NCBI GenBank assembly: GCA_038087875.1
Contig: CM075989.1
Coordinates: forward strand, 17,052,001-17,116,000
Direction: 5' to 3'
Source of the DNA: Malacoraja senta
Lineage: Eukaryota
Length of the DNA: 64,000 bases
Shown: piece by piece, positions 1 through 64,000 of the stretch
How positions within the stretch are numbered: the first letter of the stretch is position 1
Layout of the letters: every line of letters starts with the position of its first letter
Made by a program: the position numbers and the translations under genes
Notes under the pieces: model-generated
What the model was told of the DNA's origin: nothing
Databases searched by the model: none
What the model saw: only the letters and a program-made list of their open reading frames with translations

Positions 1-410
1 TTCTGACCTCTTGTACCGCACACCCCCCCCCCCCCCCCACCCATTCTGCAACACTCCCAGCAGTGGCCACGGAGATAGGCTGCACTTCCCACTCCCGGTT
101 GGGTGGGGCTGGTGGGGTAGCAGGACCCTGGGGTACATTTGCAACCTCTGACTATCAGACTGCCTCAGGCAGAGGCTCCACGGCTTCCTCGGCACCAGGC
201 ACTGCCGGCCCACCAAGGGAAGGAATGAGAAATGGCCATTTTCCTACTTTGGGCAGTGTGGACCACGTCTGTCCTGCCACAGTGCTTAATCCACTGCTAG
301 TGGGGTTATTCCACGAGTCTGGGCTGCATGTACTCACCAGCAGAACTGTGATTCCCATCTACCCAGGGCTCCCAGTTGCTCATTTGCTCCACACATTACG
401 AGGTGCTACA

Positions 411-742
411 GGGCGGCACAGTGGCGCAGCTGGTAGAGCTGCTGCCTCACATTGGCAGAGAACCAGGTTCGATCCTGACCTCAGGTGCTGTCAGTGTGGA
501 GTTTGCTCGTTCTCCCTGTGACTGCGTGGGTTTCCTCTGGGTGCACTGCTTTCCTCCCACATCCCCAAAATGTGCATGTTTGTAGGTTAATTGCTCTCTG
601 CAAGTAACAAAATTGGTCCGTAGTGTCTAAGGAGTGGATGAGAAATTGGGATAATATAGAACTAATGTGATCGATGGTTGGCATGGATTTAATGGGCTGA
701 AGGACCTGTTTCCATGCTATATCTCGAAAACTAAAAAATAAA
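411..742 (+). mobile_element. HE1-type tRNA-derived SINE (V-SINE)
   Basis: Pol III A box TGGCGCAGCTGG (422-433), B box GGTTCGATCC (466-475), V-domain gtggagtttgc..gttctccc, CR1-like tail gggctgaaggacctgtttcc. Confidence 0.85.
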
Positions 743-2167
743 TTAGTCTGAATCCTCAAGGCTGATTATTGTTCCTGAGTGTCTACATTTCAGTGAGAGC
801 AGGGTGTACATTCAGTCTGACAGGCAGTGGGACTATATTGATCTCAGCTGATAGTTGACTGTGCTTTGTGGAGCTGCACCTGGATCCCACGGAAAGATCC
901 TCCCTTTGCACCCAGGCATTCCGATGCAAACCATTCCTGGCCATGCTTAATTCTGGCAAAATGCTGCTCATCTCTCCAGCAAACAGTTGATTTCAGACTT
1001 TCTCTTCATTTACTTGCTTTTATCTCACGTAGAAACATAGAAACATGGAAAATATGTGCAGGAGTATGCCATTCGGCCCTTCGAGCTAGCACCGCCATTC
1101 AATATGATCATGGCTGATCATCCAAAATCAGTACCCCGTTCTTGCTTTCTCCCCATATCCCCTGATTCCATTAGCCCTAAGCGCAATATCTAACTCTGTC
1201 TTGAAAACGTGATTCTAATTCATTGGTTTTCATTCTCGGCTATATTCACTTCATCTTCTCTTAAGTTTAATTGGTAACTGGACAGAAGCTTAGACCCACC
1301 AGTCTCCAGTTTGTATCTAAGCCACCCAGTTACCAGCCTGCACTCCTGGTTATCTCTGGTGTACCTGATCTGAAAGAGTGTACAGTTTTAATTGGAATAT
1401 AACTTTAATATTGCAGCCTACCTTCAATTTAGTCTTCCTGTGGGAGATGGAGCAATCTGCCAAAGTGAAACAATTTCCTTCAAGTTTGCCTGACAGACTA
1501 ATTTGCTCCTATTACAAGCCCGTCACCCATTGCTCTGATGTGTTACACAGATAACATACAATTTCAGAGAAGCAGTTGGCATAATGTTGAATAATTTTAT
1601 ACACTCCATTGCTCCGTGGTATTACATTCAGCTCTGTTTATTTTATGATTATATACAAAATTATTCAGTTCAATTGTTATAGATCACAGTTTTCACAGGT
1701 GGGATCGCAGGACTGAACACATGTTATAATTCACAGCTAATGATCAACAATTATGATGTATGCGTTTATTCAGTGTTTGCAGATATTAAAGAGGCAATTT
1801 CACAACCCCCCTTCCACCCCCAGAGATGATATGAAGTTTCCTCTCTCCAGTTCATGTTGATCCAGCCACAAAGGAGGCAGGATTCAGAGATGACCGTGTT
1901 TTAGGGGGATATCCAGGGAATAAAGGATGACTTTGATCCTTGGGTCTTAGGGGGGGAGGGGGGTTACCAAAGTTTCCCTCCTATCACTGTCTCCCTCCCC
2001 CGAGCCCACGCCGACCAGCGATCACCAGTGCACAGGAGACTCATGTTAACTCAGACACGAGGAACTGCAGATGCTGGTTAATGTCTTTTCATCTCTAGCC
2101 TTTTGTCCAACAATCTGCCAAACAACCTCCCCCCCCCCCCCCTCCCCTCACCTGTATCCACTTATCA

Positions 2168-2390
2168 TGTGTAGGAAGGAACTGCAGATGCTGGTTTAAA
2201 CCAAAGATAGACACAAAATGCTGGAGTAACTCAGCAGGACAGGCAGCATCTCTGGATAAAAGGAATGAGTTTCATTATGGGTCAAGTAACCGACTGAAGA
2301 AGGGTCTCGACCCAAAATGTCACCCATTCCTTCTATCCAGAGATGTTGCCTGTCCTGCTGAGTTACTCCACCATTTGTGTCTATCTTTGG
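2168..2390. mobile_element. Palindromic PLE-derived element
   Basis: Same inverted-arm family as 18291-18511. Further copies at about 9815-10065 and 26430-26640. Confidence 0.7.
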
Positions 2391-5305
2391 TACGGATTGA
2401 TTCCCAATCTCGGTCAGTCACACCCTCGGTCAGCCTGCCCATTATCTTTGAAACCCATGATCACCAGGGCAGTGCAAGGCTCACCAGTTTTCTTTTGTTC
2501 ATTCATTTGTGTGTCCCTCGGGTTCTATATTTCTATGGTCCATTTCTTATTATGCATTAAGGTTCCTGCAGTAGATTCTGGAAGTCTAATACTCTCTCAA
2601 AAATGTTAAGATCAAAGGGTGGATTTTGCCTGAACCTGTCAGTGCAAGTTAGATTATTGGCACACACATCATGTGGGGAAGCTGTATCATTCCAAACCTA
2701 CCAACAGATTGTAATTCTGTCCTTTACTTTAATGGCAGGGTGAGTGGACATGTGCTATTACAGCTGTTCCAGCGAGTCCCCCTCTTGCTCTAACCAGCAA
2801 AGGAGATAGAGCACTGGAGAGATACAGCATGGAATGAGACCCTTCACACTATCGAGTCAGTGCAGACCTTCAACCGCCCATTAACACTAATCCTACAATC
2901 TCATCAACTCCTCCTAGATGCTGTTATTCACCCGCACGCTTGGGCCGATTTGCAGTGGCCAATTAACCTTACACTAGACATGTCCGCGGGAGGAAACCGC
3001 AGCACCTGGAGGGCAACTGTCGGGATCTAGGAGACAACCGACGTGCCAGCTCCACAAACTGTAGGTAGCACCCGAGGTCAGGATCGAACCCGGGTCTCTG
3101 GCGCTGTGATACAGCGGCTGTACCCGCTGCACCACTGTCCAGTTGTCACCTTGGACCGACCGGGCAGAGCAGAGCCTGAACTTGCTGAGGTTGCCCATCC
3201 TTGCTGTACTTGGTGCAGGAGTAAAGTCATCACTCAACCTTAATCATGTTTCCCAACATGGAGATCAACTAAAAGGTGAATTGAGTGATTTGTTTTTGAC
3301 ATTATTCTTTTTAGCAATTTATTAGGATTGAAAACAGTTTATTTTTACTCTACATTATTTTTTTTTAAATTACAACAATCATTAAATTTGGGATATCTGA
3401 ATTCCAGAGATGTTTAAACCATCAATGCTATGGTTGGACACTAGGGTTTGCTCCAGCCTTACTGCCTATTAGATGGTCTTGGAGCATACAGTATGAGCGG
3501 TGAAGGGGACAGGGAGGAGGATGGGGAGGGGTAGGGGGAGGGGAGGGAAGAGGGAGAGTTGAGGGTGGGTGCATGGGTTCGTCTGAGACCTCACTGTGTC
3601 TCACACAGTGCCGTCCCTGTGAGGAGGTTAGCTCGCTCAGTCCACATGAGTATGGGAAGACACAGACTGCAGGCTACACCAGTTCCCCTGTTCGCATCCC
3701 TGAATCCCTCTCATTATCACCTCTTCCGCAGCCACCAATCAGCCATTATGGGCTCCACCCTTCCTGGGTCACCTGTTGCCAGCCTGATGTGTTCTGGCCT
3801 TTACCTACACCCAGTTCCCCACCTCTACATTCAGTCTGAAGAAAGGATCCGACCCGAAACGTCACCCATTCTTTTTCACCAGAGGAGCTGCTTGACCTGC
3901 TGAGTTACTCCAGCACTCTGTGTCTTTCTTCGATATAAACCAGCATCTGCAGTTCCTTCCTACACCATAAGCCCATTGAGTTCAGCCTGTGATTTTATTA
4001 AACTATAGTTTCCTTTCCCTTTCTCCTCCTTAATTCTCTTCATTCAGACTTTCTCATCAATTACCTGCTTTTACATCAATTACCTGCTTTAATTCATTGG
4101 TTTTCATCCTTTTTGCTATTTTCACTTCACCTTCGCTTAAGTTTCATTGGTAAGTGAAACAGAAGCTTAGACCCACCAGTCTCTAGTTTGTATCTAAGCC
4201 GCCCAGTTACCAGCCTGTGCTCCTAGTTATCTCAGGTGCCAGAACAACCTGAAAGGGCAGGCAACAAGTCCCATTTGATGCTCAGCTCACCAAGTTCAGA
4301 ACATGTGTGCCAATGTGTCTGAAGGTCGGGGCGTACAATATACAACCCCATCCCTTTGCAACTGTTGCCCAGAGGAATTTAATGGTCAGGCAAGAGGGAA
4401 CACAATTGAAGAAGGGTCCCGACCCAAAATGTCAGCCATCCTTTTTGTCCAGAGATGCTACCTGACCCGCTGAGTTACTCCAGCACTTTGTGTCTATCTT
4501 CGGCATGTACCCGCATGTACCCAAAGGGTTTTATTGTCAGATTTGTTTCACGCTCTGTGACAGGTGCACATGTTCAGTGAATGTGCACAAACTGGTTCCA
4601 ATAGAACCTAACTTCATTAGCAGGTGAACCAGATGTGTCTGTGGTCGATGCAGAGTCCTGGGAACCAAATGAACCAGTTGTCCCTGCCGTCACAAGAAGC
4701 TGTTTGCAAGGTGACCACACTTTGCTGCCCTTCTGTGGAGGGCAAGGGTTTGTCCACATTGAGGTGTGGAGGGGCTGAACCCAGCATGACAGGTGAAACT
4801 CCCATCAGTAACGGCTGAAACGCCCCAGAGAAGATCAATACAAAAGACGGAGGCTCTGCTTCAATCTCTAACATTTGCAGCACAAGTAAATGTCAGCTAA
4901 ATGATTCTACTTTAAATTCTGCTGCCAAAATGTAACTGATCTCAGACATTGCGAAAAGTGGCAATTATCTTCATGTTGTTATTTTCCCAGTACCTTGTTT
5001 CATTGTCAGCATGTTCAGTTAAGCATCCCATCAACATTTTGACTCTCTGCCTGCAAACTGGATAACTCCATCCCGACACAGTACTCTTGTACCTTGTCTG
5101 ATGGAGTCATCAGTCTGATTGTTTTCAGTAATTGAAGTAAAACACTGCACAGAGGAAGATTATGCAAACATTTTAACTTGTTGCTCACTGGTGAAGATTA
5201 AAACCTTACGGTCTGATCCAGTGGACCATGTATAGAGCACACAAAAGGTTAAAACAGTGATAAATATCAGTCCCAAATGCATGTACTGATCTGAGACTTC
5301 AGACA

Positions 5306-5311
5306 TTTATT
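5306..5311 (-). promoter_or_regulatory. Possible proximal polyadenylation signal of MINAR1
   Basis: AATAAA on the minus strand about 32 nt after the stop codon; usage not shown. Confidence 0.25.
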
Positions 5312-5342
5312 CGGACGCTTTCATACAAGTATTATAAAAGCT

Positions 5343-5540
5343 TTAAGATTTCATAGTGCAAATTGGGACCACAATGACCAAAACCACGGTGCAGACCGCT
5401 GCTACGATTAAGGCAGCAATCTTACAAATTTTTGCCCGTCTGAATTCTGCCTCTTTCCGTTTCAGCAAGGAGTCATATCCCGGAGTGTAGATATCCTCCA
5501 TCCAGTACTCTAAGTTATTAGGATTCAAAGATTCTTGATT
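5343..5540 (-). CDS. MINAR1: MINAR1 (KIAA1024/UPF0258) terminal coding exon with C-terminal transmembrane anchor
   Basis: Translates NQESLNPNNLEYWMEDIYTPGYDSLLKRKEAEFRRAKICKIAALIVAAVCTVVLVIVVPICTMKS*, nearly identical to the recalled human MINAR1 C-terminus. Acceptor ttacag| at 5541-5542, phase 0, TAA stop at 5343-5345. The N-terminal part of ORF 5343..5750 is intronic. Confidence 0.95.
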   Translation of the reverse strand, partial: NQESLNPNNLEYWMEDIYTPGYDSLLKRKEAEFRRAKICKIAALIVAAVCTVVLVIVVPICTMKS

Positions 5541-5680
5541 CTGTAAGGAGACAGAAATTTCTGTTAATGTGGTCTTTAGCTGAGTGTACAAAGTAGAGCG
5601 GATTGTCTTAAACAATAGCAACCTGATCCTACTATGTCCCAAATGTAGGTAAATGTTAATAGATTCATGCCAGTAATGAC

Positions 5681-6085
5681 CAAAGATCCTATAGCAAGCA
5701 AGATAGATCACTCGACGAAAAAGACGTAGTACGGTCATGGGCAGATTCATGGGTAATTTTAGGCCCCATTTCCGTAATCGGCTTCCGTCTCCGCACCAAA
5801 GATCCCATAGCGGAGTAAAGATAACTAGTGCGGAGACGGAAGCCGGTTACGGAAACATCCTCGTAAAAATAAAAGTTCTTTGGGGAAAATCTCCTCATTT
5901 TCAGAATTTAAATTTATGAACACAAACTGTTCCCCCGCAACGTTGATTACACTGCGAGTCGGGTCAGGTCGGGTCGGGTTACGGAAATGGATGAAAAAAA
6001 GGCCCACGTTCCGTTCCGTTGCGTACTACATGTCAGCCCATTGCATTTAGAAGGAGTGATCTATCTTGCTCCTATAAGATCTTTG
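5681..6085. mobile_element. Non-autonomous TIR DNA transposon (hAT- or P-like), 405 bp
   Basis: About 33-bp TIRs CAAAGATCCTATAGCAAGCAAGATAGATCACTC / CAAAGATCTTATAGGAGCAAGATAGATCACTC. Perfect 8-bp TSD GTAATGAC (5673-5680, 6086-6093). Confidence 0.9.
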
Positions 6086-6467
6086 GTAATGACCACCAGT
6101 CTCAGGAACAGCTTCTTTGCCTCTGTTATCAGGCTTCCGAATGATCCTTCCATAAGCTAGGGCATGGTTTGATTCACTGCCCTCCCCCCATTGTGGACTA
6201 TGGACCTTGTCTGCTTATTAACTCCCTTCTCCCCTGGGTCTACTTCTTGCTTGCCAGCTCCTGCCTCACTCCTCCTCACTTCCTTATATCTCCCCTCCAA
6301 ACTCTCAGCCCTGATGCAGGAGCTTGTCACGAAACACCATTAATCCCTGTACCACCGGACATGCTGCCTGACTCGCTGAGTTCCTCCAGCAGCACATTTT
6401 GTACAGTATGAGTTATTTTATAATAACGCTCTTTTGTTTTGTTCCAATAAATGAAACCCTAGCTTTT

Positions 6468-6760
6468 GGTGGTGTTTCGAGTCGAGACTGTTCTTCTGAC
6501 TGAAAGTCAGGGGTAGGGAAAAGGAGGGATGTAGAAGGTAAATAGAACAAATGAATGAAAGATATGCAAAAAGGAACGATGATCGAGGAAAGGTGGAGCC
6601 CACAATGGTCCATTGTTGGCTGTGGAGAAGATGATAACAAGTTATACTGATAGTGAAACTCAATAGGACGATAGTGAAACTAGTACATCCACTAGGGTGG
6701 GGGAGGGACGGAGAGAGAGGGGATGCAAGGGTGACTTGAAGTTAGAGAAATCAATATTGA
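6468..6760 (-). mobile_element. Penelope-like element 3' remnant
   Basis: Minus strand ...NIDFSNFK end followed by a UTR homologous to 37770-38100 and a degenerate hammerhead-like motif near 6475-6500. Confidence 0.6.
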
Positions 6761-7344
6761 CAGGGTATAGGATGCCTGAGCTGCAATGTAATATGGCAGA
6801 TGGGATCCCTCCTACATGGGATAATACGTGGACTTGCTCTGAGACACAGTGAGCTGCGTGATTTAATTGCGAGGGTACTTGATGGAAAAAATAAAACTGC
6901 CTGTCTTCAGTTAATACACAGACTGGAGACAATGAGGGAAGAGTTTGTGCTGTATATTGATCAGACTACAGCCAATTACCCAGAGCAGCTGAAAGTTAAC
7001 GTGCATCTCAATGGTGTCAGGGGAAGAGGATCATACAATAAAACCATCAAATGAGACATCGGAGAATACATTAGATGCAATTCACACCCACTGCACACTG
7101 CCTGGAACTGAAAGAGTTGATCATTATCTGTTCTTTACCCAGTAATCAGGGATGGAGAAATACTTTGGTATTTCCTATTAACAGTTTGGGACGGCACATT
7201 GGCGCAATGGTAGAGTTGCTGCCTTACAGCACCAGAGTCCCTGGTTCAATCCTGACTACGGGTGCTGTTTGTACAGAGTTTATATGTTCTTGGATGTGGC
7301 CAGTGAGCTTGTTTATATACTTTTATAATTTTATACACTTCTAT

Positions 7345-8095
7345 CACGTCTCCCCTCAACTTCCGGCAGTCCAGAGAAATGAAATCCAAATCGGTTCAAT
7401 CTCTCCCTGTAGCAAATACCCCCTAATCCAGGCATCATTCTGGTAAACATTCACTTTACTCTTTCCAAAGACTCCACATCCTTCCTGTAATGGGGCGACT
7501 AAAACTGCACATAATACTCCTAATGCAGCCTACCTAAAGTCATATCTAAAGTCATAAAGCTGTACCATGACTTCCTAATTCACAGACTCAAGGACCTGAC
7601 CAATGAAGGTAAGTATACAATATATCTTCTTCACCAGTCTATCTCCTTCTGTGGCCACTTTCAGGGAGTTCTGGACTTGGACCCCAAGATCCCTCTGTAC
7701 ATCAATGCTGTGTACGGGTCTTGCCATTAATTGTATATTTTCCCCTTACATTTGACCTCCCAAATTGCAACACCTCACACTTGCTTGGATTAAAATGTAT
7801 CTGCCATTTCTCTGCCCATTTCTGTAGCTGATCTATATCCCATTGTATACTTTGAAAGCCTTCCTCACAGTCTACGGCCCCAGTAGTCTTGGTGTCATCT
7901 GCAAACTTACTAACCAACACAGCTTTGTTTCCATTCAAGTCATTTGTATATATCACAAACAACAGAGTCTCAGCACAGATTTCTATGGAACTCCACTGGT
8001 CACAGAGCTCCAGCCTGAATATTGACCTTCCACCACAACCCTCTGTCTTCTATCACTAAGCCAGTTCTGAATCCATTTGACCAAATCACCAGACC
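7345..8095 (-). mobile_element. CR1 LINE RT fragment
   Basis: WIQNWLSDRRQRVVVEG..S.WSSVTSGVP, FVIYTNDL, VSKFADDTK, DIDQLQKWAEKWQIHFNPSKCEVLQFG. Confidence 0.88.
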
Positions 8096-8436
8096 GAGTC
8101 TGAAGAAGGCCCACAAAAGGTATCATGCCTTCCCCAACCAACAATGGGCCATTATGGGCACCACCTTGGTCATCTGATTTCTTCTGGCCTTCTCCTACCA
8201 CCAGTTCCCCCCCCCCCCCCCACCATCTACTTTCAGTCTGAATCAGGGTTCCGACCTGAAACGTCACCCACCCTTTTTCTCCAGAGATGCTACCTGACCC
8301 GCTGGTTACTCCAGCATTTTGTGTCTATCTTCCTATGAATCCTCTGCGGGCTGTCTTCTCTGAGTCTGACTTCAGAAGAGTTTTAAGGAAGATTACAGCA
8401 CAATAGCAGAATAAAGACACTGATTCCGGACTTCAC

Positions 8437-8688
8437 CAGGATTTCCAGAGCTGTTAACTCTACCTTGTCACCGGTCCTGTTGTACTCCTCAATGACCCAT
8501 GATGGCTGCGGCTGCTTCTGCTCCAGGACCTCGGTCAGCCGGAGATCCGTGTACAACGGGTTGTTCTTCATGTGAGATTTCATGGAATTGGGATACATGT
8601 GAGGGCTGAAGACCTGTTCGATTAACAGGGAATCTTTCCCGGGCTTTGACGACCGATGTGACTGTGAAATTTCGCAGCGGCGATCTCC
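8437..8688 (-). CDS. MINAR1: MINAR1 penultimate coding exon (84 codons)
   Basis: GDRRCEISQSHR...LIEQVFSPHMYPNSMKSHMKNNPLYTDLRLTE...PSWVIEEY...KVELTALEIL matches MINAR1 EQVFSPHPYPASLKAHMKSNPLYTDMRLTE. Acceptor ttttgcag| (8689-8690), donor |gtgaag (8436), phase 0/0, joins in frame with both neighbours. Confidence 0.93.
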
Positions 8689-11600
8689 CTGCAAAAGATT
8701 TGAAAGGAGTGAGACCCAATGGGAAGAACAGGAAAATGTCATCTCATTACAAGCGGCAGTAACCCAAAATGAAAAAATAAGGCATCGCCATAAGTAGTAG
8801 ATCAAAAGCACCCAAAACTTGAGGTGATCTCTGGGTTCTTTATTTGGAGAGAACCAGGTGGTTTGACACATTGCAGGACGGTGTAGCCTAGCTTGACTAA
8901 GATCTCATCAACCACCCTAATCATCCATTCTCTTCACCCACTGCACACAGTGACTCCATTGTGCACCATTGACAAAGTGTAGTGCATTTCCTTGTCTAGA
9001 ATACTCCAGCAATTATTCACAAGCCCGTAATCTCTATTACCAAGAAGAACAAGGACAACAGGTGCATGAGAATATTTTCACCAGGTTCCTCTCCAAGCCC
9101 CACACCATTCTGACTTGGAGATGTATCATTGTTCCTTCATCATCATGAGTTCCACATCTCGGAGCTCTCATTCAGACAATTCCATGGGAGACTCTTCACC
9201 AGATGGAATGCAGCGGTACAAGAAGATGATTCACCAATTTTTCCAGCATTTCTGTTTTATTTTTCCAGATTATCAGCATTATACAGTCTGCTGATTTTCA
9301 TTGTGAATGTGAGAGTTGACTTATCACAAAGGTTCTTCCTTCCAATGCTCCAAGCAGCAAATGGAGTCAATGAAAGGCAAATTTACCTGATCTGCCACAT
9401 TTCCAACCAAGTTACAACCATTGACCATTCGGGGAAGCCCCCGTTTACTTCTCCCGTGACGATTGCTCAAACCCGGATTGATGCTGGGTATTATTTATAT
9501 GTAGTATATTTACGTAAATGTAGACCGCAGCTTAATACTGATGGTATACCCGGTTAGAAACCAATATTAACAGATTGACCATTAATGGGATTGCCCTGGG
9601 AGCTCAAATAGACTTGATGGGCTGAATGCCCTCCTTCAATATCATAAAGAAGTGGGAAATGTGAGAGTAAATCAATCCAACAAGATTTAGGATATTTTCT
9701 TCAGACTTTTCTCTTACGCTGTCTATTAATCTAACAGAACTTGACAAGTGGGAACAGTCTTTGTTTAGAATCTCATTCTGATGTTTTTAGGAAAATGACG
9801 CAATCATACTGGACAGAAGATAGACACAAAGTGCTGGAGTCACTGGGATCTTCTCTGGAGAAAAAGGATGGGTGATGTTTCAGAGCAGAATCTTTCTTCA
9901 AACTGCTAAGAGCAAAGCAGTCTGGAGAAGGATTCCAACCCAAAACGTCACCCATCCTTTTTCTACAGAGATGCTGCCTGGCCCACTGAGTTACTCGAGT
10001 AACTGGGGGCTTCTCCGAATGGTCGTTCTTTGGTGTAAACCAGTATCTGCAATTCCTTCCTACACAATCTTACTGGACTGGACATTCCTTAGAGAGGAAC
10101 ACTCAGTTTGAAATCAATTGCCACTAAACTGAGGTGAAATGCACATAACTTGTACAATAGTCATAGATGGGCTTGCTGACAGTCAAGTGCATGCTATATT
10201 AATGAGAAATTTGGCATGAGCTGTGGCTCATATACTTACAAAATGTGCACTTGTGCTACTAACAACAAAAGGCAAGTCCTATGTGCTTCATTAATAAATT
10301 GGATGGCCCATATCCCACAGGCAGCTAGTCGCTGCCTTGAAGTTTAACAGCAAAAGTCTACAGGTATTTCCAAATTAATTTTATTAGCCTCAAGATTGGC
10401 TTTTTTGCTTCCGGATATGAATCTGTCTCTAAAGGATTATAAACGAGTGCAGAGCTCACATGAATAGTAATTTCTCAATCATAAACAATTTTGTTAGTTC
10501 ATAACATTTCCATATTTCTTCTTAATCTAAGTGGACAGCGTGAGGAATCATTTTCTATTGACCATGACAAACTAAGCGACACAGTCAGGACAGTTGTATC
10601 TTATAGTCCTGTTCGCTATTCACCAGCTTTTACTGAGAGTGGGCCTGATAGTAATTGAACACGGCAGAAGTTAAAAGAAAATGTGCTAAGTTATTCCAAA
10701 CTATTTTCATTGGTAGAAAGGTCAATAATAGAGGGTTCCAGTTCTCGGATAACATGAACCAGAGAGTGAAGAAGATAATTTCCTTACAGCACGGAAGACA
10801 ACATTCGCACAATATACAATGGTTTTGAAATAGTGATGGGCAACCTGGAAAAAACCTTCCTGGAGTCACATCATAATGCGTCCTTCCTTCAAGGAATCCA
10901 GGCAGGAAACGCAACCGCAGATAAAACATCTCCAAGCAGGACATTGTCAAAGTCGTACCATCATCTGTCGCAGATGGACGGATGCCAACAGCATCATGTT
11001 ATTATCTGGAATGCATTGCCGAAAAGGCTGCAAGTTGGCAGAGAATTGCCAGAGCAATGGGAAGACAGCAGGGGAGTGGGACAAGTTAGGCAGCTCTTAG
11101 ACTGAGTCAGTGCCGGCACTTGGAAAATGCATCACTTCACGTATTTCTGCCTTAAATTAAAACTGCCATCTGTCTTCCATTTCACCAGGGTGTTTATGTT
11201 CTCCTTAAACCTGTTCCTGTTTTCATCACTCTGTGCATCATTGTGTCATCTTCAATTTTTCAATGTTGCCCCTTGTATCCTCATCCAGGCCATTAATATA
11301 GATGAGAAGATCAGTGATGTGAACACCAATCCATGTATCTCCCTGCATTCAGATAAACAGCTGCTTACCACCTCTCTGTATTCTGATGATACCACATCCA
11401 CAGGGCCCCTTTCAATTCATCAGCTCCAATTTTGCTGACTTCATCAAAAGTCTTACTTAAGTTAATCCACACACAAAGAAAATCACATGAACCTTATCAA
11501 CTCCCTCCATTAATTCCTCAAGTAACTCACTCAGCTTTGTCAGATGTAATTTGTGTTCAATAAAACTCTGCATGCCGTCAGTTATTCCATGCTTCTAAAT

Positions 11601-12649
11601 CGCAATTAATTTAGTTCCAGGTTATAAACTCTAAAATTTTCCCCAATCCTTAAAGATTAGATTTACCTTATTTGTCTTTTTTAGACGGATTTGTAATATT
11701 TGCAAGATCCCTGTTTATACAGGACTACGTCACTGCAGCTAGAAACTCTTCTGTCTCCCCGTGCCTCCCTCTGTTAACTTTAATAATCCTGTCCTGACTG
11801 TGTAACATTCTTTCCTGAAGGACAGCCTACCTTTCAAAAACGTTATGTTTTGTTCAAGATTTTAGCATCTGCAGTTCCTTGTATCACCATTTTACTGCTG
11901 CACTGTGAAATCTCCTCAAAGTATGACTTCCTCTGATGAATGTGAGTCCCTTTCTTACTGATACCCCTCTGTGTTTATTTACTTATCACTTGCCACAGAT
12001 AGGTATATAATCCATCACCTAGATAATACATTCTAATCTATATCAATCTATATTATATCTATATACAATGTAGATTGTGTATAACTATATTATATCTATA
12101 TCTATGTCAGATTATAATATATAGAATATAATATAATCCCACGCCCACCTCTCATTTCCAGCTTTCTATCTCCTAATAGAATCAGTCTAAAGGGTCCTGA
12201 CCCAAAACATCGTATGTCCATTACCTCCACACATGCTGCTTGATCTGCTGAGTTTCTCCAGCATTTGTGTTTTGCTACCTTTTAAAATGTTTCCTTTTTT
12301 TATATCATTTCCTTCCCAACATGTCTTTTTTCATGTGACATAAAAAAAGAAAGAAATATATGCAGTTGTTGGCCATTCAGATCCTTAAGCCTGCCGGATA
12401 TTTGATAAGATCAGGGCTGTTCCACTACAGTTACTTTAGCCTATGATGTGGAAAATGAGGAACATTGGCCAGATATGTACTGTTCGTGTAAAGCGGGAGA
12501 GATCAACTCCAACTAATTACTGCCCTGTTAATCCACTCTCGTTCATCAGCAAAGTGATGGAAGATGATGCCAGAAATACTAATACATGGGACTTACTCAC
12601 CATTAACCTGCTCACTGATGCACAGTTTAGGTTTCAGCAGAACCAGTGG

Positions 12650-12960
12650 GAGAGTCTAGGCCTAGATGCATAGCCTCAGAATTAAAGGATGTTCTTTTAG
12701 GAATGGGATGAGGAGACATTTCTTTTGTCAGAGGGTGGTGAATCTGTGGAATTCTTTGCCACAGAAGCCTGTGGAGGCCAAGTCAGTGGATATTTTTAAG
12801 GCAGAGGTAGATAGATTCTTGATTACTACAGGTGTTAGAGATTATGGGGAGAAGGCAGGAGAATGGGGTTAGGAGGGAGAGATAGATCAGCCTTGATTGA
12901 ATGGCGGAGTAGACTTGATGGGCCGATTGGCCTAATTCTACTCCTATTCCTAATGACCTT
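12650..12960 (+). mobile_element. CR1 LINE 3' end
   Basis: HSLRIKG...RRHFFCQRVVNLWNSLPQ...IFKAEVDRFL. Related 3' ends at 1030-1210(-), 18620-18930(-), 30365-30560(+), 48570-48722(-) and 62690-62830(+). Confidence 0.8.
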
Positions 12961-13279
12961 CTGATCTAATCACCGGGCACTAGATTTTGGTCTCAAAACC
13001 GCTGAATTCTGGAGGTGAGGTGAGAGTGACTGCCTTTGGCCTCAGGACAGTATTGGGCTTAGTGTGCATCGACACCCTGGTAAAACAAAAGACTATGGAC
13101 ATCAAGGGGAAAACACACCTGGAGTCATATCTCACATAAAGGAAGATGGTTCAGGATGATAGTCAAGGTTCTAGACCAAGCTCCAATAGAGGACCTTGTC
13201 AAATACTTTACTCAAGCCCAATGAGGACAACATTCCCTGACCTAGTCTCAATCATCTTCATTACCACCTCAAAGAACTT

Positions 13280-13740
13280 GATCAAATTTTGAGACAGGAC
13301 TTCGCCCACACAAATCTATGCTGATTATCCCTAATATGTCCATGCTTTTCCTCACGCAAAAATACCCTGTCTCTAAAAGTCATCTTCCATAATTTCCCTA
13401 CCACTGATGTATGGCTCACCAGCCTATAATTTCCTAGATTATCCCTGTTGTGCCTCTTAAACAAATGAAAATCTTATCTATTCTCCAGTGTTCTCGAACC
13501 TTGCCTGTGGTTGAAAAGGATGCAATGATCTTTGTTAAGGCCACAGCTAATCTTTCCTTGCCTCCCTCAGTATCCTGGGATAAATCCAAGCAGGCCCTGG
13601 AAACCTATTCACCTTAATTGTTTTGAAGATGCTCAACACCTCCCCCTCCTTAATATTGACATACCCTAGAATATCAACATACCCCTTCCTGATCTTACCG
13701 TTATCTAAGTCCTCAACATTTGTTGGAGATAGTCTTTTCC
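13280..13740 (-). mobile_element. CR1 LINE fragment
   Basis: PGPAWIYPRILRE and DNLGNYRLVSHTSVVGKL...DNQHRFV motifs (ORF2, upstream of RT core). Confidence 0.75.
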
Positions 13741-13929
13741 ACCTGGCACATGTATGGCCCTTACCAGCCCATGTCTGAATGTTGACTGGGTCATGCCGCA
13801 TACAGCATTGGCTGCTTCATTTACTGCAGATTAATGAATGGAAATGAACACAATGCAAACATCAATGAACATCACCAGTTCAGACTTCATGATGCAAAGA
13901 AGATGGTTGTGCATGGAGACATTGTTCTG

Positions 13930-14720
13930 ACGAACCCCTGCATTGATGTGCTGTGACTGGAATAAATGTAACCTGGACAATTGTACGGTGATGCATTCTG
14001 GAAAGTTTAATGCAAGAGGAAAGTATTCAGCAAATGACAGAACCCTTCGAAGCATTGATATACGAAGGGATCTTGGGGTGCAGATCCATAGCTCCCTGAA
14101 AGTGGCAATGCAAATGGACATGCTGGTAAAGAAGGTGTATGGCATGCTTGGCTTTGTAGGTGGGCCCATTGGGTTAGCAACTCATGTTGCAGCTGTATAA
14201 AAATTGGGTTAGGATACATTTGAAGCCGATTTGGAAGAATTCAAAGGCTTTGGAAATGGTGCCATTTTTTTTCACCAGAGATTGGAGTTGCCTTGGAGTC
14301 GTATTATCTATAAGGAGGTTGGACAAACTTGGATTATTTTCTCTAAAGCATTGGAGACTGAGAGGTGGCCTTATAGAAGTATATAAAATTATGAGACGTG
14401 TAGATAGATAGTTAGAGTCTTTCTTCTCGGCTGGAAATGTCAAATATTTGAAGGCACAGGTTTAAGATGGGAGGGGGGGGGAAGTTTAAAGAAGATTTAT
14501 GAGGTCTGTTTTTTACAATGCAAGTGGTAGGTGTCTGGAGCAAGCTGCTGCGGAGGTGATGGAAGTAGATACGGTGGAAATGTTTACCATTTTGACAGAA
14601 GAGGCAGGGAATAGAAGGATATGGACCATGTGTAGACAGACGGAATCAGTTAGATTGGTATCATGGTTGGCACAGGTGGGCCTAATGGCCTGTTCCTTAC
14701 TGTACTGCTCTATGTCCTAT
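13930..14720 (+). mobile_element. CR1 LINE 3' fragment
   Basis: RDLGVQIHSSLKVA, RLDKLGLFSLKHWRLRGGLIEVYKIMR, then a CR1/HER1-type 3' tail. Confidence 0.8.
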
Positions 14721-14859
14721 ATTTTAAAGTTTCTATTGTCTTCAGGGAGTGATGTCTTTGGTGCTGAAAGTCTTTTCATGCCTCAAGCACTTAGACAAAT
14801 GAACTATTTCTCGAAATTGAGAGCTGGGAATAGCGTATTTGCAAGAGGCAGGGTGGGAG

Positions 14860-15380
14860 TCCACATGCGAACTGGAGAAACAACAACAAATGTAGTCCAT
14901 TCGGGTAGCCTACAACCTAATAGTTTGAACATTGCATTCTCCAATTTTAGGTAACTAACCTACAAACCCTCTTTTTGTTTTCCTCCCCACCCCCTCTTCC
15001 CTATACCCAATCTGGATTCACAACCATTTCTCCTCTTCCTCATCCCCTTCCGCCTCTACTGCTTCCTGTGGCTCACAATTCTCACCTCTTCCATTCTTAT
15101 CTCACGCCTTTTGTCTTTTCGTCTTTGGCATTTGTCCAACCGCCTGCCTATTAACCTCCCCACTCACCTATATCCGCCTGTCATATAGTGAGTAGGGCAC
15201 CTATATGACAGGTGCCCTACTCACCTATAGGCTTTGTCTTGCCCCCCCCCTTCCAGGTTTCTCTACGCCTCACCACAATCAGTCTGAAGAAGGATCCTGA
15301 CCCAAAACGTCACCTGTCCATGTTCTCCAGAGATGCTGCCTGACCCATTGAGTTACTCCAGCATTTTGTATCTATCTTTG
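14860..15380 (+). mobile_element. Decayed Penelope-like element 3' end
   Basis: ...GSLQPNSLNIAFSNFR* (GIY-YIG C-terminus), then a pyrimidine-rich UTR and CTGAAGAAGGATCCTGACCCAAAACGTC near 15284. Confidence 0.7.
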
Positions 15381-17074
15381 ATGAAACTGAAAACAGGTTG
15401 GTCCCCGTCCCCATATCCAAAAGAATTTCACAAAACTAAATCCCAGGATGACAGGCTAAATCAGTTGTGTTCATATTCTTTGATCGGAAGAATGAGAGAT
15501 TTCCACATTGAAGCATATAAGACCTGGTAGGGCAGAAGTCAAAGTGACACAACCGATGTTTTCATGAGTCAGAGATTCTCAAACTAGGCGAGATAGCTTC
15601 AAAATAAGAGGCCAATCATTTAAAACGGCGGTATGTTGAAGCAGTTTGCCTCGTGCAACATCTGATGTTTAGGGTTCCTCAGGAATAAATGAAGGATCCA
15701 TTCATGTTCTTGCTCTGGTTCAACCAGGAAGACTGGGGAGGAAGAATGAACTGGGGTCACTTTTACCTGTAGGTTCAGGGTTAAAGTCTGGCCTCACATG
15801 AGTAGTGCTGACACAGACAGAAAAGGCTGGAATTATTTATATAGGTACATGGATAGGACAGGTTTAGAGAGATATGGGCCAAAGGCATGCAGGTGGGACT
15901 AGTGCAGACGGGACATGTTGGTCGGCGTGGACAAGTTGGGCCGAAGGGCCTGTTTCCATGGTGTATGATTCTATGATTCTATGACTATTTCATTCTCATG
16001 AAAGGTCATTGATCTGAAACACAATGCTGTTCCTTTCTCTACAGCCGCTGTTGGAGCTCTTAACGTGCCAAGCTTTTCCTGGATTCTTTCAAAGACTTCC
16101 CTTTACGGCCCCAAGTCCCTTGTAACAATAAAAGTACTGTGAGCAGATCTCGGTTCAATTGGGTCCGTAACTCCCATGAAAATTTTCAGAACGCAGCAAT
16201 GGAATTTGGTTTAGGTAAACAAACTAACGTGGAGAAATGGCGTGTTTAGTCAGTGCGTTGCAACTGGTAAAGTGGTGCTTCAAGGACAATAAGTTAATTT
16301 AGTTTTAATTCCAGTGCAACATTATTAATAATTCATGAGAGGCTGAGCCGTTATTTCACTCCGCATCAGCTAATCAGCAGCCGTCGCTTAATTTGAAATC
16401 TTGAGTTTGTTTATGCCGTGATGCCACCCACAGCGGGCTCTTAATTGAGATTAACCTTGTCCAACCAAAACAGTGTGGCAATCAATGCTCTCAGAATTAC
16501 AGAATGATTGCACAATAGAAACAGGCTATTCAGTCCCACCAGTCCCACCACATTGCTGTTTATCCACTATGAGTCAGTATCCTAATCCCATGCTTCCATC
16601 CTCCTCTCACAGACCATTATTACACTCTTTCTATCTAATCAATACTCAATTGCTGACATGCCCAAGAAAGACGTGCAGGTTTGTAGTTTAATTAAGTTGA
16701 GTTTAAGACGTCTGTGAATTGCCCCTAGTGCATAGGGAGTGGAAGAGTAAGTGGGATAACATGGAACTCGTGTGAACCGGTGGTCAATAGTTGCCATGGC
16801 TACATGGACCAAATAATCTGTTTCCATGCTGTATCTCTAAACTAGATTTCTGGATTGAAACACACTGATCACAAGTTCCAGTTCATTACACATCACTCCT
16901 GTAACCCACCCCTTCACTTCCAGCACTGCATCATCAACAGTTGTAATCCTGTTCCTGCACCAGCTTGCACTGGGCAGCATCATTCCCCATGCAACCGTCT
17001 TTATGGAATCCAGTCTGGGTTGTCCCATCAGCAACAATTCTTGGTCACTCTTGGGACACGTTGGTCGTCCTATT

Positions 17075-17406
17075 CAGGCACGGAAATCACTGTCAAACAT
17101 GCGGGGGACAAAATTTCTTGGTGGCCACACGCGAGCATGCGCACACTCGCGCACACACGCAAGGCTTCGGCCGTGGGTTTGAATCGGCCCGTTCACGGGG
17201 TCTTTCATCGGTCGACGGGGGCTTCAACAACGGGAGCCTTGATCACCTCGATGCAGCAGTTTGATTTTAAGCCATGCTGGGCGCTGAAAGGTCCCGCGAA
17301 TGGGCCGATTCAGCCCTTAGAAAGTGGCTGATAAAGTCCGGATGACAAAATATGGGGGGGGGAGACATGTCCCCGCCTGTCCCCACCCCCAGGATTTCCG
17401 CCCCTG
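17075..17406. mobile_element. Non-autonomous hAT element, 332 bp
   Basis: TIRs CAGGCACGGAAATC / CAGGGGCGGAAATC. Perfect 8-bp TSD GTCCTATT (17067-17074, 17407-17414). CpG-rich interior. Confidence 0.88.
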
Positions 17407-18290
17407 GTCCTATTGCAGCACTGGAGGTGACGCCACTCAGCAAAGTCCCTTCGTTTATTTGTATCCTTGTGCACCACAGCTCTCCAACATCCTGTTCTCT
17501 CACTCTTCCACAGAGTTCCAATCCCACCCCCCCCCCCCAACTCTATCCCACACCCCTGTGTACTTCCATATCTATGTTACCCCCTGATCTTACATTTGCT
17601 ACCACCTGACCTTACAATACCTTTAGGTTCAGGGGCCGACCACCGCCCTTCCCCAAGCATCACCACAAGCACCTAATGTCCCAACCACCGTCAGTCACTG
17701 GAGTAAAAACCCACAGATGCAAGAAATCTGAAACAAAACAGAAAATGCCAGGGAGAAGCTGCACGTCGGGCAGCATCTGCATAAAGAGAAGCAGACAGTT
17801 TGAAGCTCTGTTTCTTTCTCCGCAGATGTTATCTGACCTGCTAAGTATTCCTAGTGTTTATTTTAAACCTTCCTGTATTGACCCTTCATAATCTTAACAT
17901 CTCTGTACCAAAGCACTCCTTAATCTCTCCAATGCTACCAAGGATATTGTTGCAGAACCATGCATGCAATGCCCAGCACACTTGCAATAGAGCGCTGCAG
18001 CACCATGCTTGCATTTGCCCACCCGCTTTGCTGCACAAGTGGTTTACTGAACATGGTTTAGTATCAAACTGAGAATCTGTTGTTTTCACTTACACCACTG
18101 TGATGAACTGAAATGAACAATCAGCTTTAATAAAAATGTTGTGTTCGAGCACATCTGACTGATGTTCCAGGAGGTTTAAACCTTACCGCTAGACAGAGTT
18201 TCAAGCACAGACAAGGCCCTTCAGCGTTACTGGCCCTGGTCAGGGTTGGAACAAAGCTCTTCCTATCTTATCCTGTATCTCACTATTCCT

Positions 18291-18511
18291 TGTGTATGAA
18301 GGGACAGCGGATGCTGGTTTAAATCGAAGATAGATACAAAATGCTGGACTAACTCAGCGGGACAGGCAGCATCTCTGGAAAGCAGGAATGGTTGACGTTA
18401 CGGGTCGAGACCCTTCTTCAGACTGAGGAAGGTTCTCAACCCGAAACGTCACCCATTCCTTCTCTCCAGAGATGCTGCCTGTTCCGCTGAGTTACTCCAG
18501 CATTTTGTGTC
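18291..18511. mobile_element. Palindromic PLE-derived element with back-to-back hammerhead motifs
   Basis: Inverted arms of about 90 bp around 18420. Flanking duplication TATCTCACTATT (18276-18287, 18512-18523). Confidence 0.8.
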
Positions 18512-18998
18512 TATCTCACTATTACTTACACCATGTCGGTGTATATATATATAAATGCAAATTGCCACCACGTCCATCTCCCTGTCACAGCTGAAAACCT
18601 TCTTGCTGGCCTTATGATAAATTCATAAGTTCTAGGAGCAGAATAAGGAAATTCAGCCCATCAAGTCTACTCTGCCATTCAATCATGGCTGATCTATCTT
18701 TCCCTCTCAACCCCTTTCTCCTGCCTTCACCCCATAACCCCTGAGACCCTTACTAATCAAGAATATGTCAATCTCCACCTTAAAAAATATCCATTGACTT
18801 GGCCTCCTGTGGCAAATAATTCCACCGATTCACCACCCTCTGACTAAAGAAATTCCTCCTCATCTCCTTTCTAAAGGTACATCATTTTATTCTGAGGCTA
18901 TGGCCTCTGGTCCTCGACTCTCCCACTAGTGAGAAGTCATAGCTTAGTTTGATTTTTTTTTAACAGTGAAAGCCAAAGGAGCTTGCCAGGTTTGAGTT

Positions 18999-19168
18999 CT
19001 TCTTCTTGTCTAGTCCACACACAAGATTAGAAGTTGCTCAGCCAGAGCTGAACACGCTTCTCAGCATCCGCATACTATGATGTCTGTCTTGCACTTCTTG
19101 TGCTTCTTGTGTGTGGTGGTGGAAAGATTGGTGGAAACGGCCACGACATGAACGCTCTTTCCTTGACC
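18999..19168 (-). mobile_element. 5'-truncated retroposon with (GAA)n tail
   Basis: 13-bp TSD CCAGGTTTGAGTT (18986-18998, 19169-19181). Minus-strand 3' end ...ctagacaagaagaagaa. Confidence 0.7.
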
Positions 19169-20047
19169 CCAGGTTTGAGTTAATTCAAAGGGTCAACCTA
19201 TTCTCCATCAAATCATGATTTAGCATTGCATGATCTCCAAAATCAACTTTAGTGACAAGATATTTGGAATAAATTACCCTGTCGATTTTTGTTTTGTATT
19301 CCTCCAAATCTCCTTTAATTCTGAGGCTGTGACCTCTGGTCCTAGACTCTCCCACTAGTGCAAACATCCTCTCCACATCCACTCTATCCAGGCTCTATCC
19401 AGGGTGCATTACATGGGTTGGAAAACTTTAGAGGGAAATGGGGAAAACAAACTAAAATAGTATTAGCTTATGTCGGCACCTTTGTCGGCATAGACAAGTT
19501 GGGCCGAAGGGCCTGTTTCCCTGCAGTATAACTGTGTGTCTCTAACTACACTGGAGATAATGCAGCAGACATGAGGACCAAATGACAATGTTTTGCTGGT
19601 GCCTGAAGAGTTATGGGCAATAAAAGGGACTTGAGTTGGCTGCAAATTGGCACTGGTGATCCGTGCCAATAGTAAGCAACTATAAATGGATATCCAAAGC
19701 AAGAAACACTTCAATGACCTTGCAAGATTAGCCAATAAAAATGAAAGTGCTGAGAATCTGCTGGGAACATGATTCATTCCACTCTATCAAAGAGCAAGCA
19801 GTGTAAAAGCAGAAATGAAGGTAGTAATCACCGGACGGAGGATAGACAGTACGTCCGCAAGAGTCCCCATCACTCTTTGTACTGAGATACTTCCAGTAAA
19901 GTTGGAGCAAACCTGAAGAGTCTGCTGCATTATCTGCACCTCATCGTCCCAACCATGTGCCACTGGAGTTCCCCTAGTCATAACTTCCCATAATTTCCTA
20001 GGATATAATGTGACATTAAAACTCCTTCCACATCTACGTTGAGAACA

Positions 20048-20462
20048 TCCACACTAATACTCATACCCAGACCCACTCACACATCCATAATCACACAACC
20101 ACACCAACACACACCCACACCAATACCCACACTCAACCACTCTTTCTCCCCACCAACAGATGCATGCTTACATACACTCACTCACACCCACACCAATACA
20201 CATCCGCACACATCCACTCACACGCAGTCACAACCACTGCCCACTCACACTCACTCACACCCATGCCAACATGCACACCCACACACACTAACCTACACCC
20301 GCACTGATACGTATTCACACCCCCATACCCACATACACACAGTTGCACTCACACCCATATACACACTCATACCTGCACAGACGCCCATATTCACACCTCA
20401 CACTAACACACTAACACACACACACACCTACACCTCTACACTCATACCCATACTCACTCACG
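20048..20462. repeat. Degenerate (CA)-rich low-complexity repeat
   Basis: cacacccacac/actcacac units; explains the His/Thr/Pro ORF 20039..20473. Confidence 0.9.
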
Positions 20463-21049
20463 GCACATTTTGATGTGTACCTGAATGCATGACATTGAAA
20501 ACTGTGGACTGAGTACAGGAAAATATGATTAGTGTAGATAGGTACTTGATGTAGAACATGGAAGCCTTGGGCATGTTTTCTTGTTGATTGACTCTATAAC
20601 TCTAATATAAAGAATGAGATTGAGTTTGCAAGTGGTGTAGTTCATTGTAAAACTGAGATGTTAAATCTAATCCAAGGCAACCTTGAAGGCATGACAGGAC
20701 ACGCTGTAGTTGATTGAGAGAACATATTGATAGTGGACAGGTACTGATTAGTATTTAAAGAGTTCTAGATCCAGGGGCAGTTTCTTCCAAGCTGTTATCA
20801 GGCAACTGAACCATCCTATCAACAACTAAAGAGCGATTCTGAGCTACTATCTATCTTTATTCCCTTTATTCATTATTCCCTTTATCTTGTATCTGTACAT
20901 TGCGGATAGCTCGATTGTAATCATGTGTAGTGTTTCCACTGACTGGTTAGCATGCAATAAAATCTTTTCACTGTACATGTGACAATAAAGTAAACTAAAT
21001 TTATAAACTAATGTATAAGTTACAAAAAAAATTAAAGGCACAAAACTCC

Positions 21050-21920
21050 AAACAGGACAAATAGTTCACTGTGGCTGGCAGGAAAAAATAAACATAAAAT
21101 TAAATGCAAGGGGAGGCTTATAATGTTGCCACCAGTAGCAATAGGCCAGAGGATTTGCAATATTTAAGAACTCAGAAAGGCAAGATAGATGTGAAACTGG
21201 ACTGGCAAGGAAGATAAAAATGGACTGAAAGGGCTTTCATAGACGTGTAGAAAGGAAAAGACTAGTGAAGACAAGAGACAGAAATAGGTGAATGTATAAT
21301 GGGGGATAAAGAAATAATGGTGGAATTAAGCAATTACTTTGCATCTGCCTTCGTAGATGAAGACACACAAATTTGCCAGATATACTAGAGAACCAAGAAT
21401 GTAGCGAGTACTGAAGACACAAAGTATGAGGTGAGGAGACGTACTGGAAGAGTGTAGAAACAAAGAAATGCCGATGTTGGCTTATAAGCAAAGACACAAA
21501 GTGCTGGAGTAACTCAACGGGTCAGACAACATCCCTGGAGAATGTGGTTAGGTGATGCTTTGGGTCGGAACCCTACTTCAGACTGATTGTCAATCTAAGG
21601 AAGGGTCCCGACCTGTAACGTCACAAATCCATGTTCTCCAGGGATGATGCCTAACCCGCTGAGTTACTCCAGCACTTTGTGTCTTGTTTAGTAGCACTGG
21701 AAGAGCTAGTGAGCTTGAAAGCTAATAATCCCAAAGATCCAATGATATACATCCCAGAGTTTTGAAGGAGGTGGCTTTAACGAGACAGTATGCTCTGATT
21801 ATCAGCTTCCAAAGATCTATAGTGATTGGAATTATTCCTGTGAATTAGCGGGTAACAAATTAGGTCCCAAAGTGTTCGGTAGGAGGGAGATTAACAAATA
21901 GGGAACCCGTTGGCCTAATT
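21050..21920 (+). mobile_element. Decayed CR1 ORF2 fragment (interrupted by PLE palindrome)
   Basis: Purine-rich CR1-like sequence (..ttaagcaattactttgcatctgccttc.., ..atacatcccagagttttgaaggaggtggct..), homologous to 59230-59920. Confidence 0.6.
21453..21695. mobile_element. Palindromic PLE-derived element inserted in CR1
   Basis: Inverted arms (gacacaaagtgctggagtaactca... / ...tgagttactccagcactttgtgtc). Flanking duplication ACTGGAAGAG (21443-21452, 21696-21705). Confidence 0.75.
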
Positions 21921-22719
21921 TTAGTAGCAGATGTAGCAGGATGGCAGAGCCTTATTCTGATCTGCTGGTAGGGGATTGCTTAGCATATATTGCATGCTAT
22001 TTTGGTTGTTTATCCGTCTGTATTGCAACCTCATAGAAGAGGTAACACATTTTTAGATGTGGCTGATATTGCTCCCCAAATATCCTCTGCACTCCCAATG
22101 GAACCAGGGCTAATCCCCAGGCTTGATCGCAATGATAGAGTGAACAATGATTCAGGCTGAGACCACAGAGTGTGGTGATGTACATATCTGCTGTGCTGAT
22201 CTTCCACAGTGCTTTGTGACTGCCTAGAGTTGAGTTGTCCCTTGGGCACTCCAACACTGCTACCAGAGGTAATTATAACAGAGAGATTGGAGAGCATGAG
22301 GTTAAATCGTTTATGCCTTGCATTGGTTCATTCAACACCTACTGCTATAATGCAAGCCTTTCTAACATTCTTTAAAGTTGCCAGATGATTACAGTGGCGT
22401 AGCTGCCTCACAGCACCAGAGATCCGCCTTCAATCCTGACCTCGGGTCCTGACCTCCCATCATAGGGACTTTACACATTTTCCCTGTGATGCGTGGGTTT
22501 CCTTCGGGTGCTCCGATTCCCACTCACATCCCAAAGACGCGCGGGTTTGTTAGTTAATTGGTCTTTGTAAAAAGAAAAATGCCCCTAATGTGTCGGGAGT
22601 GGATAAAAAAGTAGAATAACATAGAACTAGTGTGAATGGGTGATCAATGCTCGGCTTGGACTCAGTGGGCTGAAGAGCCTGTTTCCATGCTGTATCTCTA
22701 ATCAAGAATTAAAACATGA

Positions 22720-24500
22720 CCAGGATTGGGAATTAAATGTTTCATAATGCATAAGGAGGTTGGGAATCAGTGGTAGTAAAATTTGAGATAAAGACAGTGA
22801 AAAGAAAAATCTTGGCTCAGAAAATCGAGATAAATTAGTTTGGGTGAAGCTAAGGAATGGCTTCTAAGGAGTAGAGTAACAATATGTAGCAGAGTATAAT
22901 CAGGAAATTGAGTAGCAGATAACAAAGGTGATGCAATGGTCATGGAGGACATTAATCTACACAAATCTGTGCATCCAAATTAGCAGCAACGGGTGTGAAG
23001 AACAAATTCATGAAGTATTTAAGAAGGAACTGCAGATGCTGGAAAATCAAAGGTAGACAAAAGTGCTGGAGAAACTCAGCGGGCGCGGCAGCATCTATGG
23101 AGCGAAGGAAATATGCAATGTTTCGGGCCGAAACCCTTCTTCAGACTGATGTAGGATGGGGGGGGGGGGGGGGGGCGGGGAGAAGAAAGGAGAAAGGAAG
23201 AGGAGGAGCCAGAGGGCTGAGGGAGAGCTGAGAAGGGGAGGAAACAGCAAGGGCTAAAGGAAATTGGAGAAGTCAATGTTCATGCCGCTAGGGTGCAGGC
23301 TGCCCAAGCGGAATATGAGGTGCTGCTCCTCCAATTTCCGGTGGTGCTCACTCTGGCCATGGAGGAGGCCCAGGACAGAAAGGTTGGATTCAGAATGGGC
23401 AGGGGGGTTGAAATGCTGAGCCACCGGGAGATGAGGTTGGTTAATGCGGACCGAGCGGAGGTGTTCGGCGATTCATGAAGTATGTATGAGATGATTTTCA
23501 AGATCAATATCCTAAGGAATCAATGACAGATCAGACTATTTTTGATTCACTTCTGTGCACTGAGAAATGATTAATTATAATCTGCTAGCTAGGGGGCCTT
23601 TCAGAATGACTGATCATAATATCATGGAAAATTGCAAGTAATTTAGTTCAAAAGGTCTTAAATCTAATCAGAGTGAACTCTGGAGGTGTGAGTCATGAGT
23701 TGGCTGTGGGGGACTGGGAATCTGCATTGAAAAGTATAATCACAAACAAGCAGTGGCTAACATTTAAAGCAATTAAAGCATCAATGTACCATACCCCAGC
23801 TGGAAGAGTGGTCAAACCATGGCTAACAAGAGAATGTAGAGAAAGGGTTAACCTGAGGAAAAATGCTTTACATGTTGCCAAAAAGAGAAATGAGCCTGAA
23901 GATTGAAAAAAAAAATCAGAATTCTACAATAAATTGAGAAATTGATTAGTAAAAAAAGAAACCAGAAGATGAGAGTAATCTGGTGAAAAAAAGATTGTAA
24001 AAGCTTTCATTTACATGTACAGAGCAATGATTTGCAAAAGGTAATATGAGTCACGGTAACTAAAAGATATTAGCGCTGGTACATAAAGGAGTGGAGAAAC
24101 GCATGAGACCAAAAGCTGATAGACCCTCAAGACCTGATCATTTGCGTCCCGCAAGTTTTTGAAAGATGCGGCAATGGGGATAATGGATACATTGGTTGTC
24201 ATCTTTTAAGATTCCAGCGATGCTTGAACAGTTCCCACAGATTGAAAATAAATATAACTGCCTCATCAAGGGGAGGTAAGACAGAAATCAGGAAGCTGCA
24301 GTGCATTAATCATAGGGAAACGTTGGAATCAGTTATTAAGGAAATGTCAGCCAGGTATTTAAGAGATAATAATAAGGTTGGCCTGAGTCAACAAAGATTT
24401 ATGACAGGTATATCACGCATGGCAAGTCTGTTAGCGTTTTCTGAAATTGTAATTAATAGGATTGGTAAGGGAAATCACTGCATGTGGTGCATTTGGACTT
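22720..24500 (+). mobile_element. Decayed CR1 ORF2 (endonuclease to RT), interrupted by a PLE
   Basis: gtcatggaggacattaat (GDFN-like), tgactgatcataat (SDH-like), KPWLT, and QQRFMTG.SR motifs. Confidence 0.6.
23019..23470 (-). mobile_element. 5'-truncated Penelope-like element: GIY-YIG endonuclease C-terminus plus 3' region with hammerhead motif
   Basis: Open frame not in the ORF track: AEHLRSVRINQPHLPVAQHFNPPAHSESNLSVLGLLHGQSEHHRKLEEQHLIFRLGSLHPSGMNIDFSNFL* (stop 23254-23256). Hammerhead-like core at 23117-23144. 13-bp TSD ATTCATGAAGTAT (23006-23018, 23471-23483). Inserted in a CR1 remnant. Confidence 0.88.
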
Positions 24501-25747
24501 GCAGTTGTTGCTGCCTGGTTTCATGTCAAATTCCCATCCTGATAAACGTCAGTACTTGCTGAGTTACTTCACCCTGCATGATATTAGAAGAGTGACTAAA
24601 TATACTGGACATAACAAAGATTATGTCTGAAAGAGATTCCCATATCCTGAGAATGTATATATGTTAAAATCTAAATTCTGTCATTCACTGTGATCAGGTA
24701 AGAACCATATCTGGCCACTATGTCCAAACAGGAAAACTGATTTCAACATTTGAATATAACATCAGTATTTGCTAGCCCCAGATATTCACCACTGCAAAAC
24801 TGTTTTGCCATTCCATGTCATAGATGATCTGCACATTAACCTGTTCAGTGCCACCCATGAGTATACTCGGGTCATGGTCAATAATGAAAAACAAACTTGG
24901 CAGTGAACAGGTTCATTCCATCTATTTGCCTGTGCTCCTTATTTCCACTGCCCTCACCCATTCTCACACTGAAAATGTGTCCAAGGTTTACAGAGATTGT
25001 GCTCCACATTTAAATTACCCTCGGTTTGAAAGCAACTTAACGGTAATCTGTCATTGTGTTAAAGAGAGAGACAAAGTGCTGGAGTAACTCAGCGGGTCAG
25101 GCAGCTTCTCTGGAGAAAATGGATGGATGATGTTTCAGGTTGAGACTCTTCTTCGGACTATTGAGTTTATTTGCATCTACCCTGTTAAATTCCTTTATTC
25201 TTTAAGGTAATCCAATTAAATAACACCTCTGCCATATAAACTCAATGAACAAAACACAGCCTTATAGTATAACTCGCAAATCTTTTGCATCATGGGGTGA
25301 ATACCTCAAATAACATTACTTTCTTCTACCACTGAATTCCCAAAACATTCACAATTTTAGAGGCAGCACTATTTAGAGAGATGTTTAAGCAGGATATTTA
25401 TATCAGCATTGCCACATACAAAAGTAAGGTAGAAAGTGTGTGTTCGCAACTATCAAAAACTCTCACTTTCTGAATCATTCACTCTTTCTTTAACACTGGG
25501 CTGGAATCTGCCGGAACTCTCACCAATTTTATAGAGTGAAAACACAACACTCCTCGTCTACTGATACCGTGGCTATAGAACATACAGCAACAGTAGCGAC
25601 CCACGTGACATTGCAGGTGATATTATTATTCTTATTTCTCTCGGTGACAGAGAAAAATAACAGCAAAAATATCACCCCCCAGCTCTCCCTCTAAGGCATG
25701 AGTCAGCCTGACTTGGATGGGAGTCCCTGTTCCTTTATAGCAGACGC

Positions 25748-25924
25748 CAGGCCCTCTCATAGATGAACTGAGGCCCAGGCCAATTTCAAATTTAGAGGCC
25801 CCCAAACCAAGATCAAGCAGAGGCCCCTCAATTTTAGAGGCCCGCAAATCAAGATCCATTTGAAGCAGACGCATGAGGCCCATGCCAAATGGCACTCGTT
25901 GCCCCCCCTCTCTGACAGGGCCTG
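25748..25924. mobile_element. hAT MITE, 177 bp
   Basis: TIRs CAGGCCCTCTCA / CAGGCCCTGTCA. 8-bp TSD GCAGACGC (25740-25747, 25925-25932). Repeated internal GAGGCCC motifs. Confidence 0.85.
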
Positions 25925-27462
25925 GCAGACGCAAACCTATTGAACACTAGGCTAGGTGCACGGTGCCAATTGGGCAACTCTCACTTTGATTTTTTATGTT
26001 TCCTTAATGTTCGCCATTATGTTGACTCCACTCCAACAACTTTCGCAAGGATTCACAGTTTTCTTATTGATCACTCCTGTGACGGTTCCCTGGATAAACA
26101 CTGACTCTGTATCGCACTCATTATCACATCTTCTTCAATCTCCCACTGCTCAAACTGAAGACTGGAGTCAGGGTATGAGTTGAAGTATTTTGGGAAGAGA
26201 AAACTGTACCATTGGTCTTTTTCAGCTGTAAGTATTCCTACTGCAACGGGAGCACAGCTCTGATCACATACTTGGGCAGTGATCAACTTGGTGCAAGTTT
26301 CAAATAGATATCTCAACTGTAGTTGATAATCTGGAAAGTGGATGTAACGTTCGGTTTGTCCAGGTCTATTTCTGCTGATTCTGCAGAATGTATCCACTGG
26401 ATTCAATCTCCAGATGGGGTCACTTACCAGGGCACAAAGTGCTGGAGTAACGCAGCGGGCCAGGCATCATCCCTGGAGAACGTGGGACAAGTGATGTTTC
26501 AGGTCAGGACCCTTCTTCAGACCTGACTCGAAATGTCACCTGTCCATGTTCTCCAGGGATGCTGCCTGTCCTGCTGAGTTACTCCTGCACTTTGTGTTCT
26601 TTTGTGCAAATCAACATCTGCCGTTCTTTGTTTCTACACGAGGCCTCTTGCTCCTGGTGCACCCCAAGTCTCTGACAGGCTCCAGGGACATTTAGCTATT
26701 GACAACTACCACTACTGGCCCTGCTGTTAACCAATGTGCAGTGATGCCCGGTGATGCCAATATTGGTAGAGACTTGGTGTGAATGGCAGACATTGTGCCA
26801 AAGATGAGCTCATGTAGGGGGGGGGGGTTGTACGAGGTGTGGTCTCAGCACAGAAGCTGGACTCATAGCACTAGATTTACAATTACACATGTTTTGGTAT
26901 TGCTCCGTATAAGAGTGCCCTCTACCTTGCTGTCCTTTGCAAGCTTTTGCTAATATTTGAACTCATCACCAACCACCCCAACAACACTTTGTAGCGATTG
27001 CCCATTAACTTTTACAGAGTTTGGTCAGAGGACTGAGAAACTTGCACCCACCTTTGGCTCGGTGCCTGGACAATGGGAGTGTTACTAAAGACAAACACAC
27101 ACTAACCATGGCCAAGGCCATGCCTTCTAGAGATGCTGCCTGCCCCCTGAGTCGGGGCAGAACAAAGGAGGACACGGGTGGGGGAGCGCTGTGAGGGTAG
27201 ACAAAGTAGTGGTGGTGGGGGTGGGGACAAAGAGGGACCTGGCGTGGATACTTTATAACTTGTGCCCTTTATGTGCGGACTCTTTGCATACCTTGGGTAT
27301 GCCAAACAAAGAATTCCACTGTGGCTTGTCACATGTGACAATAAAGTATTCATTCATTCACTCTGTGTTCCACACACTAAACATTTCCAGACAATTCTGA
27401 ACCGTCTTGCCCGACTAGTCGCTCATGCAGCGGGACGGGTGCAGCGGAAGCGGTGCAAATAC

Positions 27463-29418
27463 CTCTCTGTGCTTGTGTTGCCAGTCCTTACTGTCGGCAG
27501 TGTCCTGGCGCTTGGCGTGGCCCGGCTCGCCAGCGCAACCCAGCGCTCGCCAGTCCCGGGGCGAGTTGGCAATGCTGGCGATTTTGGACTCGGTGGCGCT
27601 GTTCTCCCGGTGAGGGACTTGGACGATCTCCGGACGAACAAACTTTTCCGCAGGGCTTTGACGCGGAGACTGTCCGCGTTGCTGTCTGGCGAGACTCGCT
27701 CTGCGGGCGGCTCCTGGATCTTCTGGTCCAAGTGGTTGAGTTTGGCCAGGACCTGTGCTATCTCGTCCCTGACCCCGGACAGGCCCTCCAGCTTCTTCTC
27801 CATCTCGCCCACCCTCAGCACCAGCTTGCACACGCTGGCCTTCAGCTCATCGTCCGCGGCCTGGCTCTGGGCCGAGTCGGTCTGGGCTGAGCTGGCTTTA
27901 GCCGGGGTCCTCTCGGACTGCCGCCCTCCGCCTTGGGGAGCCGCGACAGCGAGCCGCTGCTGTTGTAACACGACTGCATCAGCCCCGTCGACCCGCTCAA
28001 GCTCATGTCGTCCAGAAACCTGAAGATATCGCTGATGTCGTCGCTGAGTCCCTCCGACTCCTCGTCCGACTGCCGGACGGGAGCCTTGTCTCTGGGTTTA
28101 GGACGGGGGCAGCGGCCGGGCCCCTGAGGCTGAGCCCGGCCCCGGGCCGCCTGCCCCGTCTGGGTGGCCACACTGGCCGTCTGCTCCAGGCTGGACGGCT
28201 TGTAGCCTTTCTCCTTCAGCTTCCTGGGGTTGGCGAGGCCAGAGGGGTCGGCGGCGGGCGGCGGGAAGCGCACGGTCTCCTCCGCCTGCTGGAAGTAGCT
28301 TTTAGCCCTGTCCATGGTGCTGATGGCCTCTGCCGCCGCCGCCGCTTGCCTCTGGCGCGCCTCGGCCACCAGATTCTCCTTGGTCGTGCCCTGATACTGA
28401 TGACCTTGGCGCTTGTCCTCGCTGAAATACTTCTCCCCGTCCTCCGCTTGCTCCGCGTTCAGGCTCCAGCTCTTCAGCAGCCAAGGAGGCGGCTTGGTCT
28501 GTTTGCCCAGGTTGCGGGGCTCCTGAGAGATGGTGCTTGGGCCAAAGTAGGTGGAACCCTGCAGATCATCCAAACTTTCGTGCTTGACGTACCTTTTCTC
28601 GTGGCTACTGGACGGGATGGTATCACAGTAGGGATTGTTGTAGGGCATCTCAAAGCTGTTACTGAAAAGGTGGAGAAGCGAGAGGAGTGGTTCTGGATGT
28701 TTGGCTCCTGGTCCTCATCTTCTGACTCCTTGTCCATGGACACCAACTTGCCCACGCAGGGCAGCATGTCCTCGAGTTCGCTGTTGAAAACGTTGCTCGC
28801 CTCCCCACACGGGCTGATGGTCAACGCCTCGTCGCTGAATCAAACGCCCCATTCCTGTCGGTTTTCCTGGTGGGGGAATCTTGGTCGGAGTTGGAATCCT
28901 GCCCGGGGTCCATGGGGAAATAGGTGGACTGCATCACGCAGTCCTGGGGGTCGATCCCGTTAAAGGTAGGGAAGCCTGCAGCCTGTCGAGCGAGGTGGTC
29001 CTGCCGTTATGCTCCGGCGTCCCCTCATTCCTGACCCCCAAGAAGAAGTTGGGGTCGGAGGAGCACATGAAGCGCTGGCTGTCCTTGCAGTCGGACGCCG
29101 GGGAACTGCTGGGGCGCCTGGAGGCTGCGGGCTCGCCGGCGCCCGGGTCGTGGGCCGCAGGCGTACACGGACGAGCGCTGCCGGCAGATCTCAGTGTCTG
29201 AGCGGCACGACTCAAAGGATTCGTTCTTCCTCACCTTGTGCGGGTGCCGGTGGGGCAGCCTCTCCTTCGCCACCCCCGCCGTTCATCTGGATCAGGTTGA
29301 ACCATGGTCACGATGTCGGCCGCGACCATGATCTTCTTGGACTGTGTGTTCTCCACGTTGCAGCGCAGTTTCTCCTTGAAGAGAGTGGCCGGGAAATTGG
29401 GGTCCAGGCAGGCGGTGT
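27463..29418 (-). CDS. MINAR1: MINAR1 large coding exon; 5' end in assembly gap; about 8 apparent frameshifts in this sequence
   Basis: MINAR1 motifs in collinear order across changing frames: TACLDPNFPATLFKEK, KKIMVAADIVT, FNLIQMNGG, ESFESCRSDTEIC, DCKD..PNFFLGV, SLDRLQA, MQSTYFPM, NSFEMPYN, KHESLDDLQGSTYFGP, KSWSLN, SDDISDIFRFLDDMS, ELKASVCKLVLRVGE, SLRVKALRKSLF, ENSATESKIASIANSPRDWR, KDWQHKHRE. Donor GAG|gtattt at 27462. Confidence 0.9.
28304..28324 (-). promoter_or_regulatory. Candidate RE1/NRSE (REST-binding) element inside MINAR1 coding exon
   Basis: Minus strand ATCAGCACCATGGACAGGGCT versus consensus TTCAGCACCA(C/T)GGACAGCGCC. Both half-sites are intact with the canonical 2-bp spacer. 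Confidence 0.55.
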
Positions 29419-29618
29419 NNNNNNNNNNNNNNNNNNNNNNNNNNNNNNNNNNNNNNNNNNNNNNNNNNNNNNNNNNNNNNNNNNNNNNNNNNNNNNNNNN
29501 NNNNNNNNNNNNNNNNNNNNNNNNNNNNNNNNNNNNNNNNNNNNNNNNNNNNNNNNNNNNNNNNNNNNNNNNNNNNNNNNNNNNNNNNNNNNNNNNNNNN
29601 NNNNNNNNNNNNNNNNNN
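29419..29618. other. Assembly gap (200 N); true size unknown
   Basis: Run of exactly 200 N. It interrupts MINAR1 about 50 codons from the expected start. Confidence 0.99.
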
Positions 29619-30360
29619 CCCACCCCTCCCTGCCTGTCCGCCCGCCCGCCCGCCCCAGAGCCACCGCTTGCCCGCTACGTACCGTATGCTGTTTCATTCG
29701 CTTCCTGAACTCCTGCTTCGCGATTCATCCGCAGCCAATAACGGATCAATAACTCCCGGGAGGAGAGCCAGCAGCCAGCCGGTCCACGGTGCTCGTCTCC
29801 TTCCTCTCCATCGCCACACAGTGCGCTGGTGGTGCCCTAGGATGGGAACGCCGGGCGTCGCTGCGAAGCCTGGAGCGGCCAGTCAGTTGCATGATCGGCG
29901 GGGGGAGCGGTCACAGGCTGGCGGGGAGGGGGAGAGGGGAGACGGGGGGGGGGGGGGGGTGGGATGGTGCCGACAGATTCGGGATCACATTGTTTCTCTC
30001 CCGCATTACGTCATTGACATTCAATCCAATGGATTGGCTTCGGGGAGAGAGAGGGAGAGGGAAGAGGAGGGTCGAGCAGCGAGGGACAGCAATTCCAAAC
30101 TTTACTCCGGGAAATCCCAGCCCGCTCGGACCGCAAACCCCGGGCGCCTGGCTGAGAGCAAGTGGAATGCAATGAAGGAAAGGAGAGATGTGTTGGCAGC
30201 TACGCCGCACAGTTTGTGCCCCTTGGGGTAACGCTCCATTGACACTACTCACTAGTCCAACCGCCGCTATGGTGTCGGGAATAGGACGGAGAGTTTCGCC
30301 ATGGAGCTGTGAGCAATATCCCTGGTTGGGGCTGGGGCTGGGTGATGCGGGTTGCGGGTT
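29619..30360 (-). promoter_or_regulatory. CpG island / candidate MINAR1 promoter and first exon
   Basis: CpG-dense unique sequence. GC boxes (CCGCCC repeats, 29638-29656), CRE/ATF-like TTACGTCA (30006-30013), inverted CCAAT pair (30026-30030, 30033-30037) and a minus-strand donor ACG|GTACGT at 29682-29683. Confidence 0.55.
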
Positions 30361-31750
30361 GCGGTCCAACACGGGCCGGGCGGTGGAGGCAGGTTCTCTG
30401 GATGCTTTCCAGAGAGAGCTGGATAGGGCTCTTAAAAATAGCGGAGTCAGGGGATATGGGGAAAAGGCAGGAACTGATTGGGGATGATCAGCCATGATCA
30501 CATTGAATGGCGGTGCTGGCTCGAAGGGCCGAATGGCCTACTCCTGCACCTATTGTCTATTGGGACAACGGGAGAACAGCCCGGCTTTTCGTCCACGGTG
30601 AAGGTGGAACTGGAATGGCGAGATATGTGTGTAGGAAGGAACCGTAGGTGCTGGTTTACACCGAATATAATCACAAAATGCTGGAGTAACTCAGCGGGAC
30701 AGGCAGCATCTCTGGGGAGAAGGAATGGGTGACGTTTCGGGTCGAGACCCTTTTTCAGACTGAGAGTCAGGGGGAAGGGAAACGAGATATGGAAGGGTAC
30801 AAAGAACATGTAAGGTGTGAAAAGAGCAGCAGACGATGTTCAAGGAAATGTAGAATGGTTTGTGAATGTTGGGCCACCGAGGGCGGGTCCTACATTTAGC
30901 CCCCCCCCCCCCCCCCTGCCTGATCTGTAGGTTCTCCTTCCTCCGTCCTCGGGTCTAGGAATCACATCTCTTGCCCCTGACAGAAGCCCGCGTTGGTCAT
31001 TAACCCGCAGGGCGGCCTCGCTGTGCTTTGAGGGAGGTGGTTCACTGTCTTCTCCTGCTTCTTGATATCAAAGATGTACACAAAATGCTGGCGTAACTCA
31101 GCGGGGCAGCCAGCATCTCTGGAGAAAGGAATAGGTGAAGAATTAGTTCTTCAGTCTAACAGTAAGGGGAAGGCAAACTAGAGGGTCAGAACAAATTAGA
31201 GCCGGTATTGCCAGTTCCCTTCTCCGTGGATTGTCACCTTGTCGTGGTGGAGAAGCTTCCTTCTATCCAGAGATGCTGCCTGTCCCGCTGAGTTACTCCA
31301 GCATATTGTGTCTATCTTCGGTTTGAACCAACATCTGCAGTTCCTTCCTACAACATATGGTATACCTGATCTGTTTGGACAAAGCTTTTTCACTCTACCT
31401 CAGTACATGTGACAATAATAAACCTAAACCTAAAAAAGATCTAAACATTAATGGAAATGAAAAGGAAACTTTGAGGCAAAATGAAAAAATACACTTGACC
31501 ACTGCATTATTGGTAAATGCTAGACCCTTGACTAAGGCTGGGGAACTTGGAGGCAGCAGCTTTCCACAAGGATTGGCACCAGAACCATAGCTGTTTACAA
31601 TTAAATCAAGGTTTTGAACTTGGGAATCAAGTACAATTGCTAAATTCCCAGATGCCCGGTGGCGCCACCAGCACTGGCTGCCTCGCCAACAGTCTGTATG
31701 TCCCTTCTACTGTTTTTATTATTTTAAGTATGTTTTAAAAGTATGTTTTA

Positions 31751-31783
31751 AGGGCCTGTCCCACTTCGGCGTCAATTGCACGT

Positions 31784-31816
<33 letters not shown>

Positions 31817-31995
31817 AACAAAAAAAAAAAAAAACAATGCACGACGCACTCATGGCGTGCATTACGCGTGCATGGTGCGTGGTGACGTAGACAGTGACGT
31901 GCGGTCGCACACGGCGCCCCAGGATTTTGTGATTCACAAAATCTTTGCGTGCCACCTGCATGACCCACAAATGACGCCCAAGTGGGACAGGCCCT
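31751..31995. mobile_element. PIF/Harbinger-like MITE with internal poly-A
   Basis: TIR AGGGCCTGTCCCACTT at both ends, TTA on both flanks, nested inside another repeat. Confidence 0.85.
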
Positions 31996-32427
31996 TTAGT
32001 GTTTCTTGGTTTGTTTTATGTGGAGGGTGGGGGGGGGGGGAATTGGGGGAAACTTGTTTTCAATAACAGCTCGATGGAGATGCGATTTTACTCCGTATCG
32101 TATCTCCGTCCCCCCTGCGGCTTAACAATGGTGAGTGGTGCGGCTTTCCTGATTGAACTTCATTACCTTCCATCACAGTGAGGAATGTGGATTCCGCTGT
32201 GGTGGATGTTTACGTTAAATTTTATTTTATATGCTGTGTGTCTTGTTGCTTAGTATGGCTGTATGGTAACTCAAATATCACTGTACCCTAATCGGTACAT
32301 GTGACAATAAATTCAAACTTGAACTTGAACTTGAAATGAGAATGGAAGGTATTAAATGGGAACGTGAAGCAAAATGCAAAAATATATTCATAAACTTGAA
32401 GAATGAACATGTAATTAGTCATGAATT

Positions 32428-32468
<41 letters not shown>

Positions 32469-32469
<1 letters not shown>

Positions 32470-33900
32470 CCAATGAAACTGAATAACATAAATTATAACA
32501 AAAACCCAATTATACATAGCACAATTAGAACTTGGAAACAAATAAAACAAAATTAAAAATTAAGAAATTTATCGCTTTTATCTCCCATAATTAATAACCC
32601 TTCATTCAATCCCTCTATTCCAGACAAATCTTTCATACAATGGGATAGACTAGGAATTAAAACGTTCGGTGACTTGTACGAAACTGGAAAATTACTACCA
32701 TTCCAACAATTACAAATAAAATATAAACTCAGAAATAATCAATATTTTAAATATTTTCAAATATGTGACTATTTGAACAAATATACAAAAGATCATCATA
32801 ATACCTCAACAGATGTATTGGATGAAGCAATGCAGATAAAAGCTGAATCAGCAAACTTAATATCATATTTGTATAATATTATTTTAAATGTAGAAATACC
32901 ATCTACGGAAGGTATTAGAAGAGACTGGGAACAAGAATTAGCTATTAAAATTTCAAAGGAAAGGTGGAATGAATATTTATTAAACGTGCATAAATGTTCG
33001 ATTAATGTAAGACACACTTTAATACAATTTAAAATTTTACATAGATTATATTATTCCAAAACTAAAATCCATAAAATTTTCCCAAATGTATCATCCATTT
33101 GTGATAAATGTCAATCCCAAGAAGCTACTATAGCGCACTCATTTGTTTTCTGTACAAAAATTCAAAAATTTTGGATTGAAATTTTCGAAATTTTTACAAA
33201 ATTATTTAAAATTAAACTGATACCCAAAGCAGAATGGATTATCTTCGGAACAACGGAAGATAGTCCAGAACTAAATGTGTTCCAAAAGAAATTAATAGAC
33301 TATGGGTTAATAACTGGAAAAAAGTTAATCCTAAAATTCTGGAAAAAAGCTCCAATACCAACTATAAACATGTGGATTTCAAATATGTTCGAAACATTAC
33401 ACCTAGAAGAGATAAGACTCCTCCTGGCAGGTAAACGAGATCACTTCCACCTGACGTGGTCTGCATTTATAGAATTATTACAAGTATAGGGTGCAAAAGT
33501 ACTAAAAAAAAACTGAGGTCAGGTAAGGGAGGATGAAAGCTGGAGAGTTGGTATGTCCCATTTGCATGATGCTTACAAAAAAATATCTGTTTTTCTCTTT
33601 TCCCTCTTTCTCTTTTTTCTTCTTTTTTAGGGTCTATTTCTTAACTCTTTCCTTTTGTGTTTAATTTCTTTCTCATAGGGTCTTTGTCTTTTGTTTTTGT
33701 TTTTTTTGTTGTCACGTTTTTTACACCTTCACTTTTTTCCTTCACTTTCTTCTTTCTCTGAATCTTATCCTTTCCCTTTATTAGTGTAGAAAATAAACGG
33801 AGTACATTAATTGTAATAAGATATATGTGATGAGTACTAGTGTAATTGGTTGTAATGTAATGTACTTCTAATAAATAAAAAATAAAAAATAAAATAAAAA
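32469..33900 (+). mobile_element. 5'-truncated L1-clade LINE (ORF2 C-terminus with CCHC zinc finger, 3' UTR, A-rich tail)
   Basis: ORF 32674..33489: ...IQFKILHRLYYSKTKIHKIFPNVSSICDKCQSQEATIAHSFVFCTKIQKFW...ILKFWKK..P....W, typical of fish L1 zf-RVT. A-rich sense strand, T-rich 3' UTR, AATAAA repeats at 33870-33900. Confidence 0.88.
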
Positions 33901-34340
33901 ATAATAATAATAATAAATGTATTTGTATAGCACATTTAAAAACAACTCACGTTGACCAAAGTGTTTCACATCAGTGCAGGTACCAATTTGATACATACAA
34001 CGGTACACAGACCTAACAATACATACATAAACTGTTTATAGCACCCCCTCAGAGGGGCTCAAAAACGCTAGGGAGTAGAAATAGGTTTGGAGTCGTGACT
34101 TAAAGGAGTCGATGGTGGGGGCAGTTCTGATGAGGAGCTGGATGCTATTCCACAGTTTAGGTGCTGCAACCGCAAAAGCGCGATCACCCCTGAGCTTAAA
34201 CCTAGACTGCGGGATAGTCAGTAGCCCCAAGTCGGCCGACCTGAGGGACCTGGAGGTAGAATGGTGGGTTAGAAGATTTTTGATATGGGGGGGGGGGGGG
34301 GGGGTGGGCAAGCCCGTTAAGGGCTTTGTATACGTATAAA
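33901..34340 (-). mobile_element. L2-clade LINE 3' end
   Basis: RSLRSADLGLLTIPQSRFKLRGDRAFAVAAPKLWNS...FKSRLQTYFYSLAF is the characteristic L2 ORF2 C-terminus. (ATT)n tail. Confidence 0.85.
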
Positions 34341-37300
34341 TGCAAGATAGGAAAAAAGAGGAGACTGCCTGAGCTTTGGAAAATAAGACTGTATCTGGGT
34401 AGGTTCAGTAATATATGTGGTTAAACAAACAACTTTAACAGTGCATAGTTAAGCACATGGAACAACAGCATATAATTTAAAAGAACAGCACCAATGGTGA
34501 ACAGTAAACTCCACAGTGGGACAAATCAAGCACTGCCAATTGTAATTTTAACAGACTATTCAAAATCATCAGTAAAATACAGAAAGAATCAACAGAAGTA
34601 CTATGAAGAGATTCTTAATCACCAGCAACCAGTTTACAGACACTTATTTTGGAACGGCTCAGAATCATTTGGCTCTGCTTTGTGTTTATGCTGTTTCAGT
34701 CCAAGTATCGACAAATAAATTGAATTCCATTGATACGGTCTAAGTGACCTCAAAATGAACGTTAAAACAGGTGAATGCATTGATCTGAAACTCTGCTTTC
34801 TAAATAATGGAAATTTAAATGTGCCAATTCCAATGAGATTTGTGGGTCTCCATATATGGAATATTAGAAGTATTTGAAAAAGTACTAATAGAATAAAATC
34901 TGGCAAGTTGAGAGAACAGTTGTTTGCTTATTGCTAATCCACATAGGGTTTGCCAATATTAGTTTAGTTCAGAGATACACCCTTTGGCCAACCGAATCAG
35001 CACCAACCAGCCATCCCCTCACACTCGCACTATCCTACACACTGGGGACAATTTACAATTTTGCCAAGCCAATTAGCGTACACACCTGTACATCCTTGGA
35101 GTGTGGGAGGAAACCAGAGCACCCGGAGAAAACCCACGCAGGTCATGGGGAGAAGGTGCAAACTCCATAGAAAGAGCACCCATAGTCAGGACCAATCCCG
35201 GGTCCCTGGCGATGTAAGGCAACAACTCTACCACTGTGCCACCGTGCTGCCCTGTCGGCATTGTCAAAAACTATATCGTTGTCTGTTGTCACTGAACTAA
35301 TTCTCAGTTATTCAAGATCATCTTCTCCCAAGACTGATATTTCCCTGGGGCTACAAACAATCTACTGTAGGAAGTCAGTGGATCGAGCAGCACCTGTGGA
35401 GAAAAATGGGCAGTTGCTGTTTCAGGTCAGGGCGCTTCACCTGGACTGAAGGGGCAGACGGGAGAAAGCCAGAGGAAAGCATTGTGGGGGAAGGTGTGTG
35501 ACAAAAGCTGGCAGACAATAGGTAGACCCAGGTGAGGAGGGGTTGATTGGAAGATTGAGTCTGGTGGAGGAGTTAAGGGTGGGAAGGGCGACAGAATTCT
35601 GATAGGAAAGGGAGGTGACAGCAGGTACCAATAGTTCTATGGTTCTTTATTGTTGCAGTGAAATTATTTTTTTGTTGCACAGTTCAGTAAATTATTACTA
35701 TACATAAGCACAATCTTAGATTACGTACAAAGGGTGTAGAAATAGTCCACTGAGACAATATACCAGAGTCACCAGGTTTTGTCCAAGTTGCTTTAGGTGC
35801 AGGTGGCCATAAAAGCCCATTATCCTGATGGCGTTGCAGGGTCGGTCTGGCCAAGCAAAGTTGTAGGCGTCCACTGCTCTGTGCCGCTGCAGGCACATCT
35901 GGTTTATGTGAGGAAGGACATGTCGCTGTGGTTGTGAGTCTGAGTGAGAATTTGGTGAAATAGCAGGGGAGCCGAAGAGATCACAATGAGAGAGCAGTGG
36001 GAGAGAGCCACAGAGAAGTGAAAAACTTCTTCAAAGTGGGAACATATGAAGAGACTTCACAGTGGCTCTTCCCCATGGTTTTGTCTTACTATCTCACAAT
36101 ATATGATTTTTTGGTAGCCACTGCTTTTATCATCCATGGTTTATTCAACATCATTAAATTCAGAAGCAAATCCATCTCTACCGCCATTTTGGGGTATAGA
36201 AATGCATCCTGTGAACATTGTGGGAAATCTGCCCCTTATCCCTTGGCCATGTTTTGTTGCATTAATGTCAGAGTAGCAGAACTCCCCCATGGAAGTCTGA
36301 CTCTGACTCTGCTGACATGGAGCCACTTGTGATCCAAGTGAATGTAAACAAAATCCCATGCATGATTTTGAAGAATAGCTTGGGAATTATTCCCGATGCT
36401 CCGACTGAAGTCGAACTTCCAGTAATAAAAAGGGTTCATCTGGTTTTTTTCCATTGTTGTTAGTGTGATATTACAATGTGCTGGATTTCCTACCTTACAA
36501 CTTAAAAAAATCTTTATTGGATAAAAATGCTTTGGCACAACTCCAAGCTGTGAAACAGCACCTTAAGGGAAATCCGTTTCAATATCTTTCCCTTTTTCTT
36601 GGCTTTCACTACTTAATTAACTGTAAACCACATTACAGTATATTATCTTGTATATTTATCCTTATGGATTTTCATGCTCATTGTGACAGCTGCATCATGT
36701 ATTCCTACTGCCACCATGATATCTCTGTGAAGCACAACTCCCACACCACCCCTTCCCCTCTCACTCTTTCCATTCATACTTTATAGACAATGTTTGATTC
36801 TCAGTAATCTCAGCGATATCTGCTTCCTCACAGTTTATATTGGATGCACATATACAAGGTAGATTTAGAGGGATATGGGGGCCAAAAGCAGGCAGGTGGG
36901 ACTAGTGGGGCATGGGCAAGTTGGGCCAAGGGGCCTGTTTCCACACTGTATGACTCTATGACTCTATGTTCTCCGAAGATGCTGCCTGACCCGTTGAGTT
37001 ACTCCAGCACATTGTGTACTAAATATTTGGACATTAAGAATTGTTTATATAGTAAGATGAAAGACATCATGGTTTATAACTAAGTATATTGGCTTTGATA
37101 TTCATCCCATGGTAGTGACACTAAATGTGTTGTTCTGGCAGCGAAAGAAAATGTCAGTCCCTGAGTATTAACGAACTGCGGGTACTATGCAGCACATTTA
37201 GTGTTATTGATTGCTAAACCCTGGGGAAGTTCAACAATACAGGTAATTTATAGCTGGGCATGCAGAAATAATGGCTGCTTGGTTGTAAGATACATGGTGG

Positions 37301-37764
37301 GAATGTTTTATTACTAGTTCACAGTACTAATGATTTTCATTTAAGAGAAATAGTCCACTTTATGAAGAGATATTGAGTAAGATTGGCCTTAATCGCTGAT
37401 TGTTAGAAGAATTAGATGTAATCTCTCACTGAGAGTACAGGATATGGAAAAGGGTGAAAGTAGAGATACTGTTTTCTTCAGCTGGAGAACATATTGGTGG
37501 CACAGTGGCACAGCTGGTAGAGCTGCTGCCTCACAGCACCAGAGATGCAGATTTGATCCTTACCTCAGCAGCTGCCTGTGTGGAGGTTGCATGTTCTCTT
37601 TAGAATCATGTGGGATTCCTCTGGGTGCTTTGGTTTCCTCTCACATCCCAAAGGTTTGTAGGTTAATTGGCCTCTGTAAATTGTCTCCAGTGTGCAAGGA
37701 GTGGATAGGACAGTGGAATAAATAGTGTGAATGGCTGTTTCCACTAAACTAAACTAAATTAAAT

Positions 37765-38100
37765 TCTCTCCGTCTCTCCCTCACCCTGGTTGTCATACTA
37801 GTTTCACTGTCGTCCTGCTTAGTTTCACCGTTTGTATCACTCGTCACCCACTCCACAGGCCATTGTGGGCTCCACCTTTCCTTGATCATTGTTGTTGGCT
37901 TTTATTTGTCCTTTTACATACCTTTCATTCATTTGTTCTTTGCTCCCTTTCTTATATCTCGTTTCCTTCTCCTCTGACTCTCAGTCTGAAGAAGGGTCTG
38001 GACCCGAAACGTCACCTATTCATTTTCTCCAGGGATGCTGAGTTACTCCAGCTTTTTGTGTCTATCTTCGGTTTAAACCAGCATCTGCAGTTCCTTCCTC
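37765..38100 (+). mobile_element. PLE-derived 3' repeat carrying an intact hammerhead motif
   Basis: Homologous to 6468-6760, 30627-30860 and 3690-3965. Ends ...ccagcatctgcagttccttcct. Confidence 0.7.
37986..38013 (+). ncRNA. Minimal type I hammerhead ribozyme motif (PLE-associated)
   Basis: CTGAAGA-A-GGGTC-TG-GACCC-GAAACGTC: conserved core, stem II, palindromic ACGT stem III and GUC cleavage triplet. Confidence 0.6.
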
Positions 38101-39339
38101 AACTAAACGAATCTCAGTTAGATAGGACTGCAGTGTGGAGACATTTCTTCACTCAGGTGGGTGTAATTCTTTGAAATTATCCAACCCATTGTGAATGCTT
38201 AATTGTTGAGTTTATTAAAATGTGGGATAGCGAGATTTTTAGACAATAACTTATCCAAGAGGGGCTGGGATTGATCAATAAAGTGAACAAGTGCAGGATC
38301 AGCCATGATCTTGCTGAATGGTGGGGCAGGTTTGATTGATAGCAGTATATGCCTTCTACTCCTGTTCTTATATTAAAATTGCCTGCAACTCTGATATAGG
38401 ACGTTCTGGAGGGAGATCAGCGATATTGAACTGTTGGGAGGGAATATTGCCATACGCTTACTAAGATATGTGTAGAATGCTGTCCAAGGCTGAATAATCA
38501 GTGTGTAAATAGGCCTCATCTGTTCATACTCCACACTGAAGCAGCTGGTGTGGGCTGGGGTTGTATTGTAATTTCAAAATAAGATACTGCTTTGACATTT
38601 TCACATAGTCACCAATTCCAGACTGCATTTCAGCTTCATGTTTATTCAAGTGGGATAGTTGGATGAATATCTTAGAGTGCTGTGTACTCCATGTTATATT
38701 ACTGATAGAATAAGCACTGCACTGAAGGCCATTTCAAGAACGATTCCCCACAAGGTTTCTTGTTCACAAATGTTCCCCAAGCTATGAAAATAACACAAAA
38801 CTGGAAATATTATCAACTTTCGAACAGTGTCCTCAGCCACAATCTTCCTTTGCATGTCCAGGGCGTCTCATGGGCAATATTTTTCCTGTCAATGTTTTAA
38901 ATTGCAGGATCTGCCAAGATATTGCCGATTGGGCAGGCTGGTGAAGGCACAAAACGTTCTAATTGTGGATTTGCACATTGCTCAAAATTAAACAATATAT
39001 AACAAAGCAGGCAATCTCATCATAGTGTGGGATTGACTGGAAAGACATCAGTGCATTTTATTTGCTGTGCTACTTTAGCTGGTGAAAACAGTCAGCTTGA
39101 CCTGTGGGCGAGGAAAATATTTCAATGTCAAACTTGTAACGCTTCTTTTACCATCCCACCCTTAGGGTTAATGGGGCCAATCATGGAGTCTCCATTAATC
39201 TGCAGAACAAAACCCAGAGGCATAGCAAAAGAAGTAAAACTTTTGTCAGACTTCTAAATGTCTTTTGCTGAAATGTGCGTCAATACAGTGGCCATCCTGA
39301 ATATGAGTGGTTGATTCATGTGGTAGAGACGCCATTGTC

Positions 39340-39878
39340 TTTAGGACTGGTTAAAGTCACGCCTGGGAAGACGGTTTACATCGAGGTGAGCCTCGCCTCG
39401 CCTCGCCTCGTGGTTCGGAGCCCGGGTCGGTGGAGCGGCCGAAGGAGCCCGCAGCTGGGGCCAGGGTCGGCACCACGGAGGCCTCAGGAGAGGAGTTGGC
39501 AGCGTTGTGGAGAGGTCGGTGCGGCGGCCGATGATGGTGCCGACCGACGGACACGTGAAGTGGGGCGTTGGCAGCGGCGAGGCCTCGGCGGCGGCAGCGG
39601 TGGAGCCTCGCGGTGATGGGGCCTCGCGGGTCCATTTGTGGTTGACAGCTTGGAGGACCCGTCGTGGGGGGACCGCCGTGAGGGAGGGGGGAATGAACAA
39701 TGGACAATGGGGACCCAGCGAGGGGAACTGCTGGGGGGGTAGAACCAAAGGAAGAGCCGCCATGGTTTGTAACTTTGTCAGTGCCGTTGGTGGCCACTAA
39801 TTGTATATATTGGGTATGCATTGGATAAGAATTTCACTGTGCCTCGTCACATGTGACAATAAAGTATTCCATTCCTTC
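39340..39878 (+). mobile_element. GC-rich non-autonomous retroposon with GTCACATGTGACAATAAA tail
   Basis: 3' part homologous to 27150-27360. Microsatellite tail (ATTCC/ATTC)n. Confidence 0.6.
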
Positions 39879-41154
39879 CACATTTTAAATGAGAGGATGA
39901 GCATGGTGGTGTTGGAGCAATTGTATTCCTCTTCTAATGTTAATGGTTAGAAGCGACCATAACGGATATGGATATCCAGGAGTGTTGCTGTGTGGAAAAT
40001 ATTTTTCCACACAGTAATTCCACCTTGAGCTTTTCAGGAGGCTGCAGAGGTGACAGCAACAGCACAATAGTCATTTTGAGCAGAACTAGACCATTCGGCG
40101 CATCGAGTCTGCCATTCAATCATGGCTGATCTATCTTTCCCCCCTCATGATTTTGGAAAGAGAAATGGAATGAATGTTTCAGGTTCAAGATCCTTCGAAA
40201 GAACTAGGAAAGTGAGAATTATGTTAGGTTCAAGTTGCAGAGAAGGTGGTAGAGGAATGAGATTCTCTGATAGGATAAGGCCAGGTTTGCTGAGGTGAGT
40301 CCATTGTTCATGGGGCCGTCTTGTTAATTGATTAATTAGAGATGTTAGGAAACAATTAGTGGGGCAATCAGAACTTTTTTTCCCCATGATGAAAATGTCA
40401 AAAACCAGAGGGCATAGTTTTAAGGCGAGTGGGGCAAATTTTAAAGGAGATGAGTGGGGCACATTTTTTACACAGTGGTGGAGACCTGAACAGGCAACCA
40501 GGAGGCAGATGTGATAATGGCATCACATCTGCATGGAATGGAGGGATATGGATCACGTGCAGGCTGAGGAGATTAGTTGAACTTGACATCATGTTCGCCA
40601 CAGACATTGAGGGCTGAAAGGGCTGTTCCTGTGCTGCGCTGTTCTATTTTTAATGTTCCATGTTTTGCTATTCTGCAAAACAGTAAGTGTTGGGGAAAAC
40701 ATAGTGTTTCCCTCCACAGATACTGTCTGACCTGATCAACCCTTCTTCAGACTTGAATGTCGCCTGTCCATTCCCTCCGCAGATGCCGCCTGACTCGTTG
40801 AGTTCCTCCGGCAATTTGTATTTTGCTCAAGATTGCAGCATTTGCAGTCTCTCTTATCTCTATTTGCCTTTCTGCATCATATTTAATAGTGTTGGAGAGC
40901 CTGCATCAATACACACTACGTCTTAATAGGCTATTTCAATGAAATAATAAGCGTTTGATTTTTGATAAACTGCCAAAATAATTATCTGCAAACAGTGAAA
41001 TTAGCACTTTCCAAAACAGTTCAACAATCTTATTTAGAATGGGACCAGTGTCTATAATGAGGAAGCATAAGGAATAATAATTCATGACCTTTTACAACCT
41101 GTTGAAATCTATATTGACTTTTAAATAAAAACCTAACATATTTTTGCATGATTT

Positions 41155-41467
41155 AGTTTTAGTTTAGTTTAGAGATACAGCGCGGATACAGGCCCTTCGG
41201 CCCACCGAGTCCGCACCGACCAGCGATCCCCACACACTAACACTATTCTACACACACTTGGGAAAATTTACATTTGTAACAAGCCAATTAACCTATAAAC
41301 CTGTATGTCTTTGGAGTGTGGGAGGAAAATGAAGACCTCAGAGAAAACCCACGCAGGTCATGGGGAGAATGTACAGACTCCGTACAGACAAGCACCCGTA
41401 GTCAGGATCGAACCCGGGTCCCTGGCACTGTAAGGCAGCAGCTCTATTGCTACACCACCCTGCTGCC
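41155..41467 (-). mobile_element. HE1-type SINE
   Basis: Reverse complement of the same family with a (TAAAC)n tail. Other minus-strand copies at about 2817-3138, 34962-35252, 45078-45345, 61298-61580 and 62165-62260. Confidence 0.85.
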
Positions 41468-41612
41468 TTTGTTAGTTTATTTTGCTGAATCCAGCAAGCA
41501 CGGACCTGTAACCAATAGACTCCACTGTCCTAGGGTGGATCCATTTCGAATAGGCTTGAATCCCCTTTTGTTATTCTGAACGGATCTGTTTCCTTTAGGA
41601 AACACATTAAGC

Positions 41613-44128
41613 CAGGGATGGGGAACCTTTTCATGTTGGAATGCCACATTAAGAGCTGTAATCAAATAAGGCCGCATCCAAGAAACTTCAATTAGATACT
41701 GTATACTTCAAAATGTACATTATTTTGTAAAAATCTAACAACTATGTACTAACTTCAAGAAAATGAAACATTTTGTTAATTCTAAAGTTAACTAAACTTT
41801 TAATGACTTTGTTGTGACTGCTTTTTGTGGGAAAGCATTTGAATATTTGGTTGCAACATGGAGGTACGCAGTTTCAGCTGATCTTCTAGATGGGTATCCA
41901 TCATTTGTGACCTAAAGGGTGTCTTGATTTGTAGGTAGGAAAATGCAGATTCACAGCAATAAGTGGTTGAAAAGCAAGAAAGCATTTTTCGTGCATGTTG
42001 CCAAAGACGGGTATTCTATTGCATTTATCCATATCTCACGGATCTTTGTTATCGTCAAATAAGGACTTTAAAATGTCATCTTCTGAGAGCTCAATCAATT
42101 CCATTTGTAGTTCTTTAGGAGCCTTGGAGACATCAACTAGGTGAGGTTGAAATGCTAATTTGAGTGTGATGTCATGATTCTCAAAGTCAGTAAACCTTTC
42201 ATTGTATTTTTTAATTAATAAGTCTATAACAGCTGCGTATTCTTCAAATGATTCGCATGAATCCTCCTGCACATCAATGACCTTCGTTAACTGGGGAAAA
42301 TGTTCATCCGAAATTTCATTTTGAATAAGAAGAGTTTTGAAAAAAAACAACTTTTTCGAAATGCTTGGATTTTTTTGCCACATATCATATATAGACTTAG
42401 TTTTATCTTGTAATGAAACATTCAAGTCATTTTGCTTTGACATGATATCACACAGAAATGCAGTATTTCTATAGAAACCTTCTTTCAATAATTCACATTG
42501 CTGATTCTGTTCTTCATGAAATTTAACTATCTGTTCTTGCAATGATAACAAATTTGCTAACACCTGTCCCTGCGATAGCCAATGCACTTTACAATGATAC
42601 GGCAAATCCACACTGAATGCCTCATGGTCCAACTTTGGGATATTACGAAACTGACGATGCCGTGTTGCATTTGCACCAAATATAGTTAACAATACTTATA
42701 ACTTGTTGCAAAGGGTCACTTAAAATAGTAGATTTAGCACAGAGATTTTGCTGATGTAAGATACAATGAAAAGAAATTAGAGCATCTGGATCTGATAATA
42801 CCTTTTTTATCTGTGCAATAACTCTTCACGTTTTCCTGTCATGGAAGGTGCACCGTCTGTACATACACTCACCAAATTAACCAAATCCAGTCCATCTTCA
42901 TAACATTTATCTTGAAAGTTGTTGAAGGCATCTATTCCTCGTGTTCTACCCGTAAGAGTGCCCAAAGCGAGTAACTCTTCCTAGCAAAGAAAATCTTCTG
43001 TTATGGCCCGAATGAAGTATAAAACCTGCGCCGAGTCAGTATTATCAGTTGATTCATCCAAAGCGATTGAATAATATATATTTTCCTTTTGGAGTATTCT
43101 GTTACGTGAAGTTGTTCTGTTACGTTGAGGGCTAATTCATGCTGCCGATCAGTTATAGTTCTCCTTGAAAGAGGCAGTTATTTGCACTTTGAAACCTTAT
43201 CGGGGTCTAAGCATCCTCCAACTTCGACAATGCATTATTTTACGATTTCTACATCGCTAAATGGCTTCCCTTTTTTTCCCGAGTATATAAGCTACTTTAT
43301 AAGTTGCTTCAGTAGCATTATTTCTGTGTCTTACCGCTGTTTGAAATAACTGCCTTTGCCTTTGCTTTTCATCTTTTAATTTCTGCAATGCAACCTTTCG
43401 CGCCTCACTCTCTAATTTGAAATATTTGTGGTCCTTATGAGTGGCATAATGCTGATGAGCATTGAATATCTTCAATACTGATATTGCAGTATCACAAAGC
43501 AAGCAAATCATCTTATCTTTAGCAGAAACAAGATAATATTGCAGTTCCCATTCCCAATCCTCATTAAAAACTATTTTTTCTTCCCTCAGTGTTCTCTTGG
43601 TTTTCTTTGACATGATGGGCTGTTAATCAGACAGAATAAAAAAACAGTTGAACAAATACGCTGTTTAACTATTCTCAAATTCAACTTCAAACGGAAAGCC
43701 ACGTGCACCGCTATCAAAAGTTGATAATGCTGAAGACTGGACAGCCAGTGGACTCTCCCCGACATTTTCCCTCTCGTCAACCAGCCTCAGGCGGTGGTGG
43801 CGCCAGTCAGGCAGGGAGGTTAACGTACATTCTAGAGCCGCATTAGAACAAAACCATGAGCATAACAGGTGTTAAAATAGCCCCCATGACTTACTAATGT
43901 TTTAATTGTGGCCGTCAGTTGGGGAGGATTATTTTGTTGAATCTTCTTTTACGCTTTGGTATCTTAAATACGTTCATTTTAAGATGAAAATAAAAATAAT
44001 AAGACAAACAAAAACATATTAATGAAAATAAAAGGATTTGTTCTACAAAATTTGGATTCATTCAAAAGGCCGCACTTAATGGCCTAGAAGGCCGCATGCG
44101 GCTTAAGGCCGCAGGTTCCCCACCCCTG
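41613..44128 (-). mobile_element. Full-length hAT DNA transposon (Charlie/SPIN/GTF2IRD2-type), decayed
   Basis: TIRs CAGGGATGGGGAACCT / CAGGGGTGGGGAACCT (15/16). Perfect 8-bp TSD CATTAAGC at 41605-41612 and 44129-44136. Contains a transposase remnant. Confidence 0.95.
41800..43613 (-). pseudogene. hAT transposase pseudogene
   Basis: N-terminal CLLC...HY..H zinc finger, YYSIALDESTDNTDSAQV (D1), VCTDGAPSMTG (D2), FHCILHQQNLC (CxxH), HCKVHWLS, STTYCCESAFS (E, dimerization domain). Broken by frameshifts and an in-frame TAG near 42981. Confidence 0.9.
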
Positions 44129-47100
44129 CATTAAGCTTTCTCATTCCACCGGCAGTTCTCTATGAACCCAGTGCAGTATAGTAACAGATATGAAATTGGC
44201 AGGCTGCTGATAAGAAAATAGGAGTCTCAGAAACTGCCAGAGTATGCTGCTGACTACATCTCCACTGTTTTGACTGGCGTAATTATAATTTCCCTTGGAG
44301 TGTGAGACTTTTGTTTGTAACACCTACTGTGGATGATTGGTTTCCAGGGTTCTTTTTTTTCTCTTTTTTAACACGAGAATATAGCACAAACCTTGGTATC
44401 TCAACATCAAAACAGAGATGGTGATCGCGAGGTTTCGAGGGACAACCATATCGGCCTGCACCAGGGTTCCCACCCACTCAGTCTGTATGTTACTAGTGAC
44501 AATAATGAAAATGCTGTTATGGGTAAATTTGAACGATACTTGCTTTGATTTTCAGCCAATTTGCTTCTAGTTCCAGGCTGTAATAATAGGAACTGATAAA
44601 TAAATCATTAGCTCATTTAAACTAGGGAAGCATATGATAGATGTGTAGTGCCTGCCAGTAATTCCATGGCAAGGTTTTCCAATTGCTTACGCTGGTTTAT
44701 TATAAACCTTATCAGCGTGGAAAGAATAATATGCAAGGATGAATATTACAACAGACAGTCTGAGACCCTGAAGTAGTCATTCTTTCAGTTTAATTTCACT
44801 CTAAACCCAGGTTAGGTATATCCGTTGAGCTTCAGAGTAATTTTACAGCCCAACTCCAATATAAAGCTTTGACATTTTCTCAGAGAGGACTCATTTTGCT
44901 GAGACTTCTCTAGATATTAATCTTTATCTAAACACTTCAGGTGGTCAATGGATTTTAAACCATTGAATCACAGAAAATACAATACAGAGGGGCCATTTAG
45001 CCGACCATGTCCATGCTGGTTCATCGCATCTCCCTGCGCTTGGTCCATAGTCTTTAGACTTTTGATTTTGGAGAAATAGGCCCTTCCGTCACCGAGTCCG
45101 CCGAACAGCGATCACCTCGTACATTAACCTACACATAGTAGGGACAATTTTTACAATGCACTTAAGCCAATTGAGCTTCAAACCTGAACATCTTTGGAGT
45201 GTGGGAGGAAGCTGGAGCAACCGGAGAAAACCCACGTGGTCACGGGGAGAACGTACAAACTCCATACAGCTAGCACCCTTAGTCAGGATTGAACCCATGT
45301 CTCTGGCGCTGTGAGGCAGCAACTCTACCGTTGCGCCACCGTGCCAGCCTAGTTGTGCAGGTCATGGCTCTTCAAGTCCACATCCAACTGCTGTCGTAAA
45401 TATGAGAAGGACTTCTGCCTACATCATCACCCGAGGCAGCGAGGTCCAGAGCCACATCACCCTCTGGGTGCATAGAATTTCCTCTCTAATCCTTCTACCA
45501 ACTACATTACGCTTGTGCCCCCCTCATTTTGGTGCCGTACTGCTAAGGGAAATAAGCCCTTCCTGCTCACACCATCTAGGCTCCTTGTGATTTTGTTCTT
45601 CTCAATTAGACCCTTGCCTCCTATGCCTCAGTGATTCAAGAGCTCAACTAGAAACTTCTTAAATGTTGTGAGAGTTTCTGTCTCTCCACTCCTCGCTACC
45701 TCCCAAATTCCAAACATCCTCTGTGAAAAATGTCTTCTTCAGATCCCTGGCAAACCTCATACCTCTCAGCATAAAATTATGCCCTCTGTTCATAGACACA
45801 TTCTGCCACGGCAAACCAAATTCTTACTATCCACCCAATCTATGCCTTTCATAATTTTTGACATCTCCATCAGGTCCTCCCTCAGCATCCTCCAATCCAA
45901 GGGCAACAAACCCAGCATATGCAGTCTCCCCTCATCACTAAAGGCACATTCCAGGCACGCAGTGGTGACTCCCCATTACACTCTCATCATTGCAATCACC
46001 TTCTTCCATTTCACTTCTTAAGTTATGCACATTATGTCCGATGAAAGGTCATTGACCTGAAACAAAAATTCTGTTTCTCTCCCCATCAATACTACCTGAC
46101 CTTGTCTGAAGAAGGGTCTCGACCCGAAATGTCACCTTTTCCTTCGCTCCATAGATGCTGCCTCACCCGCTGAGTTACTCCAGCATTTTGACCTACCTAC
46201 TGATAATCTCTGATAGTTTTTGATTTTATCCGTGATTTCCAGCAACTGCGGTATTTTGGTTTTGAACCAGACCACCCTGAAGTCCAAAGTGTGACCCATC
46301 TCACTAACGACTTTCTATGGCTGCTTTATCGTTCTAATGCCAACCTTTTTATTAGCACACTCTCTACACATAGGACTAAAATATATATATTATTAGAAAA
46401 CAAATCCCATGGAACCACATTCTTAATGCTCAAAACACACCCAAGCAACATTCCTCCTTGCTTCATGCTCTGGGTCAGTTTTGGGTTCAATTTGTCAGTC
46501 TCTTAGACCCTGGGAGCTTTTAATTTTTTGACGTTTCTGAAGCCGCTGGAAATTATTTTATTTTATGCTGAGCTCATTTTTCCGAAGTCTTGTTTAAAAG
46601 GTGGGCTAGGAATGATTAAAGTAACAACGGATTTCATTTCGAAATGCCCTGCGGTGTAAAAGAACTCATCTATTATATGCCCCCCAAGTTCTGAAGCCTT
46701 TTCGATCAACCCACTACAATTGATTTCAATGTAAAAAAAAATCCAATACAAAAAATCTTAAAATTAGTAGGCTTTGCTTCAACTTGTATCCTCAGCTGCA
46801 AGTGAAACATCTCATCATCCTTGGCCGACTTGCTTAATTTCACGCTTTTAAACGGCTAACACATTTTTCTCAAAGTACAAGGAATGATAGAGAAAACAGG
46901 TTTAGTTCCTTTTTTGGCAGAATGAATCATTCCACCAACAGAAACTAAATGAGGTTATGATCATTTCAAGGATACTTGATCTCAATTAGTTCCTGTTAGA
47001 CCTTAACCAATGGTGCGTAAAGTGTGAAAATGTCAGGTATAAAAATAGACCAAAATTGCCACCAATTAAATAAAAAACTGCACGGCTATTTTGGCTGATC

Positions 47101-47969
47101 TACACTTGTAGTTTTGACAGGTTATAGGTTTGAATAGGCAGTTATCACATCATTTTGGTGAAGATGGGACCTGACTTGAGTTGTTTGCATCTGCAGCCAT
47201 GTTCCAGGTTTACCTTCCCTGTAGGAGTTTCATACACATGATGAGTTTTGATGACAACCTTGTAGCTATTGGGTCAAAATCAATGATGCAAACTTTTCAA
47301 TTACAGATTTATTAACTTTTATTGACATAAAGGTATTTGAACTTGTATTTTGTTGCATCACTGTTAAAATCTCTAGATTCCTAGTCCACTGCTATTTCTA
47401 TAATGGGCACATTATGTCCATCTGATACAGAAAATGCCCCTATACATTAGTAACCACTTCTCCTTGATATGCAGTGCGATCTCCATTGCAGAATCTTTCA
47501 ATAGCCCTTGCGATCACAATAAACAGGACAGGTCACAAGAACACATTGAATGGTAGGCGTTCCATAGATAGAGATCAAGAAATGAGTTTGGAAAACCTAT
47601 CAACTGTCCAGGAGGTCTGGAGGAGTACAGCAAAGATTCACCATCCAGATTCCAGAGATGGTAGAACTGACATAGCAAATTCACATGGATTTTCAAAGAA
47701 CGAAAGGGGATCACAGTGATACCTACCAAAATTCCAAGAGGACTGCATAGATTAGGTACAAGAAGGATTTTCCTGTAGCCAGTGAACCCAGAACTATGTG
47801 TCATAGTCAAAGGACCAAGGGTAAGCAATTTATGATTGAGATCAGGCCATGTTTCATCACCCAGAGAGTGGTGAACCTGTTGAAAGAAGACAAAGCCAAA
47901 TCATTAAATATATTCACAAATGAGTTCTTATGGCTGAAGGGATATAGAAACAGGATATGGAATTTGATA

Positions 47970-48189
47970 AAACGACACTAGTCCTGGAGTAACACAGCAG
48001 GTCAGGCATGATTTCTGGAGAACATGGATAGGTGATATTTCAGGTTAAGATCCATAATCAGTTTGAAGAATTGTCTTGATCCCAAACGTCACTTATCCAT
48101 GTTCTCCAGCGATGGGTCCTGACCTGCTGAGTGTCTCCAGCACTTTGTGACATTTTGTGTATTAGCAAGCATCTGCAGTTCTTTGTTTC
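47970..48189. mobile_element. Palindromic PLE-derived element
   Basis: Inverted arms. 14-bp TSD TATGGAATTTGATA (47956-47969, 48190-48203). Confidence 0.75.
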
Positions 48190-49924
48190 TATGGAATTTG
48201 ATAGATTAGTCACGATCATTTTGAATAGCACGGTACGCTCAAAGGACTGAATGGCCTCCTTCTGCTCCTATCTTTTTGTTCCTGTGACCAGCATAGGAGG
48301 AGCATTCAGGATGGCACTGGGACCCTTGTGTCCATGGGAGGCACAGAAGCCCAGGTAGACAGAGGAAGATGGGCATCACCTCCCGGACCACCCACCTCCC
48401 AGTTATGATCAGATCTCCACGGCCCCACATTGGCCTCATCCATATCCTCAGAATCCACAGAAACAGAGTGAAAGCAACTCGTCCTCAACCCTGACCTGCT
48501 GCCTGAAGAGAAGAAGAGGTTTGCATGAGATGCCTGCTTGGAAATCTGAGAACAAGTATGAGATATGGGGATATCATAAGATCATAAGAGATAGGAGTAG
48601 AATTAGGCCATTCAGCCCCTCTAGTCTACTCTGCCATTCAATCTTGGCTGATCTATCTCTCTCTCCTAACCTCCATTCTCCTGCCTTCTCTCCATAACCC
48701 CTGACACCCGTACTAATCAAGAACCACTATATGTGGGAATAGTGGTATGTGTGTGTGTGAGGGCGGTACAGGGTGTCTGCCTTTAGCTGGGAGTTGTGAT
48801 TGCATGCAGTGTGAATGTGTAATGATGGGGTGGATGACAGGTTGGATTTCAGTGACCTTGACAATATATGTGATACTTTCTTCCAGCATCACTTGCAGGC
48901 TCTGGGTTCAATGCCCCTGCTGATGCTGTTGCATTGACTTCCTGTCAGTGGCACCTCACAATGGAACCAGGAGCTCCCTGGGCCATTGAGCATTGAAAAG
49001 CTGCCTCGTATTTCCTGTCTCACTAATGTTAGGCATTCAGAGCTCTGTCTGAAACGCAGACTGCTGCTCTTATCTCTGGTGCCCACCTGAAAACCAACTC
49101 TCACCGAGCTTTTAGTTACAATTGGTTTATCTTATATATTTCTTAATTTATGGCTTATGCATTAGTCCCTTGTAAAATGAAGCTAATAAAATAACATTGC
49201 AGTACTCACTGGGATTCTGTGGAGAAGAAACAAATTGTACAAGGACCAATATATACCCTGAAACCAAGAATTCAACAGGCAATTAAGAAATGTACTTATA
49301 AATATCACTGGCTCAGGCGCCACGAAACAGGACACTACAGCATAGAAAGTGGGCCTTTATGGCCAAGTTAAGACAAAATGGCATCGGAAATGTTGCGACT
49401 CTTGTATGCTGTCTCAGTGTAATCCACTATTCCTGCACTCTACTGCTTAAGTATGATTATGCCTATATATAGTAAGATTATATTATGTATTATACTGTAA
49501 GATTATACTATTATGAATTGTATCGCAAAAAGTGCATTTAAAAGAATTTTAATGCACCTAGGTACGTGTGTCAATAACCTACCATTGAACCTTCAATTCA
49601 TCATGACTACTAGTATCTCCTCTTACCCTGTGTTTATTGGGATATTTGTTGAAATTAAATTCATCTTCATTCAATTAGGCAATTGCCATTTATTCAGTAA
49701 CAGCGAAAGTGGCGCTTTGAATAGTACAGCACAGCCTTAGCAGTAAAGTTAAGCTCACGGCATAGATAATAATAATAATAATAGATTTTATTTATATAGC
49801 ACTGGTACATTGATGGCAGGGATAGGAAATTGCCTATGTAATAGAAAATAAGGGTGGTGGTAAATGTTTACTTTATGGATGTGGTGTGGGGTGGGTGGGG
49901 GGGGGGGGGTAGTGTCAGGGATAG

Positions 49925-50995
49925 GTGATAAGGCAGTTATTTACTTTGATTGATATTAATAAGCCAGACTTTGGGCATCAACCCACAAATTCTGAATTTG
50001 TGTTTGACACAAAGCTGCATATTATTGCCAAAGGCGAAGAAGACAGTGATAAATTGCAACAGGATATAAACAGATTGGGAAGATGGGCAAATGCATGGGA
50101 GATGAAGTTTAGTATGGAGAAATGTGAGGTGATGCATTTTGATAGGAAGAATGAGGGGAGGCAATATCGAACAAAGTTCTAAAATGTGTTCAGGGACAGC
50201 AGCACCTCTGGGAATCTCAGTGTGGAAGGGAAGGTTGAGAAAGTTGAAAGACAGATACAATTTGGCAATAGATGCTATTCTGCCCTTCTGCATTCTCATC
50301 AATAGAGACATGGAATATAAAATGACACAGCTGCTGGAGTAATTCAATGGGTCAGGCAGCATCTTTGGAGAACATGGATAGGTGACATTTCGGGTTCAGA
50401 ACCAGGAATATAAAGGCAGGGAAGTCATCCCGAGCTATTATTAAATATTAGTCTGAACTTAGCTGGAGTTTTGTGTTCAAATCTGGTCACTCATTGTAGA
50501 GAAGATGAGAGGGAAATAGAGTGGGTCTGGAAAGGACTCATTAGAATAATTCCTGGGATGAAGGACAACAATTACAAGAATAGATTGGAGAGGCTGGGAC
50601 TGTTTTTTTTTTTTGGAGAAGAGAATTCTGAGGGGTGATCTAACAAAGGTATATAAAATGCTGAGAGGTCTGAAGAAAGTGAACAATGGCAGGCTGTTTC
50701 TGTTTGGTGGAAAGGTTGAAAAAGCAAAAGGGAAAAGGATGAAGAGTGACTGGAGGGGATGTCTATTTATGGAGTGTGATGGGATCTGGAATGTACCGCC
50801 AGCAGACATGATGGAGGCAGGTTCCATTAATGCCATCGGCAGGGAATTGGATGAATGCACAATGGAGAAAAATTGGCAAGGCTCTGGAGAAGAGGTGGAG
50901 GGGGGGGGGGGGTGGAAACAGTGAGTTGTGCTGACAGAGAGAGAGCACAAACACAACACAATGGGCCAAATGGCTTCCTCCTATGCTGCAACTAT
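49925..50995 (+). mobile_element. CR1 LINE 3' fragment
   Basis: LQQDINRLGRWANAWEMKFSMEKCEVMHF and EKRILRGDLTKVYKML motifs. Confidence 0.8.
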
Positions 50996-51064
50996 TCAAG
51001 GATTCTCTCCATGAACCTCGATCACGTGGACAGTGACTGACGCAGAAGGGAAATGTCTTACTAA

Positions 51065-51083
51065 TAACCAGTAGGTGGCGCTT
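51065..51083 (+). promoter_or_regulatory. Candidate CTCF site
   Basis: TAACCAGTAGGTGGCGCTT fits the core CCASYAGRKGGCRS; lies in non-repeat sequence. Confidence 0.5.
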
Positions 51084-53801
51084 GGCCCCATCTCTTCCAT
51101 CTACAAGTCACTATTATCTATTCACTATTCACTATCACTGTAACGTGGAAAAACCAAATGTACGCCTAGTATTTGCTCTAGCTAAGTACCGAATCCATGA
51201 TCCTGTGGTCCCAATTGTATCTCACTCCAGGTAGTTTGAGGCTAAAGCAGAGGGAAGCAGAAAGATCAACTTACTTGTTGATTGGAATGGAGTACTTTAG
51301 TCATGTGGAGAGATGATCACTATGTTTAAGACTTATTTAGATATTTAATAGTGCATATAAGGATACTGAACTAACGCAAGCAGATGGGGTTAGTGTAAGT
51401 GGGCATAAATGTCAGCAAGGATGGGATGGGCCGAAGGGCCCATGATAGTGCTGTATGGCTCCATAATTCATGAACACCAAACTATTGTGATGTTAATCCT
51501 CATCCCTGGTGGGCAGAGCTCCAGCTACAAATAGGTGGAGTGACTTTAAACTGTCAATGTCAGTGCCAAGGAATCCTGTAACCTCTCCCTCATGCCAATT
51601 TTACATTCCCATTGTATCATCATCATCAGTTCCTTTCCCACTCAATCCGCTCTACCTCTACCAGAAGGATAACAGTAGACTTCGAGCGAACATAGAAAGC
51701 CCTATAGAATTGACAGACCCATGGCAAAAGGAATTTAATGCATTGAATTGCTTTGAAATATCTTGGCTGGGAGAATAAGGAGAGGCAATGCATATTTAGC
51801 AATACATTCTAAATGGGCAGAAGAACAGAGACCTGAATGAACATTTAAAGGTGACATGGCAACTAGTAAAATATCTGAGACAAGAAACTGCAGATGCTGG
51901 TTTAGACAAACGGATAAAAAGTGCTGGATCAACTCAACATATCAGGTAGCATTTCTGGAGAACATGGACAGGTGTTGTTTCAGGTCAAGAGCCTTCTTCA
52001 GTATAAAATGCCTCAATGTAGTGTTATGTGAGTAGACTAGCAAAGCAAGGAGGCTTTGTTGATCTTTTATAAAACATTACCTACTGCATACAATTGAGTA
52101 TTGCAGCCAATTCTGGTCACTCCAGAGAGCATGTGAAACCATGCAGTGGTGCATTCAAGTGTAATTAACTCCAGAGATGAGGGACCTCAGCAACACCAAA
52201 CCAGAGAGGCAGAATGGATTTGCTCTCCTGGGAGATTGAGAGAAGATTTGATAGCAGTGAAGAAAATTATGACAGGTTTAGATAATAAGATGAAACTGTT
52301 CCCATTAGTCGAGGGATCCAGTACTCGAGGACATAGATTTAAACAACTGACAAAAATCAAAAAGTTGTGTGAGGAGAATTCTGATTGCACACCGATTTGG
52401 AATTCTCTGGCTGAATGCAGATTTAAACTAAAGGCAAAAATGTGCAGGAATCTCAGGGTGCTGCAACGGTTAGAACCGCTGCCTCACCACTCCCAGCAGC
52501 CCAGGTTCAATCCTGACCTCGGGTATTGTCTATGTGAAGTTTGCACCTTCTCCCTGCAACCAAGTGAGTTTCCTCCGGGTGCTCCAATTTCCTCCCACAG
52601 ATCAGTAGGTTAATTGGCTACTGTAAATTGTCCCTGGTGTGTAGTTGAGTGGCAGAATCCGGGAAGTGGAAATGGGAATGTAGGAAGAATAAAAGGAATG
52701 AGAGTAGGACGTAGAAAATAGATGCGTGAAGGTGAACGCATACGTTATCTGCTTTCATCCTGTATCTCTCTGTTCCACGTCCCTGAGTAGGGAAATCGAC
52801 AACCAGAGGACATAAGTTTAAGCTGAGTGGAGAAAGATTTAATAGTACCTGAAGGGGTAACTTGTTTACACAAAGGGTGGTGGGTGTATGAAATGAGCTG
52901 CCGGAGGAGGTAGTTGAAGTAGGTACTGTCGCAACGTTTAAGAAACATTTAGACAGGTACATGGATATGATAGGTTTAGAGAGATATGGGCCAAAAGCAG
53001 GCAGGTGGGATTAGTGCAGAAGGGACATAGAGAGAGTGATAGACACAGCCTGGTCCATCATAGGTACTGACCTCTCCGCCATCGAAGGGATCTCGAGGTT
53101 TTTGAACTATTATGGTACCTAGTATTACAGTTATTCATTTCTTGTATCACGATTATTATATATTACCCAAGTGCTAATGCATTTATGGGCTTGTTAAGCT
53201 GCAGCAAGTAAAGATTTCACATTCATGTTGTTCGTACATCCGACAACTAAACACTTTTGACTCTTCATGCTTGACTTAATATTTTACCTGTAAATGCCTG
53301 TGAAAAATGTGTGTAGTTTGAAAGATAAATGTTATTTACTGTCAAATCAATTATAAATTCAAAATTAAAAGTTATGTGTGGATTAATAATAAAAACACCA
53401 TAAAACTGCAAATTAAAAGATGTTTATTCATATTACAAAATAATTGCCTGAGGAGATAACCCACTTACCTTTTCTCATTAATAAGGTCTCCTTACTTGAC
53501 TGGAGTCTACAAGGCTGACAGCCTGTGATATGACCCGATCTTTACTTGGATTATATGTGCCACTTAACCTTATACAGGATCCATGCATCCTACACCACTA
53601 ATTGGTCTCACCACTTCCCATAATTGCACATAGATCATCGTAATTAACAACAATGTATTTTATCCGCACAGACCAACAGGCTGGTTGCCACGGACACCCA
53701 GTGCCCACCATTGGAAAACTCCTGTGCAACCCACTGAAAAATCTGCCCCAGTGAAAACTTCAGCGTTCAGTGGTACCTGACAATCAGTTGTTGAACAGAG
53801 T

Positions 53802-53829
53802 CTGAAGAAGGGTCTCGGCCCGAAACGTC
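53802..53829 (+). ncRNA. Minimal type I hammerhead ribozyme motif
   Basis: CTGAAGA-A-GGGTC-TC-GGCCC-GAAACGTC within a ~97-bp insert flanked by the direct repeat TCAGTTGTTG (53784-53793, 53891-53900). Confidence 0.6.
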
Positions 53830-56800
53830 ACCCATTCCTTCTATCCAGCTGCCTGACCCGTTGAGTTACTCCAGCATTTTGTGTCTATAGTCAGTTGTTG
53901 CATCGGTTACTGAGCTGAAAACAATTAATTAACTAAAATGACTGAAATAGCTTATAATGGTTTTTTTCCAGTACTTTTTGTGTGACGGTACATACCATTA
54001 AAACATTTGCCGACTCTTCAAAGATGAAAACTAGATCTTTACATTTTATTTAACAAAAAACATTGATTTCATACTTTTTCGTTATTGGTTTTTTAAATTA
54101 GAAGTGGATTGGTCACAAAATCAAAACAGAAGAGGAGAGATGTATTGTCGAGATAAATTGTCGATAATTGTAGGTTAATTTTTAATTGGTATGTGTACTG
54201 GCAATTCTTGGTCCACAAAAAGGCACTGTTTCTTCCCATTAGAAAGGTAGAGATTTTTATTCTTTAGAGTCAATTTCCTTGCAAGCATTAAAGTAAAAGA
54301 GTCAGACCAGCATTTAATAAATGAGTTTGTTGGTCAGCACCTATTGACTTAAACAACTCTTTTTAAAAGTTTTTTCTCCTGAAATGGAAAGGTTGCTGAA
54401 CCCTGAACAAAAGTGACAACATAAATGAGAAATACAGAGAAATGAAATAACTCTGAATGAATGGATTGATTGGTTTTATGGTGAAAGCTAAAAGTTCAGA
54501 TGTTTTACCGTTTCACTGTATAACACTGTTCATGCAGACTGGGCAATGGAGAGGCCCATTCCACTGGTCGGTTGTCTCAGGCTCCCAGATTATGGAATTG
54601 GGAATGGTTACAGGGATAATATGGCACAGTCTCCATCCTGTGTCATTGGGCTAATCTGAATTGAGACTGTGGAATTATCAGGAATGCCTTTAAAGAGAGT
54701 CAAGTCGAAAAGGGAGGCAATTTATGTGTGGAATTCCAGAGTTCCCATTGCCTCTAAACTCAACACTTGCCTCTAAACCCAACCTCTGGTGCTGCCTGTG
54801 TGGAGTTTGCACGTTCTCCCTGTGACCACATGGGTTCCCCCTGGATGCTCCGGTTTCCTCGCACATTGCAAAGACGTACAGGGTTGGTGGGTTAACTGAC
54901 TGCTGTAAATTGCCCCTGGTGTGTGCGTTAGTGGTCGAATCGAGGAGCAGTTGATGGGATTGTGGGGGGAATAAAATAGGTTAGGGTTTGTGCATGCTAA
55001 TGGTCAGCATGGACTCAGTGGGCTGAAGGGCCTGTGCTTTTTCCATAAATCTCGGTGAGATCCAATTCTGGCATCATCCACATTTGGCATCTCAATGGCT
55101 GACACATGTACACACTGAGACTCAAGTGTAATGCCTCTATGGAAGGGGAGCAATGATCATTAATCAATGAGGTCCATTTATAAAATGAACCCCAGACTTT
55201 ATTTGGAGAATCATCGGGGAGGCGATGACTTGACCAACTTTGTTGGCAACATCTGGAAATATGAAATATGAAGAAATATGAATTCTCCAGTCTGAAGAAG
55301 GATCCCGACCCAAAATGTCACTCACCTTTTTTTTCAGAGAGGCTGCCTGACCTACTGAGTTACTCCAGCACTTTGCGTCTATCGTCAGGGAACAGGAAGC
55401 TGGATACAACTCAGACGTACAGGGTTGGTGGGTTAACTGACTTCTGTAAATTGTCCCTAGGTGTGTAGGGCAGAACTAGTGTATGGGTGAACACTAGTCA
55501 GTGGTGACTCGATGGGCCAAAGGGCCTGTTTCCACACGGTATCTCTGAACTAAATTCTAAACTAAATTATTGTCCATTATTTTTCCCAAAAGAAAGCAAA
55601 CTGCATAATATCATATGGAGATGATTGGGACACTGTGTCATTAGGTTGTGGCTACTGATGTAACACACGTCGCAAGACAAAAAGCACTTTCTCCATCACA
55701 CACATTGGTCTAGATTTTTAAGATTGATATTATTTTAAATGCTGATAACACAAATGCTAAGGTGAGAGGGGCAAAAGTTTAAAGAGGATGTGCGGGGCAA
55801 GTTTTTTTGGCAGAGGGTGGTGAGTGCCTGGCACATGCTGCCAGGGGTGGTGGTGGTGGAGGCAGATACGAATGTTGCATTTAAGAGACTTTTGGATCGG
55901 CACATGGATATGCAGGGAATGGAGGACCGTGGAATATGTGCTGGCAGATAACAGTTGGTCTTGGCATCATGTTCGGCATGTGGGCTGAAGGACTTGTTAT
56001 TTTGCTGTTGTGTCCTATGTTCTATGTAACCCCAACATTCTAAGATCAGGGGATTACAGGAGGAGAAAAAACAATTGGGAGCATGGTCACATCCTGTCAT
56101 TATTGCACCTATCGTGTAGCAGCTTTGGCAGAGATTTATGATCTGGTCAGATCTGAAATCTGTTCACTTGGAGTTGTGGATTAAAATCCCACTTTAATTC
56201 TTGCAAAGCATTAGTTGGTATCAAATAGTTAAACTATTTCAGTCAAGAGAGGCCCAAGCACCGTGGGGTGCAAGTTGAAAGGATGATGTTCCCCTTCATT
56301 ACTTTGCAAACTCTTCAATTTTCAAAGATATAGCTGATAAGAATTGGCATTCAAGAATACAACAAATCTTCCAGGCAAATCCAATTCTCATTTGCAGCGT
56401 TCATATTCTGTTTGGAACGAGGGCAAATGCCATTTCAAGAAATCAAAACATCTGAATTTCTGTAACATCTTACATTCAAGCCATAAAACAGAACACTAGA
56501 CTGCGTTGTTAAGTCAATAACAATTTCAGAAGCGCAGCATGGTGGCGCAGCGGTAGAGTTGCTGCTCCAGAGACCCTGGTTCGATCCTGACTATGGGTGC
56601 TTGCCGACGTGGGTTTTCTGTGGGAGCTCCGGTTTCCTCCCACACTCCAAAGACGAACAGCTGTAATTATAAATTGTAATTTGGTCAGCGCGGACTCGAT
56701 GGGCTGAAGGGCCTGTTTCCGCACTGTATCTCTGAACTAAACTAAACTAAATTAACAAGGTAGTTGGCATTTTTCCTGTAATGATAACCCTACTGCATTT

Positions 56801-57891
56801 CACGAGATGAATGCTTTCAATGCTGCCAAACAGTATAATCTGTTTGCACTCCCCTGCAGTGAGGGAGTGAAAGCCAAAAACCTGTCTAATTCCCAAGGTG
56901 CTGTGAAGGATGTGTGCATCTAGCATCTTTCTGATGAGAGATGACTTGTGTTGAGGAAGATACACATCAAGTGTGCGTGTGCTAATCGCAGCCAGCAACA
57001 GCGTAAACATCATGAGAGCAAACCTTTGCCACTCGTTTGGATGAGTACCCAAAAGAACGCAATAAATCTTGCAGACAAGATAGGTGCGCTGAGAGGGAGA
57101 AGAAGAGAAACGAGCAGCAGATCATTTAAAGTTATAGGCTGGGCCTCCTCTGTTCTCTTCTTTCCAGCACATCAGCTCCCGAGCAAAATTTACTCTCGAC
57201 AAGTCAGGCTCTTGCTGATGGTTCCAGTCAATAATTCGCTGGGTGATCTGCCAACATCTGTCCAGCCTCCACAGGCAGCTCACTCATCTTGAGAAGACAT
57301 CCCGGGGAAGCTGGCTTCATTCCCGAACAAACACGGCAATGCAGGCAAATGGAAATGCAGTTGATTCAATGAAGCTGGCAGAGGTGATGAGCAGACACCT
57401 CACGCCCCACATCATATCTCGATGATACCTGCTCTGGCTTATTGGAGCATAGCTGCAGATGCAGATAATGCTCGATCTCCCGTGATGCAAAGATAGGATT
57501 TGCAACTGAGAGAAACATGAGGAATGAACACTTAAGGTTTGGAATTTAAAGACAAAATTGAGGACATGCTGCGAAGAATGTTGATATGTCTTGCTGCGGC
57601 TCTCGGTATTCTATTACACCTTTCAAGAAATAAATATCCTGGAATTCATCCGATTTTAAATAAATGATATGATGGTACACTATAGGATGCCATGACCAGT
57701 TCTCACATTTGAAAATTCACCTAGTATTATTGCAAGTCTGATCCCATCCAGGCTTTTCCTAATCCAGGAACTGCAAATTGAAAAGTATGGGCAAGGATTG
57801 CTCAGCCAGCTGGACAAGTTGGCTGGAGACACAAGTCACAACAGATGCTGGGAACTGGAGCAAGAAAATAAATTGCGAGAGGGAATATGGT

Positions 57892-57919
57892 CTGATGAAG
57901 GGTCTCGATTCGAAACGTC
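57892..57919 (+). ncRNA. Hammerhead ribozyme motif with canonical CUGAUGA core
   Basis: ggaatatggt-CTGATGA-A-GGGTC-TC-GATTC-GAAACGTC-atctattcc; the flanks can form an extended stem I. Confidence 0.6.
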
Positions 57920-58241
57920 ATCTATTCCTTTTCTCCAGAGATGCTGCCTGACCCACTGAGTTACTCCAGCATTTTGTGTTTATCTTTTATGAGAGGAACT
58001 CAGCGGCCCAAGCAGAGTCTGTGGAGGGAATGGGACAGTTGACATTTCAGTTTGAGACCTTTCCATTGGATTGTGGAGTTCAGATCGGTTGATCAATATA
58101 CATGTAACACATTCACCTTTAGGAATAGTTTTAAATCTATTAATTTGTTTGATGTGGCATTGCCGATGAAGTTCACAAAGACACAGAGTGCTCCACAGAG
58201 ATGACACAGAGGGTGGTCTGCAGAGCTACTCTGGGAGATGC

Positions 58242-58276
<35 letters not shown>

Positions 58277-59097
58277 GATTTATTCATCACATACACAATA
58301 AAATGCAGTGAAATGAATTTGCCAGCAGCAGTACAATAAATAAAAGAACACACAATACACAATAAAATTTAACACAAACATCCACCACAGCATTCTTCAC
58401 TGTGGTGGAAGGCACAAAGTACAGTCAGTCCTCCTCCATTGTTCCCCCGTGGTCGGGGCCATGAACCTCCGCAGTCGCCGCTGCGGGTGGCCAGATGTAC
58501 AGGCCCTCTATTCTGGAAGGTAAATCCCAAATCGGTGCTTCCCTACCGGAGACCGCTGCTTCAGGATGTTGTAGGCCGCAGGCCGGCGGTCAGAGCTCTT
58601 CTCCAGGGATCCCCGGCGAGGGGTCCCTCTCCGGATGGTAAGTCCACGCCGCTCCCATGGCTAGAAGCTCCGCAGACTGCAGCTTCAAGATGTTGTAGGC
58701 CGCGGGCCGGCGGGTCGGAGCTCTTCTCCGGGGATCCCCAACGAGGGATCCCAGGCTCCGGACGTCGCGCCTGCGGCTAGAAGCTCCGCAGACCGCGGCT
58801 TCAGGCTGAACATCGGAAAAAGTCCACGCTGTGCCCGCTGCTGATGCTCCGGGCTCGACTCCGGGAAAGGCCGCACCAATCCTTGGTGTTAGGCCGCGAG
58901 GGAGGCGACATGGAAAAAGTCGCCTCTCCGTGGAGGAGGCAACCGAAAGCAATTTCCCCCTTACCCCCACCTCACCACCCCCCACACTAGACACACCGAG
59001 AGACACTAAAACAAACATTTGGACATACTAAAAACCCCCCAAAAAAGTAGAAAAGACTAACACGCTGCTGGCAGGGCAGCCGTCTCGCAGCGCCCCC
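58242..59097 (-). mobile_element. Non-autonomous retroposon with GC-rich tandem subrepeats and (TTGA)n tail
   Basis: Both ends are homologous to the plus-strand element at about 31660-32335. Internal repeats ggctagaagctccgcagac.gc.gcttcag. (TCAA)n at 58242-58275. Confidence 0.65.
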
Positions 59098-59229
59098 ACC
59101 GTGCTGCCTGACCCACTGCAGCACACTGTGTCTTCTTTTGTAAACCAGCATCCGCAGTTCTTTGTTTCTACATTTACTGCTCACCTCCAGTTAACAGGGA
59201 AGGTGGCGAAAACATGTACGGAGGAAAAG

Positions 59230-59920
59230 ATGAGTTAACATGGGTCCCTTATGGAGAGAGACAAGAGAAAATATCGAGGAGTAAAGAATTGGCCTTATGA
59301 AAAATGAAACAATTATTCCACATCTATCTTCACAGATAAAGTCAAAGGAAATCTCCCGGAAAGAACAGAAGACTTTGGGTGTAGAGTGAATGGGAGCTCA
59401 TAGAAATTAATACTAACAAAAAGCTAGTTTGGAGAAATTAATGGAACTGAAAGGCAATAAATGCCCAGGGCCCAGTGACCTGCATACCAGGGCTTTGAAT
59501 GAGTTGATAATGAAGACAGTGGATGCATTGGTAGTCATCTTCCAAAATTCCACAAATTTTCATTTGGTTCCCACAGAATGTAAAGTAGCAAATGTAATCT
59601 CAGTACTTACAAAACGACTGAGAGTGCAAACGGGGAACTGTGGACCAGTTTCCATCAGTATTAGGAAAATTGCTACGAAAAACAATTTCCTAGGACTGAG
59701 GAGAATCAACATAGATTTATGAAAGCAGAATCTTGTTTGACAAATCAGCTGGAAATGTTTGAGATTGTAATGAGTAGAAAAGATAAAGGCAATCCATTGA
59801 TGCTAATAATGAGGAGCTACATAACAGATCTTTAAATAAAATTAATGCAATAAAAAAAAAGGACACAGCATGGGGGATAATACACTCACATGAAATAAAT
59901 CCTGATTAATGGAAAGGAAA
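59230..59920 (+). mobile_element. CR1 ORF2 fragment
   Basis: KCPGPSDLHTRALNEL...VIFQNS...VPTECKVANV...GNCGPVS. Confidence 0.7.
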
Positions 59921-60225
59921 GGGCAGCACGAAAGATAGAGTTACTGCCTTACACCGCTTGCAGCGCCAGTGGCCCGGGTTCGATCCCGACTATGGGTGCT
60001 GTCTGTATGGAGTTTGTAAGTTCTCCCCGTGACCGCATTGTTTTTCTCAGAGTTCTTTGGTTTCCCACCACACTCCAAAGACGTACAGGTTTGCAGGTTA
60101 ATTGGCTTGGTAAAAATGTAAAGAAGTGTGTGTAGGATAGTGTTAGTGTGCAAGGATTGCTGGTCGGTGGGGACTCGGTGGGCCGCAGGGCCTGCTTCCG
60201 CGCAGTATCTCTAAACTAAACTAAA
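59921..60225 (+). mobile_element. HE1-type SINE
   Basis: B box GGTTCGATCC and tail tctctaaactaaactaaa. Other plus-strand copies at about 7190-7280, 16655-16845, 22391-22700, 37496-37757, 52455-52680, 54790-55035, 55415-55565 and 56533-56750. Confidence 0.85.
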
Positions 60226-60554
60226 AACAGAGAGCAGGGAGTCCGTGCAAACTCCATGGATTCAAGATCAGAATTGAACCCTGATAACTGGTGCTGTGAG
60301 ACAACGGCAGTACTAGCTTCACAACCATGCAACCTGCACAGTTTCTGCTCTATACATTTGCAATTAATTCATACAACGTTTTAATCTTGTTTGCAAGCCT
60401 AGAGTGCTCAGTGACCACGATTAGTAACCTGATGACCCACCATATCTATACAGGCATCACAACTTCCTCCTTAATGCCCCTCCCCACCTCCTCCACTGTC
60501 CTTATTTTGAAATGTGGTCCCCGATATGCCCTTGAGGAATTTTGTATGTTTATA

Positions 60555-60940
60555 CCTCATGCTGCCTCGGCAAGGCCAGCAGCATAATCAAGGACGAGTC
60601 GCACACTGGACACTCCCTCTTCTCCCCTCTTCCATTGGGCAAAAGGTATAGAAGTGTGAAAACGCACACCACCAGATTCAGGGACAGTTTCTTCCCAGCT
60701 GTTATCAGGCAACTGAATCATCCTACCACAACTAGAGAGCGGTCCCGAACCACAAACTACCTCATTGGTGACCCTCGGACTATCTTTGATTGGACTTTAC
60801 TGGCTATATCTTTCACGAAATGTTATTCCCTTGTACACTGTAAATTGCTCATCAATCATTTATTGTATTTCCGCTGACTGGATAGCACGCAACAAAAGCT
60901 TTTCACTGTACCTCGGTACACGTGACAATAAACTAAACTG
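60555..60940 (+). mobile_element. Rex1/Babar-like non-LTR retrotransposon 3' end
   Basis: CLGKASSIIKDESHTGHSLFSPLPLGKRYRSVKTHTTRFRDSFFPAVIRQLN with tail ...cactgtacctcggtacacgtgacaataaactaaac. Other copies at 63857-64000 and 20775-21000. Confidence 0.78.
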
Positions 60941-62291
60941 AGATCATTCCTCATCCCTCTGAATCTCAAGAGAATAGAGGCCAGTGTATGTAATCTCCCC
61001 CATAGAACAAACCTGCCACTTCAGGAATCAAAATGATCAACCTCTGCGGCAGTCCTTCTCTCGTAAGAATATATTTCCTTATGTAGAGAGACTAAATCTG
61101 CCCAAGGGGATGTGGAACATGTGCAGGCAGAGAAGATTAATTAAACTTGACATAATTGGTAATTGATTTGCAAGACCTGACATTTGATTAGTAAGGGCAT
61201 CTAAGGTTATGGAGAGAAGGCAGGAGAATGGGGTTGAGAGGGAAAAGTAGTTTAGCCATGACAGAGCAGACTCGATGGGCCGAATGGTCTTATAGGGTTA
61301 GTTTAGTTTAGAGATACAGCGTGGAAACAGGTCCTTAGGCCCACCGAGTCCGCACCGACCAGTGATCCATCCGTGCACACCATTGCTATCCTACACACAT
61401 TGGGGACAAATTATAATGATACCAAGCCAAGAGACCTGTATGTCTTTGGAGTGTGGCAGGAAACCAAAGATCCCGGAGAAAACTCATGCAGGTCACGGGG
61501 AGAACGTACAAACGCCGTAGAGACAAGCACCCGTAATCAGGATCCGTGTTCAGTAAGTCTAGCGCTGCATCACCGTGCCTCCCCTGGTCCTACGTCGTAT
61601 GGTTTTTATCATGTTTGGTGTGGTCACTGTGGGCCAAAGGGCCTGTGTCTATACTATATTCAATGTTCTCTGGTCTACACCTGCACACAATATTCTAGGG
61701 TGCCATATAATTGGAGCAAGATGCATTCTCCTGAATTCAAATCTTCAAAAAAGGCCATTTGCTTTTCTAACTGCTGTTGAACCTACACATTACCTTTCAG
61801 TGATTCATTGTCAAAGACATTCAGGAGAACAAACACCAACATCTTTCAAATCTCACCTTCCTTTTATTTTTCTGGCAAAATGACTGGCTTCATATTTTTG
61901 GCACATTATACTTACTATCATGTCCTTGCTCAATGACTTATCCCTATCCCACTGAAGCCTTTCTGCATCCTCTCTGTGGACCGCATTTCCACCTCGTTTT
62001 GTGCCATCAACGCAGAGGGATATAATGCAGATGATATCCCCATCTAAATCATCAAGGCAGATTGTAATCTGCATCCTAAACTGACCTGTGTACACCTCCT
62101 CTCTGTTTTCGTTATATTAATCAGGATTTATTTCTCAATCCTCAAACCACTCAACTACACACTAGTGTAATTTAAAGGAACAACTGACCTACCGACTCGC
62201 AGGTCTTTGGGATGTGGGAGGAAGCCGGAGCACCCGGAGGAAACCCACATGGTCACAGGGAGTGTAGGAAGGAACTGCAGACGCTGGTTTA

Positions 62292-62462
62292 ACGGTGTGT
62301 CCTACTTAGGCAATTTTTCAGCGGACTGCTGGCGAGTGTCAAGTTCGCGGCACTCGCCTAAAAACCGGGAACTGGAACGCTACTGTCAGAGTGGAGCACA
62401 CACAAACACATCGCAGAGTCTCCTGCACTCGCCTAAAAAGTCGCCGATGTGGGACAGGCCCT
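62292..62462. mobile_element. PIF/Harbinger-like MITE nested in a PLE-derived repeat
   Basis: Degenerate left TIR ACGGTGTGTCCTACTT and right end GTGGGACAGGCCCT. TTA is duplicated. Removing the element restores the host motif gctggtttacact..aaaatgctggag. Confidence 0.75.
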
Positions 62463-63481
62463 TTACACTGATGATGGACTCAAAATGCTGGAGAAACTTT
62501 ATCAAAATAGAGCTTGATAAAGACCAGTTTATTTCAACTCTACACAGTTGCAAATCGTGATTTCTCAGGTCCAGGCAATTAAATCGAAAGTAAAATCAAT
62601 TACGAGATGCAATCGAAACTTAGCACAAGTAATACTGGATCAGGCCTTCTACCTTCAGTTAAGGCATCTTTGCAGGTGAACTGATTCATTTCTTGATCAG
62701 TAAGGATTTCAGGGGTTATGGGGAGAAGGCAGGAGAAATAGGGTTAGGAGAGAGAGATAGATCAGCCATGATTGAATGGCAGAATAGACTTGAGCTGAAT
62801 GGCCTAATTCCGCTTCTAGAACTTATCAACTTATTTTTGTGCAGTCCAATCTTGCAGCGCTGACATCAGATATGCGCTACCTGCTGCACTGTTGTGAAAC
62901 CTTGTGCATAGCCAGGTCACTTCTAGGGGAACATGTAATTCATCATGTACCACCCACACTTAGAGATTCCACTTGTGTCATAGATTTTTACTTTTGATTA
63001 AATTGCCTAGACAGTAAAAAATGACACGCAATTGAATTTTTTGGATATTGTTATTAAGGATTTTGCAGTTCAAGTTAATACAGAAGGACTGTCACAATGA
63101 CTTTGCAGGAGCCATTAGAAAAGATGAATTAGCCAGCGCACCTCTGTGCTCCTGGGATTCTGTAATCTTTGGCTGTTACGCTTCATTACCCACTTTCAAT
63201 GCAAAATCTTAAATACTTTCAGTTACTTGCGGTAAATATTCCTCTCGGCAATTATTTGAAGACAGTGTAGAAAGGTAATGAGGTGGGAGCATTCCCACAT
63301 CATTAGTGGGACCAACCCAAGTTAAATCCATCAACTCTCTGGCTCAACCATCCTCCTGATGCTGTAACTACAAAGCTGCTGCAACGCACATGGAGCGTCT
63401 AACGCTTGACGTGCACTGATACTGTCCTTGTAAACTCGACCTGCAATTAGTCCCATTATGAAAACATGTTCCTAAATCTTA

Positions 63482-63729
63482 AGGGCCTGTCCCACTTGGC
63501 GATTTTTTTCGGCGACTGCCGGCATAATTGACTGACGTATCAGGTCCCCGAAAAATTTGCGGTATGATGCGGCGTGACGCGGCGTGACGACGTATTGACG
63601 CGCGGTGTCTTTTCAAGTGTCGCAACATTTCTTTTGGTCACCGCTGGATTTTGAAATGCTCAAAATCTTTTGGCGACCCTGATATGACGCTGGCAGTCGC
63701 CAAAAAAATCGCCAAGTGGGACAGGCCCT
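63482..63729. mobile_element. PIF/Harbinger-like MITE
   Basis: About 40-bp TIRs AGGGCCTGTCCCACTTGGCGATTTTTTT(C)GGCGACTGCC. Flanks TTA/TAA. CpG-rich, so probably young. Confidence 0.85.
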
Positions 63730-64000
63730 TAAAGACTACCCTCTATCTCCCATCTCAGTTCCTCTTAACATTTTGAAATCTCCAATCTAGTAACTTCTAG
63801 AATTCCTGGCACACAGCCTCAGATTCACGGTTCTATTGATTCCATTTATACCTTGCGCTGTCTTGGCAAGGCCAGCAGCGTAATCAAGGACGAGTCGCAC
63901 CCTGCCCACTCCCTCTGCTCCTCTCTCCCATCAGGCAAGAGGGATAGAAGTGTGAAAGTGCACACCTCCAGATTCAGGGACAGTTTCTTCCCAGTTGTTA

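Follow-up and report, generated by a model that had tools for sequence, protein, structure and literature searches.

A short motif recurs throughout the window, by which we mean the whole 64-kb stretch of Malacoraja senta DNA that was analysed, on both strands and around coding exons of the gene MINAR1. What is this motif, how was it spread, and does it act on the gene in which it lies? In all probability it is the minimal type I hammerhead ribozyme (min-HHR) of a Penelope-like element (PLE) pseudo-LTR (pLTR), with the window copies being short insertions of that end of the element, most of which are mutated.

The motif and its parent element

A profile built from 14 window copies gave 43 matches in the window at E<=1, and five reversed or shuffled controls gave 0, 0, 0, 1 and 0. 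By hand count, 29 of the 43 cover the hammerhead core, one per 2.2 kb. Thus, with controls near zero, the figure of about 20 motifs, or one per 3 kb, given in a previous sequence-only reading was right or slightly low. The motif was confirmed at the coordinates reported there, but the selection of best copies held only in part. Six window copies pass a minimal-hammerhead descriptor, and only those at 37986, 53802 and 57892 keep core, stem II and the exact ACGU palindrome; the others so selected (at 3836, 30731-30758, 23117-23144 and 46106) are broken in stem II, in the core (G8A), at palindrome position 16.2 and by C15.2U, respectively. An Rfam search at E<=10 returned no hammerhead match, and none to the repeat above chance, which says little because min-HHRs lack helix III. 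About seven window copies are head-to-head inverted pairs, absent from the previous reading; that at 18314..18517 folds into one hairpin (-151 kcal/mol) and has mutations in both cores. Contigs of two related organisms continue from the flanks into the stub at 53799..53888, and their loose ends at 53799 provide no independent support because the stub itself starts there. No empty insertion site in relatives was found among the joints listed.

Table 1. Hammerhead copies, PLE ends and MINAR1 exons in the window (bounds of short stubs in brackets)
Position	Strand	Feature	Details
2191..2395	.	Head-to-head inverted pair	
3827..3943	+	Stub	Core boxes intact, stem II damaged
4405..4511	+	Stub	Decayed core
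5352..5555	-	MINAR1 last coding exon	PF06789 positions 93-160
6468..6776	-	Degenerate HHR fragment	Weak GIY-YIG C-terminal remnant upstream (E 0.3)
8229..8333	+	Stub	Decayed core
8446..8682	-	MINAR1 penultimate coding exon	PF06789 positions 14-94
9813..10002	.	Head-to-head inverted pair	Degenerate
12156..12282	+	Stub	Decayed core
14862..15387	+	Older PLE end	Last GIY-YIG codons (to 14954), ~330-nt spacer, HHR at 15284 lacking G12
18314..18517	.	Head-to-head inverted pair	Centred on TCAG/CTGA palindrome
21487..21690	.	Head-to-head inverted pair	Degenerate
23021..23473	-	5'-truncated PLE end	GIY-YIG, pyrimidine-rich spacer, HHR without its palindrome (C3 at 23144), tail reaching ~+131; sense strand of MINAR1 intron
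25059..25161	-	Stub (-3 to +98)	Decayed core; sense strand of MINAR1 intron
26430..26605	.	Head-to-head inverted pair	Core and stem II, but not palindrome, retained in minus arm
27462..29418	-	Likely large upstream MINAR1 coding exon	Assignment from strand, position and sequence motifs
30651..30799	-	Stub extending upstream into pLTR	Core mutated (G8A)
37945..38069	+	pLTR stub, intact min-HHR	~40 nt upstream pLTR; C3 at 37986, predicted cleavage after 38013; antisense to MINAR1
46030-46101		Older degenerate copy	Just upstream of next stub
46104..46198	+	Short stub (-2 to +93)	C15.2U (CpG decay)
47974..48156	.	Head-to-head inverted pair	Degenerate
51912..52002	-	Stub (0 to +89)	Decayed
53799..53888	+	Short stub (-3 to +92), intact min-HHR	C3 at 53802; possible 10-bp TSD
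55283..55395	+	Stub (-4 to +93)	Decayed core
57890..57986	+	Short stub (-2 to +95)	Stem II weak (two G-U pairs), core and palindrome preserved

The same reading had placed the motif next to two GIY-YIG C-termini. This adjacency is clear at 23254-23472, which holds the last 72 GIY-YIG codons (70 aa matching a longer genomic copy at 90%, E 2e-39), but at 14862-14951 only about the last 16 codons remain (E 4e-4); a third, weak remnant is present at 6735-6776 (E 0.3). The attribution to PLE pLTRs is supported by full elements (L166, L167, L174 and L172) that encode RT and GIY-YIG and carry the motif in both pLTRs, L166, L167 and L174 having a pLTR-ORF-pLTR partial tandem with a unit of 3.4-3.85 kb. 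In full copies the RT (RVT_1, PF00078; 29.8 bits over cut-off) is followed collinearly by a C-terminal GIY-YIG (PF01541; E 7e-4, at 20.2 bits below the Pfam cut-off of 22.6), with a Neptune-type CX2-5CxxC linker between RT and EN (CX4CxxC in P0003). The family would accordingly fall in the Neptune clade, a putative placement made from the linker motif, which Nematis has as well. The partial tandem forming the pLTRs, inverted 5' copies and a 30-40-bp tail are all present. Genome-wide, 77,292 exact minimal-hammerhead cores were counted (control, 3), and extrapolation gives about 560,000 recognisable copies, so the family is indeed very abundant, as had been proposed.

Structure and decay of the ribozyme

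Judged by its base pairing, the motif fits the published min-HHR (for Lunse et al., findings as far as given in PMC6765202); its stem II has 4 bp and its stem I no more than 2. The CUGANGA and GAAA boxes and U16.1-H17 are the majority base in every core column. One unpaired base lies between 9 and 10.1 (A in 94% of 138 copies), pair 10.1-11.1 is G-C in 176 of 258 copies and G-T from CpG decay in 42, and the palindromic 15.2-16.2, without loop 3, is C-G in 125 of 256, the rest being mostly CpG decay products. Helix II, previously described as 5 bp with a 2-nt loop, has 4 bp (86-90% of cells paired) and a 4-nt YUCG loop. Helix I has 2 bp only, the third pair being A-C in 170 of 232 copies; typical published helices I have 3-5 bp, and 2-bp rows are present in the published Fig. 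S3. The hammerhead was the lowest-energy fold, as monomer or dimer, in none of the five copies folded, and an extended helix I was not found in the folds. Because there is no helix III and helix I is so short, the ribozyme of the master elements likely needs a dimer and protein help.

Genomic copies decay like their own flanks, that is, neutrally. In 268 copies, conservation was 0.92 in the non-CpG core, 0.91 in the invariant flank and 0.66-0.82 in CpG columns. Both tests proposed with the sequence-only reading gave weak outcomes: the core had no significant excess of conservation (0.923 versus 0.909 in the invariant flank, p=0.10), and stem II showed no double compensatory change, only U-A/U-G swaps. 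Such single-sided changes occurred at two pairs (10.4-11.4 and 2.1-1.1). A count of base changes against the majority base, made as a check for editing scars, gave 138 A>G and 306 T>C, with two copies having seven T>C each.

This pattern raises the question of whether the motif is retained for some function other than cleavage, as a promoter or protein-binding element, with the ribozyme vestigial even in master elements. The 2-bp helix I, the absence of double compensatory changes and the lack of excess 5' ends at the cleavage site (below) would all agree with this, as would the in vitro insertion of an anole PLE, unaffected by HHR mutants in the available text of PMC11167929. However, between subfamilies none of the 10 non-CpG core columns is polymorphic, compared with 17 of 52 flank columns (Fisher p=0.05), and subfamily changes are confined to tolerated ones (N7, H17, and U-A to U-G at 10.4-11.4 and 2.1-1.1). 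Since variants thus avoid the catalytic positions, we regard a vestigial ribozyme as unlikely.

With respect to MINAR1, the likely upstream exon at 27462..29418 was assigned in part from sequence motifs that we take to be those of this gene; neither a family search nor a protein atlas search gave a match to it. Sense-strand intronic copies had been suggested to affect the MINAR1 pre-mRNA by cleavage, which is not supported because all three intact copies are antisense to the gene. The mapped introns hold 8 sense and 11 antisense copies (hand count); none of the 8 sense copies keeps both core and palindrome, and five are arms of inverted pairs. The window copies are therefore likely without a cleavage role in the host, as far as their sequences tell. 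It is true that the intact cores, being so many genome-wide, make trans-dimers conceivable, that contigs from sequencing runs of a relative, possibly of RNA, contain the repeat, and that Xenopus retrozymes are reported, in the text available of bioRxiv 2026.07.22.740005, to be enriched intergenically. Nevertheless, besides the decayed sense copies and the strand counts given above, 42 of the 61 sample copies that pass the descriptor have a 2-bp helix I, published min-HHRs showed no cleavage as monomers and weak cleavage as dimers, and the anole HHR needed protein and had no RNA-seq ends at its site (PMC11167929, available text). It is thus highly improbable that dispersed copies are active ribozymes cutting host transcripts, including the MINAR1 pre-mRNA. 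Tens of thousands of intact cores provide good material for testing selection against sense-strand intronic copies.

Copy ends and the proposed route of copying

Ends were mapped in an evenly spaced 1.2-Mb genome sample with 523 matches, of which 428 were scored. Most copies are stubs of 95-135 nt. Their 5' ends fall in -8..+3 in 194 of the 428 and further upstream in 81, whereas the 3' ends peak at +86..99 and +130..131. These two sites, about 95 and 131 nt downstream, delimit the PLE tail of some 36 nt. In the cleavage-site window, 5 unique-flank ends were observed and 3.3 expected (p=0.24). Because 5' ends cluster just before the ribozyme core and not at the cleavage site, the templates of the stubs were likely uncut RNA. 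TSD scores of at least 9 were obtained for 27 of 132 stubs, compared with 21 of 1000 shuffled pairs; about a fifth of stubs have a clear 9-16-bp target duplication, the other 105 of the 132 lack a clear TSD, and no microsatellite targeting was seen in the TSD examples. Neighbour pairs among the 523 matches are head-to-head in 99 cases, tail-to-tail in 6 and tandem in 17, and arms of head-to-head pairs make up about 38% of matches.

Body-linked rows that reach the ribozyme continue upstream of it in 5 of 5 cases picked by pattern and in 27 of all 28, many of the 28 being possibly duplicates. Because such near-full-length copies run past the stub 5' end and do not stop at -3, two template classes are hinted at; a simple model in which RNA begins at -3 predicts that full-length copies stop there too. 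A cap-G signal is weak (9/16, p=0.007; 35/100 by a hand tally that includes inverted arms). Full-length copies beginning at the cleavage site came to one case (L170, +30 from C3) with no pile-up, a second start site upstream was not seen among 64 longer copies, which truncate smoothly, and no junction of a back-spliced circle from the donor-like site at +161 was found by eye among the 100 and 68 rows listed.

In the copying route that we propose, the element's enzyme would nick DNA, and reverse transcription would start internally at one of two tail sites, run through the uncut ribozyme and end at TCAGT just before the core, most likely because the RNA begins there at an initiator-like start. 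The head-to-head pairs would arise where both DNA strands serve as primers. Our tentative reading of the copy ends is that the family RNA starts three bases before the core at TCAGT, that stubs may be run-off ('strong-stop'-like) cDNAs from the first pLTR, inserting alone, pairing head to head or jumping back into the same RNA, and that full partial tandems may derive from a second template that does not end at this site, either read-through RNA or a circle formed by ribozyme cleavage and ligation. If so, this genome would hold a very extensive archive of the Penelope life cycle, with the ribozyme uncut in the main template.

TCAGT precedes C3 in 51 of 59 ORF-linked copies, although the spacers vary from about 80 to 220 nt, and a long pyrimidine tract closes with CAG one base before the core. 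Such an acceptor-like site, or a bound protein, might block RT on unspliced RNA and so produce the sharp 5' end without a transcription start. The D. virilis Penelope intron likewise ends at the 5' end of helix I, in the published text available, and a GT at the stop codon is a possible donor in many subfamilies, but is missing in one young subfamily. No genomic copy joins ORF end to ribozyme, i.e. no intronless copy was matched, although the same type of gapped pattern worked for cores; neither was such a joint present among those listed for four runs that are only possibly RNA. A block should, moreover, also stop full-length copies, and does not, so that we consider it somewhat unlikely. The defined ends, the TSDs and the very high copy number (about 560,000 core-bearing copies versus about 1,400 pattern matches to the region at +150) could alternatively indicate that stubs propagate by themselves as a non-autonomous family (SINE-like or retrozyme) that has master copies of its own, each stub carrying the promoter if that is internal. 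Yet both main stub sequence types are also ORF-linked, tandem neighbours are rare, and anole PLE RNA needs sequence downstream of the start sites (PMC11167929, available text) that the stubs lack; an independent family is therefore quite improbable. A transcription start at TCAGT, with stubs as run-off cDNAs, remains our tentative preference.

Comparison with known systems

The element class is already known, and the repeat is a further PLE min-HHR family. It shares with published PLE min-HHRs both core boxes, the extra base between 9 and 10.1, G10.1-C11.1, the palindromic 15.2-16.2 without loop 3, the location in both pLTRs and the mostly single, dispersed copies. It differs in its 4-bp helix II and in its helix I of only 2 bp, as also found in the Drosophila and Culex rows, whereas fish rows have 3 or more. 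In copy number it greatly exceeds the published values of 4,000 (coelacanth) and 9,000 (Xenopus), which were, however, obtained with other descriptors. The published min-HHR Table S1 and Fig. S3 include no cartilaginous fish, and our search of the literature on this group, which excluded subscription journals, Repbase and Dfam, gave no description naming this family.

The anole Poseidon element PAc (Frangieh et al. 2024, PMC11167929), as described in the text available, likewise starts RT internally at two sites, which delimit a 30-40-nt tail and form the ends of genomic copies; it uses uncut RNA as template and extends both strands, an activity that would explain the inverted pairs. In contrast, the cysteine linker of the skate family is of Neptune type, the apparent start of its long ORF lies well downstream of the HHR, and no 5' pile-up at the ribozyme edge is described in that text for PAc. 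Neptune-clade EN+ PLEs (Craig et al. 2021, PMC8557442, available text) share the RT, CX2-5CxxC linker and C-terminal GIY-YIG, as well as partial tandems, an adjacent inverted 5'-truncated copy and a tail; they differ in microsatellite targeting, which our TSD examples lack. Animal non-LTR retrozymes, reported in the one chondrichthyan genome sampled (bioRxiv 10.64898/2026.07.22.740005, available text), are also PLE-derived and non-coding with a type I HHR, but form tandem arrays with an HHR in each unit, whereas the skate stubs stand alone or in inverted pairs and have TSDs (in 523 matches, neighbours are tandem in 17 cases and head-to-head in 99).

The counts for this family bear on the role of PLE hammerheads: copy ends are strongly enriched at the 5' edge of the ribozyme but not at the cleavage site, and near-full-length copies have another pattern. 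The ends of the skate stubs record how this PLE likely copies itself.

Abundance of the repeat and its parent element

The sequence-only reading had proposed about 20 hammerheads in the window, and its motifs are present where it placed them. Its claim of very high abundance also holds: its 28-place pattern is matched exactly at 22 936 sites of the 1.94-Gb genome (reversed control, 0), and extrapolation from a large-contig sample gives approximately 560 000 core-bearing copies genome-wide. This sample (120 evenly spaced 10-kb stretches, 1 198 600 bases, large contigs only) contained 523 matches, 345 of which span the core, or one per 3.5 kb. A degenerate hammerhead core pattern matched 77 292 times genome-wide versus three times in the control. 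Within the window, a profile built from 14 copies gave 43 matches (29 spanning the core by hand count), and zero or one on shuffled or reversed windows. Older, more diverged relatives with different stems lie at 6311-6402, 35348-35439, 46030-46101 and 57993-58063 and, if widely sampled, could be a source of covariation.

Window 23254-23472 encodes the C-terminus of a GIY-YIG domain, for which a first-look search of the genome gives 80 912 candidates. Longer genomic copies of this Penelope-like element (PLE) match RVT_1 above the cut-off and GIY-YIG just below it, and carry a CX4CxxC linker. Loci L166, L167 and L174 (L166 and L167 being apparent duplicates of each other) are partial tandems of pseudo-LTR (pLTR), ORF and pLTR, with the motif at both ends. 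The spacer from stop codon to ribozyme differs widely among subfamilies, and TCAGT closes it in 51 of 59 ORF-linked copies. Read by eye, the L174 pLTR has a 41-codon upstream frame from +49 (L174:3084-3210), and the long frame has an apparent start near +164, adjoining a splice-donor-like site. A near-identical 430-codon PLE frame occurs on at least eight small unplaced contigs (loci L042, L046 and L047 among them); it is embedded in a longer repeat unit that also holds LINE fragments and short tandem repeats, and the ribozyme tail of this frame is cut off just past the cleavage triplet. A search of openly accessible literature for a description in cartilaginous fish found no publication naming this family.

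Copy ends and a proposed route of insertion

Positions are numbered from C3 of the core (C3 = 0), and ends were scored in the 428 of 523 sample matches that passed score and flank filters. The 3' ends peak at +86 to +99 and +130 to +131, around 36 nt apart. The 5' ends peak at -8 to +3 (128 with unique flanks and 66 with an inverted partner), while 81 extend further upstream; 64 copies reaching further upstream show smooth truncation. Unique-flank 5' ends are not in excess in the cleavage-site window (5 observed, 3.3 expected, p=0.24). Target duplications, mostly of 9-16 bp, flank 27 of 132 short copies versus 21 of 1000 shuffled pairs. Loose ends in contigs of two related organisms (-3 or -1, +94 and +129) match the sample ends and give these positions weak support. 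Neighbour pairs among the 523 matches are head-to-head in 99 cases, tail-to-tail in six and tandem in 17; on the tandem and head-to-head counts, identity with tandem retrozymes was rejected.

To the observed architecture, copy ends, target duplications and decay we would add a mechanism in which target-primed reverse transcription starts at internal tail sites, uncut RNA serves as template, and priming from both strands gives inverted pairs. For the sharp 5' end we tentatively favour, at slightly less than an even chance, an RNA start at TCAGT, a sequence that we take to agree with the initiator consensus. An extra G before AGT is weakly enriched (9/16, and 35/100 by hand tally). An internal promoter is reported in the pLTR of Penelope (PMC2377424). 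A competing reading places a block at a 3' splice site: the D. virilis intron does end at helix I (PMC4209133), but a pattern search found no intronless copy among the genomic copies.

Longer copies were taken from 70 loci picked by pattern at +150, among 107 loci in all. All five of the 70 in which both ORF continuation and the ribozyme are present extend past it upstream (p=0.002-0.006 relative to the stop rate of the stubs, the short copies of the element's end); in the 107, 27 of 28 ORF-linked rows reaching the ribozyme do so, three rows being repeated and many possibly duplicates. This run-on does not fit a one-template model. The 70 loci also include 52 copies broken off between +184 and approximately +280; a script finds the element's end in sense orientation immediately after 25 of these, and inspection by eye finds more. 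Nine of 13 break-off copies (up to +390) reaching the ribozyme stop again at -3 to +1. Break-off with a second stop looks like what template jumping after run-off would leave.

Decay of the copies and the host gene MINAR1

Across 268 sampled copies, mean identity is 0.923 in ten non-CpG core columns and 0.909 in 35 flank columns that lack common variants (p=0.10), and therefore inserted copies decay neutrally; CpG columns stand at 0.66-0.82. The excess core conservation that the sequence-only reading had set as a test is thus not significant, and a common double compensatory change occurs in no pair. Subfamily variants fall in 0/10 core versus 17/52 flank columns (p=0.05), the variants found being the tolerated ones, a weak sign of constraint on master elements. 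Two copies (L223:248-364 and L206:4189-4273) have seven T>C among 8 and 12 changes from the majority base, which could be an opposite-strand A-to-I scar or an older subfamily.

Coding features of the window
Feature	Position	Strand	Basis
MINAR1 exon	5352-5555	-	MINAR1_C family match
MINAR1 exon	8446-8682	-	MINAR1_C family match
Likely large MINAR1 exon	27462-29418 (from ~27462 upward)	-	without family match
310-codon frame with zf-RVT match, likely LINE ORF2 end	32557-33489	+	family match
Two frames, one with Spin-doc zinc finger match; likely DNA transposon remnant	42036-43622	-	family match

The likely large exon adjoins a 200-N gap (29419-29618) and has several apparent frame changes, probably assembly indels; a broken gene is the less favoured explanation. 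MINAR1_C also detects a paralogue, whose pieces are inverted and duplicated (genome G000, C1:150549977-150579983 and C3785:13368-13544), with TAG within three matches.

The suggested effect of intronic hammerheads on MINAR1 pre-mRNA finds no footing here as far as cleavage is concerned: none of the eight sense-strand intronic copies keeps both core and palindrome, and the three intact window copies are all antisense. Five of the eight are arms of inverted pairs, one pair folding at -151 kcal/mol, and if the repeats affect host RNA, long hairpins would be a likelier candidate route than cleavage. Contigs of two related organisms (~95% identity) continue from the flanks into copies 46106, 53802 and 57892, so these insertions are likely old.

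Hammerhead anatomy and known systems

In the motif, CUGANGA and a single additional A precede stem II, which has 4 bp and a YUCG loop; GAAA-CG-U-H follows. Helix I has only 2 bp, with A-C at the third pair in 170 of 232 copies. The hammerhead was the lowest-energy fold in none of five copies folded; for window copy 37986 it lies at -3.9 versus -5.6 kcal/mol in the monomer and -6.1 versus -26.4 kcal/mol in the dimer. At some inversion junctions (window 57876-57930; G000 C1:20746601 and C1:42421925) the core is immediately preceded by the downstream arm in reverse complement, an arrangement from which a long helix I would result. Apart from the length of helix I, all sequence features tested class the repeat as a minimal type I hammerhead (min-HHR) of a PLE.

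The linker type is tied to Neptune and Nematis by Craig et al. (PMC8557442). Retrozymes, reported in one chondrichthyan by a preprint (bioRxiv 10.64898/2026.07.22.740005), may bear on this family. The two 3' end peaks resemble the two reverse transcription start sites bounding the tail of an anole element, as described in PMC11167929. Cartilaginous fish, among which the repeat landscape would place the host, are absent from the min-HHR listing of Cervera and De la Pena (PMC4209133); the motif agrees with all four of their min-HHR features, and a 2-bp helix I is also found in their Drosophila and Culex rows.

Follow-up and report, generated by a model that had tools for sequence, protein, structure and literature searches.

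Short hairpin inserts in a skate genome as probable Penelope-like element insertions reduced to their inverted ends

Insertions of Penelope-like elements (PLEs) have been described as carrying an inverted copy of the terminal repeat, target-site duplications of 8-10 bp, a one-sided tail and palindromes at the junction (PMC3846280; PMC8557442). The tail is given as 31 bp, on one of the inverted repeats (PMC3846280), or as 30-40 bp, often at a single end (PMC8557442), and how inverted ends and one-sided tails arise is described in the literature as an unsettled question (PMC8557442, PMC11167929). For the anole PLE studied in vitro, both target strands are cut and extended, a dimer is predicted, and two internal start sites of reverse transcription (RT) bound the tail; hairpin products are not described in the sections of that report cited here (PMC11167929). 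Terminal repeats of metazoan PLEs also harbor minimal hammerhead (min-HHR) motifs, which did not cleave as single motifs and of which pairs 100-700 bp apart on opposite strands are already on record; no cartilaginous fish is named for them in the Results or Discussion of that study (PMC4209133). Non-LTR retrozymes, which are short and PLE-derived, consist of units repeated in tandem on one strand, carry two or more hammerheads, and self-cleave and circularise (PMC7229834; 10.64898/2026.07.22.740005). Our literature search, which lay outside Repbase, Dfam and subscription journals, found no paper devoted to PLE hairpin stubs in cartilaginous fishes.

The window, by which we mean the whole 64,000-nucleotide stretch of the Malacoraja senta genome analyzed here, contains six short hairpin inserts, referred to below by a position in the window (Table 1). 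An initial annotation had pointed to six such hairpins, and a scan of the 64-kb window for inverted repeats of at least 30 bases recovered every one of them at, or within a few bases of, the place given, as I1-I4, I6 and I7 among 13 pairs; the arms pair over 53-96 nt with 76-89% complementarity. The fold of the focal hairpin, 18276, is predicted at -153 kcal/mol (z = -21), and 0 of 200 shuffled sequences folded equally well. A BLAST search of the window with the 18276 element yields about 28 loci of one family, the majority of them (about 20) single arms. Unrelated inverted repeats lie at 17180-17312 and 25616-25676 (I11, I13).

The hairpins are asymmetric, as one arm is about 35 bases longer in every case. 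A PLE tail of about 35 bp is found on exactly one arm in 6/6 hairpins, and in 7/7 when the wider pair 31056-31352 is counted. In an alignment of 29 arms, the ends fall at two points separated by about 35 bases, a short one at about +90 to +97 and a long one at about +130 from the first base of the hammerhead core. Among single arms with a readable end, 6 of 17 are tailed, and untailed single copies stop at the pre-tail site as well, with no partner arm. Were arms tailed independently at the rate seen in single arms, six one-tailed hairpins would be expected with a chance of about 1 in 100. These observations come from six to seven hairpins examined base by base, with a junction census that covers the window and a crude contig comparison.

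Target-site duplications are present in four of the six hairpins, as judged against 2979 random flank pairs. They span 15/16 bases at 18276 (p 0.0003), 13/14 at 9815 (p 0.0013), 10 at 21453 (p 0.002) and 14, without mismatch, at 47970 (p 0.0003). Three duplications of 10-14 bp had been reported in the initial annotation, and these stand (p 0.0003-0.002), with that of 18276 corrected to 16 bp with one mismatch; the one at 9815 is an addition to the list. The same flank test found none at 2168, 26430 or the wider pair 31056. Among 14 single copies tested, the duplication is clear in 23020, 50332 and 53799 and weak in 37980 (p 0.013). With lengths of 10, 14, 14 and 16 bp in the hairpins, duplication length is not fixed, unlike that of MITEs. 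Five bases of microhomology are seen at the short end of 18276.

Table 1. Coordinates of the hairpin inserts, related PLE copies and the host intron within the window
Feature	Positions	Strand	Details
Left target-site duplication, focal hairpin	18276-18291	.	16 bp, one mismatch to right copy; empirical p 0.0003
Tailed arm, focal hairpin	18292-18426	-	PLE end, from central palindrome through minimal hammerhead to tail end
PLE tail, about 35 bp, tailed arm only	18292-18326	-	Tail as described in parts of PMC3846280, PMC8557442 and PMC11167929
Minimal hammerhead motif, tailed arm	18394-18421	-	GAAA box mutated to GUAA
Central 9-base palindrome, TCAG-N-CTGA	18418-18426	.	Focal hairpin; common to both arms
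Short (untailed) arm, focal hairpin	18423-18516	+	Final 5 bases overlap right duplication
Minimal hammerhead motif, short arm	18423-18450	+	Core boxes intact; stem II disturbed (2 bp from base)
Right target-site duplication, focal hairpin	18512-18527	.	From flank test
Hairpin 2168, subfamily A	2168-2390	.	Tailed arm left; centre about 7 bases shorter than that of 18276; duplication not found
Hairpin 9815, subfamily B	9815-10064	.	Tailed arm right; 12 unrelated central bases separate full arms; 14-bp duplication, one mismatch (9801-9814 / 10065-10078)
Hairpin 21453, subfamily C	21453-21695	.	Tailed arm left; arms abut, with 3-4 additional upstream bases; 10-bp duplication
Hairpin 26430, subfamily C	26430-26639	.	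Tailed arm right, cut about 11 bases into core; duplication not found; short arm with intact core
Hairpin 47970, subfamily C	47970-48189	.	Tailed arm right; centre either an off-centre join or an overlap bearing two mismatches; 14-bp duplication; arms 70% identical, the most decayed of the six
Wider head-to-head pair (I5)	31056-31352	.	Short arm about 30 bases further upstream, unrelated spacer, deeply cut tailed arm
5'-truncated PLE copy (23020)	23021-23472	-	C-terminal 72 codons of GIY-YIG endonuclease (23254-23472), stop, about 100 pyrimidine-rich bases, hammerhead arm, tail; 15/16-bp duplication
Copy with last endonuclease codons (15279)	14868-15382	+	Codons upstream of an untailed arm; subfamily C
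MINAR1 intron	8692-27443	-	18.8 kb; contains hairpins 9815, 18276, 21453 and 26430

In layout, these inserts match published PLE insertions stripped to their ends. As in the inverted-pLTR insertions reported for Adineta Pen2a and Pen3a (PMC3846280; scheme in PMC8557442), terminal copies stand head to head, a palindrome or overlap marks the junction, a tail of 30-40 bp is found at one end, and a duplication of 8-16 bp is present; the skate halves differ in being cut to 95-135 bases, with no open reading frame (ORF) and almost no upstream repeat, in starting near one fixed point, and in occurring at about six per 64 kb. Their cores share with the published min-HHR (PMC4209133) the order of CUGANGA, one unpaired base, a stem II closed by G-C and GAAA-C-G-UH, with no stem III, but the skate cores abut, have a stem I of about 2 bp by inspection, and are decayed in nearly all hairpin copies. 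The Poseidon element PAc of Anolis carolinensis, as reported, likewise has AT-rich targets and two end points that bound a 30-40-base tail, with a hammerhead some 100-135 bases upstream of them, whereas its ORF starts inside the hammerhead, the skate arm has no open frame by inspection, and homologues of the skate family carry a cysteine linker typical of Neptune/Nematis (PMC11167929). Resemblance to non-LTR retrozymes, as those reports define them, lies in small size, lack of coding capacity, a hammerhead, PLE derivation and duplications longer than 4 bp, but the skate hairpins are inverted pairs with dead cores (PMC7229834; 10.64898/2026.07.22.740005).

Judging from its sequence context, the arm is almost certainly the end of an endonuclease-bearing PLE, because the same arm follows the C-terminus of a GIY-YIG endonuclease at 23254-23472, and the PLE 3'-end origin first proposed is borne out by this attachment. 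The 71-residue endonuclease piece of copy 23020 gives no Pfam match by itself; it has four homologues among 22 candidates, all batoid gene models with 61-77% identity, and the three that were scanned have a GIY-YIG motif (E 0.001-0.008, below the Pfam cut-off) ahead of the matching region. Searching the window with one homologue, P0004, by tblastn found the endonuclease end only and no RT remnant of the hairpin PLE family; on inspection, the N-terminal part of P0004 is RT-thumb-like. A Cys-x4-Cys-x2-Cys linker is present in two homologues, P0002 and P0004, and the window fragment ends before the linker. A CX2-5CxxC zinc-finger linker between RT and endonuclease is reported to mark Neptune/Nematis (PMC8557442), which suggests, as judged by the homologues, that the source PLE was Neptune-type. 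Three of the homologous models (P0001, P0002 and P0003) are skate gene models that end in a fragment of the hairpin-PLE endonuclease, one of them named neuromedin-U receptor 1; these endings reflect either exonisation of a PLE end or annotation error. Some older arms or terminal repeats of the hairpin PLE family have themselves been hit by younger arms (57890-57990, 46104-46190, 40740-40790 and 2168), as would be expected if PLE endonucleases cut their own repeats.

Arms share an inner boundary at the 5' edge of the hammerhead. Relative to the first base of the core, all 12 hairpin arms begin at about -9 to +12, and several single arms with no upstream repeat begin at -4 to +1 (4407, 25062, 53799, 55283 and 57890, with 46104 placed by eye). 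In the eight upstream-extended copies, the boundary is an AG that follows a pyrimidine tract and precedes the CUGA of the hammerhead; pyrimidine content over the 30 bases before the AG averages 0.79 against a background of 0.48, and reaches at least 0.75 in 5/8 copies against 2% of the background. The resemblance to a 3' splice site is no more than suggestive, given copies that are related and a repeat that is pyrimidine-rich throughout. The acceptor-like bases also form a short TCAG/CTGA palindrome. At 14950, in copy 15279, and in the homologues P0003 and P0004, the last codon of the endonuclease ORF encodes Arg and, with the stop after it, can be read as a splice donor (AG/GTAA in copy 15279); copy 23020 lacks such an end. 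With a donor-like ORF end and an acceptor-like boundary, the terminal repeat could be an intron, and no spliced-looking copy was found in the window. A match to YYANWYY, which we take to be the initiator consensus, occurs in 7/8 upstream-extended copies, at the boundary in six, and is kept as a lead only, because an AG acceptor beside CUGA yields it anyway. In Penelope of D. virilis, an intron is reported to have its 3' end at the 5' end of hammerhead helix I (PMC4209133), and the start site is placed 46 bases ahead of a 75-base intron (PMC2377424).

By eye, the arms fall into three subfamilies, A (2168 and 18276), B (9815) and C (21453, 26430 and 47970), each with ordinary upstream-extended copies as well (30628 in A; 3830 and 8232 in B; 15279 in C), and both arms of any hairpin come from one subfamily. 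Mean identity is 0.79 between partner arms, 0.70 among tailed arms, 0.77 among short arms and 0.73 between tailed and short arms of different elements, and only 2 of 720 arm pairings score as high as the true one; arms therefore group by element and subfamily, not by side. This grouping rests on the pairing test, the arm tree being poorly resolved (1 starred branch of 25). Partners are no closer than the subfamily background, with the partner ranking first of 27 for just 2 of 12 arms, and they have 8 derived bases in common versus about 6 expected, which argues against homogenisation or co-evolution.

The six hairpins have six different centres (Table 1). At 18276, the arms overlap on the 9-base palindrome, the middle base of which comes from the strand of the tailed arm, as is possibly also the case at 2168 and 47970. 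Extra centre sequence is carried by 9815, 21453 and 31056, which are thus not derivable by deletion from an overlap-type master. Hairpin centres are deletion-prone, and the three C centres, as well as 2168 and 18276, could descend from one junction each. We regard formation de novo at integration, rather than copying from a hairpin master, as quite likely, and we assign a probability of roughly 0.7 to the overall reading that each hairpin is a minimal PLE insertion made anew at integration. Of the two origins offered in the initial annotation, recurrent products of PLE inverted-end formation are the one favored by these centres, with the qualification that deletions there could mimic such diversity.

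Contigs from four (X1-X4) of 24 listed runs were aligned to 17870-18612 at 80% likeness; X1, with 0.81 of the sequence words, may come from the source of the window itself. They gave 241,000-310,000 records per run, a volume at which not all joints were counted; contig depth, which is no measure of copy number, was not used. From the unique left flank, an X2 contig runs 36 bases into the tail of the 18276 element and an X3 contig 30 bases, one short of the length that the comparison required, and X3 and X4 contigs seem to extend about 25 bases into the right arm. The left junction is thus common to X2, and nearly to X3, so the 18276 insertion predates divergence from at least one relative. No empty orthologous site was seen among the best 15 of 1850 joints, and gaps in cover near the element in X1, X2 and X4 prove nothing about such a site. 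In each of the four runs, contigs of other loci cross the centre of 18276 with hardly a gap or none, so this junction recurs, which fits either a master or repeated use of a built-in palindrome. Central junctions had been proposed as a means of recognizing a propagating family, and none is shared among the few in the window, where all six differ; the recurrence of the 18276-type centre in the contigs is to be set beside this.

The contigs also bear on where arms begin and how they are joined. Position 18423, the core start, is among the six best-supported loose-end places in 4/4 runs (917-1346 contigs, with heterogeneous upstream sequence); the upstream consensus there is just three bases and the count depends on how alignments stop, making it a hint rather than a measure. 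The best-supported joints run from 18424-18426 to 18516 (104, 125, 105 and 100 contigs in X1-X4, three rows summed) and link the short end to the start of an arm in the same direction, as in head-to-tail dimers of a unit of about 100 bases. Such a dimer, which was not found in the window, would have both of its minimal hammerheads on the same strand and so come closer to a retrozyme than the hairpins do. Other joints, which link 18422-18426 to 18463-18490, have the appearance of asymmetric hairpins; they were discounted, since most come with no intervening sequence given and they lie beside private mutations of 18276. Exact-pattern scans returned no match in viral contigs and none in metagenome contigs with two patterns.

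Formation of a hairpin at integration could proceed as follows. A PLE protein, predicted to be a dimer, would nick both target strands about 10-16 bp apart, and each 3'-OH would prime reverse transcription at one of two internal start sites, at the tail end or just before the tail. Both cDNAs would halt near one boundary, 95-135 bases along, at the TCAG/CUGA point, and their two 3' ends would be joined by pairing of 1-9 bases or by end joining. The palindrome would permit such pairing and would give exactly the 18276 centre, and 9815 would represent end joining with filler. Fill-in or repair would then produce a hairpin with a duplication of 10-16 bases, after which the arms would decay independently, their hammerheads now dead. 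In L1 twin priming, too, two target nicks prime two cDNAs on the element RNA, and a microhomology join leads to an inversion; there, the second primer anneals internally to give a non-overlapping inversion, whereas the skate halves both copy the same stretch. That each hairpin has exactly one tail agrees with the pair of RT start sites reported in vitro (PMC11167929) and points to priming from both nicked strands, a particular on which we judge the odds to be even. It is possible, and we suggest it tentatively, that the hairpin is the full footprint of one PLE cycle, in which a dimer would prime both nicks and use two start sites to make short run-off cDNAs to a fixed boundary (a 3' splice site or the 5' end of the RNA), with full-length copies needing a template jump past that boundary.

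A variant within de novo formation, which we consider somewhat unlikely, involves self-priming by fold-back, in which cDNA started at the tail end would reach the palindrome, fold back and copy itself, with the endonuclease cutting the hairpin intermediate at the pre-tail site. For Adineta PLEs, the published interpretation invokes self-priming at junction palindromes (PMC3846280), the tail has been ascribed to endonuclease resolution (PMC8557442), and the middle base of the overlap-type 18276 centre does match the tailed arm. However, fold-back fits poorly with unrelated spacers, of 12 bases in 9815 and long in 31056, and with a short arm that reaches further in than its supposed tailed template in 26430 and 2168, and the partnerless untailed copies that stop at the pre-tail site are as expected of an RT start site (PMC11167929). 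The constant size and one-tail layout of the hairpins would also follow from a few non-autonomous hairpin masters, at least one per subfamily, transcribed and retrotransposed by PLE machinery, with junctions later altered by deletion. Non-autonomous PLE derivatives are reported to exist (PMC8557442), the recurrence of the 18276-type centre in other contigs and the 240,000-310,000 contig records per run on the 18276 element are compatible with copying, and the three C centres could derive from one like that of 21453. A hairpin master is nevertheless disfavored, and we think it unlikely: at least three masters of identical design would be needed, tailed arms resemble one another less than their own partners, the extra centre sequence noted above is no deletion product, and the far arm stops at the site where ordinary single copies stop. 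Nor is there the excess of A>G or T>C that might result from editing of a duplex template; non-CpG rates are 4.8% and 2.2% in hairpin arms and 3.8% and 3.7% in single arms, with no editing imprint seen in the DNA.

Two further readings concern what the hairpins do and what moved them. Four hairpins in one MINAR1 intron, modeled as pre-mRNA duplexes of 70-95 bp at -90 to -156 kcal/mol, could be a selected ADAR or Dicer substrate, or paired hammerheads could self-cleave and circularise in the manner of a retrozyme, a retrozyme-like family and an ADAR or small-RNA substrate having been suggested at the outset; two orphan single copies and three others do keep an intact core. Core and stem II are intact, however, in just 1 of 12 hairpin arms (26430-left) versus 5 of 17 other arms (6/29 overall), so that the early claim of a hammerhead-like core on each strand holds loosely and fails for 2168-left and 26430-right, which lack most of it. 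Each strand would offer one core, buried in the duplex, with no same-strand tandem, and minimal hammerheads are reported to need a same-strand partner (PMC4209133). Opening the core from the duplex is predicted to cost 11-27 kcal/mol on the nine strands where it was correctly located, the minus strand of 47970 having been dropped for matching the tail and two strands having no core within 4 substitutions. The lack of co-evolution between arms and the absence of any Rfam match at gathering score also speak against function, which we judge very improbable; incidental editing of intronic duplexes is likely and would not show function. Least of all do we credit a MITE moved by a DNA transposase. 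The hairpins are short, non-coding, internally inverted and abundant, and debris of a hAT-type transposase lies at 42036-43622 (minus strand, broken; Spin-doc zinc finger, E 4e-06, just under the cut-off). Their terminal 15 bases nonetheless match at only 6-9/15, compared to 15/15 in the TTAA-flanked MITE family of the window, their duplications vary between 10 and 16 bp, and their arm is a PLE end. With neither terminal inverted repeats nor duplications of constant length, MITE identity is refuted, and the suggestion that the hairpins were retrotransposed is upheld. The MITE family itself (31750-31996, 62293-62462 and 63479-63732) has perfect 15-base terminal inverted repeats and TTAA/TTTA flanks, and its copy 62293 sits inside a PLE arm, at the arm's TTAA.

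The intronic position foreseen for some copies is real for the four hairpins listed with the intron in Table 1. MINAR1, on the minus strand, was recognized by the Pfam MINAR1_C domain, with best named homologues from batoids, and has exons at 27444-29416 (running into a gap), 8464-8691 and 5346-5552; its first 50 or so residues were not located in the window. Hairpin 2168 lies 3 kb downstream of the MINAR1 stop, and 47970 lies upstream of the gene. The gap, of 200 bases at 29419-29618, falls in the large MINAR1 exon. Other features of the window are a 310-codon open frame at 32557-33489 (plus strand) similar to the C-terminus of an ORF2 of L1/Tx1 type (zf-RVT, E 1e-04, below the cut-off) and a repeat family of about 300 bases, presumably a tRNA-derived SINE by its appearance, at 408-729, 7193-7290, 22391-22715, 34959-35255, 41151-41467 and 45072-45347, with up to 11 self-matches.

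The hairpins are old and inactive; they are not MITEs, not retrozymes and probably not a propagating family, and for host biology they are ordinary, being decayed ends of retroelements. Elements of this kind are easily misannotated as MITEs, and they seed introns with long duplexes. Their value lies in the data that they offer on an open question, how PLEs insert, as the stubs strip an insertion down to its inverted ends and one-sided tail. The stubs are very abundant, so that tabulating their junctions across one assembled skate genome could tell two-nick priming, fold-back and copying of a master apart. If the hairpin is indeed the full footprint of a PLE cycle, then batoid genomes would hold some 100,000 natural records of it, extrapolating from six per 64 kb, and such records would settle the origin of PLE inverted ends, tails and pseudo-LTRs, with the head-to-tail unit of about 100 bases offering a route from a PLE end to a retrozyme.
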